Source of the DNA: Octopus sinensis
Lineage: Eukaryota
Length of the DNA stretch: 64,000 nucleotides
Reading direction: 5' to 3'
Assembly (NCBI RefSeq): GCF_006345805.1
Contig: NC_043003.1
Location: 27,218,001-27,282,000, forward strand
Part shown: one piece after another, positions 1 through 64,000 of the stretch
Layout: every line of letters begins with the position of its first letter
Position numbering within the stretch: the first letter of the stretch is position 1
Translations under genes and position numbers: made by a program
The notes under the pieces: model-generated
Seen by the model: the letters and a program-made list of their open reading frames with translations, nothing else
Database searches by the model: none
Told to the model about the DNA's origin: nothing

Positions 1-55
1 GGTCGCATATCCACACTTCACACATATACAACACTTACACATACGCACATTCATA

Positions 56-97
<42 letters not shown>

Positions 98-289
98 ACA
101 TACACACACTTTTCCAGGCGTTGTGACACGTGTGTGGCCTGCTCAACATGGGATGGTACAGCAGCATATGCACATATACACATGCTTACAATAACACACA
201 CACTCACATCCAGGCTCACATACTCGTCTATACACATACGCACGCACGCGGGTACACACGCACATACACAAATTGAAAGCCGATGCAAT

Positions 290-866
290 CTTTTTGTTTG
301 TTTCAGTTATTAGGCTGCGGCCATGCTGGGACACCGCCTTGAAGAATTATTAGTCGAATAAATCGACCCCAGTACTTATTTTTTGAAAAGTCTGGTACAT
401 ATTTTATCGCTTTCTTTTGCCAAACTGCAAAGTTACGGGGACATGATCACACCAGCACATGTTGTTAAGCGGTGGCGGGGAACAAAAGCAGACACAAAGA
501 TATATATATAATATTTGCCAACTAAATGTGGCGGTCCCATAGAGGACGATGTTACTGTTGTTTTTAGCCCCAGGAAAACATCTCATCCAGCTGACTGACG
601 GCACACTCTGTCCGATTAGTATTTGCGAGGACAGGTGATCGCTCTCATCTCTAGCCTTACATGATACACACAGACCCGGGTTTCCGATTAGTTATATATA
701 TATATACGACGGGCTTCTTTCAGTTTCCGTCAACCAAATACACTCACACGGTTTTGGTCGGCCCGAGGCTATAGTAGAGGAAGTTCCATGCAGTGTGACT
801 GAACTTGGAACCCCGGAACCATGTGTTTGGGAAGCAAGCCTCTTAATACATAGCCACGCCTGCGCC
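290..866 (-). mobile_element. tRNA-derived SINE family A, with another repeat fragment nested at about 510-690
   Basis: Minus-strand head GGCGCAGGCGTGGCT...GGTTCCGGGG (A/B-box-like), body ...AAAGAAGCCCGTCG, tail ...GGCCGCAGCC. Matches the other copies in the window. Confidence 0.8.
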
Positions 867-940
867 TAAAATTAGATTTGAAAGAAATTATTTCAGTCTC
901 CCTGACTTGTGTATTTGTCTGCATCTAAATTTATTAAATT

Positions 941-1320
941 TATTAGCGAAGGCGGAGGTATTGTCTTCAGTCGTGTTTGCTTGTTCGTTTGTTTGCCCTC
1001 GGACACCGTTGACAAGATATTTCAAGAACCGTGGGATGGATTCGGATGAAACTTTCAGGGATGTCTGGCCGTGTGATTTGCACGAGCTGAATAGATATGG
1101 GGATCGATCTGGTACCGGACATGGATCCTGGATTACTTTTCCTGATTTTATTTTTTACTTAATTTTTGAGAGCGGTCGGGTTCATTTTTAGTATTCTCGT
1201 TTATGAGAGCAGCCGAGTTTATTTCAGATATTCTCATTTTAAAAATCATCTCTGGCTAATCGTTGAGGAGACGTTGGTGTTGTCTTGGCGGAGGTTTGCG
1301 CTATCTGAGCGCTCTTGTTT
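941..1320 (+). mobile_element. Non-autonomous Helentron-associated (HINE/DINE-1-like) element
   Basis: GGCGGAGGT near both ends, an internal (GTTT)n, and a 3' CTTGGCGGAGG followed by hairpin GCGCT-ATCTG-AGCGC and a T-rich end. Confidence 0.55.
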
Positions 1321-1812
1321 ATTACTGCTTCCAGTATCTTTTGATTGGCCCTGCCATATGACTGTCTCCGTCAGTAATTTGATGATTCCCATAAACCTTG
1401 ATTTATATGGTTTCCAATCCTGTTTGTTCTTGTTTTTAATGAATGACAGCAATAGATTTTATGGGGTATACTTTTGCTTTTGGGTTTAGTGTATGTATGT
1501 GAGTGTAAGCATGTGTGTGTGTGAGCGCGCGCATGTGTGGTGTATGAGTGTGTGTCTTCGCGTGTATGTGTGTAAAAGTTTGAATCCTGGATTCTCCATG
1601 ATGTCCCAGTATGTATGATCATGCGTTAGTTTTCTCTATCATATATGAATACACGATTGTATTATACACCGTTTAAAATGTACGAATATAATTTGTAATG
1701 TTGAAATCAATACTACTGTGTGCAGATAACGAAGCGGCAGTAGCCATATAAAAATCATATGGGAATATTAAATTCGTGTTCACCTCTCATACCGCCTAAT
1801 TGTATTCTTATG

Positions 1813-2196
1813 TTCTTTTATTCTTTTACTTGTCTCAGTCATTTGACTGTGGCGATACTGGAGCACCACAAATCGACTCGAGGACTTATTCTTTGTAACC
1901 CTAGTACTTATTTGATCGGTCTCTTTTGCCGAACCTCTAAGTTACGGGAACGCAAACACACCAGCACTGGTTGTCAAGCGGTCATAGTGGGGACAAACAC
2001 ACACACACACACACACACACGTGTGTGTGTGTGTGTATAATAGGACGGTCCTCTTTGAGTTTCTGTCTACCAAATCCACTCGCAAGGCTTTAGTCAGCCC
2101 GAGGATAAAGCAGAAGAAATTGCCCATGCTGCCACGCAGTGGGACTGAACCATTTGGTTTGGAGCAAGCTTCTTTCCACGCAACCACGCCTACGCC
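1813..2196 (-). mobile_element. SINE family A copy
   Basis: Full head-body-(CA)n-tail structure shared with copies at 9680, 22402, 30736 and 36520. Confidence 0.85.
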
Positions 2197-2211
2197 TATT
2201 ATATATATATA

Positions 2212-3740
<1,529 letters not shown>

Positions 3741-3776
3741 TCAAAAGAAGTGTATTTCCACGCAGAAAAAAATATA

Positions 3777-6600
3777 GGCAAATTTGTTGTTGAAAATGCA
3801 CCTTAATTGAAAAACTTGTAATTGTGTTTAAATAAATTTATTTACATATATGCCAAACTAGTTTCAACAATTGTTTATTGTTTATCAATGGTAAAAACTT
3901 AAAATTATGAATTAGAAAAACATGTTTAAATGTTTCAATCTTTACAAGTTTGAATATGAAATATGCTTTCAATGTTCGTAACAATCAATGATATAAAAAA
4001 TTTAGATCATCTTGTTTAAATCCACAAAATTCAATAATGTTATTTGTGATCGATAAAAAACGAGGATCATCAAAGTTTTGGTCAAACTGATTTAAGAGAG
4101 AGAAAAACAAGGGAGATGTGAAGATAGTTAAGAAAAAAGGGTTTTGTTTAAAGTTTCTGTGATTCTGTTTCCGTTCCAGTTGGCTGATTCTCTCAAAGCG
4201 TCATTTTGTTGTATTTGCTGAAATTCGGTTTTGATCGGAGGTAAAATTTCATTGGTCTAGAGTTAGGTGACATCAGCAACTGGTGTTTGTAAAATTTCAT
4301 TGGTATAGAGTTAGTTGACGTCAGCAACTGGTGTTTTGTATGGTGTTATTGTATGGTGATTTGGAGTTGCGGTTTCGAAACCAGTGTGGAAGACTGTTAT
4401 TAAAGTTTTTGAATTATGTCTGTTGTATCTGGTTGTTGTATTTTTGTGTGTGTGTGGTAAAACTGGATCTTTTTTCCTTTTTCATTTTAGTGTTTTTACT
4501 TCTTTCTAAAGGATATTCAGCTGCGGCTTATATTTTTAATGAACATGTTTTCCTTATTTAAATGGATTTGGGTTGAAGTGTTTCCGGTGCATCGATAGAG
4601 AAGGAAGATTTGGTATTTCGGGTTTATGTTTGCGGGGCATTGGTCTAGGTGTTTGCTTACGGGAATTTTCCTGGTCTTGGGGTCTCGGGTTTGTTGCTTG
4701 TGCACCGTTAGTCTGACTCTCAAGGTCGATCAAACTAGTTTGACTTATGTAGTCTCCACTACACCCTCCACATTTGAGAACATAGATTAAGTCCTTAGAA
4801 TCACAGGTGAAGTGATATTTTATGGTAAAAGTTTGACCTGACTTAAATTTGTATAAGAGGAAGATGCAAGTCCTGCAGTTAGAGCGGTTGCACTTTTTTC
4901 GGGGTTGTATTTTGGTGGGTAATTTGGCGCTGGTGAGTAACTTTTTTAAGGATTGCGGTTGTCTCTTGCTTTTAATAATCTATGTGCTTCTAGTGCCTTT
5001 TCCATTCGCAGGTCATTCATACATAAGATAAAAATTTAAGTGTGTCGTGGTATTTTCTTGTTTTCCGTAACTCTTGGATGTCTATCATTTTTGCACGTTC
5101 TATTCTGATTTTGATTAGACTAGCCGGGTATTTTCTATCTAGTAATGTGTTTTTAAGTTCTTGTAGTCGCTTTTCTCAGGTTTCGGGATTTGATGCAATC
5201 GTGAAAAGTCTTCTTGCTAAGTTGAACGGTATATTTATTTTAGTATATTTTAGGTGGCTGGAGGAGAATAGAAGATATTGTTTTAAGTCCGTTGGTTTGA
5301 AGAAGATGTCGGTTTCAATTTCAGTATCTCCTTTTATGATTAAGATGTCCAGGAAGAGTCGTTGTTTGTGGCAGTATTCCATTGTGAACTGGATACAGTG
5401 GTTAATGCTGTTGATTAAGTTTTTAAATTTTGAGATGTGCGCAAGGTTATGTGGCCACAGAAAGAAACAGTCACGTAAGTAGCGTTTCTAGTTGGTGAGT
5501 AAGTATTTTTGGAAGTTGTCTCCAAATTTCAGTCTAGCGTGCCCGTATATTTGGACTTCCAAGTACGTTATGACAAGGTTGGCAAAAGTAGGGGCTACCC
5601 TCGTTCCCATGGCTGTACCCAATTTTTGTCTATAAGTGTTCTCACTGAATTCTTTTTCGATTCGGTCAGAAATGTCTTTTGTGAATTTTTCGAGCCAGTA
5701 TTGTATGGCCATTATTCCGTTTTCGTGAGGAATCGAGGCGTAGAGATTTATTACATCGAATGAATGCTGATTTTGTTCGGGAGATTGTTTTTAAAAGTGC
5801 AAAACATCCCTTATAAAGCTCGGTATATGTTGGAGAATAAGTTTAAGGAGGACGTCAATAAAGTTACTGAGTCATTGTGTCTCACACGAGGGACCGGCCA
5901 CAATCGGTCACATTTTGAGATCTCTTGGGTGTGGAATATTTATCACTACAGAAGTTGATTTGTTACAGGCTTTGTTTATGGCTTTATTTTGTGGATTTTG
6001 GAAAGTCCATAAAAGTTACTGGTTTTGTAGTCAAATCTAGTCAAGTAATCTCTCTCCCTTTCCGTTAAATCTTGTTGGAACTGGTGGATAAGGGTAGAAA
6101 GTATTGTCATTATCTTGGATTGACTGTTGTTGATTTTTTCGTTCTAGGCATTGTCTTGAAGGAGGATTATGGTAGTGTTTATGTATTTTCTGAGTCCATG
6201 ATTACTACAGCACTCCCTTTATCAGCTTCTTTTATTATCATATTATGATCCTCCTTAAGATCATTAATAATTTCCCATTCTTCTCGACTTGTATTTGTTA
6301 TAAACTTTCGAAGTGAGAGTAAATTATAGGGATAACTAGATATCGAATCACAAAAGTTATCCAGAGTTTGATTTCTTCGTTTTGTCGGACAGTAGTTACT
6401 TTTTTATGAAGTATTTAGTGATCATTAGTTTCTTTATCCAATAGTTCTTCAGTGACTCGAAGTTTTCTGCAGAATTTCTGGATATCATTTTGTATATCAT
6501 TTAAGTTCGATCTTTGTGGTCTTGTGATGAATTTCAGTCCTTTTGCGAGAATTTTGACCCGATCTTCAAATTTAGATGCATTTTCAACAACAAATTTGCC
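3777..6600 (-). mobile_element. Decayed Penelope-like element (RT + GIY-YIG endonuclease, 3' pLTR)
   Basis: Frameshifted segments ILAKGLKF, ADKGSAVVIMD, QKLGTAMGTRVAPTFANL, FLDILI...DIFFKPTD..QYL.FSSSH, and an EN-like RVRLTVHKQQ...VSKHL. Confidence 0.88.
3851..3894 (-). ncRNA. Minimal type I hammerhead-like motif (U3-A8 core)
   Basis: CCA-TTGATAA-AACAAT/aaaca/ATTGTT-GAAA-CTAG-TT-TGG: 6-bp stem II, palindromic tetraloop III, 3-bp stem I. It lies in the 3' region of a Penelope-like element. Confidence 0.6.
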
Positions 6601-6720
<120 letters not shown>

Positions 6721-7497
6721 TTTTAACGTTCTAGCTCACTTCCACTGTTTACACCAGTGCTTGGAAAGAAAGTGTGTAGTGAATGATCGTCGCGATGACC
6801 ATGACAGAGAGAGTTGAGCAGAGAATCGGCATCAAATTTTGCCAAAAGCTTGGCGACACCTGCTCAGAGGCCTACGCAAAGTTTTCAAAAAATTTTCCTC
6901 GTTTTCGATACAATCAAGGAGACCTTATGCAACAGAAACCTGAGTGTCTTTTTCATCAGCTGAAAACAGTTTTGACGCAAACTTAGCAGACACGCGTCTC
7001 ATTCCCAAATCTTCGTTGATAATGGACTGAACTGAACTGTAACTAATCTGCCCGTTCTCTGATAACTCAAAGATAGTAATTCGACGATTTCCCCTCACAG
7101 CTGCACGCATATCTGCGATGTTTTTCTCAGTTCTGCTGGTTGCTGATCTCCAGAACGTTTGGCAATATCGACATTTTTCGGCCATCTTGGAAACGTCTGA
7201 ACCACTCTACGGTGTATGCAGCTCATACACTCCTCTCCGTATACTTTCTGCAACTCTGCATAGGCCTCTGAGCAGGTATCGCCATGATAACTTACTCTGT
7301 CATGGTCAATGCGACGATCGCATACTACACACCTTCCTTCCAAGCACTGCTGTAGACAGTGGAAGTGAGCTAGAACGTTAAAATTTAGGGCACAAGCACA
7401 GCAAAGTTCAATGTTAATCTTTGTCAAGCGGCTTTGCTCCGCATGCTTTAGCTTCGTTACTATAGCAACAGTCCGGATACTTATTGGCCAGACCTCG
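6721..7497 (-). mobile_element. Mariner 5'-end derivative with an inverted duplicate arm
   Basis: TA|CGAGGTCTGGCCAATAAGTATCCGGACTG TIR at 7497. Minus-strand transposase N-terminus GDTCSEAYAEL...RRITIFEL...LGMRRVSAKF. A plus-strand copy of the same 5' region (MTERVEQRIGIKFCQKLG) lies at 6721-6885. Confidence 0.8.
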
Positions 7498-8699
7498 TAT
7501 ATAAGCAAATTAATAATAACAGACGATGTCGGCTCATTACAGCTGCTTCTTATGTATTTTTTAGCAGAAGAATGTGTACATTACGTCATCATCTGTAATC
7601 ATCCGAATCTGCAATTTGTTTTTGTGTATAAATTACCAAATAATTTGCAGGCGGAAAGGTGATTTAAAGGAGAATTAACTACTGTTTCTAGCACATTGAA
7701 TGACCTTGTACCTTCCTCGTATTTACTAATAGAAAAGTATGCCATTAAAATAAATCATTTTTTACATATTATTTTTAAATTACTCTGTCACTCTAATGAA
7801 ATTACCAATGAAAAACGAAAGAGATAGAGAAATAGAGGGAGAAAGATCATATCTGTCGCTGTAAGACATTTAGAAATATTCAAATTAACTGAAAATTTTC
7901 AAATTTGGTGTATTGATGTACCTTTTCACGCTGAACCTAGGTTTCTGATTCATTTATTCCCCCCAAAAAATTAGAAAAATGTTATAGGGTCTTAAAGTTT
8001 AACTATTTTCTCCCAATCAGAAAACAGGATTTGTGTGTAATAGTTGTCATAAAATGGAAGTAAACATTAGAAGAGGTTTTAGACGAAATGAAAGCTATAC
8101 GTATACAAAGAAAGTGGGAACAATACGTGAGAAAATTAGTTCGAGTGCACATGCAGTTACTTTGTTAATGGCTCAGAAATTGTTTTTTGCAGAGCTGCTG
8201 TGATATCTAATATAAACGGTTATGAATGTGAATCTCGTTGACCATACTGGATTATATGAGCTAATGAACATGTGTTTATACAAGAACATTTAAAGTTTAT
8301 AGGGCAATTGTCAGAAAGAGAAATCTTCTGGTGCAAAACAGTTAAGGTTAAGAGGTACCTTAATTTGTACAACATTAAAATGACCGGTGAAGTTGCCAGT
8401 GTTAATACTAAGGCCTTTAGTACAATCCTGAGAAGCTGAAAAAAATATTGCTTAATATGTTTACACATCAGAACAGTTGTTGAAATTCAGCTTTTCAGAA
8501 AATTCATAACTGCTAGAAATTTTATTTTTGAGTTTTGAAATTCGGTACCAAGATTTAAGGCTTCCAGCAATCACTTTAGGTGTAAGGTTGGAAAGCAGCT
8601 GGCAAAATGGAATTGAAGTCTCTATTTGTGTATCACTCCAAAAACATAAACTTCCAAGAGCTATGTTAAATTTAATTTATCCGTGATTTGGCGTTCAAA

Positions 8700-9240
8700 T
8701 GAGAAAGCTTGGATAGCCATGAGCCTTTTTGCAAGACTGATTTCGAAACTTCACTGCACTACTGTAGGAGGGGAAAGTGCTAGGTGCAGTATGTCCAACA
8801 GAGTAATGCTTTTTTTAGACTATATATTAAGTCATCTAGTCAGCTTAAATGATCTTTCTGAGAGTGAAATATATCACCAAGGACACAACTTGATTGCTTC
8901 AACGAATGGAGTAAAATGTGGAGGATAAAGACATTCTGGATAACACAGCCGAGTCATAGAGTGGAAAGCAAACTTCAGCTCTACATAGTGCTTGGGAAAA
9001 GATATGACCAGACTATATCCAGTGTACTACATCATCTAGTTAACTTAAATTATCAATTTTCTAGCGTGAGAGTGAAATATATCACTATGAACACATCATT
9101 GCTTCAGCGAATGGATATAGAAGCGTTGGATAAACATAGTCTGAGATTTCTGGATAAAGTTTAACGTTATGGACGTGTCATGGGAGGGAAAACAAACTTC
9201 AACACTGCACGGTGCTTGGAAAAAGATATGGCCAGTCTGT
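8700..9240. repeat. Degenerate tandem repeat, period about 200-225 bp
   Basis: CATCTAGT..CTTAAAT...GAGAGTGAAATATATCAC...ATTGCTTCA.CGAATGGA at about 8833 and 9032. AAACTTCA...GTGCTTGG.AAAAGATATG at about 8970 and 9195. Confidence 0.6.
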
Positions 9241-9679
9241 ATCCATATATTCCGGTAAGTCTACAAGATACTATAACAATGACACATAAAATGTGTAAAA
9301 GACGTTGGTGATGATGCGATCGAATTTCCTGTGATCCACAGAGAAAGTTTGTTTGATGGGAACGTAATGATTTTATAAGAAAGCTGTAAATGGGTCTTAT
9401 GGAAACTCCTCCAATTCCAGTTTACGACAAAGAATATGGCTACAGGTTTGGTACATATAAAGGGAAGCATGCAACTATTTACTGCTAACGATCCTAATCG
9501 TAAATGGAAATTACTATCTGAGGTTATAGAAAACAATTTATACATACATTTTAAAAGACTCCGGAAGGCCAGAATGAGATACAAAACTAAAGATACACCA
9601 AATAAAGCCTTGCAGTTCAAAGAAAACCCCGCAGAAACCTTATGACTGTATGGCCTAACTACAAGGCTCAATTGCTGTT

Positions 9680-10055
9680 ATTCTTTTATCGGCTTGTCAT
9701 TTGACTGCGACCATGTTGGAGCAGCGCCTTTAGTCGAGCAAATCGGCCCCTGGACGTATTCTTTGTAAACCTAGTACTTATTCTAGCAGTCTCTTTTGCC
9801 GAACTGCTAAGTTACGGGGACGTAAACACACCAACATCGGTTGTCAGGCGGTGGTGAGGAGACAAACAAACACACAAACATATATACATATACGACGGGC
9901 TTCTTTCAGTTACCGTCTACCAAATTTACTCATAAGGCTTTGTTAGGCCCGAGACTATAGCTGAAGACACTTGCCCAAGGTGCCACGCAGTAGGTCTGAA
10001 CCCTGAACCATGTGGTTTGGAAGCAAGCTTCTTACCACACAGCCACGACTACACC
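9680..10055 (-). mobile_element. SINE family A copy
   Basis: Same head, body and tail as the other copies. Confidence 0.85.
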
Positions 10056-10715
10056 TATAAATATTTCAATAGGAAATATATTTACAACGCCAGCTACCAG
10101 TTTCTCTAGGCTTCAGCTTACGTTATCTCTAAATCCAACGTCATTTTCTGTTACGAAAATCTAATGGTTGTGTTTTACGATTTACATCACCTAAAGACAC
10201 TATAATGTTTCTGAGGACAATCTAAATATCTGTGATCAAAATATTTTCAATTCTGATAAACTGCATATTTCACATTTCCCTCCGATGTTGGACCCCAAAA
10301 ATGTTTATATTTTTCATTTGAACTTTACCCCAAATCCTAAATCTTTGTATCAGTGGTCTCTCTCTTTTCTTTGTTCCATACAATGATTGCCACAAATACC
10401 TAGGTATTGATAAAAATATACCATACAAACGTGCTGTGAAGAAAGATAGAATAACTAAAGAATATTATATCAAGCTAAAAAAAAAGATATATATACAGCG
10501 CATGACCTTACAGGTGGTGCTCAGTTTGAATTTTTTTCTTCTTGTCGAGTAGCCCATTTGACTCAAAAGGAAAATATTGCAGCAGGCCGCAGAATGTTTA
10601 CTCAGAAGGTATACAAGCGATGACATGATATGGTTTATTGCAAATTACACTAATTGCTCTGTAAAAAAAAAAGATGGATACGAGTACAATCGTGTATTAT
10701 ACCTAATTGATCTTG

Positions 10716-10955
<240 letters not shown>

Positions 10956-11046
10956 AGGAGTAAATGTAAGGACAAGCAAGTTAGACATGTCGAAATACAA
11001 AAATATCAAATACATTTAATACAAAAATGTACATATGTGTATATAT

Positions 11047-11918
11047 ATTACATGGAAAAATGCGAGCAATAGAAATAATATTCTTAAGATTATAGACCTG
11101 GAAAAGTACAGGAGAAGTTATTACACTTGGAAAAGTTCAAGACAAGTTATTACACCTGGTAAAGTACAGAATAAGTAATTTTTTACTTAAAATATTGCAG
11201 CTAAGGATAAAATTTCAAATAAAATATTTAGATCTAGAAAATATTCGATTTTATTAAAACTAAAAAATTTATCACAAGTTATTACTTCCATTTGTTATTA
11301 CCTATTACTTCTATTAAAAATTTAGAATAACTCAAAATATTTTGTGCACTTAAAAAATCATTTTTTAATTATTGATTAATAATTAGAAATTTGAAAATAG
11401 GTTATAAAAAAAATAATAATAGTACATAATTAGTACAATGAATAGAATAATACGAAAATTAGTGATATATTACAGTAAGATCTACCTATAACAAAAAATT
11501 CACAGTAAAATTTGCTTGAGTTATTGCCAAGTCTTTACATTGGTAGTCTTGACCCAATGCCTATTTTTTACAAAAGGAATTTGCCTACTTATATATACAA
11601 TTCTACTTTGCATAAAACTTTAGCTTTATTGGTACTTCCGACTCTCATTTTTTAAGTATTCTAATGTGTCGATATTTTGCCAAAATGATGGTACCTTTTT
11701 TAATTATAACGTTACATTGTAAATTAAAATTAAATGATTTTTAATACTCAAATTTTATCCTTAGCTGCAATATTTTAAATAAAAATTATCTTGTTCTGTA
11801 CTTTACCAGATGTAATAACTTGTCCTGAACTTTTCCAAGTGTAGTAACTTATCCTGTACTTTTCCAGGTTCATAATTTTAAGAATATTATTTCTCATGCT
11901 CGAATTTTTCCATGTAAT
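11047..11918. mobile_element. MITE/foldback element with about 170-bp TIRs containing three ~30-bp subrepeats
   Basis: ATTACATGGAAAAAT...GCAGCTAAGGATAAAATTT (11047-11216) is the reverse complement of 11752-11918. Subrepeat CTGGAAAAGTACAGGAGAAGTTATTACAC. AT-rich non-coding interior. Confidence 0.75.
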
Positions 11919-13518
11919 CCATGTTTTTTTCCAGGCTATGCTATTATGCTAATTAATAATGGGTCAATTGATAATTTAAGATTTTTCCTTATTGAAAATT
12001 GAATTTGATAAACTTTCAAAGAGCAAGAGCTACTGATATTACCCATCCACACCAAATTAATGGCAGAGAATTTTACCATCTTGAAGAGTACACCATTGCT
12101 CACCAATCGATTACAAACAACAAGACCCCAAAACCATAAGTTATCAGTTTCACGTTAAGTACCTAGATTTTGAGTTGTTGATAATAGCAATGACTGATGT
12201 TGATTTAGATCTATCAATAATGATCCAATACAACAGTAATTGAAAGCATATCAGATATACACAAGTGAAAATTACCTACGTTCCCATAAAACAAAAATTG
12301 ATATATGAAAATCCCTTCGAATAAATTTCGATATTGAATAATATGCTTAGAATATAATCACTTTATAACAATGCCTTTTCTGGACAGCCTCATTATATGC
12401 CTTCAGGTCTACCCATAGAGACATAGCCAAAAATGACTATATTCTTTCCCCAATAAAATTAGATGTGTATATCTAAAGCATATAATACATTAATGATTAA
12501 CTAAAAGAAAAAAGGAAAGCAACTAAAAAGAAATTAGCAAAAAAAGCAGAAAGCAAGTAAGGCTGAAAGAAAAAAATTGATAATAAAAATTAAACTTAAT
12601 TGCAATAGCATATTAAAAATAACTTTATTAATTAAATATTAATGTTAAAAAATAAATTGTAGAATATAAACACTTTTGACCAATGCCTTTTCTGAACAGC
12701 CATACCATATGACTTCAATACTGCCCATAGAAACACAGCCAGAAATGTTTATATTCTATCAAGTGAATTTGGAATTTTAAGGAAAATAAAGATAAAATAA
12801 GGTTAATTTTTATACATTTATTTTATAAATTTATTTTCTTGTTATTATTAATAGATTATATGCATTTTTATAAGCAAAAAATTATTGATCTCATAACAAG
12901 GAACAACAACTACAATATAATCATCTTGAATTTGCAACATGGCTCACCAAACGATAACAAATTGCAAGACACGAAAGCTTTAATTGATTAGGCTCATTTT
13001 AAGTCACATAGATCTTTGTTGCTAATTGAAAGGAGAAATAAACACTTGTGTTATGCAATAAATTTAATTTAATTAACTATGGTCAATAACATATTTATTC
13101 AAGCATATAAATAACTTCAATGCTAATAAATTTAAAATTAAAATTAAAAGTAATATAAAATATAATCACTTAAAACTGCACCTTTTCTGAACACCCTGAC
13201 TACATGATTCAGTACTGCTCATAGAGACACTGTCACGAGTAGCTATATTTTATTGAATAATTTAGGTTGTTTAAAACAAAACTTAATATGAAGTTATTTA
13301 TAAAAGCAAGTAATCCCCTCAACCCACATTCCCTAAACCCTTCATTGGAAAGCTGAAAAATTGGATTATTAAACAAACTTGCTTACTTTATTTTAAAATT
13401 GTAGTATTAAGAATCCCAATACAAAAGTAGATCGATTGTCAATGAAATTATGAATGTGAAAGATTTACGAGTGTGTAATTTTAAATTTTAATTGACATAT
13501 AAAAACAAAAAAAAATAA

Positions 13519-13955
13519 TTTGATGGGACCAAAACTATGAAATTCCTCGGGGTTTCGTTGATAATTCCTTCCTTACCTCAAAGATGCTGGTGACATATAT
13601 TAAAATTCGCTGTATATAATTATATTCATAAAAATGTATAGAACTATATTTCACTCACAAATTTGAGAAACAAACACTCATAACTTTTTGTTTTAGAACT
13701 TCATTGCATGAGATTATTAACTGATACAAAAAAAAACAAAGAAAAAGTATTTAATTTAATGGGACCAAAACTATGAAATTCCTCGCGGTGTCGTTGATAA
13801 TTTTTTCCTTACCTCAATGATGCCGGTGACATATATTAAATGTCATTTTATAAAACCATATTCATAAAAATGTATAGAACTATACTATCACCCTCAAATT
13901 TGAGAAACAAACACTCATAACTTTTTTTTCTTTTAGAACTTCATTGCGTGAGATT
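13519..13955. repeat. Diverged tandem duplication, unit about 237 bp
   Basis: ATGGGACCAAAACTATGAAATTCCTC...TTAGAACTTCATTGC.TGAGATTA occurs twice. Confidence 0.8.
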
Positions 13956-14423
13956 AATACCATGAAATTCTTCAAATTGAGCTCTATCATTTAAGCTTAA
14001 TTAAAATATAGTTTGTTAATTATACTTAGATACAATTATTTGCCTTATATTTTTTCATGATATTTTACCTCACAACTCTTTTTATACAAATTTTTGTTGC
14101 ATGTGACAAAAACTGAAATTCTGCATGCTTTCTTTTATCATTCAAATATATTTTACTTTTAAAATAAAAAAGTTATTTAGATCTAAACTTGATTGGAGCC
14201 GTTACTAACTCTCCGGTAATGTTGCTACAAATTTTGATGTAAACTTTTTTCTACTGGACCAAATCTCAATTTTCTTATGCTAAAATGTAGCTAGGGACCA
14301 GTCCTCTTCAAAAATGTTAATAGTTTTTCTTTTAGTTAAGAACTGAATTAGCGACAAGCTCTGAAAGATGCTGTGTGTGAGTAAATTGCTGCCTTAAGAA
14401 TACCGTATTTGAATAATAAATGC

Positions 14424-14757
14424 CCGACTTGCACAGAATATAAATGATATCAGGAATTAAAATGGTTGCATAAAAGTTTTACGAGTCCAACAGCTGTTTC
14501 TGGGGGCTTGGTGCCCCAAAATAATGATTGTAACTTGATTTCATCGGATAACACCAGTCTCCGTCTTCAGGAAGAATTTTATATTTGGAGTGTTGACAGA
14601 ATTCTTTCCTGAAGATGGAGGCTGGTGTTATCCGATGATGGAATCAAGTTACAGTCCTTATTTTGGACACCAACCCCCCATAAACACCTGTTGGACTCGT
14701 AAAACTCTTATTCAACCCCTTTAATTTCTGATATCATTTATATTCTGTGTACGTCGG
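14424..14757. repeat. Long imperfect palindrome (about 150-bp arms) carrying hammerhead-like motifs
   Basis: The left arm CCGACTTGCACAGAATATAAATGATATCAG...CTTCAGGAAGAATT matches the reverse complement of the right arm. Loop about 20 bp. Confidence 0.85.
14486..14573 (-). ncRNA. Type I hammerhead-like motif with a long stem II
   Basis: TTC-CTGAAGA-CGGAGACTGGTG...CACCAAGCCCCCA-GAAA-C-AGCT-GTT-GGA. Confidence 0.6.
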
Positions 14758-14920
14758 ACTTTATTATATGTATACTTATGTATAGTTTTTGTATTAAATG
14801 TATTTAATATTTTTTTCGACTTGCTTAACTTGCTTGTCCTTACATTTACTCCTCTACCTGCTCAAGTTTAAATCTATTGAGCACTACGAAGTGCATTCTA
14901 TACAGAGAATACCGGTCTCT

Positions 14921-15017
<97 letters not shown>

Positions 15018-15489
15018 CAAAATGGGACAAGAATGCAAAACATCCGGACAACTAGGTGATACAAAAAGGGACAACAAAACATCCAGATAGACGATACAAC
15101 GAAAACAAGGACGGGTCATTCAAAGTTTTCTATCTTTAGTCAAGAACCAGATTATCCACGCAATTTCGGCGGCTGATTATTCTCATATATATATATATAT
15201 AATTAAAAAGTGATATGATTTTAAGAAAAACACGCGTCTTCTTGAGTTAGAAGAGGATACACCTTTCTCCACCTGTAAAATATCTCAAAATATCAAATGC
15301 TACTATTATTTCTGTTTGCTTTTTTTTGCTGTTTTTGTTTTGTTTAAGGTCGTCATTTTCGTCATGTTATTCGTTGTGGTAGAAGTGGTCGTCGTAGTAA
15401 TGGTAATGATAGTAGCAGTAGTGGTGCTGATGGTGGTGGTTGTGATAGCAGACGTGACTGTGTTATTACTCTTATTGTTGCTGCTGCTA

Positions 15490-16614
15490 TTATGGGGAAC
15501 TGAAAAACCGGAAAGGAGATTTTAAAGGAGCTTTATCAAAGACAAATGAAGGAAATGGATTGTATTTAAATAGCAAGCAATCTGGCTCGAATATTTCTTT
15601 CAGTTTTAATTTTATTTCGTCCGGGATATCCTGATAAGCTTCCCTTAAAGCCATCTTTCGATTTTCAGAAAGATTCGCATCAGTATTTACAGAATGTTGA
15701 TGCTTTTGTATTAAAGAAGTCAAAAATTCTTGCTTCGTAATATTTAGCCAATTTTCCGGGGAATAAGGGAAATTTATGTGAATACTTATGAGACCTTTTA
15801 TTTGAAGTTTGCGCCAAGTCTTTTGTGCTGCGTTGTAAGGATCGTAGCAAGGGTTTTTCGAGTTGCTATCACTTGAAAATAAAATATGTGCAGCGTCCGT
15901 CAACTCATCCAAAACACTGGCGCTTTTCGCTTTCTGAATTAAATATTTGTGATTTGATAGACCAATGAAAACCATCATTTTTTCGGCATCGTTCTGAAAG
16001 CTTTCGAGCTTCCCAATAAAATCGTATTTTATCAGACACGGCTTACAATGAGTATACATAGGCATAAAGTGACCATCTGTGTTAAGTCCATTCGTGATTG
16101 TCTTCACGAAATAGGTTACAAATTCGGCAAACGTGACATTATTGTAGCATTTTCTTTGAGGTTGATTGTTTGCGTTTGAAACTTTCCGTAGAATCAACTG
16201 CCAACGACTGCTCCTTGCAAACAACTTGTCGACGAATGCAGATAACAATCGTGAATAGGGTTCACGGACGAAAATTATTTTTTTGTAGTTCTTCAAAATA
16301 TTTTCTATTTGTCTGAACGACATCTGGGAGAATCTTTCATTTGGTAACCCGTGGGCGTCCCCTAGTGTGATTTCGAATGGGTCTTTTAGATTGTGTTTAT
16401 TGTTGCTAAAGAAATACAACAGTCTTTTGAAGAAGGAGCAGCCAACCTTTTCTATGAGACAATTAATGAACTCATGGCGCGTATTGACATATATATGACT
16501 GTGAAAAATGAACTTGTTGTTATATCCGTAGTATTTACTAGTGTCGTTCTGGCATACTGCATAAATGTTTTCTTTCAGCTCTCTTTGACGGTCTGCATTA
16601 TTCTGTTGCATCAC
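15490..16614 (-). CDS. Carbohydrate sulfotransferase catalytic terminal exon B (paralogue of exon A)
   Basis: Open frame of 375 codons after acceptor TTTTTTTTAG|GTG (phase 0). Motifs: CLIEKVGCSFFKR, IFVREPYSRLLSAFVDK, GHFMPMYTHCKPCLIKYDFIGKLE, DCLLFKY. No TM segment in the exon. Confidence 0.93.
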   Translation of the reverse strand: MMQQNNADRQRELKENIYAVCQNDTSKYYGYNNKFIFHSHIYVNTRHEFINCLIEKVGCSFFKRLLYFFSNNKHNLKDPFEITLGDAHGLPNERFSQMSFRQIENILKNYKKIIFVREPYSRLLSAFVDKLFARSSRWQLILRKVSNANNQPQRKCYNNVTFAEFVTYFVKTITNGLNTDGHFMPMYTHCKPCLIKYDFIGKLESFQNDAEKMMVFIGLSNHKYLIQKAKSASVLDELTDAAHILFSSDSNSKNPCYDPYNAAQKTWRKLQIKGLISIHINFPYSPENWLNITKQEFLTSLIQKHQHSVNTDANLSENRKMALREAYQDIPDEIKLKLKEIFEPDCLLFKYNPFPSFVFDKAPLKSPFRFFSSP

Positions 16615-16668
16615 CTAAAAAAAACATATTTTATAATAATAATAATGATGATCTTAAATTTTGGAACA

Positions 16669-16782
16669 GGCCAGTAATTTCGAGGGAAGGGGTTAGCTGA
16701 TTACATCGACCCCAGCGCTCAACTGGTACTTATTTTAGCGACCCCAAAAGGATGAAATCAAAGTCGACTCGTTTGTGAATGC
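16669..16782 (-). mobile_element. SINE family B fragment
   Basis: GTCGACTTTGATTTCATCCTTTTGGGGTCG.TAAAATAAGTACCAGTT central domain. Confidence 0.7.
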
Positions 16783-17015
16783 TGATTATGGTTATGCTTT
16801 TGTATGTGTGTCTCTGTGTATGTGTAAACAAGTTTAAATCTAAGTCAGAATAATAGAATTTTGGCACAGAAAATTGAAAATGTACGGTTATGAAGGTCAT
16901 CCCTATACAGAATAATGAAGCCTGGAGAAAGCCAATTTTAAATTTGGACAACAGACAGGTACTTTCATACAATTCACTGTTATCTAAAATAATTTAAGTT
17001 AACAGCACTGTTAAA

Positions 17016-17209
17016 TATTGTAAATAGATGTACTCCATAAGTTTGAAACACTTTTCTCCATACGACTATTTGATCGATATAGTGGAATACTCGATTCCTC
17101 ACACGTTATTTTTTAACGGGTTGATCGAGCAGAGTATTCAACCACTACGATCAAATAGTCCTATGGCGCAAAGTGTTCCAAGCTTATGGAGTATTTGTAT
17201 CTACAATAT
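17016..17209. repeat. Imperfect palindrome / fold-back element
   Basis: TACTCCATAAGTTTGAAACACTTT...GACTATTTGATCG pairs with CGATCAAATAGTC...AAAGTGTTCCAAGCTTATGGAGTA. Confidence 0.75.
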
Positions 17210-17582
17210 GTTCTGTTATGTTTGCGAAGGATAGTTAACGATTCCCTATAGCACAATTTACAAATACCGATATTTGCATTGTATAAGGGATTCTGACTTA
17301 CGATGGATTAGGATAGGGTATAGGGAACATTTTGGGATTTGAGGTTTTGTACATATGTTGCTAAGGAGGTAAATAATTTAAATTTTCGATTGTCGTTTGT
17401 ACTCTGTTGGATCCATTAATATAAACATCTATATATTTATACTTAGATATTCATCGTCTGAAATTCCCTACTTTTGTTTTCTCTCGTTTTGCATGTATAC
17501 ATATATACAGATTTTGTATCTCATACCCAGACTATTATAGTTAATATATCTAATTTGTTTTTCCGCCTAATTGCTTCTATAT

Positions 17583-17939
17583 CCGTTCAAGTGATGCAAT
17601 TGTGGCATCTTGGGCAAGTGTCTTCTGCTATAGCCCCGGGCCGACCAATGCCTTGTGAGTGGATATGGCAGACGGAAACTGAAAGAAGCCTGTCGTATAT
17701 ATGTATATGTATATGTATATGTATGTGTGTGTTTGTGTCTGTGTTTGTCCCCCTAGCATTGCTTGACAACCGATGCTGGTGTGTTTACGTCCCCGTAACT
17801 TAGCGGTTCGGCAACAGAGACCGATAGAATAAGTACTAGGCTTACAAAGAATAAGTCCTAGGGTTGATTTGCTCGACTAAAGGCGGTGCTCCAGCATGGC
17901 CACAGTCAAATGACTGAAACAACTAAAAGAGTAAAAGAG

Positions 17940-17940
<1 letters not shown>
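17583..17940 (+). mobile_element. SINE family A copy (head degraded)
   Basis: TTGGGCAAGTGTCTTC...AAAGAAGCCTGTCG...CAGCATGGCCACAGTCAAATGACTGAAAC. Confidence 0.85.
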
Positions 17941-17978
<38 letters not shown>

Positions 17979-19543
17979 GAAAATGGATGCGTGTGTTCAA
18001 TCATATAATAATATAAATAATATATAAATATAAATGAATACATACATGCATATATGTACATAAATATATGATAAACCCATTGGGTTATTTAGGAAAACTT
18101 TATCCAAAAACCTGAAAGCGTAGCCTGTATTGTCTCTGTATGGAAAGATAGTTGCTCATCTGCTACTCATTATAAAGTGAAAGAAAATAGAATGCTATGA
18201 TTTCTTAATGACTTTATATATATATTATATATACTTTATGCACTTAATACACACCACTCATATAATACTGATAAAATAAACATTCACTCTTATTTTTCCA
18301 TTTTTTCCATAATCGAAAAAGAAATATCCTCTACATATGATACAACCTTTATTTAAATTGCATTTATCTGCTACGTAAATAAACGTGAATATTTCACGGA
18401 ATTGCACTTATGTGCATGCATTAAGGGGTGGGTGATACAAAAACAAAACTTAGTTCAATTTTAAAATGCACTTTTCACTATCGAGTCCCCACCACCACCA
18501 TCTTGAGTGCTACCATCTCCATCCCCACTACCGCCACCACTACCATCATCATCCCTCTCTCTCCCTCTCTCTCAATCACTCTCTCTCCCATTCTCTCCCT
18601 CTCTCTCTCTCCCTCTCTCTCTCTCTCGCTCTTCACCTTATCCTCTTTTTCGCTCTCCTTTTTCTTCCTCCTCTCTTTCTTTTCAACTAGTAATGTGAAA
18701 GCTTTACAATTTTCTTTTTCCCTCTTTTTTCTCCAATCACGTGAAAGCGTTACCGACGGTCTAAGTAACGCAATGACAAGCAGAATTATCATACGATTAC
18801 GTATGTGTGTGTGTGTGCCATATGCACTTATGCGATCATGTGAGCGTCTATATGTGTGTGGGGAGGGTGTGTGGATGCATGTATATTTTTGTATTTATTC
18901 TAAGAACCTTAAATGTAAATCTTTTAGAATGTTCGATTTAGAAGATAAGAGTCAGTTGCTGTGTTCTGTCTTGGAATACCCCAACATTTTCGTATTTTCA
19001 GGTTTCTTTCATATGAATCACTTATTAGATTGGACAGTCAACACCTAATAAAACAGATCCGGAATTTTTTTCACGTAATTTGACCAGCTCATGTTTTCTG
19101 GATACAACTTGTTTTCATATAGAAAATAAAAGCGATCATTTATTTCAGTTTTGGAATTTGTTCAATATGAATTATTTATAAATGCATGAATGAGTAATTG
19201 CCTTTAATAAGTTACTGAAATTAATCGATTATGTATTTAAATTGATAAAAGGAACTTAATTTCTTTTAAAATGTGTTAAAGTATACGTGCAGAGTCCACT
19301 GGTGGTGTTCTGTCATGGCGACATTGTATTATTTTTGATATTTTAAAAGTGTTCTTTCAGATAGTTTAGTGAGTGGAGGTGTGTGTATGTGTGTATGTCT
19401 ATGCGCGTGAACGCTTATGTGTGTACGTGTGTGTATCTGCATGTGTGTGCGTGTACATATATAATTAGTTTGTAGGTTTGTGAGGATAGGTTAAAAAATG
19501 GAGATACACGTATGTATACATGTATGCATATTCACGTATTCAT

Positions 19544-20704
19544 TTAGACATCGTCAAAGTTAAAATACGTAATGGGGCCTGTTGAGATGCGTTTATCGGA
19601 ATCAAATATGATGTCCGGTTTGAACGGATAATCCCATAATTCACATTCAGTGCTGAATAGTTTTGCGAGATCTTCCAAGTCTTTCTGCGGTACTGAATAA
19701 TACGCTTCCAAATATGAAAATTTCCGTGCTTTATGACAATCTGGTTCACTAGAAGATTTCTTGTTGTATTTCGTTAAAATTGAAAGAAACTGAGTTTTGT
19801 TAAGGGACAATAATTCTTTTTTTGTTATTGTCAAATTAAATTTGTAACTGATAAGTCCTTTGATTTGAAGTTTGCGCCACAAACGCCGCGTGATGTTATG
19901 TATATCGAAGCATGGGTTTTCGTTAAAACGTTTATTATTTTTAACGCTAAATACTATATCGGCAACGTCCTTGAGTTCATCTTTGATACTTCCAGTTTCT
20001 ATCTCATCCAAGGTAGATTGGTATTTTACATGAAGCTCACTGAACAAAGTTGCTGCGTCTGTTTTGAAATTTTCAAGCTTTCCAATGAAATCATATTTCG
20101 CTGAACACGGATTACTCAAGAAGTGTATCGGCATAAAATGACTATCTACGGATTTACCTTCAGATATTTCAGACACAAGAAAACGTACAACGTCAGTAAA
20201 TCTAGTGTCAGTGCCACATTTCTTTGATTTGTCTGGAGCTGAAGGTCTAACTTTGTTAATTATACGCTTAGACAAAAAATCCCAATAGTCGTAACGCGAG
20301 AAAATCTTATCGACGTAACCAGAGAATAAACGCTTGTAAGGATCGCGGACAAATAAAGCGAATTTATATTCTCTTTGAACTTCTTCCAGTTGTTTTGCCG
20401 TTAACTTGTTGGTAGTGTTCAATGGAAGCACGTGGGCATCATATAACGAATAAATAAAGGGGCTGGAAATAGATTTATTACTGCCAATGAAATACAAGAA
20501 ACGCTTTAAAAACGAACAACCGGTTTTAGGGAGGACACACGTGACAAATTTGTACTTCGATATGATGATAGACGATTGCAAATAAGTATTGTTTCTGTAG
20601 CCATTGTAACGGGAGAAATCTTTTGAGCACAGACTCTGAACGTTCTCTTTTATATCGATAGGAGCCGGAGTCGATTCAACTGACACAACGATCGAAGATT
20701 TCGT
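19544..20704 (-). CDS. Carbohydrate sulfotransferase catalytic terminal exon A (Sulfotransfer_2, CHST8-14/HNK-1ST-like)
   Basis: Open frame of 387 codons after acceptor TTTTAATTTTCAG|ACG (phase 0). Motifs: 5'-PSB CVLPKTGCSFLKR, 3'-PB LFVRDPYKRLFSGYVDK, SHFMP..NPCSAKYDFIGKLE, C-terminal ECELWDY. AATAAA at 19144-19139. Confidence 0.93.
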   Translation of the reverse strand, partial: TKSSIVVSVESTPAPIDIKENVQSLCSKDFSRYNGYRNNTYLQSSIIISKYKFVTCVLPKTGCSFLKRFLYFIGSNKSISSPFIYSLYDAHVLPLNTTNKLTAKQLEEVQREYKFALFVRDPYKRLFSGYVDKIFSRYDYWDFLSKRIINKVRPSAPDKSKKCGTDTRFTDVVRFLVSEISEGKSVDSHFMPIHFLSNPCSAKYDFIGKLENFKTDAATLFSELHVKYQSTLDEIETGSIKDELKDVADIVFSVKNNKRFNENPCFDIHNITRRLWRKLQIKGLISYKFNLTITKKELLSLNKTQFLSILTKYNKKSSSEPDCHKARKFSYLEAYYSVPQKDLEDLAKLFSTECELWDYPFKPDIIFDSDKRISTGPITYFNFDDV

Positions 20705-21014
20705 CTGAAAATTAAAAGCAGAAAATATATATATATATATATATATAATATAAGCATATTAATAGATGTTTGATAATGCAAGTACATATACAAATGGTGG
20801 CTCAAAAAACTTTTCATATAATGTGTGTGTCTGTGTGTATGTGCGTGCACGTGTGTGCGTGTGTGCGTGCATGAGTATGTATATATATATACACGCATAT
20901 ATATGTGTGTGTATATATATACATATATATATATATACACACACACTATGTGTGTATATGTGTGTGTGTATGTGCGTGCGTGCATATATCCGATAACGGA
21001 ATACATCAAATTTA

Positions 21015-21851
21015 TTACACTAGCAGAGAATCTTGGATTTGGTCATTCACCCGTTCATCGACACCTACATGCCATCGTAAAAATCTGAAAATTGAGTCAA
21101 TGTGTTCCTCACAAATTTCCCGAGTCTAATCGCTCTCAGAGAGTGAATCTGTGCTCTTCTTTGTTGTCACGTCTCACGAATGAACCTTTTTTGGACAGAA
21201 TAGTGACTGGTGACGGGAAATGAGTTCTCTATAAAAATGTCAAGCACTGGAGACAGTGGGTAGGGAAAGGAGAAACACCGGCATCCCAGGCTAAAGATGG
21301 TCTTCACCCACCTAAGATGTTATCTGTTTGGTGGGATATGAAGAGTTACGTCCACTTTGACCTTTTAAACTCAAACCAAACGGTGACAAAGGAGATCTCT
21401 GTGAGCAGCTTGAGCGGCTTAAGTCAGCGCTAGAAGCAAAACCACTAACTTTGATTTCAAGACGAAGGGTGTTCTTCCATCAGTATAATGCTTAACCACA
21501 TACAGCGCGGATGACATTTCAAAAGCTGAAGCAGTTTGAATGGGAAACGATGCCCCACCCACCATATTCGCCGGACATTGCCCCAACTGATTATTATTTA
21601 TTCTGCAGACTTCAAAACCATTTGGACAGAAAAAAATATGAACTCTGTAGACTAGGTCAGAACATTACTGGAGGAGTATTTTCCGTCGCGGACAAGTGAA
21701 TTTTGGAAGAGGAGCCTTGCAAGTCTACCAGGCAGATGACAGAGCATTGCAGAAAATGAAGGAGTGTATATTTTAGATTAAAAGGAACTTTGTTTATCTT
21801 AATTTTGAAAACGAAGTATAAAAACAGCATTATTTATGGAATGACCCAATA
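21015..21851 (+). mobile_element. Decayed mariner transposon (3' two-thirds plus TIR)
   Basis: VPHKF...FLDRIVTGDGK, WWDMK, PHPPYSPDIAPTDYYLF. Terminal ATTATTTATGGAATGACCCAATA. Confidence 0.88.
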
Positions 21852-21999
21852 CTGTATATATTCATCTGTCTAACTTGCTTATCCATACATTTACTTCTAT
21901 AGCCACACAAGTTTAGATCTTTTGAGTACTACTAAGTGTATTCCAAACGGAGAGTATCTGATTCTCATCTATGAACTATATATGTGTGTGTGTGTATAT

Positions 22000-22038
<39 letters not shown>

Positions 22039-22071
22039 TATGTAAATATGTGGCAATTATTTGGTAGCCAT

Positions 22072-22132
22072 GATAAAACTCCGAGTTTCGGATGCCGAGG
22101 TGGAAATCCACGCCGCCATCTCTCCAGTAATC
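22072..22132 (-). ncRNA. Decayed hammerhead-like motif
   Basis: GATTA-CTGGAGA-long hairpin (GATG..GTGG ATTT CCAC..CATC)-C-GAAA-CTCGGAG-TT-TTATC. The core has an A6G change. Confidence 0.35.
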
Positions 22133-22401
22133 CGGCCATCGGAAAAATGTTATGAAAAATGAGTTATACAAAGGGAAATTACTGGGTGATTGACCGTTAT
22201 TAAGACAAAAGAGCTATTTGAATGACCGCTAAGTGAGGGGAGGGAGTAAAAATAAGGGGGTAAAAAGCTCATAGTATTCGCGTAAGCGCGTATGTTCATA
22301 CCTACACATGCGCACCCGCACACCCACGTGCGTGCGCGAATACTATGAACTTTTTTACTTACTTTTACTTCCTCCCTTCACTTATCGGTCATTTAAATAG
22401 C

Positions 22402-22778
22402 TCTTTTACTTGTTTCAGTCATTTGACTGTGGCCATGCTGGAGCACCGCTTTTTTGTTGAACAAATCGACTCCAGGACTTATTCGTTTGTAAGCCTAGTA
22501 CTTATTCTATCGATATCTTTGACGAACCACTAGTTACGGGGACGCAAATACACCAGCATCGGTTGTCAAGCGATGTTGGGGGGGACAAACACAGATACAC
22601 AAGCATACACACACATATACATATACATTTATATACATATATACGACGGGTTTCTTTCAGTTCCGTCTACCAAATCCACTCACAAGGCTTTGGTCGGCCC
22701 GAGGCTATAGTAGAAGACACTTGGCCAAGGTGCCACGCAGTGGAACTGAACCCGGAACCACACAGCCACTCCTACGCC
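22402..22778 (-). mobile_element. SINE family A copy with a short head deletion
   Basis: Same family; lacks the segment between the A and B boxes. Confidence 0.85.
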
Positions 22779-22789
22779 TATAGTAAGCA

Positions 22790-23502
22790 GGAATTTGACA
22801 AAATTAAGGACATAAGGAAGTTGACAAATTAAGTAAATAGGAATTTCACAAATTAAGTAAATAAGGAGTTTGAGGAATTAAGTATATAACGAATTTGAGA
22901 AATTAAGTAAATAAGGGATTTGAAAAATTAATTGAATAAGGAATTTGACAAATTTAGTAAAGAAGGAATTTGAGAAATCAAGTAGATAAGGAACTTGACA
23001 AATTAAGTAAATACAGAATTTAAGAAATTAAATAAGGTATTTCACAAATTAAGTAAATAAGGAATTTGAGAAATTAAGTACATAAGGAATTTGAGAATTT
23101 AAATAAATAAGGAATTTGAGAAATTAAGTAAATACGGAATTTGACAAAATTAAGGAAATAAGAAATTTGACAAATTAAGTAAAGAGGAAGTTCACAAATT
23201 AAGCAAATAAAGAATTTGACAAATTAAGTTAATAAGGAATTTGACAAAATTAAGAAAATAAGGATGTTGACAAAATTAAGTAAACATAAATTTGACAAAT
23301 TAAGTAAATAATGTATTTGACAAATCAAGTAAATACGGAATTTGACAAATTAAGTAAACAGGAATTTGACAAATCAAGTAAATAGGAAACTGACAAATTA
23401 AGTAAATAAGGAAGTTGATGAATCAAGTTAATAGGGAATTTGGTAAATTAAGTAAATAAGTAATTTGACAAATTGAATAAATAGTAATTTGACAAATTAA
23501 GT
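22790..23502. repeat. 25-bp minisatellite, about 28 copies
   Basis: Consensus GGAATTTGACAAATTAAGTAAATAA. Confidence 0.9.
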
Positions 23503-23519
23503 ACCTTACCGTACCTTAC

Positions 23520-26500
23520 CTTACACCTGTATACTGTCTCCTTAATTTTGCAGTTAGATTCAAGCGAACATAATCTATTGGTTGCATAATCACATTCTTT
23601 ATCTCTAACTCTATTTTTTATATATTCTTTTCCTCCCAGATTATTTATATTCTTATGTTTGCTCCGTATATCTTCTAATTTAAATTCCCTTTTTAATTTT
23701 CATAAATTTTAATATCACATTCCAATATATTATTATTCACAATATCTTTATGATTTTTGTCTGAAGTCTTTCAATATAATGTCTGGCCTGTTCGCATCTA
23801 TCTTTCTGTCAGTTTGAACGGTGAAGTTCCTGAGGTGTGAGATGTGATCATTTTCAAGCACTGGAGATGGTTTGTGTTCCCACCAGTTTTATCATGGGAC
23901 ACGTCTAGGTTTTTGCAAATTACCCAGTGAATATATTGTACTGTTCTATCATGCCTGTTGAGATACTCTATAGGCACAAAAAGACTGCATCTGGAGATAT
24001 GATAAATAGTTTCATTTTGTTGTTGAGATACACGACATGTTGGGCTACTGTCGTGATTTAATATGTTGGCCTGTAGTTCCTTCTAGATAGGAATTGATCT
24101 TGGGCTGCTATGATAAACCCTTCTGTTTCTGATTTTAAGCCAGAAGACACTAACCATTGGTGGGTAAGGGCTTTGTCGACATCGGCATTATTAGCTCTCT
24201 TTTGGGTATTTGCCATTGAGAGGTTTTTCTTGCCATTTATCAGTAAGAATTTCTAAGGCAGCAGTAGTAGCACGGGTTTTAATACTCTTAGCTTTTTCTG
24301 TGCTTGTTGTTTGTAGTACGTCTAATTCTGGGATTTGTCGTATTTGGAATTCCACTTAGATATTCCTTTGCCTGTTGTGTTACTAAGTGGGACGCTTCCT
24401 TGTTTTCATGCTTTAAGACAAGTTTTAACATCCAGTCATCAGAGTTTTTCGGGTAGGTGTTTTAGCCAGCTGTGGCAATCTTCATTGTTAATTCCAGTTG
24501 TAAAAGTCCACGGCCACCCTCTTTTCTTGGCAGGTAAAGTCGTTCTATATCTGCTTTGGGTGGTGCATTCTATGCATTGTCAGCAATTTTCGTATTTTCT
24601 GTAAAGCTTACATATTTCAGTAATTGACCAGTTAATGATATTGAAACTGTATGTTACGACCGGTATGGCTAAAGTATTAATCGCTCTGATCATGTTTCTT
24701 GCATTCAGCTGTCTTGAACATTGCCCTTACCCTGCGATAACATTCTCTTCTGATCGTTTCCCTCGTCATTGAATGTTAGATTCCATCCCCTAAAATACCC
24801 CTAGGTATTTGTAGCTCTCCGCTGGTTCTAACTCCTTTATGACATTCTGCTGGTCATGATTAACGTTGGATGTTATCACTGAATTGTTTAACAATTGCTA
24901 ATAAGCCCTGTAGTTGTTGGTCATTTTTTGCAGAGAGCTTTAAATCATCCATGTAAAAGAGATGATTTATATTTTATCAAACACTAGCAGTATTGCCCGG
25001 CTCGTGCGCTCGTGCGTTCTATGCACGCGCGAATTAAGCTAAACTTGGATGAAGTTCAATCAAAATTCAATTATTTTGGTTTTAGAATCAAGCATTTAAT
25101 GCCCTCTATTTTTGCGCTTATGTGTTCCATTTCCTCAATAGGAAAACGAAGAAGCGTTTCATAAACTTTTGTTGATCAAATAATTGCATTGTTGAATTAT
25201 TCTTTTAGATCAGTATTTCTCAACGGGGATTTCAGGGGATTTCAGGGAGTCGCTGGCGATATATCGTGATGATCAAATATCCGGCCAGTCATCCATGTAA
25301 AAGAGATGATTTATATTTTATCAAACACTAGCAGTATTGCCCGGCTCGTGCGCTCGTGCGTTCTATGCACGCGCGAATTAAGCTAAACTTGGATGAAGTT
25401 CAATCAAAATTCAATTATTTTGGTTTTAAAATCAAGCATTTAATGCCCTCTATTTTTGCGCTTATGTGTTCCATTTCCTCAATAGGAAAACGAAGAAGCG
25501 TTTCACAAATTTTTGTTGATCAAATAATTGCATTGTTGAATTATTCTTTTAGATCAGTATTTCTCAACGGGGATTTCAGGGGGTTTCAGGGAATCGCTGG
25601 CGATATATCGTGATGATCAAATATCCGGCCAGCTAAAATTTGGTTAAAGTGATTCAAACTGCAGACTCAACGCAAAATGGTCACATTTAATTCAAAGCGT
25701 TAAAAATGTTATGAAAACAATTGGTATGTGTTCACAAAGTCCAAACGATTAATACGAAAAAACCCTCCAGGCTACATCCCGAAAATTAATTTTATTGCCG
25801 AATTTCTACAATGTTTACGGCGATTCGTTTTTATATCTTGATTTTTTTTATTTTTCATGCAATTTACGCATGCTTGCACGCGTGGTGAACACAGTTCACG
25901 TCAAACAGCTTACTGAGTAAAGTTCCCTATTCAATGCATGGGATAAGGCCTAAACAAACACATTATCGATTTTTGCACTTGCGAGATGAATTTCGGAACA
26001 GAAATAGCGCAGTTCAATATTCATTCGCCTAAACTTTAAGTGACCCATTTTTGGTGGTTCTACGATTTGTTGGCTAGGAGGAGATGTGCCGGGAAGTTAA
26101 ACACACAGACACACACACAGATATACACACAAACACACAAGTTGAGTTTTATATATATAGATTTTGTAGCCATATTGAACATCATCGAACAATTTCGAGA
26201 GAGTTATTAAGGTTAGACAAAAGAAGAGTAGTGATAGAGAGTCACCCTGGAAAATGCCACATGAAATTCTTACATTTCCAACATTAAGAGATTCATTGTC
26301 ACTGTTCAAAGTCAGTGTGGTTCTCCATGACCTCGCACTTACAGACAAGACGTTTCGCAGAGTAGGCGTTATTTTATACATTTCCAAACATTTCTTAATC
26401 CAGCTATATGTTAGACTATCAAAAACTTATTTTATAGTCTACCCAGGCTTTCAATAAGCTTTTGTGACGTTAGGGACAATCTTCCAAGATCATCTTATTG

Positions 26501-27490
26501 ATGAGTAGCTGATCTTTACAACCATAGTACCCACGTTTACATCCTTTTTGCTCATTAGGGAATATGCCACTTCCTATTAAAAAACTATAGGTACATTCAG
26601 TCATGACAGATCTTAGTATTTTATACACTGTTGTTAAGCAGATTAGGGGTCAAAAAATTTTTTGGTTCATTTCTTTCTTCATTTTTTGGGAAGTAAGAAT
26701 GTAACACCATTCACTATCCACGAGGGAATTATACTCGTTTGTTGCAAAACATTGTTATAAAGTGTTGTTAGCAGTTGATGACTCTCTGGGAAGGTATTCA
26801 ACCAGAAGTTAGGAATTTTATCCTTTCCTGGAGACTTCCATTTGCATGACTTCCTGAAAGCAGATCTTACATCCTCTACCTTGATACCTTCCCACTTTTG
26901 CTCTTCTAAGGAGTCTAAGTCAGTAGATAGTCTATCAATCCAAGGGGCCTTTTTATTGTGTGATATTTCTTCTGCCCAAATTTTATTCCAGACTTCCTGC
27001 ACTTCTTTTTGATGGGATAGACTTTACTGTGAATAGTATTTTCCCTATCAGTAAAAAGTTTGGGGTTTATTTTTGAACATGTTGTCCTTGAAGAAACTAA
27101 AGCGCTTTTCATACCGTGCTATGTGGGCAGCTTTAGCACATACCTTTTGCTTGATAGTTTCTATGGTGGTATCGATGGAAGGAATTCCAACCACGTTTCG
27201 TGGTTCGCTAGCTCAACAGCTCCTTTATAAGATCCAATGGCTAAAGACATCATTAGGAGGAACCACGCCCGGTTTCGAGTCCTACTCCTCTACCATTTTC
27301 GACGTGGCGGAACCTCACTTTCGGAGGTGTCTTCAGCTCTGGTGTTGAGTGCGTTTCTTCTTTCTCCTTTTTTTTCCTTCTGTTCTTTGGTTTCTTCGAT
27401 GCAGCGTCGACGAATGTCAGCGGATGACTGACCATCCTGCCAAATTTCCCCTTAAATACTCGCCAGTAGACACCAGTAGCCAGCACAAGC
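23520..27490 (-). mobile_element. Decayed R4/Dong-type (RLE) non-LTR retrotransposon, split by a Helitron
   Basis: KQKVCAKAAHIARYEKR, WKSPGKDKIPNFW, GIFQGDSLS, NHLFYMDDLKL, RLYLPRKEGGRGL, then a CCHC/RHD region and RPDIILKD. Confidence 0.85.
24984..26161 (-). mobile_element. Non-autonomous Helitron with a tandemly duplicated 3' end
   Basis: 5' TCTATATATA and 3' GC-rich hairpin plus CTAG, inserted at A|T with no TSD. Removing it restores the R4 sequence GGCTACAAAA|TGTTTGAT (GYKMFD). Confidence 0.85.
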
Positions 27491-27499
27491 TAACTATCA

Positions 27500-27743
27500 C
27501 ATGACACTGTCTAAGTTTCAACTGACCAATGGAGGTGAAGGGCGCGTAGTTTTAGTCCGCGCCCTCTCTAAACCTGCTTTCTAATAGTGTCGTGTTAATT
27601 TCAGTTTGTAATTTTTTCAAGACTTATACACGCCCTGATACCGTCGGTATCTACATATCAAATTTGAGCGCAATCGGATGGAGGATGCCCGAGATCCTAG
27701 AAGACACACACACAGACAGACAGAACGGATTTTATATAATAGA
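27500..27743 (-). mobile_element. Helitron 5' fragment
   Basis: 5' TCTATTATATAAAATCCGTTCTGTCTGTC; homologous to 35717-35862. Confidence 0.65.
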
Positions 27744-28199
27744 TATATATATAAAGAGAGGGAGGAATAGCTTCAGTTATTTCCGTGCTGGTCGAAAAAC
27801 ATAGATGATTTAACGAAAACACCTATAATTCACCTTGATACGAATACAAGCTCAGTGATAGTGCTGAGGAAGGTACACTTGATAAGTTTAAATTAAATTA
27901 TTTTTTGAAAAATTGATTTATTTAATTTCCAAGTTAAACCCGAAACTATAGTACACGATTAACTAACAGTAATTTTGTTAAAAAATTGTTTTGTTCGTCT
28001 CGCCCCCTACTTTGAAGGGGGTTAAATGACGAATTGTTATGTGCTGTAGTTTTTTTTTTTTTTTTTATAACAGCAGTCCCGAAACGGAAAATGACACAGA
28101 AGACGTAGACATGCATGTCCTCCATCAGTTTTCAGGCAAAAATAATCACAATTTCATGCTATTACCGATAAACTTGTTCATTTTGGTGGCGTCAATATG

Positions 28200-28503
28200 T
28201 ATACATCCATCCATCCATCCATCCATCCATCCATCCATACATACATACATACATACATACATACATACATACATACATACATACATACATGCATGCATAC
28301 ATACATGCATGCATGCATGCATACATACATACATACATACATACATACATACATACATACATACATACATACATACATACATACATGCGTCCAAACAAAA
28401 ACACCCTGTTGTTGCTAAAATTCCAATGAAAGTGCCTTGGATCTAGGTTAGAAACCGGTGCTTTCTCTATTGGCAAGAAATCTTAAAATAAACTGAATAA
28501 TGA
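28200..28503 (+). mobile_element. (CATC)n/(CATA)n plus the 3' terminus of R4-type family 2
   Basis: ...AATTCCAATGAA...GAAACCGG...GGCAAGAAATC...AAACTGAATAATGA|CATACATAC is shared with 34600-34707 and 44651-44760. Confidence 0.7.
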
Positions 28504-28637
28504 CATACATACATACACACCTACACATACATACATACATACACACATGCATACTTACGTGCATATCTTTTACTTGTTTCAGTCGTTGGACTATAGACAT
28601 GCTGGGGCACCTCACTTTGTATATGTGTGTATGTATG

Positions 28638-28863
<226 letters not shown>

Positions 28864-29083
28864 TATGTCATAAGAATTTAGAAAATTCAACTGACGTGAA
28901 GCAAATCATTTTAAAAATGGAACGCGTAGATAAAGCTATAAATGAAAGTATGTAGTAGTGTGTGTGTGGGGGGGGGGGTTAGATCAGACGAATAAGAGAG
29001 TATTGCTCAGTACAAGTTGCAGAAGATATGGGTTAATTTCCATTCATTCAAACTGAAACTGAAGCTTTGTCTCGTTACTAGAG

Positions 29084-29127
29084 TTTCACACCTGAAGAAC
29101 ATAGTAACGCGGAAATCGAGTCGTGAA
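29084..29127 (+). ncRNA. Decayed hammerhead-like motif
   Basis: TTCACAC-CTGAAGA-ACATAGTAACGCG-GAAA-TCGAG-TC-GTGAA; stem II is weakened. Confidence 0.4.
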
Positions 29128-30392
29128 GCAAATATTCAGTTTCAGTAAAAGAAAATGCATATATGTGTGTGCATATGAGTATATAGGCAGTTTTTTTTTT
29201 TTTTTTTAAATTATAAAGAATATAAAACATGACAGCGTTTACACTAAAGACGGTGTCAAAACAAAATATAAAGGCAATTATATAAGCCTGTTGCAAGGAG
29301 GAAAAGGAGTGCCGAAAACATATATCTGAACATAAACAATAAAGAGGTGTAGGTGGGTAAAAGGTTCTACGGGTTGATAGGCAGGGAGAATTAGCAAAAA
29401 TTAATGAAGGGATTATTGCTGGAAGCTGGAAGGAAACTAACTTCAAGGTACTGGTATATGCGTATGTGCAGCATAAGGGTAACTATTGTGCAATTGTGGA
29501 ATCTTCAAGCGGAAATATAAATACTAACCGTTCAGAAATATAAATCTTCTCTTGATTTTTTTTCTCTTCAAATTTCAAATGATTCACCGGCTTCATTTTC
29601 CTTTTCTTAATCATTCTTATTTTTAGGGCTTATTTTCCTTAAATTTCTTCTCTGTCTGGACCAATTCTCGATGTTGAAGAATTTAAAAGAAAAGTAGCTA
29701 CAGTATTTACTATAAATTCTTTCTTCTGACCAGAAAATCAACAGAGATTTCTCTATTTTTTTCACCTTTTTTTATTCGTTCAATTTATTTTTTCAATTGA
29801 AGACCATCTTTAAAAAATTCCTCTCGTCATTTTCTTTAATAATTTTATTTTTAAAATGACACATTCTAGTTAAATACAAATGTAACCGTGGTTTCTGATA
29901 TTAATATAAGACCATAAACTATCGAGAGTTGGTATGGTGGGTTTAACTGGTTGCAGTACATGACTGGTACTGTGTCGTATACACTCTTTCACAGATGGAT
30001 AAAATTCCCAAAACAGAGAACTGCAAATGATACAACTAAATACTGTAAGATATTTTGTGGGTTCTAAGCCTTCATTTATTGTAATGTGTGGTCACATCTG
30101 TTACATGGGTTTCCTTTTTGTTTTTCAAGGGTTTATGTGTTTTGTATGTAATGAGGTCTGTTGTGATGTTTTCCTCTTTCGTGAATGTAGGGTTTATCGT
30201 TATTGTATATGAGCTTACCAAAATATTTTTAAAAAATAGAAAGTGTTGGAATGGGGTAATTCGGCTATTATAGCAGACAGCAAAAAGAGGAAAACAAACC
30301 TTAGTATCTCATGAATTAGTTAACAGAAAACATCTGGACAATAAAAACACACCATATACATAAATATAAATCATATCACAGATGGGCTGAGG

Positions 30393-30475
30393 TTCACTAC
30401 AGCTGTTTCAGACGTGTTCTTTATTGATGAACAAAACAATTATGTCAATTAAAAAAGACGTTTTCTTCAAGCGAA
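30393..30475 (-). ncRNA. Type I hammerhead-like motif
   Basis: TTCGC-TTGAAGA-AAACGT...ACGTCT-GAAA-C-AGCT-GTA-GTGAA: 5-bp stem I, GUA triplet, C3U change. Confidence 0.6.
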
Positions 30476-30735
30476 TTAAGAGTAAAATTTAACATTTACG
30501 ATTTTTCAGTGTCATATCAGCGTTGTTATATCAAAATTCAAAATGTAAAGTAACCATATTACTAAATAATAAATATAAAATAATTACAATCAGACCTATA
30601 CCCAATTCAGGCAGACACCTTATCTCCTCTACGCTTTTGCCAAGCTTTGATCTCATTAATAAACTTGCTGAATGAAAATAGATACATATAGTTATATATG
30701 GAAATGAAAATTTATCAGTATAAAAATGTGTATTG

Positions 30736-31068
30736 TTTTATTTGCTTCAGTCATTTTGACTGCAGCCATGCTGGAGCACTGCCTTTAGTCGAACAAATCA
30801 ACCCCAGGACATATTCTTTGTAATAAGTCCTGTACTTATTCTATCGGTCTCCTTTCTACAACGCTAAGTTACAGGGACATAAACACACCAGCATCGGTTG
30901 TCAAGCGATGATGGGACAAACACAGACGTACACATACACACACACAGGTCTTCTTTCAGTTTCTGTCTATCAAATCCACTCACAAGGCTTTGGTCGTCTC
31001 GAGGCTATAGTAGAAGACACTTGCCAAAGGTGCCACGCAGTGGGACTGAACCCGGAACCATGTGGTTG
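30736..31068 (-). mobile_element. SINE family A copy
   Basis: Same family. Confidence 0.85.
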
Positions 31069-31142
31069 CCAATGTCCATAATAATAGAAGAGTAACATAA
31101 CCTAATTACATAATAATGGATTATAAAGTGACCTACGTGGAT

Positions 31143-31335
31143 AATAATCCTTTCTACTATAGGTACAAGGGCTGGAATTTGTGGGTTGGGGGACTAGTCG
31201 ATTACATCGACCTCAGTGTTTCACTGGTTACTTAATTTGAAAGGCAAAGTCGACCTCGGCTAAATTTGAACTCAGAACGTAGCGACGGGCGAAATAACGC
31301 TAAGCATTTCGACCGGCGTGCTAGCGATTCTCGCC
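31143..31335 (-). mobile_element. tRNA-derived SINE family B copy
   Basis: GGCGAGAATCGCTAGCACGCCGG...TCTGAGTTCAAATT (B box)...GCCGAGGTCGACTTTGCCTTTCA...TAGTAGAAAGGATTATTAT tail. Confidence 0.85.
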
Positions 31336-31610
31336 GTCTTGCCGGACCGGGCTGTGTATTGTGCTCTTGAGCAAGACACTTTATTTCACCTTGCTCAAGT
31401 TCACACAGCTGTAGAAATGAGTTGCGACGTCACAGGTGCCAAGCTGTATCGGCTGTTGCCTTTCCCTTGGATAACACTGGTGGCGTGGAGAGGGGGCGGT
31501 ATGCATGGGCGACTGCTGGTCTACCATAAACAACCTTGCCCGGACTTGTGCCTGGGAGGGTAACATTCTAGGTGCAATCCCATGGTCTTTGTCGAGACCG
31601 AAGGGGGTAT
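31336..31610 (+). mobile_element. Third SINE type with a CORE-like segment
   Basis: TGTGCTCTTGAGCAAGACACTTTATTTCAC resembles the CORE motif of CORE-SINEs (recall, not searched). Confidence 0.45.
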
Positions 31611-31816
31611 CAGAATTATTTTAGTGAACTGAAATTTGGAAAATGAAAGGCAAGTTCGAGGTTTTAACGTTGTTCTTTGTTTGCTTGTCGGTTTGTTTTC
31701 TATTTTTCTCAGTTTGAGAACATTAAACTAAGCAACCTACCGCATATTAATTCATGGTTCAACCACTGACACAATACTGTTACTGATCAATAGGATTGAA
31801 TAGAAGATTTACTCAC

Positions 31817-31851
31817 CTCTTCTGAAGGTCTTTTGGTGTTCGCAAATTTTT
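31817..31851 (-). CDS. Sulfotransferase exon 2, a 35-nt stem-region microexon
   Basis: A long polypyrimidine tract ending TTCTTCAG precedes it and a GAG|GTGAGT donor follows. It enters in phase 1 and exits in phase 0, giving (K)KFANTKRPSEE, which bridges exon 1 to either catalytic exon in frame. Confidence 0.7.
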
Positions 31852-32124
31852 CTGAAGAAGGGGAAAACAAGAAGAAGAAGAAAAAGAGAAATTAAAGGTG
31901 AGTCACATGAAAATAACAGCAACATTAAATTCATTCACTCTATAATACAATAAGTAACATGCCACAGACTGTATGAATTCATTAACTTCTACATTTATTG
32001 CAAAACAAGGGGGAGACGAGGTTTCGATCTGCTTTATCTCCTTCACCTTCATTTTACATGGGACCACTCTTGATAATCCTCACAGTTATACAAATTATAC
32101 ACTTTCTTTCTCTCGGTAGAGCCT

Positions 32125-32166
32125 GTCTTTGATGAGGAGGCTTTCTAACACCGAAATAAACCTGAC
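32125..32166 (+). ncRNA. Decayed hammerhead-like motif
   Basis: GTCT-TTGATGA-GGAG...CACC-GAAA-TAAA-CC-TGAC; several core and stem changes. Confidence 0.3.
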
Positions 32167-32380
32167 ACCGTCTCCCTTAGATGCATAAATATTTAAAATA
32201 AACATTAGGCCATTGAACAACTTGTAATAACTTAACCAACATCAACTTATATGTAAAACATGTTAGCTCTTTGGTGCTCACTATATTCAATATGTTCATA
32301 GTACTTTCACTATTATTCGTCATATAATTGGTATTTCTCAGTAACTGACTTCATCGTTGATATATATATAATTTAAAATT

Positions 32381-32560
32381 AAATTAATCAAAGGACATAC
32401 TATATATGTCTACTTGCTGGAAATAACAGTCAAAACTCTTATTTAAATTGCCAAAATACACTGATAATAACTATTATCAGTGTATTTTGGCGATATAAAT
32501 AATAGATTTGACTGTTATTTCCAGGAGGTAGACATACTTAGTATGTCCTTTGATTAATTT
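32381..32560. repeat. Near-perfect 180-bp palindrome with a 2-nt loop
   Basis: Centre CTGATAATA-AC-TATTATCAG; arms pair out to AAATTAATCAAAGGACATAC / GTATGTCCTTTGATTAATTT. Confidence 0.9.
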
Positions 32561-32733
32561 TAATCCTTCAACTATTTAATGCTTTTTGGGGGCCTGCAAT
32601 CACCTATATTATTGTTTCTGTTATTGCCATTTTTAAACTGTTACAGTAGATAATAATAGAGTCAATGATATCTTCGCAAATTATTTTCCCGTGTATTATG
32701 TTTTTTCTTATGAATTATTTGTTCCGTATTGAA

Positions 32734-32804
<71 letters not shown>

Positions 32805-33329
32805 ATATTATATATATATATATATATTATATATATATATATGTATATAAAACCAAGAGGCTCTGTAACTGGAAGAAATTCGAAGAAGTTATCGTCCATG
32901 CATTACACCCAAGACATACAGCATTGATGGTGATACCCTTGTAACTGATCTAGAAACTTCAGGATGGAAAAGCACCTGGAAGAAACTTCCACCGACCATG
33001 TTTTATCAACCTGTACCAGCAAGCTCTCAGTGAACAACTTGTACCAGCAAGTCTTCAGTAGCATACTGAGACAAACTAGATACCTGTAACTTTCTTCAAC
33101 AGTCAAGTCATTGATGGAGGTATTGCTAGTCTGGTTTACAGTTTTCCTTTTTTTCACAACCATATAGTAACTTTTCAGAATTTTTCATTTAAGTATATAT
33201 GAGCATTCTAAATATGCAAGTATATGCATGATGAGAATACATACATAAAACAAAACATACAAATCTGCACATGTACATATATATACATGCATGTATACAT
33301 AAATATGTACATACAAGCATGCATACATA

Positions 33330-34541
33330 CGTAAGACTCGAAAAGTACTAAAAAACACACATAATTTCCACATAAACAGTGACGTAGACCGCCTCTGCCT
33401 AAAACGAAATCAAGGTGGCAGAGGCTTAACATCGATCCAAAATGCCTTTGAATGTGGCATCATATCCCTTCAACAACATCTTTTAACCACCAAGTGTCGA
33501 AGTGCATCCCTTGACTAAGTTTGAATACATCATAAGACTCGGAAGGCAGCTCCATAAGCAACCATCTTTGTCTGATAAACTAGAATACAAGCCCAAAGAA
33601 GTCGTACGACTCTACCGTATCACTAGATGAAAAGATAAGCCTATATTGGCAGAAGACTATGCATGGCTATGTTAGTAGAAGCTCCGTGATGATAGTAACA
33701 TCGAACATCAAAGCAGTTTATCATGGACCAATAGCTGGATTATTACCTCTCACTTTGAAGGGTATGCGTCTGCAATCCAGGAACAGGAAATATCAACCAA
33801 GTACCTGATGCGCAAGAGGGATAGAGATGCAGGAAAAGCAGTAAAATGTAACAACCAATGCAGACTTTGTGGAGTTCACACTGAAGATAAGCATTTGTCC
33901 GAAGATGTCATCACAATATTATCTACTGATGAGACATGATGTTGTAGCTAGGACACTCTATAATGAAATCCGTCGGAAGGATAATCCCGAGGACATAGAA
34001 ATGAGAACCGACAATATGGTAGAGGCAATGACCACACATGATATAAAAGAATACTGCTAGAATGTTAACATAAAGCTGAAGATCAGTGAAAAAGAGAACA
34101 CCTATGCTGAACTATAGAGGAATCTCCAGTTACTCTATCCAGATTACAAGTTCAGGTTTATTGAGGCCCTGGGATATGTAACACACTGCCTAAATACTAA
34201 TCTTGAGGAAAACCAGAAATGAGAAAGCTAATTCAAAGACTACAGATCCAATCCATCACTGGAACTGTAAAAATCTGTAAAACCTTCCAGAAGTTTATCA
34301 TTTAAATATATATGAGCATGTTTACATATGCAATTATGTGTATGAGAATACATACATAAAGCATACAAATCTGCACATACATACATACATACATGCATTC
34401 ATACATACATATATACATACATACATACATACATACATACATACATACATGCATTCATACATACATACATACATACATACATACATACATACATACATAC
34501 ATACATACATACATACATGCATTCATACATACATACATACA

Positions 34542-34572
<31 letters not shown>

Positions 34573-34707
34573 CATACATACATACATACATACATACGAA
34601 AATACCTTGTGGTTGGTGTTGAAATTCCAATGAAGGAGCTTTGGATCTAACTTAGAAACCGGTTCTTTCTCTTTTTGGCAAGAAATCTTGAAATAAACTG
34701 AATAATG
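33330..34707 (+). mobile_element. 5'-truncated R4/Dong-type LINE (family 2), preceded by a sibling 3' UTR piece at 33170-33330
   Basis: DVDRLCLKRNQGGRGL, AIQEQEISTKY, CRLC...CPKM...RHDVVAR. The 3' UTR contains a long (CATA)n. Confidence 0.82.
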
Positions 34708-35354
34708 TCGTACATGCATGTATGCATACATTGGGGAAAAAAACATTTATTGATAACTGAAGAGAAAAATACAGTTCTTATATCCTGGATACAGATTTTC
34801 ATTTGTCCATTTGTTCATAGGTGCACTGGGCTACGTAACAACATAGGCCCTTACAAATTTGAAAGTGGCATAGGCCCTTACAAATTTGAAAGTGGCATAG
34901 GCCGCTTACAAATGCTTGTGTTCTCCAAAAGAAAAAAAAAAGAAGACTGGTTCTTATTCTTCGGATACACTCGGTCAGTTAAGCGGTGAAAATTTGTAAG
35001 ATATTTCAAAGATTCTTCATTTGAAACCCCTGGGTGAATATATGCACACAATTACATTTACATATCGAGTACATATACAACCACACACATAAAGTAATGA
35101 AATATAGACACTTTTATTGTAGTATGTACACTCTCGAATGCAAGGTTAATCAAACGCACAAACATAGATACACCATTCATGTATATGCGCACACATCATC
35201 CAATTCAGCTAATCGCACGCCTCAAGAGGTGTATTGTCATGACTCAAATATTATGAGAGTGACCCGTTTGAATTCTTTGAAGAAAAAGCTGAAAATAAAT
35301 CCCTAAAAAAACATACAGATGTAAAACAACCTACATACGTGTACGTTGTTTTGA

Positions 35355-35388
<34 letters not shown>

Positions 35389-35391
<3 letters not shown>

Positions 35392-35862
35392 CAAAACGCC
35401 CCCGTCCAATGGACGGTGCTGAGTTGTCAAATATTTAAACCAAATCTTCTCAAAACAACTTGTCCGACCGTCCCATAGGCATCCCCTTTGAGAAACACTG
35501 ATTTAATTTAAATTTGAGAACACCAGCAAAAGAAGAAATCAAGATAGACTTCTTTTCTATTCCAACGAAAAACGATTTTATTCACACAAATATGCAACCG
35601 AAGAGTTTAAAGTACCAGTAATGATAAGGCTGTTGACTGGGAGAACACAAACATGGTTTAATCAGTAAGGTTGGCACGTTCCCACGGCTTTATCAATCGC
35701 ATTCTTACCAGGAATCGATTTTTGTAATTTTTTCAAAACTTATACACGCCTTGATAACGTCGGTATCTACATATCAAATTTGAGCGCAATCGGATGGAGG
35801 ATGCCCGAGATCCTAGAAGCCACAGACACACATAGACAGAACGGATTTTATATTATATATAT
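35389..35862 (-). mobile_element. Non-autonomous Helitron between (TA)n tracts
   Basis: Subterminal hairpin CCGTCCA-A-TGGACGG (35402-35416) with a degenerate CTAG end. The 5' part is homologous to 27600-27743. Confidence 0.65.
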
Positions 35863-36519
35863 ATATATATATACGTAAGCGATTATATGTTCGTGAGGAT
35901 GTGCGTACAATCATATTTGCGCGTGCTTGTGTGCATATATTTTTTCATTTGTTTGAGTGCGTACGTGTTTAAGTTTGTGTGTAAGTGGCTGGGTGTAGAC
36001 GTGTGTCTACATATATATAACGATTTATTATTCATGAGAGAAGCAATTTGTTTAATTTTGCTTGTTTATATTTTCTTCTTTTTTTTTTGTTCCAGCTGTA
36101 GATTTCATTTCTTATAGTCTTTCTCTTCTTAGTTCAGGATTCTTTAGGTCACATGACACACACACACACACACACATCCAAACACACACACAGACAAACG
36201 CACACACACACATACGGACACCTGTACATACAATATATGCAAATACACGCATGCCCATGACTAACACGCGCACATCCAACACATGTATAACAAGATTGCT
36301 AACACACACATACGAGCGTGTAACTATATGCAAACAGTCACAACACCCACGCTAAACTCGCCACAAAACAACACACAGGCACACATACCCATGTGTATAC
36401 CCATTTATACATACACTCACACGCGCACACTCACACATTCATACACATACACGTACACACACATGCAAAGAGAAACCCGAACATACACATAGACACAAAA
36501 AAATATATACACGCATATA

Positions 36520-36906
36520 CTCTTTTACTTGTTTCAGGCATGTGGGTGTGGCCATGTTGGAGCACCGCTTTTAGTTGAGCGAGTCGATCCCAGGACTTGT
36601 TCTTTGTAAGCCTAGTACTTATTCTATCGGGGTCTTTTGCCGAACCGCTACATTACGGGGACGTAAACACACCATCATCGGTTGTCAAGCGATGTTGGGG
36701 GCACAAACACAAACACACAAACACATACATATATATATACATATACATATATAAAACGGGATTCTTTCAGTTTCTGTCTACCAAATCCACTCACAAGGCA
36801 TTGGTCGGCCCGAGGCTATAGTAGAAGACACTTGCCCAAGGTGCCACGCAGTGGGACTGAACCCAGAACTATGTGGTTGGTAAGCAAGCTACTTACCACA
36901 CAGCCA
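36520..36906 (-). mobile_element. SINE family A copy
   Basis: Same family, near full length. Confidence 0.88.
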
Positions 36907-37574
36907 ATAAATCACAAACGTAAGGGACCCTTTTACCTTGTTGCTTGGCCTGTTAAAAATTGCAACTAAATCTTTGTCAAAATGCACACAACCAGCTTTT
37001 AAAAATAAAGAACACACAGGATAACGTAACCTATAATAAAATTATTTGATGGTCACGGCAAGAACGCCTTTTCATCACAGGTCTTAGCAACGAGGACTGG
37101 CCTAGAGACAAATAACAACAACAGCGACAACACACGCAGAAGTCACTCGATCTGCAAGAAATAACAGCCAAATCTTCAATTATCTAATCCTACTGTCTTA
37201 AAAAAAACAGAGAAGAGCACATGGGATGATGAATGCAGTTCTATATATTCAAAAAGGGATATGGTAACGGCTGGAAAGCTTTTAATCATACAACTGCCTA
37301 ATAAGAGCCGATCTGGAGCTAAACGTTGCTACCACCACCGACAACAACAGCAATTCTTTCTACTGAAGGCACAAGGCCTTGAAATTTGCGGGGAGGGGAC
37401 CAGTCGATTACAACAACAATAACAATAATAACAGCAGTAATGCGAGGTAAGGAGAGAGCTTGTCTAAAACAACACCCATACCTCTATCATTACATTCGAT
37501 TTGGGCCACCTTTTAGGTGACAATAGATGTTGTGCTGCAGGTATGGTGACCCTACAATTATCAAAGAATGACTA

Positions 37575-37619
<45 letters not shown>

Positions 37620-37620
37620 A

Positions 37621-38010
37621 AGGTGGTGAGCTGGCAGAAGCGTTAGCACGCCGGGCAAAATGCTTAGCGGTATTTCGTCTTCCGTTACGTTCTGAGTTCA
37701 AATTCCGCCGAGGTCGACTTTGCCTTTCATCTTTTCGGGGTCGATTAAATAAGTACCAGTTACGCACTGGGGTCGATATAATCGACTTAATCCATTTGTC
37801 CTCTCTGTGTTTAGCCCCTTGTGGGTTATAAACAAATAGGTATTTCCTCTGCCACTACGTTCTGAGTTCAAATTCCGCGGAGATCAACTTTGCCTTTCCT
37901 CCTTTCGGGGTCAATTAATTAAGTACTAGCTGCGTACAGCGGTCGATCTAATCGACTGGTCCCCTCCACCAAAGTTTCGGGCCTTGTATCTAGAGTAGAA
38001 AAGATTATTA
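37621..38010 (+). mobile_element. SINE family B dimer
   Basis: A full monomer, then a second unit starting at GGTATTTC (37839) with a different tail and (ATT)n. Confidence 0.85.
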
Positions 38011-38048
38011 TTATTGTTGTTGTTGTTGTTGTTGTCGTCGTCGTCGTC

Positions 38049-38116
<68 letters not shown>

Positions 38117-38118
<2 letters not shown>

Positions 38119-38666
38119 CGTGAAAGAGCAGTGCGTGCCAACAAAGTGACACTGGGGCAAAAGATACGAAGCCCAGGATACCCATCATGACTACCTGTCT
38201 GATAAGGGTACACCAGGCACATGCATCACAACCATATGTGCGCGACATGGTGATCTCATATCAAGATAAACAGTGCATGACCTTGCAGGCAGGGCCCAGT
38301 TAGAATTTTCTTCTGGTCAAGTAGCCCATCCCACTGAAAAGGTCCCTAAATAAGGATTAAGGCTGTTCAACGAACTACCCATGTTTCCAAAGGTGAATTA
38401 TCCAAACCTCTAAGAATTCCTTTCAACACACGGCTATGATGCTCCCTCACTACTTCTGCTCGTGGTCATAGATGCACATATCGTCAGCCACTAAGGGACA
38501 TGCTCAATTGGTTATGGTCAAACAACCGACAAGCAAATCTGTGGTATTGAGCAGAATATTTGCTATAACCCATCTTTTATACCAAGACAAAACAATGTAC
38601 AGGGTAACACTTCCAATCAGTTAAGATCAGAAGTCATGAGAGCCAGTCTGGTACTGCATCAGGGCA
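38117..38666 (-). mobile_element. Interspersed repeat with an (AAT)n tail (LINE 3' UTR or SINE)
   Basis: Ends ...CTCTTTCACGG-AATAATAAT on the minus strand. Part is shared with 10490-10570 (GCATGACCTT.CAGG...AGTAGCCCAT). Confidence 0.55.
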
Positions 38667-39319
38667 CACAGAAATTTGGTGCTCAGTAAGTTCAAAACGT
38701 ATTTGTAATCTTTTCGGCCTTCTAAGGCGCCGTCTTTTCATTTCCGTTATTACCATTACATTTCAGAAATTGTCTGGATTGTACAGATAGTATTTTTGTG
38801 TAGAAATACCCGCTGTTTTGCATAGGGTGCGCATAAATGATTTTTGAATTTTAACTGCTTTCGGCAAAAACACGTATTTCACAATTTTCTGCAATTTTTA
38901 AATATGGCTGATAAAGAAGTCATCATAATGTTCGATAAAGGAATTCGCTACATGAAAAATATTGAGACCAAGGAAATAAGTGAGAATATCAACATGGAAT
39001 GGCCTAAATTTAACGACGTTACCGGGGCGAAAAATGTTTCGCATTTAAGCAACGTCAAAATTTTGGGTGTCGACGAAGAGAACAACAGCAACAGCAGCAG
39101 CAGTGACAGCAGCGGCAGCAGCAGTAGTGACAGCAGTAGCAACAACAACAACAACTACTACTACTACTACTACTACTACAACAACAATAACAACAGCAAC
39201 AAAAATACGAAAGAAATAAAACATAAAAATATACATATCACCCCTGTTTCTTTTGCGTCAGCGACGAAAAATATGGAGTGCTTCCACAGATGAAGAAGAA
39301 TTAAAGTTTACTAGAAAAT

Positions 39320-42300
39320 TTGTTAAAAAAAGATGTAAGAAGGGTAGCTCTAAACCCTCCATCCAACGCGATAGAAAATATCCCAAGACGCATGGTCACA
39401 TACTGTTGCATCGGAGTTAAGTCTCGGCGGGTAGGAAATACTCCCGAGACCGAGATATAAAAATGTTTTGGGCGCCTGTGGGAACAAAAGACTCACATCC
39501 CCCGAGGAAAGAAGCTTGGAACCATTGAGGTGAGATTTGGGACGGAAGAAGAAGCTAAATGTAATTGCGCAACCACTTTGCAGAATGACAACTTTTTATT
39601 AATCCCCAGCTATCGCGCCTAACGTCTTGCCTAGATTCAGATATTGAATGTGCCGCCAGAAATATCCATTTCCTGGTGAGTGGCGACCGTCTTGGCAGGC
39701 TTAGACGGAGACGAAGTCACAATACTGGAGGTCAAGAAACTACCTATGCAAAACTGGTTAGGTATAGGTATGGAACTGATCTTGCAATGCAAGTTACCTG
39801 ATCTAATCGATCTCCCGGATAGTACTCACCTGTCAGTATTCCTGGAAGGTCGAAGCCAAGACGCCATGAATGCGGATCTGTAAAATTCTTAAAGGTTTTC
39901 TCCCCTGAAACAAAGTAAAATGAAGTGTCACTGCAGCCAACATTACAAGTACCACAAGTGCTAAATCATAAACAAGACTCCAGCACGAACTTTATCCATC
40001 AATTTCACAGTTGTGAATAAGTATAGGAGTAAACTGATGGATTTTGTAAACCAAAATAAAAATAGTATAGAGAAAGAGGGAAAGGAATTTGAGGGTTTCA
40101 TCCTCAAAACCACCAAGGACAGACCGTTAATTAAAACGTCCTCAGGCGTTTATAAAACTATGATAGAAAAATTCCCAGGCAGTGTGTTTTTTTTTTTTTA
40201 ATCTATTAATAAAAGGTTGTTGGAAGGGCCTTTTAAAAGCTTTTCGCCAGTAAAGAAGCCTCTCGAAAACCAAGGTGAGTAACCTCCTCACTTTCTTTCA
40301 CCTACTAGCATGGCTGTGCTGAGAATGGGGTGTATGAATGTGCGTGTCATGGGATCGGCCTGGAAGCAAGGTCACTTGCTTAATGATCTCAGGTCACTTG
40401 ATTTGATGTGGCTGCCATTAGTAAAACAAGGATCTTGGGAAAACAGCTCTAGCATCCATTTTCGAAGACTACGAGGTATTCTCATCTTCTGGTCTATCGA
40501 GAGCGAGAGGCGGTGTAACAGTGCTACTCCGGAAATTTTCCTGGATCCGGATGGTTGGTTGGAGGTCCTGGACGTGAAAGGTAGTGAAGGTGGTGCCTTT
40601 ATACTAGTGGCGATTTATGCCCAACAGGAGCTGGAAGGCCAGATTTCTTCAGGCGTCTGAAAACATTCTTGGGAACGTCGCGCACTTTAGTACTAGTGGG
40701 GGACTGGAATAGTATTTTGGATGCACGGAAGGACTGTGTGGCTTTAGTATATAGTAGAAGGGGATGTAAAAGCCTCGAAAACCTATTCAGCACTTACCAA
40801 CATTCTGGCAGATACCGACTGGATTTCCCTGATGTGCCAGTGTGGACATAAAGGAACCACAACGGGTCATCGAGATCGTATTTAGATAGAGTATTTGTTA
40901 GGTCAGAGGAAGGGATAGCATAGGTTGTCCACAATTTAAACTGGTCAGCTACAAAGATCACAAATTTGAGATATGCGCAGTTGATTTAGATAGGACCCGC
41001 AGACAGGGACCTGGTTACTGGAAGTTGAATGCATCCTTACCGGCTCGTAAAGACTACAGGGATCGGATTAGCGAACTAATTAAGCGGTAGCTGACGGGGG
41101 CAATCGTCTACAGCCGGTGGTGGATTGCTCTGTAGAGGGCGATTAGAGTAGAATCGATAGCGTTTAGCAAAGATTTAGCCCAAAAAAAAAAGAAATAGAT
41201 GAGAGGGAAATCAAGTTAGCAAATTAGAAGAGGTTACTAGTAAAGGCATTGCGACCGACGTGTTAGCGGCGAGAATGACCCTTCACCATTTCTTTAAGGC
41301 GAAATACAAAGAGTGCGTTGCCAGAGCTAAGGCTCCTGCGCTAAAACACGAAGGAACTAAAGCCCTCCGATGAACCCGATCGGTAGAGACGTGACGTGGA
41401 AAAATACACGACCAAGTCTTTCACAGATTGGGACGGACGCAGATATGTGCGGCTTTCCAGCAGCACTTTGCGTGGCTGTTTGGGGAGGAAGATGGGCCGA
41501 CGACGGTAGTGAAATTTACTTCGTACCTAGACGGCTTATCACGGCTCTCGGTGACGGGCGCTGATATTGTGCGAAAATACAGGAGGCGATGAGCGATTGC
41601 ACAAGTCGCAAATCGCCGAATTTGGATGGTTGTTCTACAAATTCTGTTTTCATGCTAGATTTTTTGGCAGCCTCTTGGCAGATGTCTACAGTAACTGGCA
41701 GCAGAACGGGAGAATTCCTAGTACTGTGTGTTGGTGTGTAGTAACACTGCTGAATAGAACGCCGAAAATGGGTACGTGTTAGGGAATTTTCAGCCCATAA
41801 CTCGGCTAAGCACAGAGTTTAAGGTTTTGGCTAAGGTGTTATTGAAAAGGTTGGCGCTTGTCGTTGATAGTCTGGTCAGGGTGGCACAAACGTGCGCAAT
41901 CCCGAGCAGATCTATACACGGCAACATCCACCTTATGCGATACATCGTAGAGAGGGCTGGGACTAAAGCTGACTTCGGTGGAGCATTGATCAAATTAGAT
42001 CAGTCGAAAGTTTTCGATAGGGTAGACCTTCCTACTTGGAAGCCATCCTTGAAGCGACCGGTTTCGGATCCGTTTTCAGAGGCTGGGTTGCTGCAATTCA
42101 CAACGGTACCTGCTCGGTGGTCAAGGTAAATGGCCACTTATCAGAACCGTTTAGTATCGTATGTTAGGTCCGTTAGGGCTGCCCGCTGCCACCTCCTCTG
42201 TATGTGCTGGCTGTCGGGTTGGAAGTTGGAACAGCTAAGAGGCTTTCCTTTCCAAATTGGACTCGGGAGGGCAGTGTCTGCATAAACGGAAGACATCACC

Positions 42301-43830
42301 GTCATGGTGTCGGACGCCTCCGAAGTGGAGACGGTCGGCTCCATTGTGAAGGAATATGAGTGATTGCAGGGCTGAAATCAATGCCGACAAGTCGGTGGGA
42401 TTACGATTGGGCACCTGGAGAGATAGATCGATGCCGTCGGACGCTGGACTGACGGACCAGTGAAACTGCTCGGGGTGTTGTTTTGCCCCGACTCCCAGAT
42501 GGATAAGAATTGGGAAGAGGTAACAAACAGGGTGACCTCTCTTACACAGAAATGAACAGAGTGGAAGTTGTCCCTGAGAGGTCAGGCAGAGTTAACGAAT
42601 GCCTACGTCGCCTCTGTCATTATTTATCATCTGACCGTTGTACCTTTCCCCAGTTACTGCTTGATTAGATTGGAGCTTATCTGTTTATTTTCTTGTGGAA
42701 AGGACGCGTTCCAATAGACAAACGGTCGGTCTTCTGCCAACTTCCTTTGCGTGGCGGCTTAGGCATACCATAGATTTTAATTCGCAGCCACGCACTCAGG
42801 TTGCACCACCTGCAGCGATTTCTAGAAGGTGAACGTGTGTGGGCTCCGTTTGTGAGACACGCCTTTCCGCAGCGCGTCTCCTTGACAGTGCTGCAGTCCT
42901 GGGTAAAGGATAGGCCGAGGCTGGGTGCCTGGCACTTAGAATATCGTCAGGCGCTCACTGTCCTCAACAAGTCGGGCAACAAGATCGGTGGATGTTCCAC
43001 TTTAAATATTTATAGAGGATTAGTAGCGGGGAAATGCGACGACGTCCTCGGGGTGGCCCCAGGTGTCGACGAAGACGCACAGGCAAATCTATTCTGGAGG
43101 ACTGTCCGGTCGGGGACTGTTATGGATTATTTCCAGATGTCTTTGTCCTACCGAGGGGCGCTACCAGTTCGAAATAAACTGTACAGGCACAGATGTGCTG
43201 TCAGACGTTCTGCATGCACTCGTTCAGTGTCCGGGCATTGCTGACTTGCGGAGTTATGTCGAACAGCTGCTGTCGCGTGTAGGTCAGATCCGTCTGTCGT
43301 CCGAGTCCATAATGATGAATGCCCCGCCGCCCTCCTTTAATCGGCCTGGCAAGGCAGTTTTCCTTTGTTTGGTGGCTGTGGCATCAGAGGTTATATGGAG
43401 GAATAAGAACGGAAACTTTCCTCTTTGGTAAAGCCCTCATCGACATTTTCTAATTTCACTTGAAAAGGAAAGTGAGGGTGGAGAGGGAGTTATTGTCCTC
43501 GAGTGAATTTATGAAAAGTTGGGTGAAAGTTGCGAAAATGGCAAGACGTATGGTACTACTCTCAATGTAGACCCGTGAGTCGGAAAAAGGAAGTTGGAGT
43601 GGGGTCTCGTCCTTATTACTCAGGGTGATCTTGGGTGGTGGGGTTCTCTGATTATCCCTAGAGGTCCTCCTGAATCAGGGCGATCTCGTCACGACCCTTT
43701 TTACCCTCTTTTTTTAGTGTCATATACTATATATATTTTATTACCCCATTATATGCAAACCCCAACACTTTATGTTTGTTTTTATATTGTCTCCCTCATC
43801 CTTCACTCTGGAGGCAAATAAAGAAACCAT
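39320..43830 (+). mobile_element. Decayed Tx1/L1-clade LINE (ORF1 remnant, APE + RT ORF2)
   Basis: MGCMNVR, LVLVGDWN, GYWKLN, FQPITRLSTEFKVLAKVL..RL, LDQSKVFDRVD. The 3' end has AATAAA followed by (ATT)/(GTT)n. Confidence 0.88.
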
Positions 43831-43861
43831 TATTATTGTTGTTGTTGTTGTTGTTATCATT

Positions 43862-44053
43862 ATTATTATTTTAAAAACTGTTTGATTCGATTTTATGCGA
43901 CTTAAAGTTTCGTAAAATTTTTACAGAAACCTGGCTGGTTCTGGTTCAGGTTAACAATTTCTGTAATCTGAGTCTGAACGAGCTAGGTTTCTGTAAGAAT
44001 CCTAGGAAACTCAATGTCGCATGGAGCCGAAACAGACTGTTTTAAATAATAAT
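43862..44053. repeat. Imperfect palindrome / fold-back element
   Basis: ATGCGAC...AGTTTC...TTACAGAAACCT pairs with AGGTTTCTGTAA...GAAACT...GTCGCAT. Confidence 0.7.
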
Positions 44054-44305
44054 ACAAGTTACTCCTACAAAATATGTTGACTGCCTTTTTCTTTCATTTG
44101 TCCACTCACTCTACCGTTCCTGTCCCATTAAATTTCCTTCACAAGGTATAGGCCAATGCCAGTCTACATAGAAAATTATATGTATCGAACATGCCATGCA
44201 GTTGGATCGAAACCGGGACCCCGTGGTTGCGAAGCAAACATTTTAACGTAATAGCCCATACTGCGCTTGCACAATATAACTACACATGTGTGTGTGCGTG
44301 CGTGC

Positions 44306-44350
<45 letters not shown>

Positions 44351-44539
44351 AAGGAAAAAAACACAGTAACTTCAAAGTTTCGGCCTGCTCGCAGTCATCA
44401 AACTATCATCCGAAACTTCGAAGTCACTGTCTACCATTTTCTTTACAAAATTTCATAAACATGTACTCTACTAAAAAGTATTGAGGAAATCCTTTTATTT
44501 CATTATGTATGTATGCATGTATGTATGTATGTATGTATG

Positions 44540-44571
<32 letters not shown>

Positions 44572-44650
44572 AATGTATGTATGAATAAAAAGGTATGTAT
44601 GTATTATATGTGTGTGTGTATGTATGTATGCATGCATGTTTGTGTGTATG

Positions 44651-45109
44651 TCATTATTCAGTTTATTTCACGGTTTCTTGCCAATAAAGAAAGAACCGGT
44701 TTCTAATCTAGATGCAAGGCTCCTTCACTGAAATTTCAACATCAACAACAGGGTATTATGTGCGTATGTATGTATGTATGTATGTATGTATGTATGTATG
44801 TATGTATGTATGTATGTATGTGTGTGTGTATGTATGTACGCACGTATGTATGTATGTAAGTACGTATGTATGTATGTATGTATGTATGTATGTATGTATG
44901 TATGTATGTATGTATGTATACGTGCAAATTTGTATGTTTTGTTTTATTTTCATGCATATAGTTGCATTCTACACATGTTCATATATACTTAAATGATAAA
45001 CTTCCGGCAAGTTTTACAGATTTTTACAGTTCCAGTGACGTCTTGAATCTATAATCTTCGAATCAGCTTTGTCCTTTCTGGTTTTGAGAAGCCTAATTTT
45101 TCAAGATTG
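44651..45109 (-). mobile_element. 5'-truncated R4-type family 2 copy flanked by (CATA)n at both ends
   Basis: NLEKLGFSKPERTKLIRRL.IQDVTGTVKICKT plus 3' UTR. (TATG)n at 45110-45177 and below 44650. Confidence 0.82.
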
Positions 45110-45329
45110 GTATGTATGTATGTATGTATGTATGTATGTATGTATGTATGTATGTATGTATGTATGTATGTATGTATAGCTTGACATAAAAACAATAAGC
45201 AATATACACTAGCAGAAACAAATTTTAGGTTGAAAACTTTTAATGTGGGAATAAAAAGCCCAATATGGGTATTGTACTCTTGTATTGTAATCAATGCGTT
45301 TAACGAAATCAATATATTGATTTCAAATT

Positions 45330-45510
45330 TTGGCACAAGACCAGGAATTTTAGAGGAGGGTGCAAGTCGATTACATCGACCTCAGTGTTCAACTGGTACT
45401 TATTTCATCGACCCCGAAAGGATAAAAGGCGAAGTCGAACTTGACAGAATTTGAACTCAGCACGTATAGACGGACAAAAAACGCTGCTAAGTATTTTGTA
45501 CGGCGTGTCT
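45330..45510 (-). mobile_element. SINE family B copy
   Basis: B box CTGAGTTCAAATTC and the central GTCGAT..AATAAGTACCAG domain. Confidence 0.75.
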
Positions 45511-45712
45511 GCGAGGTAGACACATTAATTAATCCACAGACGCACACGCACAAACACACCGGGCCGCACACATATAATAACACGCACTTATGCACACACA
45601 CACACACACACATACACACATACACTCACTCACTCTTTTTCTCTCTTTCTCCCTCCCGTTCTCACATTCACCCTCACATCCATACAACTATATAAATATA
45701 CTGGGTTGTTGT

Positions 45713-45831
45713 ATAATTAACGACCGTTTTTATCATTATCATTATTATAATTATTATTATTATTATTATTATTTTATTATTATTATTATAAATTCTGTTG
45801 TAAATTAAATTATAAAACGGTCGTTAATTAT
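45713..45831. repeat. Perfect 18-bp inverted repeats around an (ATT)n core
   Basis: ATAATTAACGACCGTTTT / AAAACGGTCGTTAATTAT. Confidence 0.8.
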
Positions 45832-46109
45832 GCACCTACCCAATAGAAAGAAAAAAAACTAAGAAACAAGTAGACAGGCCTGAAAATGATTGACCTGGAG
45901 AGGAGAGAGAGCATATTATTGAAGAGGACACGAATGGCAACGACAGGGCTTTGACAAACATAACTGATTGGTTAACCGAAGAATTAATCAAACAATCGAT
46001 TTGTTAACTGGTATCACCTCAGCCTTTGATTTATCGTCCCATTTGTATAACAGCTGTAGCCCTATTTGTGGAACGCGTGTAGTGAGTTTGAAGGTAACCT
46101 GCAACAAAA

Positions 46110-46157
46110 TGCCGCCCAATTGATTATCCGTCAGCCATCTGTCTCTGATGACCAGAA

Positions 46158-46227
<70 letters not shown>

Positions 46228-46345
46228 GTGTCTTTGTGTCTATGTCTGTTCCGCACCACCGCTCGACAACCGGTGTTGGTGTGTTTACGTACCCGTAACT
46301 TTGCGGTTCGACAAAAGGAACTGACAGAATAAGTACTAGGCTGTA
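46110..46345 (+). mobile_element. SINE family A-like 3' part with an internal (TG)n
   Basis: GACAACCGGTGTTGGTGTGTTTACG..CCCGTAACTT.GCGGTTCG...AATAAGTACTAGGC. Confidence 0.7.
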
Positions 46346-46564
46346 AACAAAAAAAAACAAGTACTGGGGAAAGGGGAGAATCGTGCGATTAAAATTCTTC
46401 AGCGCGATGAAATAAGTAAAACACAAGTAAAAGGTGCGCGTGTGTGTGTGCGTGCATGCGCGGCAAAAAACACACACCATATGTATACACACACACACAC
46501 ACACGCACATATATATATATACACATATATATATGATATATATGGATATTTATCTATATATATG

Positions 46565-46648
<84 letters not shown>

Positions 46649-46650
46649 AG

Positions 46651-47038
46651 ATAGGGTCATCCCACAAATAATTTTTATACTTCTTTTATTTTCAAAATTA
46701 AGATAAACAAGGTTGAAAAGGTTGCAAGAAGCAACGAAAATTTTAGGAAAATAAAATAAAGAAATAAGTGAAAATTTTACCGGTGAGTGTGTTAAAGCAC
46801 AAAAAAAAAATGACTCTCCCCAGACACAACAGAATATGCTTCAACACACGAACTCACATAAAGAATCTTGCAAACCAAATCCAAAAACGAAAGATAAACA
46901 AAGTTCTCGTCTAATCTAAAATATACTCTTCTTCTGTTTGTCTGGGGAGAGTCATTCACCTCTTGTGCCTTATTATTTAACATACCGGTTTCCACTCATT
47001 TACTTATAAAATTTTGTTGCGTCTTGCAACCTTTTCAA
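46651..47038. mobile_element. Mariner TIR remnant followed by a ~330-bp fold-back element
   Basis: 46651-46710 resembles the 21780-21850 mariner end. TTGAAAAGGTTGCAAGA / TCTTGCAACCTTTTCAA and ATGACTCTCCCCAGACA / TGTCTGGGGAGAGTCAT are inverted pairs. Confidence 0.65.
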
Positions 47039-47132
47039 TAACCGTTGACTCTGTCTGTTCTCCGAGTTGCGTTCTTTTTCTTTTGTTGTTGTTTGTGCGC
47101 ATGGGTGTGGGTCAGTGTGCCTGCGCATACAC

Positions 47133-47163
<31 letters not shown>

Positions 47164-47439
47164 TGTATGTATGTATGTATGTGTGTATGCATATATGTGT
47201 GTGTATGCATATATATATGCTTGCGTGCGTGTACGTTTGTATGTATGTATTCTACATATTCATGTGTTTGTGTGTTTTTATGCGTGCGTGTTTCGTTGTT
47301 TGTGCATGTTTGAGTGTGTCTGTGTATGGGTTTTGTGACCATGTATGTGTGTATGTGTGCTTGTCTGTTTATATTACCTATGTACCTATCTATCTGTAAA
47401 TCTATCTGTTTACATTCATTTCCATTTACCAACATATAT

Positions 47440-47703
<264 letters not shown>

Positions 47704-47803
47704 AGGTAATCCAGACATGAACAAAGAGAAAACACAACAACGCAAGGACGTGGAACAAGTATTGTGTTATTGGACGCTCAGGAAAGGAAAGAAAGAAGGA
47801 AGA

Positions 47804-47836
47804 TTTAATGTTTTGAGCAGAGCTCTTTGTTAGAAA
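47804..47836 (-). ncRNA. Heavily decayed hammerhead-like motif
   Basis: TTT-CTAACAA-AGAG CTCTG CTC-AAAA-CA-TT-AAA; G-to-A changes would restore CTGACGA...GAAACGTT. Confidence 0.3.
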
Positions 47837-48456
47837 CATAGAAAAGGAAAAGGTCCAAGGATGGGAAGACGGAGAAAGAATATCGTCAACGATACACACG
47901 CGGTCACATATTGAAATGACCGGAAGGGAATGGGTGAAGAAAAAGTTCTTTCAAAGACATGAGAGTGCAAGAGAAGGAGGTATGTGTGTATATGTGTGGG
48001 TATATGCGTGCGCGCAGCTGTATGTGTGTGTGTGTGGTTGTGGCTGTTTATCTATGTGTGTGGTTGGGCGTAGTATCGTTTAAGGCCATAGGAAGAATTT
48101 ATAGTAAGAATTTTGGTAGGAGTGGCTGCCTGTTGTGTGTCTTCCTACACATGTGCATAGGAGAATGGTCAGTAGAAGGTACTGGTAGCTTGAAGTATGT
48201 GTGTGTATGTGCGTGTATGTGTATGCAGTGTATGTGTGTTTTGTTTGTAGTGTGTGTGTATGTGTGTTTTGTTTGTAGTGTGTGTGTATGTATGCATGTA
48301 TGTGTTCGTGTGTATATGTGTGTATCCGAAGGAATTGTGTGTGGGGGGGGGGGAGTAACTGTACTTTATTCTGTGTATGTGTGCGTGTGTGCTTGTATAT
48401 GTGTGTACATGTATGTATAAGTGTGTACGTGTATATATGAGTGTGTGCTGTATGTA

Positions 48457-51012
48457 CAGGCATAATTTGGCTTAAGTCGTTTCCATTTGAGTCATTCTCG
48501 ATTATACGTCGGTTTTCAAAAATAACATGGAAAAATATAAATCAAGTCAAGTCATTTTACACATCTTTATGTCTGTCCGCCTCAAATATTGGAATCGTAA
48601 AATCACTGGAAAACCATTAGAAGTACATAAAATCATATTACTGTACAATAAATAAGAATAACAGCATATAAAAATCAAATTAAAATAAGTAAAGTAAATG
48701 TTAAGATACACACCATACAGCAGTGTAGCTTAGTGAACGAAATCATGAAATCAACTGTGTTGTCTTATTTATCGGTCTTTCGGAGCTCATATTGCACTAT
48801 AGTTCCAATATCTACCGTTAGGCGTTGTTGTCACTCGCGATTCCCGCGATTGTTTTGAATTCAGATTCGTTTACGTCTGTTTATCGGCTATTTTCTCATT
48901 TTCATTCATTGTGACTTAATTTTTCACCTCCATGGCTCCTAAGAAAATACGTAGTGAAAGTGCTAAGCGTCATGCTATAATGCTGGAACATAAACTGATA
49001 AAACGCCATGAAAAAGGTGAAAAAGTGGTTGCAATTGCATGATTTGGGGGATGAGTCGAACAACTGTATCGACGATTGTACATAACAAGAATATTTTAGC
49101 ACACATCAAATCTGAAGCCTCGGGGATGAAGAACACTGTCATCAGTAAGAAAAGGGGCAAAATCTTTGAAGAAATTAAACGTCTTCTTTCTCTTTGGGTT
49201 GTTAGGTTGAATCGTCAGTGTGCTACTATTTGTCAGAAAATCACTCAAGAGAAAGTGTTATCTGTTTGAGGACCTAAAAAAATATCCAGAGGAGAAAGGT
49301 GTAGAGTTCAAGGCAATCCAAGGATGATTCCTGAGATTTAAGAGCGATGAAGTCATCACTATATTAAGAAGCAAGGTGAAAGTACATCAGATGATGAACA
49401 AGCAGCAGCGGAATTTCCTAATGCATTAAAGAAAATCATCGAAGAAACCGGGTTTCTTCCCGAACAGGTTTTTAATGTAGACGAAACTGGATTGTATGGA
49501 AAAAATTGCCAGACCGTTCGTTCATTTCCAAAGAGGAGAAAACTATTCCAGGCTACAAGGTCTCAAAAGAACGAGTGAACATTATGTTGGGAGGTGATTG
49601 TTCAAGAGATTTAAAGATAAAGCAATTGCTTGTGTATCATGTACACAACCCCCGGCCCTGAAGAACATACTCCCCTGTTATATTGATGGCTAATTCAAAA
49701 GCGTGGGTTACTGTTGTTGTTTTTGAAAATTGGTTCTTCAATCATTTTATTTCAGCAGTAGAAAGGTACTGTTAGGAGAAGGTGATTCCATTTAATTCTT
49801 AGATAATGTTCCTGATCACCCGCAAAACATCGTAGATTTTGACTCCAACGGTACCGTCGTATGCCCCACCCCCCTAACACCACGTCTCTTCTGCTGCCAA
49901 TGGATCAGGGAATAATTGCTATCTTCAAGCATTACTATATGAAGCGTACGCTGCGGCAAGCAATAGCTACAACTGATCTTGAGGAGTCCATCACACTTAG
50001 TGACTTTTGGAAGAGAAACGATATCTACAAGGCTGTACAGAACATAGCAGCGGCATAGAATGATGTGCAGGGCACGGCTATGAACAGTGTATGGAAGAAG
50101 ATATGCCCGCAATTCGTGAATGATTTTAAGGGGTTTGATAATGTTGCAATCACAAAACGTTGGTGACTATGAGCAAAGAACTGGAAATGGATTTGGAGGA
50201 GGAGGATTTCACAGATTTATTTGAAAAAGACAAGTATCCTCTGACGAACGAGGATTTTATAGAGCTTCACGAGCAGCAAAATAAAGAAGAGGAAATGGAA
50301 CCTGAGCCACGTCATTTTACCATTAAGAAAATTCAGTAAGTATTTGCCTACATCAAAAAAGATCTTTCTATGGTTGAGGATATGGATCCAAATGCTCAAC
50401 GCTTTTCCAAGATTATGGGAGCTTTTCACGAAGCTCTTGTTCCTTATAATGTAATCATTGTGGAAAAGAAGACAGTTCAAGGAACTCTGAACCGGTTTTT
50501 TAAGCGCATCGAACAAGAACAGCCAGAGTCAGCTGTTGATGTTGACGAGCTACAACCATCTACATCCGCGACTTAAACCACCAAATTGTATGTACGTATT
50601 GGTAAATTTCAAATAATTTAGTTTCTTTACTATTGCAAAATAATAATAATTACTGAATTTGTTTTTTAAGCTTAAAATGGTTTTATTTTATCATGTCGTA
50701 CTGCAAACCGCATTCATAAATAAAGCGTCCGCAATGTACGGTAAACACCGCCAAATTATGTTAATAATTTTAGATTACATTTTTTAATTGCATTGTATTA
50801 AAAAATAAAAATTATTTGTTTGTAAGCTTAAAATAGGTTTTTATTAACCATGAATTATTGAAAATGCATTCATAAATAAAGTACAGAACTGGGAATGGTT
50901 ATTATCGGTTTAGCCTAAAGTCAAGTAAATTCAGCCTAGTCTAGCCTAGAGACAAGTTAATTCTAGTTGTGTCTCCTGGAACCAATTAACGATGTAGGGT
51001 GAGGTATGCCTG
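48457..51012 (+). mobile_element. Decayed full-length pogo/Tigger transposon
   Basis: TA|CAGGCATA...TATGCCTG|TA ends. CENP-B-type HTH, then EQVFNVDETGLY and PPNTTSLLLPMDQGII (DDE_1). Confidence 0.9.
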
Positions 51013-51730
51013 TATACACACACACACAGCTAAATCCGATTGAAAAGGTACTGAACTGACGGCCATTGTGGACTGTAAGCTTTTACTGTACAGCATATAC
51101 TTGTGTCTGTCTATGTATTTTCTTTCTTTTCTTTCTTTCTTATCCCCTGACGATGTTAATATAAACGAAAGCATTTGAGATTAGGTGTTTTATTTCATCC
51201 TATGGTAAACAATTTGATTGTGGATGTATGTGTGTGTGTGCAAGGAGTAGAGGATAGGGAGTAACTCGTTTTTAACTTTATCGACTGGAGTAACTCATTT
51301 TTAACACTTTTACTTGAAAGATTAACCATGAAAATATAGGTAAACGTGTTCTTTGTTTTGGATTATCTTGGTTAGTTAAGAGGTTATGACCATTTGATGT
51401 TGGGCCAAGTTAAAAAGTGGCAAAATATTGATGCTTTCTCATTCTGTTATTTTACCATATTCCACTCCGATGATTCTTTGGAACTTTTTGTATATCATAG
51501 GAAACCTTTATCCAAGACAAATAACACTGGTTTCGTTTCTGTTGCAATTAGTGGTGAATACTGGTGTACATTCACTTTAAGCGGTATACAATGGCCAAGT
51601 GTTGTCCCAGTGATGTTGGTAACTAGTGTGGCATTGTATTTATAAAAATGCGGAGGTTGCAGTTATTCATCCATACGTTCAGGTAAAGTGTGGTTATTAA
51701 TCTAGTCGGAAATTTCTCTAATTCATACTC

Positions 51731-51769
51731 TCTGCGATCGATTTCAGCGTCGGAGCATCATCAGATATC
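51731..51769 (-). ncRNA. Minimal hammerhead-like motif with a canonical core
   Basis: CTGATGA-TGC TCCGAC GCT-GAAA-TCGA-TC: palindromic loop III and AUC triplet. Stem I is poorly paired. Confidence 0.55.
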
Positions 51770-52899
51770 GTATTCTTGGATCAGTTTGCAAGTTTTGTGT
51801 CTATATGCAGGTCGTTGAACAAATTTCTAAGTTGAGTTTATTTTAAAGTATGATTACGATACTTCGGAATATTAACTTAATCTTTAGAAATTGATTTTTA
51901 AAATTTAATTTAAGTTCTTTATTCTAGTTATCACTATACTATAGGACTGTGTGGGCTGATTTGTTAAGTGCGTCGGAAAAAATGTCTTACTGCTTCTTTT
52001 CCGTCTCTATACATTCAGAGTTCCAATTCTTTCGATTGTAAATTGATGGAGCCAATAAAACCGAAGAAATAAAGTAGACATCATCGATTATCCCCAGTTC
52101 TTTGGGTTTCAAGCCTTGTGCCAATCTGAGAAGCATTACTTACATCCATAGCTCTCGTTGATGATTTGATCATCAAAACGTGTTATTTTTGATGAATAAT
52201 ACTAGATTAAGATTCGAACGAAAAACCGTCATATCAAAATTAAGTGTAATAAACGCTCTTACCGACTACATCGTTCACTATCAGACACTGTAGTTTAGCA
52301 GAAGAGAGAATAAGCCGTTGATAAGATCGCGAGAGGAGACGAAAGAAGTCTGACGAGCTCTAAATGATTGATTGATTGATCAAACGATTAATCAAACAAT
52401 CGATTGATTAAATGGTTAAATGATCAACTAGTTCACTAATAGTAATAAAAGAAGTGAAATAAAACCGGTGAATGCATTTCTTATTGTTATAATGACTTTC
52501 CAAAGATAAAAACCAAATCTCCTTCAACATACGATTTCACATCGAGAATATTGCAAAACAGATACAAAGCTTAAATATACAATTAAGATATTTGAGATAT
52601 TTGACGTTTCCGTTTCGTCCAGCAAATCGTGTGGAGTTTAGCTACTATGCAAATAAGCCCTGCTCTAGAAGTTGATTAATTATAATTAGTGAACTGAAAT
52701 AGAACCAGTGCGTGTGTTTCTCATTAGCATAAGGACCCTTCCAAGGTGTAACACGTTGTCTATATCGGAGGGGGGAAATAAACAGACTATCGAGCAGACG
52801 CGACCGTCATGTTTGGAATGCTTTTGATAAGAGGTTAACAGGATCAAAGCTGATTTAGATGACACCTTACAAAAATGGTAACAAGAACAACATACTTAC

Positions 52900-52981
52900 T
52901 CGTAATGTAAAGTGTGGCCAATACACAAGCGGTTAATCCAATTAAAGTCACTTTTTTGTATCGATGAAGTCTGAAAAACAT
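52900..52981 (-). CDS. Sulfotransferase exon 1 (coding part): start codon, basic cytoplasmic tail and type II signal-anchor
   Basis: Minus strand reads AAAAA-ATG TTT TTC AGA CTT CAT... = MFFRLHRYKKVTLIGLTACVLATLYIT + A. There is an in-frame TAG upstream and a GTAAGT donor at 52899-52894 (phase 1). Basic residues followed by about 17 hydrophobic residues is typical of Golgi enzymes. Not in the ORF track. Confidence 0.75.
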
Positions 52982-53004
52982 TTTTTCTGGTTTCTAATTG
53001 TCCT

Positions 53005-53101
53005 CTTCTTCTTCTTCTTCTTCTTCTTCTTCTTCTTCTTCTTCTTCTTCTTCTTCTTCTTCTTCTTCTTCTTCTTCTTCTTCTTCTTCTTCTTCTTCTT
53101 C
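53005..53101. repeat. (TTC)n, about 32 units, read as (GAA)n just upstream of the sulfotransferase ATG
   Basis: Direct reading. Confidence 0.95.
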
Positions 53102-53755
53102 TCTCTCCCTCTCTTTTTCTCTCACCTTTCACGAAGTGTCGTTGTTGTTATAATTGCTGTTGTTATCTTTGTTCTTATTCTTGTTCTTGTGCTGTGGATT
53201 TTAACGTCAGAATGTGGACTGTATTGTTGTTGGGCTGTGACTAGTTCGAACAATGCTGTGGTGTTTCAAACAAGTTTATTGTTAGTGTTAGAAGGCATGT
53301 ATGCTAAGTATAAGAATGTGCATGTATGCTAAGTTTATATTGTAAGCGTGTGTGTGTGCATGTATGTGTGTGTGTGTGTGTGCGTGTGCAATGTGTGAGA
53401 GGGAGAAAAGAGAGATATATAGAGAGAAAAGAAGAGAAAGATATAGAAGAAAAGAGAGAGTGTTGATGTGAGGATGGAGTCAGTGACTTTAAAGGTAAAT
53501 CTTTATGAATGTGTATACATACATATTTACACACTCACAAAAACACTTACACGCACACAAATACACACATGCACAAACGCATGCATATATATATATAAGT
53601 TTATACAAAGACCACCACCACCGCCACCACCACTACCACCACCACCACCACCACCAGTACCTCTACCATTACCATAAAATAATATTATCACATACTGTAA
53701 ATATTACGTGTTGATGTATACGATTGTATGTGTGTATATACATACATACGCATAT

Positions 53756-53822
<67 letters not shown>

Positions 53823-54524
53823 AATGCATGTGTATGTGTATGCCTATATATGTGTATGCACACACGCACACACACTTGCATGCACACACTCATGTATACA
53901 TTCATGCCCATATGTGTGTGTATGTGTGGTGTGTGTGTGTGTGTGTGCGTGTGTGTGTGTATGTGTGTGTGTGTGTGTGTGTATGTGTGTGTGTGTGTGA
54001 TGATAGTGATGGTGGTGGGATGGGTAAACTTGATAACGAAGAGGATCAAGAAAATATAAGCAGTGGTAGTGGCGGTGGCGGTAACGGTGGTGGTGGTGGT
54101 GATGGTGGTGGCGGCGAATGTAGTAGTAGTAGTAGTAGTAGTAGTAGTACAAGGAGGAGGAACAGGAGGAAGGAGCAAGGGAAGAGGAGCAGGAGGATCA
54201 GGAGCAGGAGGAAGAGGAGCAGGAGGGGCAGGAAGACCAGGAGGAGCAGGAGAAGGAGGGGCAGGAGGAAATGATGGCTGTGTAAGAAAGAAGGTTAAAA
54301 TCTAATAATTATAATATTGTAATTACTGCATTCACAGCTGCTGCCGTTGCAGCAACAGTTGCTGTTACTTTTGCTGTTGCAGTTGCTGCCACTGTTTTCT
54401 GATATAAGTATAACTTGGACTACATTATCCAACGTGTCTTCTTTCTTCGCTTTAAAATGCTTCGAGCACATGCAACTGCTTAATGTTTAGCATCTCTGTT
54501 ATATATCAGTTTCACATTTTGACA

Positions 54525-54678
54525 CAAGGCCAGCAACTAGTACTTATTTTATCGACTCCCAAAATAATGAAAGGCAATGTCAACTTCGGCGGAATTTGAA
54601 CTCAGAACGTAAAGACTGACGAAATGCCAGTAAGCATTTTTTGCCTGGTGTGCTAATGATTCTGCCAGCTCGCCGCCT
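54525..54678 (-). mobile_element. SINE family B copy
   Basis: GGCGGCGAGCTGGCAGAATC...CTGAGTTCAAATTCCGCCGA. Confidence 0.85.
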
Positions 54679-54940
54679 TCATCTCTATCGTATGTTGTGC
54701 ATTACATCTGATTATAGCCGGAAAAAGGTAAAACACTCAATAAAAATTCCTTGATAGAATGAAAGTATATATCAACGCGAGTGTTAGGCCCTCTAAGCAC
54801 CTGCTGCTTGAGGTAGCCATCGCTGTTACGTTTTTGCAAAATTGTATAGGTTCTTAGCAAAGCAGAAAACCCACGTCGGTGCTGATCATTCTTAAGATAT
54901 CAATCAAGGCGGTAACATTGCCTGAAATCTAGTTGCAGTC

Positions 54941-55623
54941 GAGGTGGCAGAAGCGTTAACACGCCGGGCGAAATGCTTAGCGGTATTTCGTCTGCTGCTT
55001 GTGGGTAGCCCCTTGTGGGTAGCCCCTTGTGGGTAGCCCCCTCTGGGTAGCCCCTTGTGGGTAGCCCCTTGTGAGTAGCCCCTTGTGGGTAGTAAAGAAA
55101 TAGGTATTTCGTCTGCCGCTACGTTCTGAGTTCAAATTCCGCCGAGGTCGACTTTGCCTTTCATCATTTCGGGGTCGATTAAATAAGTACCAGTAATGCA
55201 CTGGGGTCGATATAATAGACTTAATCCGTTTGTCTGTCCTTGTTTGTCCTCTATGTGTTTAGCCCCTTGTGGGTAGTAAAGAAATAGGTATTTCGTCTGC
55301 CGCTACGTTCTGAGTTCAAATTCCGCCGAGGTCGACTTTGCCTTTCATCATTTCGGGGTCGATTAAATAAGTACCAGTAATGCACTGGGGTCGATATAAT
55401 CGACTTAATCCGTTTGTCTGTCCTTGTTTGTCCTCTCTGTGTTTAGCCCCTTGTGGGTAGTAAAGAAATAGGTATTTCGTCTGCCGCTACGTTCTGAGTT
55501 CAAATTCCGCCGAGATCGACTTTGCCTTTCATCCTTTCGGGATCGATAAATTAAGTACCAGTTACGCACTGTCTCCTCTGTGTTTAGCCCCTTGTGGGTA
55601 GTAAAGAAATAAGGGATTTCGTC
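54941..55623 (+). mobile_element. SINE family B head-to-tail multimer
   Basis: A head, then about seven copies of the 14-mer AGCCCCTTGTGGGT, then 184-bp units starting at 55103, 55287 and 55471 (the last is deleted). Confidence 0.9.
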
Positions 55624-56204
55624 AATGTGCTACTAACAGATTGGCTTTGGAGAATCTGTGTCAGTTACTTTTGCTCTTTTCCGGTGAAACCTAGTATTTC
55701 TAGGGTTAGGGTTAGGGTTAGTAAGTTTTTGTGTATTTCTAGGTTTTTGTGCAAATTCGTTGGCACATAACCTAATGCACCTATCATGATTGGTACGAAT
55801 GAGAATTCATACTCAGGGTACAAGAGATGTAAGCTCCGCATGTGTGTGGGGGGGGGGCGTGCAAGCGCGTGTGCGTGCGTGTGAAGAATTGTAAAATAAG
55901 CATGTGTTTTATTCTCTTCACTGGATTCACTGGACTGCTGTTATGCTGGATCAATGTTTCTTTAACGGTTTTAAATTGATCATATTCATTCTACTGTTTA
56001 TTCTATTTACTGTGTTGTTAACATAAGCAATCTATCTTTGTCAAACTTCCTACATTACTAAGCAGGAACAACAATAAATTTTTTTTACTTATTTATTATA
56101 CATAAATAGATAATTGATTAATCAGATTCACTACAGTTATTACAGTGAAATTAGTCGCAAAGGAACGTCTGTAACTCGGCGTAGGATGAATATTGGCTTC
56201 AAAT

Positions 56205-56310
56205 TACTTCGACTCCAGAGTTCAACTGGTACTTATCTCATCGACCCTGAAAAGATGAAAGGCAAGCCGACCTTGGCGGAATTTGAACTCAAAACGTAAA
56301 GTTGGACGAA
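56205..56310 (-). mobile_element. SINE family B fragment
   Basis: GAGTTCAAATTCCGCCAAGGTCGG...GGGTCGAT.AGATAAGTACCAGTT. Confidence 0.7.
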
Positions 56311-56486
56311 ATGCGTACTAACAGTTCTACCGATATTTCGCCATTTTTGTAACTTATTAACATCACGTACCTGAATCGAACTGGGTACGAATCGCCGAAT
56401 CTGACGAAGAAATAACGAACAAACAACCAGCATGTGTAATTAATAATGTTTACATCACTAAAGTTACTTATATATTCGTTGTTTTA

Positions 56487-56519
<33 letters not shown>

Positions 56520-56522
56520 ATA

Positions 56523-56559
<37 letters not shown>

Positions 56560-56619
56560 ATATATATATATATATATAATATATATATATATTATATATT
56601 ATATATATATATATATACC

Positions 56620-56820
56620 GATCACATGACTTCTTTATAGCCAAAAACAAGATGATATCGCTTCCACACTCGCTCTATTCACCAGATTTAGCACCAGTAG
56701 ACTTCCATCTCTTACTCAATATAAAAATGCAGCTCAAAAGTCGCCGCAGGGCGAATCGCAAAAGGTCCTTAGCGACACCGACCAAAAGTCATCACAGTTG
56801 CTCAAGGTAAAATCTAAAAT
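56620..56820 (+). mobile_element. Mariner transposase fragment
   Basis: LPHSLYSPDLAPVDFHL. Confidence 0.7.
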
Positions 56821-57053
56821 GAATTCCTCGCTTTTTCAAGAACATCAATTTTTATATTGAATGCATATCACCACTATGAACTATTTTTTATATTGAATGC
56901 ATATCACCACTATGAACTACTACATCATACTCTTTAAACATATAGCATGAACTCACTTCACTATATATGAACTTTTGATGTCTGACTCTATTGTATATTA
57001 TATATGAATTTTTTATATTTGATAGCATGAACTATCTTTTTTATATATAATTT

Positions 57054-57096
57054 TTTTTGATAAGGTTCATCATTTCAAGAACCGAAACATGTTAAA
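57054..57096 (+). ncRNA. Minimal type I hammerhead-like motif (U3-A8 core)
   Basis: TTT-TTGATAA-GGTTC/atcatttcaa/GAACC-GAAA-CATG-TT-AAA: perfect 5-bp stem II and palindromic tetraloop III. Confidence 0.62.
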
Positions 57097-57199
57097 TAAA
57101 TAATGTATATATAAAAATTAAAAATTTGTCTAATATAGCAGCATTTTCGAACTTCATTTTTTACAAATATATACCCACTCGTATACGAGCTAATCTTAT

Positions 57200-57251
<52 letters not shown>

Positions 57252-57269
57252 ATATATATATACAATGCA

Positions 57270-57420
57270 TATAGGAGGTTGAATCAAAAGGTTCCCAGAC
57301 TTGTTATGTCTTATCACTTATTTACCTAAGTTTTAACATCATCTTCTTTGAAAGAGTTACCTTGCGCAGCACTACACCGGTATCAGCGTTCCTGCCACTT
57401 TTGGAATACGGCCTGGAAAT
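57270..57420 (-). mobile_element. Mariner 3' end with TIR
   Basis: FQKWQER.YRC.AAQGNSF C-terminus and a GGAGGTTGAATCAAAAGGTTCCCAGACT TIR-like end. Confidence 0.65.
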
Positions 57421-58689
57421 TATTAAAGATAGTATGTTGTTACAGAATGATACAGGAGAAAAGACAGAAATAATGAATTTATTTTATTTGTTTATTCATT
57501 AGAGGGTTACAGCGATTCTGAAAAATAAAATCTTAGTAGGCGGTTCTCCGTATTTTCAGTCAATCAATCAATCGATTGATGAAACTAAGCCACTGACCAA
57601 CCCGTCGACGACGACGACGTCAAAGTCGACATATGAATGTTCAGATTTTTGCCGAACGGCCTTTCTCAAATGATTTGATTATAGTGATCAAATGTATGTG
57701 CTGTAGATTAGCTCACACCCTCCATTGTGTATTACACATCAGCTATTATCGAAGTGATCTCAGTGTTCAAAAACACAACGCACACCCGGTCTATGTATGT
57801 ATGTATGTATGTATGTATGTATGTATGTGTGTGTATGTGTTATGTCGCACGTTCGGATGACCTCTACTCAACTCCACTCTGCTCTCAACTACTCTACTAC
57901 CCTGCTACTCTGTTTTAGTCTACTATTTCTCAACAGTTCTAGTCTCTGACGACGTCGAGACTTCTCCCTCTATATCTACGTATTGGGCTAGCCGAATTCA
58001 TCGTCTGGGGGGTCCACACAACAGTATGTATGTAAGGTCATTTATGAGGTTCTCACAAGTGCTGCTGGTAACATGGAATCTAGTACAACCTGTAGCATGG
58101 TCGGGTTGTCGGTGACTAAACTGGAACCTCCACCAGGCTACCCTGGTGAGGAGAGTTGCTAAAACAAGACCTGTTGAAAGGTCGGATGAACCTAGTGCAG
58201 GCTCAACGGCTATCTAGCAGTAGCACAGGTACGCAGATATTCCGAGATGGTGTCCATTGTGCTAGAAGACCACAGGGAGTGAGGCACCCCTCAGCTTCTG
58301 TTGAAGCATGTCTCTACGAGAAGGTCACTCTGTTATAAAACCAGATATTTTTTTTTTTTATCTAGTTTCAGCTCACGAGCTATTTCCATGCATGGAATGG
58401 CATTAGACATTTTTGGGATCTTTGGTTTGTGCTAGAGATCATGGCGCTCCCACATCCCTGAGCCTGTGACTCATATTAGCACCATACATCTTGCTCTGGC
58501 TTGTCTCTGGATAATGTCAAGAGAGTGGGGAAGGTCTATGAGGCGCCGTGCAAGCCTTATTGGACCTAAAACTCTGCACAGGCATTGGTGACCTCTGCTC
58601 GATATATGCTGCACCCCCCTATATATATTTATTTTGTTTTTAGTATATATTTAATTTATTTTTAGTATATATTTATTTTATTTTTATTC

Positions 58690-60335
58690 GGCGGTCCTAC
58701 GGTGGTAGGAATGTCGCGAAGTATGCACGCCTGACGGGTTGGAAGCATGTAGTCGGCGACCTGTACGTAGGCGACCCATGCTAGATATAAAGTCGTCTCC
58801 TTGTCGTCCAAGACAGTGATAGGATTCGGTTGCTGCATGGGTGTCTGAGCAGCTCCATTTGGAGAGGGCACTGCTCACCCGGAGACCGGGAAGATTCTAG
58901 AAATAGTGAACCTGTCTTTCTTTATCTAGTCAGTTTAGCGCGACTGACGAATGTCCACCCTGCACTCGAAAAACAAAGAGGCTTTTTTTTTTAATCTGGA
59001 TGGAAATTGAACTTTCATGTTGGAATGTCCGCACTCTGCTGTATAGCGAGAGTGATTGTAAACCTGAAAGACGCACTGCACTTGTTGCTCGTGAGCTGAA
59101 CCGTTATAAAATTGATATAGCTGCACTTTCAGAGACTCGTATAGAAGATGATGGTCAGCTTGCGGATGTAGGAGGTGAATACACCTTATTTGGGGGGGCT
59201 GGAGGCAGAAGGAGGAGCGCAGCGAGGCTGGTGTTGGCTTTGCAGTTCGATCTGATATCCTTAAGAAGTTGTAGGAGCTTCCTGTTCCTATAAATGAACG
59301 TCTAATGACTCTACAATTGCACCTGAAAGGTGGGCGGTTTGCTACTCTAATAAGTGCCTTTGCACCTACTTTGACTAGTTGTGATGAAGATAAAACTATT
59401 TCTCATACACAGCTTAGGAAAATCCTCAATTCTGATAATGCCATTCTACTAGGGGATTTCAATGCCAGAGTTGAAACAGACTAACAAACATGAAACTCTC
59501 CGGGACGTTTTGGTATAGAGAAAATGAATAGCATTGGTCTCATGCTACTGGAGCTTTGCGATGAACATGGACTTTACATCGCGAGCACTCATTTTATGCA
59601 CGAAGGCGGTCACACAACAACGTGGATGCATCCAAGATCTAAAGTTTAGTACTTGCTGAATTATGTTATCATCCGCAAGCGTGACATCTATGACATTTGT
59701 AATATCAAGTCCTTTCATGGATCGGAATGCTGAACAGACCACAGTCTGGTGCGAGCAAAGTTCCGGATGATGATTAGAGTGAAAGATAGAAGTGTAAAAT
59801 CACTACTGCAGCGATCTCTCAGGAAGATGTAGAACACTTAGTGGGAGGATCTTGCTCGTAATGTTCAGGCTGCTGCTGATGCAAATGACAGCAAGAAGCT
59901 TTACCATCATATAAAGCAGATTTATGGACCTAAGTGCTCTGCATCAGCTCCTTTGCTTTTCAAAGAGTCTTCTTACTCTATTTACTAAATCAACAGAAAT
60001 CACAGGTCGCTGGATTGAACACTTCTCTAAACACACTCCTAAACCATGAGTCAGTTGTAGATGAAACAGTTACTGATACTATGCAACAAAAACCAATCAT
60101 TGGCTCTTGAAATTCCACGCCCTCAATAGATGAGGTAATGACACTGATAAGTAAATTGGATCTTGGTAGGGCACCTGGAAACGATGGAATTTGTGCCGGG
60201 GTCTTGCGATATGGTGGTAATTACATCATACAGTTCCTTCATGAACTTATTAGTGTAGTCTGGAGGGATAGCGCAATGCCTAAGGACTGGAAGGATGCAA
60301 TTATTCTTCCTCTCTATAAAGGAAAAGGAGCCAAA
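58690..60335 (+). mobile_element. Decayed RTE-clade LINE, 5' half
   Basis: CWNVRTLL...RRTALVARELNRYKIDIAALSETR, LLGDFNARV, RAPGNDGI...WKDAIILPLYKGKG; truncated at a (CA)/(TA) tract. Confidence 0.88.
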
Positions 60336-60387
<52 letters not shown>

Positions 60388-63300
60388 CGCCTCCATTTCC
60401 ACCCCACTTTCCACTCTGCTACACCACTCCTACCCATACTCCGTACTACATCCTACCGCCTTATGCGTGCCACCATTCACTCCAATCTCTCCAAAATATA
60501 CACCATCGACCGTCTTCTCCCTCTTGCTTTTTCCATCTTCTCCTCTCAGTCGCCCTCCCATGCCAACACCACGTTACGTTACATAATTTATTTAAATCAT
60601 CTCTTTTATCAATTTCTCGCTAACACCAAACAACGTAAGCTCCACTCACTCCTCCATTCCATCACACCCGATGTCACTACCCCAACTCCCCCACTACCCC
60701 AGTTCCTCCCTGATACGCTCCCCCACCTTCACCCAAACCCCACGTCCCTCTAAATCCCCACACACATACCCCATCGCCTCCCTCCCAGCCTTCCACCAGT
60801 CCCACCACCCCTCCTACTTCTACTCTATCCACCGCTCCTACATCTATCCCATCCACCCCTTCTCCACTTCAGTCTGTTGCTACCATTCCTCTCTGAGGCG
60901 GAGAACTCCCTCCTTAGTAGGGGTTCTCTGCTTCATCCCCCTCACTCCATCCAGCAACGAATTTCGGACTCGTGCTGATATCCACAGCTTTGTGCGCCGT
61001 GTTAGGTTGTGTGCGCTTTCCCGCGGCACTCCACCTGCATCTAATGAGGAGGACTGCTTCACCGACCTGGGCCGCCGACCATCCCTGTGGACGCTAGCTC
61101 CTGGCCAGTTCCAAGCAGTTGATCTTTTTCGGGCGCCTGCCAGCTCGCTGTGGACCGGTTTAACTTTTCCAGGTGGCCCCGTCATCTAAACATCTCCCCA
61201 GCCGAACTCTCGGCTCTTCCATGTCTCCGACGCCGCACTGACATCATCATAAAATCGGCCGACAAGAGTGGAGCCGTGGTGGTGTGGTGCGCAGACCTCT
61301 ACAAGGCTGAAGCTCTCCGCCAACTTCAAGACACTTCCTTCTACTGCCTTCTGCCCTCTGACTCCACGCCCAGCTACCAACAGACTGTGTCCTCCACTAT
61401 CCATGACCTCATCTCCTCCTCCCGTCTCCCCCACCACCGCCTCCAACCTCATTGTCCGCGCCCGTCGCACCCCCACCATTTACTTCCTCCCCAAAATCCA
61501 CAAACCTAACAACCCTAGCCGCCCCATCGTCTCCGCCTGCAACTGCCCCACTGAACTCATCTCCCGATATCTTGACCGTGTCCTTGCCCCCCTAGTGGCT
61601 TCCCTCCCGTCTCACATCCATGACACTAACCACGCGTTTCGTTTGTTCACCTCTTTCTCCTTCCCTCCTAGCCCCTCTAAATTCCTCTTCACTCTCGACA
61701 TCCAGAGCCTTTACACGGCGATCCCTCACCACGTGGGGCTGCGTGCACTCCAACATTTCCTTGACCTTCGACCTAACCCCCAGTCCGACACATCCACACT
61801 CGTTCGTCTGGCTGAACGTGTCCTCTCACTCAACTGCTTCTTGTTCGCGGGTGATTTCTACCAGCAAATCTCGGGAGTGGCCATAGGAACGAGAATGGGC
61901 CCCCAACTATGCAAACCTGTTCGTTGGCTACGTTGCGGCTCAAATATTCTCAAGTTTCACTGGTCCTACTCCCGAACTATATGGCCATTATATTGACGAC
62001 TGTATCAGTGCGACTTCACTCTCCTGCGAACATCTAGACTCCTTCTTCTCTTTTGTCAAATCTTTCTATCCTGCCCTCCACTTCTCCTGCACTATCTCTG
62101 ACATCTCTGTCTCCTTTCTTGACATTTCGGTCAGCATTCATCACTCCACTCTCACCACCTCCATCCACTAGAAACACACAGACTCACACTCATACCTCAA
62201 CTTCTCCTCCTCCCACCCCAAACACATCAAGCTTTCCATCCCCTACTCCCAATTCCTCCGTCTACGCAGGCTCTGTAGTGACGACCATAACTTTAAGACT
62301 CAGTCTCAACTCATGGATCGCAACTTCATCCTACGTGGATATCTCCTCACCACTATCCACACCGCCCTTGCCAGAGCACGTTCCGTGGACCGTGCATCTG
62401 CTCTCTCCCCCCGAACCCACCCCGCCATCTCTCGCCTCTCAATTTCCCCTTCACCTACCACCCCACCACCCTACCTCTCCAACATCGTACATCTTCCCTA
62501 ACCTACCCCTTCCTCCTTCAAACGAGCCCTCAACCTACGAGACCTCTTGGTCCACAGCTTCTTCCCTAACCCAACTTCTCAACCCGGTTCGTTCCTCTAC
62601 TCCCGCCCACACTGCCACACTTGCCCTTACCTCTCCAACAACACCTTCCTCACCGGCACCCATCATCGACCCTATCACATCACCGAATATCATCTACTGA
62701 ATCTCCTGCTCTCTCTGCCCTTCTCTATACATCGGGCAAAAGGGACGCCACTTAGCTGACCGGTTTGCGGAACACCTCCGAGACATCCGACTCGGCAATG
62801 ACACCCCGGTCTCGCGCCATTTCTGCTCTACCGATCACTCTTTGCAACACCTGTCCGTGTTCGGATTGTCCTTGCACAGGGCCATCCGGACTCCCGTTTG
62901 CGTCGTGAACAGGGATTAATCTTCTCTCTTCGCTCCTTTGCGTCACATGGGCTCGTCTCTCCTCTCCTCTTCATCTAACCTACTCTCCTCGCCTCTCTCC
63001 CCCTCACACCTACTTCCTCCCACCTCTCCTCTCCTCTCTTGCTCCGACTCCTACTTCTTCTCTTCACTCCTACTCTCTTTCTCTCTTCTCTTCACTCCTA
63101 CCCATCTTCTCCTTCCCCTTCATTGTCACCCCTCCCTCGTAAGCCCACCCCACCCCACCCCTACAATTCCAACCCCACCTTCCCTATTCTTCCCCATCCC
63201 TTACACCCACACCCACATACCTCTACCTCCAACCTCTGCCTACCCACATACCCCACCCTCAGCGTAGCCCAAGCCCCACCCTTGCTTTCCCCACTCTCGC

Positions 63301-63560
63301 CTACCCCACTTCCCAACACCATCACACCACACCACACACGCACACGTCAAGATCACCAGCTCTCTTCCACACGCACATACCAACTCTCTTATACACACGC
63401 ACGCGCACCTTCGTTTTTGGATCACCACTACTTTATTATCTCCCCTTCTCCCTAGCTTTCGTGTCCAGCATTCGTTAAAGACATTTTCACTTCCCGAGCG
63501 TTATACTAATACAGCTGTTTGTTGTCTACACCACCTACCTTCGTCTTTTGTTTTTTGTGA
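60388..63560 (+). mobile_element. Decayed Penelope-like element (second family, C/T-rich coding strand)
   Basis: IIIKSADKSGAVVVW, FLPKIHKPNNPSRPIVS, LDIQSLYTAIPH, GVAIGTRMGP, YIDD, IPYSQFLRLRRLCS, and GIY-YIG LYIGQKGRHLADRFAEH. Confidence 0.92.
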
Positions 63561-63571
63561 AATCGTTCTCT

Positions 63572-63659
<88 letters not shown>

Positions 63660-64000
63660 TGCTATCATACATAAATTTGTACATGTGTCTGTATATAAAT
63701 ATGTAAGTGCATCTTTTGTATTTGTGTATGAGTAAGCAAAGAAATATCAAATTTCCTTCCCTAGTCAAATTTCTTTCCCTCATTGACCGGTTTCCCGGAT
63801 TATGTGACGTATATATCCTCCACACAGTGACACAGAGACACAGACACACTGGCCGAGGCGTTGATCCGTTACAAGATTATGCATTGTTGCCGGTTGAGAG
63901 GGCTGGGGTAACATGAAATGAACTGTTGTGTTTTAAGAACACAACACATCACTCGGTTCAGGAATCGAGGCTAAAATCTGACGATCATGTGTTCAACACT

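Follow-up and report, generated by a model that had tools for sequence, protein, structure and literature searches.

Calcitonin/CGRP and the Drosophila genes lola and mod(mdg4) are alternative last exon genes, the latter two with constant 5′ exons and variable 3′ exons. Among vertebrate carbohydrate sulfotransferases, each CHST8-14 paralog is encoded by a gene of its own, anchor included. A different arrangement is found in the Drosophila pipe gene, where the common part comprises a type II anchor and stem and each variable 3′ exon contains a whole catalytic domain. This exon layout, together with functional differences among the pipe isoforms, was reportedly described by Sergeev in 2001 and Zhang in 2009. 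The gene has a single promoter, and all isoforms share the first exon, which holds the translation start; alternative exons then yield ten isoforms, each with its own glycosaminoglycan-type sulfotransferase domain (PMC3291829). The combination of a constant anchor with variable sulfotransferase domains is not a new design, since pipe precedes the locus described below.

Here, we analyzed a 64,000-nt stretch of Octopus sinensis DNA (contig NC_043003.1, positions 27,218,001 to 27,282,000), referred to as the window, within which all positions are given unless another locus is named. From splice sites, conservation, and predicted gene models, the locus is probably a single gene in which one anchor-bearing start is spliced to either of two catalytic end exons.

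Gene Structure and Shared 5′ Exons

The gene lies on the minus strand. All exon coordinates, phases, intron lengths (21048, 11112, and 15202 nt), and product sizes (425 aa with terminal exon A and 413 aa with terminal exon B) proposed by the initial annotation were reproduced. The first coding exon, E1 (52981-52900, minus strand), has 82 nt, opens with ATG, and closes in phase 1 with the donor GTAAGT. Its peptide, MFFRLHRYKK-VTLIGLTACVLATLYIT, consists of a K/R-rich cytoplasmic tail (four K/R among residues 1-10) and a 17-residue hydrophobic signal anchor with a mean hydropathy of 2.0 over these 17 residues. A short basic tail with a single signal anchor corresponds to type II topology, provided that A or B follows E1 in the spliced product, as the RefSeq models have it. 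E1 forms the N-terminus of the RefSeq isoforms X1, X2, and X3 and of the O. vulgaris model, and its O. bimaculoides ortholog is located at positions 10001-10085 of locus L001. A (GAA)32 microsatellite (53006-53101, minus strand), which occurs in O. bimaculoides too, ends 24 nt upstream of the ATG, presumably within the 5′ UTR or a promoter-proximal region.

The stem is encoded by two short exons. The microexon E3 (31851-31817, minus strand; 35 nt) runs from phase 1 to 0 between the acceptor cttcag and the donor GTGAGT and encodes the stem region KFANTKRPSEE. Its ortholog in O. bimaculoides (L001 25584-25618) has conserved splice sites. The optional cassette exon E2 (39904-39830, minus strand; 75 nt, phase 1 to 1, tttcag/gtgagt) contributes 25 stem residues, REKTFKNFTDPHSWRLGFDLPGILT. 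It was located by tblastn with 100% identity; RefSeq X1, X2, and the O. vulgaris model include it, X3 does not, and the orthologous position in O. bimaculoides falls inside an assembly gap. The view that the window has one ATG/TM exon and one microexon was supported as regards E1, as tblastn of the window with the E1+E3 peptide gave no further copy, but it had missed E2. An origin of E2 as an exonised repeat was considered because of a weak peptide likeness to a local 184-nt repeat and rejected, as DNA-level blastn gave no support. The tRNA and Rfam scans of the 64-kb window gave no matches, nor did a Pfam search of four ORFs at 60.1-62.7 kb.

Two Terminal Exons with Complete Catalytic Domains

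Each terminal exon contains a complete Sulfotransfer_2 domain and starts in phase 0. Exon A (20704-19544, minus strand) has the acceptor ttttcag and 386 codons followed by a TAA stop. Exon B (16614-15490, minus strand), which lies 2929 nt away, has the acceptor ttttttag and 374 codons, also followed by TAA. In the Pfam search with PF03567, for which the curated cut-off is 22 bits, A scored 113 bits (2.6e-32) and B 141 bits (1e-40). The two domains share 36% identity over 356 residues (E = 2e-82), in agreement with their initial description as diverged and intact. Their acceptors were said to lie at homologous positions, 13-18 residues before the KEN..C motif; the measured distances are 18 residues in A and 13 in B. 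A third copy of the domain was found neither in the window nor in the 10 kb that follow downstream in O. bimaculoides.

In an alignment of 11 family sequences, including fish CHST14, all invariant columns are kept in A and B. The motifs are PKTGCS, FVRDPYKRLFS, and DSHF in A and EKVGCS, FVREPYSRLLS, and DGHF in B. Among the residues invariant in the 11 sequences are the lysine of PKTGCS/EKVGCS, both arginines of FVRDPYKRL/FVREPYSRL, and the histidine of DSHF/DGHF. Following established family knowledge, we take K-x-G-C-S/T to be the 5′-phosphosulfate-binding motif and R-x-P-x-x-R-L-x-S to be the 3′-phosphate-binding motif. The AlphaFold model of domain A has a pLDDT of 84.6 and a pTM of 0.86. 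A fold search with this model gave SULT1C2, SULT1A1, and NDST1 as the top PDB matches, all weak (E ≥ 0.29, TM 0.2-0.3), and a search by sequence for a solved structure of a relative in PDB gave no match. The encoded proteins are probably type II carbohydrate sulfotransferases that depend on PAPS, belong to the CHST8-14-like branch of Sulfotransfer_2, and are presumably located in the Golgi.

Both exons are followed by candidate poly(A) signals, all of them consensus matches only and on the minus strand. For the A isoform, the candidate is an AATAAA at 19144-19139, +400 nt from the A stop, which is conserved in O. bimaculoides; an ATTAAA at +336 and an AATAAA at +645 are not conserved. For the B isoform, the candidates are ATTAAA (14808-14803), AATAAA (14765-14760), and ATTAAA (14725-14720), at +682, +725, and +765 from the B stop, and all three are conserved in O. 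bimaculoides.

Gene Models in O. sinensis and Other Cephalopods

The products are identical to predicted models of O. sinensis LOC115214151. The 413-aa product of E1, E3, and B matches exactly the predicted RefSeq isoform X3 (XP_036360556.1), the predicted X1 (450 aa) corresponds to E1+E2+E3+A, and the predicted X2 (438 aa) to E1+E2+E3+B. In O. bimaculoides, the predicted isoforms of LOC106880878 are X1 of 426 aa (A) and X2 of 414 aa (B); their N-terminal 41 aa are identical, after which they diverge, and their gene ranges have the same start base on locus L001. A single E1 is thus common to X1, X2, and X3 in O. sinensis and to X1 and X2 in O. bimaculoides. The locus is collinear in the two species, with conserved acceptors and donors (the E2 position in O. 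bimaculoides being an assembly gap).

Annotations of other species differ. In O. vulgaris, only an A-type product is annotated and no E1-B product is given; exon B is intact in the assembly, with 100% amino-acid identity, yet unannotated. In the O. vulgaris A-type product, splicing is placed at an internal acceptor, 20503, and the PAPS 5′-phosphosulfate motif would thereby be lost. The Argonauta model GAB1598410.1 and the O. bimaculoides entry A0A0L8FVG6 place a small separate first exon before B. No A exon was found within 13 kb upstream of the Argonauta B, and no Argonauta product was among the matches of the A-path protein.

The exact spliced proteins were present in NCBI and UniRef and in none of the assembled read sets. 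In the public assembled contigs, no spliced B transcript was found; octopus A and B occur there only in unspliced form, with intron sequence 5′ of the acceptor. A search with a distant B-like ORF found no B-like transcript in any species. In another lineage, an A-like transcript carries its own anchor. An exact look-up of the 413-aa product gave no gene on record, and a literature search by locus names and accessions revealed no paper naming these loci or accessions; run and assembly accessions led to a single genome paper, on Argonauta.

The 5′ End of the B Isoform

The main alternative is that A and B are separate tandem genes, with a promoter and first exon belonging to B alone, either at a small ORF in intron 2 or outside the window, so that the RefSeq B isoforms would be read-through products or annotation chimeras. 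The older or independent annotations that give B a separate short first exon agree with such an arrangement, as do the O. vulgaris annotation and the 25 kb between the A-like and B-like ORFs of a distant relative, enough to accommodate a separate first exon. Against it, NCBI predicted models of two species make the same join of E1/E3 to B. Exon B has no signal anchor, and its acceptor TAG stands in frame immediately upstream. Near the 5′ end of B, no start codon is present in O. bimaculoides (GTG GTG CGA) or in a third Octopus species (GTG ACG CAA).

The gap between A and B was scanned for an ATG with a hydrophobic stretch and an in-phase GT. The sole match, a possible second anchor exon at 18792-18637 in a GA-rich repeat, was rejected, as neither its ATG, its frame, nor its donor is retained in O. 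bimaculoides; the earlier statement that 16615-19543 contains no convincing TM exon was upheld. The first exons proposed in other annotations lack an anchor. The older O. bimaculoides one (MNDCAEDDDQV, L001 46767-46811) was rejected as a conserved feature, since it lies in a 4.5-kb insertion absent from the window. The Argonauta one (MSNGYLFNRDQ) has no homolog in the window and was uninformative. Since B lacks an anchor and a conserved start codon, and the A-B gap provides no conserved first exon, B needs upstream exons.

The remaining candidate for a first exon of B is the small ORF in intron 2 (30656-30534, minus strand), which has 41 codons and a hydrophobic stretch, MRSKLGKSVEEIRCLPELGIGLIVIILYLLFSNM. 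In O. bimaculoides, 33 of 34 residues are identical, with five synonymous changes and one nonsynonymous change, a ratio that speaks for separate genes. However, its phase-0 GT after codon 34 is a poor donor (GTTACT), no homolog was found in the Argonauta or ENA loci compared, and no RefSeq isoform uses it. The ORF may have arisen by chance, or it may be an alternative first exon or anchor exon missed by the annotations. If B were an independent gene, a start codon, an anchor, and a first exon of its own would be expected; judged from the sequence, B appears to carry none of these, the intron-2 ORF remaining a candidate. Thus, of the first exon that would have spoken against the cassette, the A-B gap holds no conserved example, but the intron-2 candidate stays. 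Separate genes appear unlikely. The alternative last-exon cassette agrees with the predicted RefSeq models of two species and with the lack of an anchor or conserved ATG in B.

Age of the Duplication and Evolutionary Rates

In a more distant relative (ENA contig ctg122418l, 404 kb), the A-like and B-like ORFs keep the order and strand seen in octopus. In a tree of the domains, the A clade and the B clade each received 99% bootstrap. On sequence comparison, the A/B duplication is older than the split between Octopus and this relative.

The two domains evolve at different rates. Between O. sinensis and O. bimaculoides, dN/dS is 0.42 for B and 1.45 for A. Across three Octopus species, dN/dS of B is 0.20-0.42, and its nonsynonymous divergence is 3.1% as compared with an intron divergence of 7.2%; these rates give clear indication of purifying selection and point to a functional B. 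The nonsynonymous divergence reaches 26% in the shared anchor/stem and 11% in head A, against 7% in introns. In A, no indel and no stop were found over 386 codons in three Octopus species, as opposed to 2-15 gap openings per kb in the flanking non-coding DNA. By these comparisons, the frame of A is kept and its amino acids change at or above the neutral rate between the two Octopus species. The earlier conclusion that both domains are under selection therefore holds unevenly for the two. Tentatively, one promoter and anchor may serve a conserved B and a fast A in an asymmetric enzyme gene with two heads, retained since before Octopus and the relative with contig ctg122418l diverged, with the anchor/stem and A under recurrent positive selection in Octopus. 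If this reading is true, the pattern would point to a sulfated glycan that takes part in some antagonistic or species-specific recognition process and is linked through the gene structure to a conserved partner activity.

The same data have to be weighed against a gene with one working enzyme only, in which A is drifting to loss or has become a neofunctionalised non-enzyme, leaving effectively a single-product gene and a decaying duplicate exon. The high dN/dS of A, its overall nucleotide divergence of 9.9% (7.2% in introns), and the Argonauta searches are in line with such decay; nevertheless, it is very improbable, since the frame is intact, dN/dS of A is 0.47-0.49 in comparison with the third species, all invariant family residues are present, an above-neutral rate is not explicable by relaxed constraint alone, an A-like transcript has its own anchor in another lineage, and every annotation reports an A isoform.

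Discussion

In the gene with one start and two catalytic ends, transcription would begin upstream of E1, which would supply the start codon and encode a signal anchor preceded by a short basic tail facing the cytoplasm, and the stem would come from the optional 75-nt E2 and the 35-nt E3. The E3 donor would act as the branch point, joined to one of the two 3′-terminal exons. If the proximal acceptor at 20704 is chosen, domain A would be included and the transcript cleaved and polyadenylated a few hundred nt past 19544. If A is skipped and its poly(A) site read through, the distal acceptor at 16614 would be joined to give domain B. As each terminal exon has a full catalytic domain, its own stop, and its own candidate poly(A) signals, the choice would exchange the entire enzyme head while the anchor stays constant. 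The choice may be regulated, and A and B may differ in acceptor-sugar specificity. The probable origin of the two exons is a tandem duplication that copied the terminal exon together with its acceptor.

Cephalopods produce unusual chondroitin-type glycans with a high degree of sulfation; therefore, a head-switching gene is a reasonable place to seek tissue-specific sulfation. The discovery value is modest because the gene models are already in RefSeq. The rate asymmetry of the two heads and the fast-evolving anchor were not previously on record. As a consequence for annotation, the older O. bimaculoides and Argonauta first exons of B carry no anchor and, as far as they were compared, show no conservation between species.

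The initial annotation compared the locus to a mirror image of UGT1 and the protocadherins. The analogy is a fair one; Drosophila pipe, already described, is the closer precedent. As in UGT1A and the clustered protocadherins, tandem-duplicated variable exons are combined with constant exons. The polarity, however, is opposite: their variable first exons each have a promoter, and the choice is one of promoter selection, whereas the octopus locus has a single shared 5′ end and only two variable units. Given the single 5′ end, the choice must therefore fall to splicing and polyadenylation. The locus resembles alternative last exon genes in having a shared donor, competing downstream acceptors, and, for each terminal exon, its own stop and poly(A) signal (candidate hexamers in octopus). 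Unlike calcitonin/CGRP, lola, and mod(mdg4), it would swap an entire paralogous enzyme domain derived from tandem exon duplication rather than an unrelated tail or DNA-binding module.

With vertebrate CHST8-14 (the HNK-1 sulfotransferase family), the octopus proteins share the PF03567 domain, the type II layout, a catalytic domain in one large terminal exon, and conserved motifs resembling PAPS-binding motifs. In contrast to fish CHST14, the mollusc domains have an extra segment of ~100 residues.

Like pipe, the octopus locus has a common 5′ exon with the start codon and anchor, followed by alternative complete catalytic 3′ exons, each with a stop. It differs in having two variable exons and not ten, and the usage of each end is experimentally proven in pipe and predicted only in octopus. 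The likeness is one of architecture only: the sources label the octopus domains CHST8/9/11-like, and CHST14 proteins give the best vertebrate matches. Because the octopus domains do not appear to belong to the HS2ST-like branch, the locus would have an independent origin and not be a pipe ortholog. If true, the pipe design, in which sulfotransferase heads are swapped on a constant Golgi anchor, would have arisen a second time, in another branch of the enzymes and another phylum, and tandem duplication of terminal exons would be a way by which diversity in glycan modification can arise repeatedly with no need for new promoters.

Exon organization of the locus

The gene lies on the minus strand of the window. 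It begins with exon E1 (52981-52900, minus; 82 nt), which opens at the ATG and ends in phase 1 at a GTAAGT donor. The microexon E3 (31851-31817, minus; 35 nt), flanked by cttcag and GTGAGT, carries the frame from phase 1 to phase 0. Two terminal exons encoding sulfotransferase domains follow, exon A (20704-19544, minus; acceptor ttttcag) and exon B (16614-15490, minus; acceptor ttttttag), both ending in TAA and separated by 2929 nt. All elements listed in the initial annotation were found, and its figures were recomputed identically: spliced E1+E3+A gives 425 residues and E1+E3+B 413 residues, over introns of 21048, 11112 and 15202 nt. It had described a single microexon; E3 is present, but a 75-nt cassette exon, E2 (39904-39830, minus; tttcag/GGGAG...ACAG/gtgagt), was overlooked. 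This exon is entered and left in phase 1 and adds 25 residues to the stem. Its use is optional: two O. sinensis RefSeq isoforms (X1 and X2) and the O. vulgaris model contain it, and X3 lacks it. At the corresponding place the O. bimaculoides assembly has a gap (17202-19440 of the L001 locus).

Several repeats were recorded in the introns and flanks. A (GAA)32 microsatellite (53006-53101) lies upstream of the start codon, 24 nt away at its nearer end, and is found in O. bimaculoides too. Intron 2, between E3 and the terminal exons, contains about 29 copies of a 25-nt minisatellite (AGGAATTTGACAAATTAAGTAAATA; 22789-23503), of which the O. bimaculoides site (L001, ~34147-34304) has only ~160 nt of array, and a tandemly duplicated 344-nt unit (24945-25632; 98% identity). 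A 184-nt repeat unit forms 2.7 tandem copies at 55076-55571, with fragments at 16700-16768, 31196-31296, 37669-37957, 45364-45482, 54536-54628 and 56203-56312, one of which sits 86-154 nt upstream of the exon B acceptor. The unit is probably a SINE; searches for tRNA and Rfam matches to it gave none. The region 60000-64000 is G+C-rich (0.49-0.52), with a strongly negative GC skew and several plus-strand ORFs of 150-240 codons. These are possibly mobile-element remains, and none of the four ORFs tested at 60.1-62.7 kb matched Pfam.

Gene models in public annotation

The 413-aa E1+E3+B product matches exactly XP_036360556.1, named carbohydrate sulfotransferase 11 isoform X3 [Octopus sinensis]. 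It is one of three predicted RefSeq isoforms of LOC115214151, together with X1 (XP_029639085.1; 450 aa; E1+E2+E3+A) and X2 (XP_029639086.1; 438 aa; E1+E2+E3+B). No exact record was found for the 425-aa E1+E3+A product. In O. bimaculoides, the predicted RefSeq isoforms of LOC106880878, X1 (426 aa; shared N-terminus and A) and X2 (414 aa; shared N-terminus and B), have 41 identical N-terminal residues and then diverge, and their gene ranges begin at the same base of L001. The proposal that one anchor module is spliced to either A or B is thus already present in the public annotation of two octopus species, whose predicted models support it together with sequence logic. A literature search returned no paper naming these octopus loci.

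The O. vulgaris locus matches the window at 97-99% identity, and its B is intact, with 100% protein identity (L008 47193-48314; OX597820.1). Its annotation includes an A-type product only, and no called product covers B. The O. vulgaris model CAI9725445.1 joins E3 to an AG inside exon A (window position 20503, minus; tttttaaag/CGT), which omits 67 residues, among them the first PAPS motif, PKTGCS. This internal join probably reflects an artefact of annotation or else a non-productive splice form.

Probable dependence of exon B on the shared 5′ exons

Exon B does not encode an anchor. It opens with the codons GTG ATG in the window, with GTG GTG CGA in O. bimaculoides and with GTG ACG CAA in a third Octopus species, so B has no conserved start. 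The TAG of the B acceptor stands in frame immediately upstream of it.

The alternative is that B has a separate first exon. One candidate is a 41-codon ORF in intron 2 (30656-30534, minus), which encodes a hydrophobic stretch; the O. bimaculoides sequence agrees with it at 33/34 residues, and of the six nucleotide differences five are synonymous and one nonsynonymous. It has a poor donor (GTTACT) and is included in no gene model, and the Argonauta and ENA loci examined gave no match to it; we regard it as a minority possibility for the first exon of B. The initial annotation had reported no convincing TM exon in the A-B gap (16615-19543). A scan of this gap for an ATG, a hydrophobic stretch and an in-phase donor gave a single match, within a GA-rich repeat; the corresponding O. 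bimaculoides sequence reads ACA in place of the ATG, contains a stop and an insertion of 100 nt, and lacks the donor. The first exon of an older O. bimaculoides B model was also rejected as a conserved feature, as it is short, anchor-less and located inside a 4.5-kb insertion missing from the window.

Enzyme domains and anchor

Exons A and B share 36% identity over 356 residues (E = 2e-82), which bears out the earlier estimate of well under half, and tblastn found no third copy of the domain in the window. Both match Pfam Sulfotransfer_2 (PF03567) far over the cut-off. When aligned with relatives from cephalopods, bivalves and fish, A and B retain all 23 invariant columns, including the K of PKTGCS/EKVGCS, both R of FVRDPYKRL/FVREPYSRL and the H of DSHF/DGHF (A/B). 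The predicted structure of A has a pLDDT of 84.6; its fold matches were weak and non-significant, mostly to PAPS sulfotransferases, and a sequence search found no close solved structure for these domains. E1 encodes four K/R residues and then a 17-residue hydrophobic stretch, as expected of the signal anchor in a type II Golgi enzyme.

Rates of change between O. sinensis and O. bimaculoides

The window and the O. bimaculoides locus are collinear. Aligned introns diverge by 7.2% and synonymous sites of A and B by 7-8%, so that the introns are a fair neutral yardstick. Nonsynonymous sites of B change more slowly than introns (3.1%; dN/dS 0.42; P = 5e-7), and against the third Octopus species the dN/dS of B is 0.20-0.24. 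Judged by these substitution rates, B is under constraint. Nonsynonymous sites of A change faster than introns (11.3%; dN/dS 1.45; P = 3e-5); measured against its own synonymous sites, this dN/dS is not significantly different from 1 (p = 0.16), and against the third species it is ~0.48. Across three species exon A remains free of stops and indels, while neighbouring non-coding DNA shows 2-15 gap openings per kb. The replacements in A are scattered over the whole domain but leave the catalytic motifs untouched.

The shared anchor and stem are the fastest-changing part, with about half of 39-40 residues differing. Divergence exceeds that of introns at all sites of E1 (22%; P = 2e-5) and E3 (23%; P = 0.003) and at the nonsynonymous sites of both combined (26%; dN/dS 2.6; P = 3e-8). 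E1 carries a 3-nt indel, though the flanks of E1 and E3 are well conserved. The view that both domains are under selection therefore holds only unevenly: B is conserved, whereas A and the shared anchor seem pushed to change. Positive selection or a conversion event could account for the excess change in the anchor, E3 and A.

Age of the exon pair

The ENA contig ctg122418l (ERZ21867824; 404,718 bp) contains an A-like ORF (~184.7-185.8 kb) and a B-like ORF (~210.8-211.9 kb) on the same strand, 25 kb apart, with A first as in Octopus and acceptor-like sequence before both. In the 10 kb upstream of each ORF, no anchor exon was found. In a neighbour-joining tree, the A-like sequences group with octopus A and the B-like ones with octopus and Argonauta B (99% bootstrap for each clade), and a scallop sequence falls outside both clades. 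The duplication and the A-then-B order are thus older than the split between Octopus and the ctg122418l lineage. A 2-kb transcript assembled from SRR8281694 encodes an N-terminus with an anchor, followed by an A-like domain; none of the lineages searched yielded a B-like transcript. In Argonauta, B is present and no A exon was found within 13 kb upstream of it.

Proposed expression and comparison with known systems

The analysis establishes the exons, phases, signals, conservation and models; for junction usage and regulation, as for location and substrate, what follows is inferred. A single promoter upstream of E1 would drive every product, and the E3 donor would be spliced either to the acceptor of A, the proximal one, or to that of B, the distal one. 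The A isoform would be cleaved after a conserved AATAAA 400 nt beyond the A stop. For the B isoform, the polymerase would read through the A poly(A) site and the spliceosome would skip the A acceptor; three conserved hexamers lie 682-765 nt past the B stop. The outcome would be one anchor, a stem made short or long by E2, and either of two enzyme heads, which presumably sulfate different glycan acceptors.

A classic precedent exists for this design and the gene models are already public; we rate the novelty as low to moderate. New here are the rate asymmetry between heads A and B, the rapid evolution of the anchor they share, the age of the pair, and gaps in the annotation of O. vulgaris and Argonauta and in the older O. 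bimaculoides set. The precedent, Drosophila pipe, has the same architecture: its ten isoforms share a common first exon with the translation start, and each includes a sulfotransferase domain (PMC3291829). The octopus domains differ: their source names and their best matches mark them as CHST8-14-like, which makes the locus an independent case and not a pipe ortholog. The initial annotation likened the locus to a mirror image of the UGT1 and protocadherin clusters; the UGT1A and protocadherin clusters have a polarity opposite to that of the octopus locus and operate through promoter choice.
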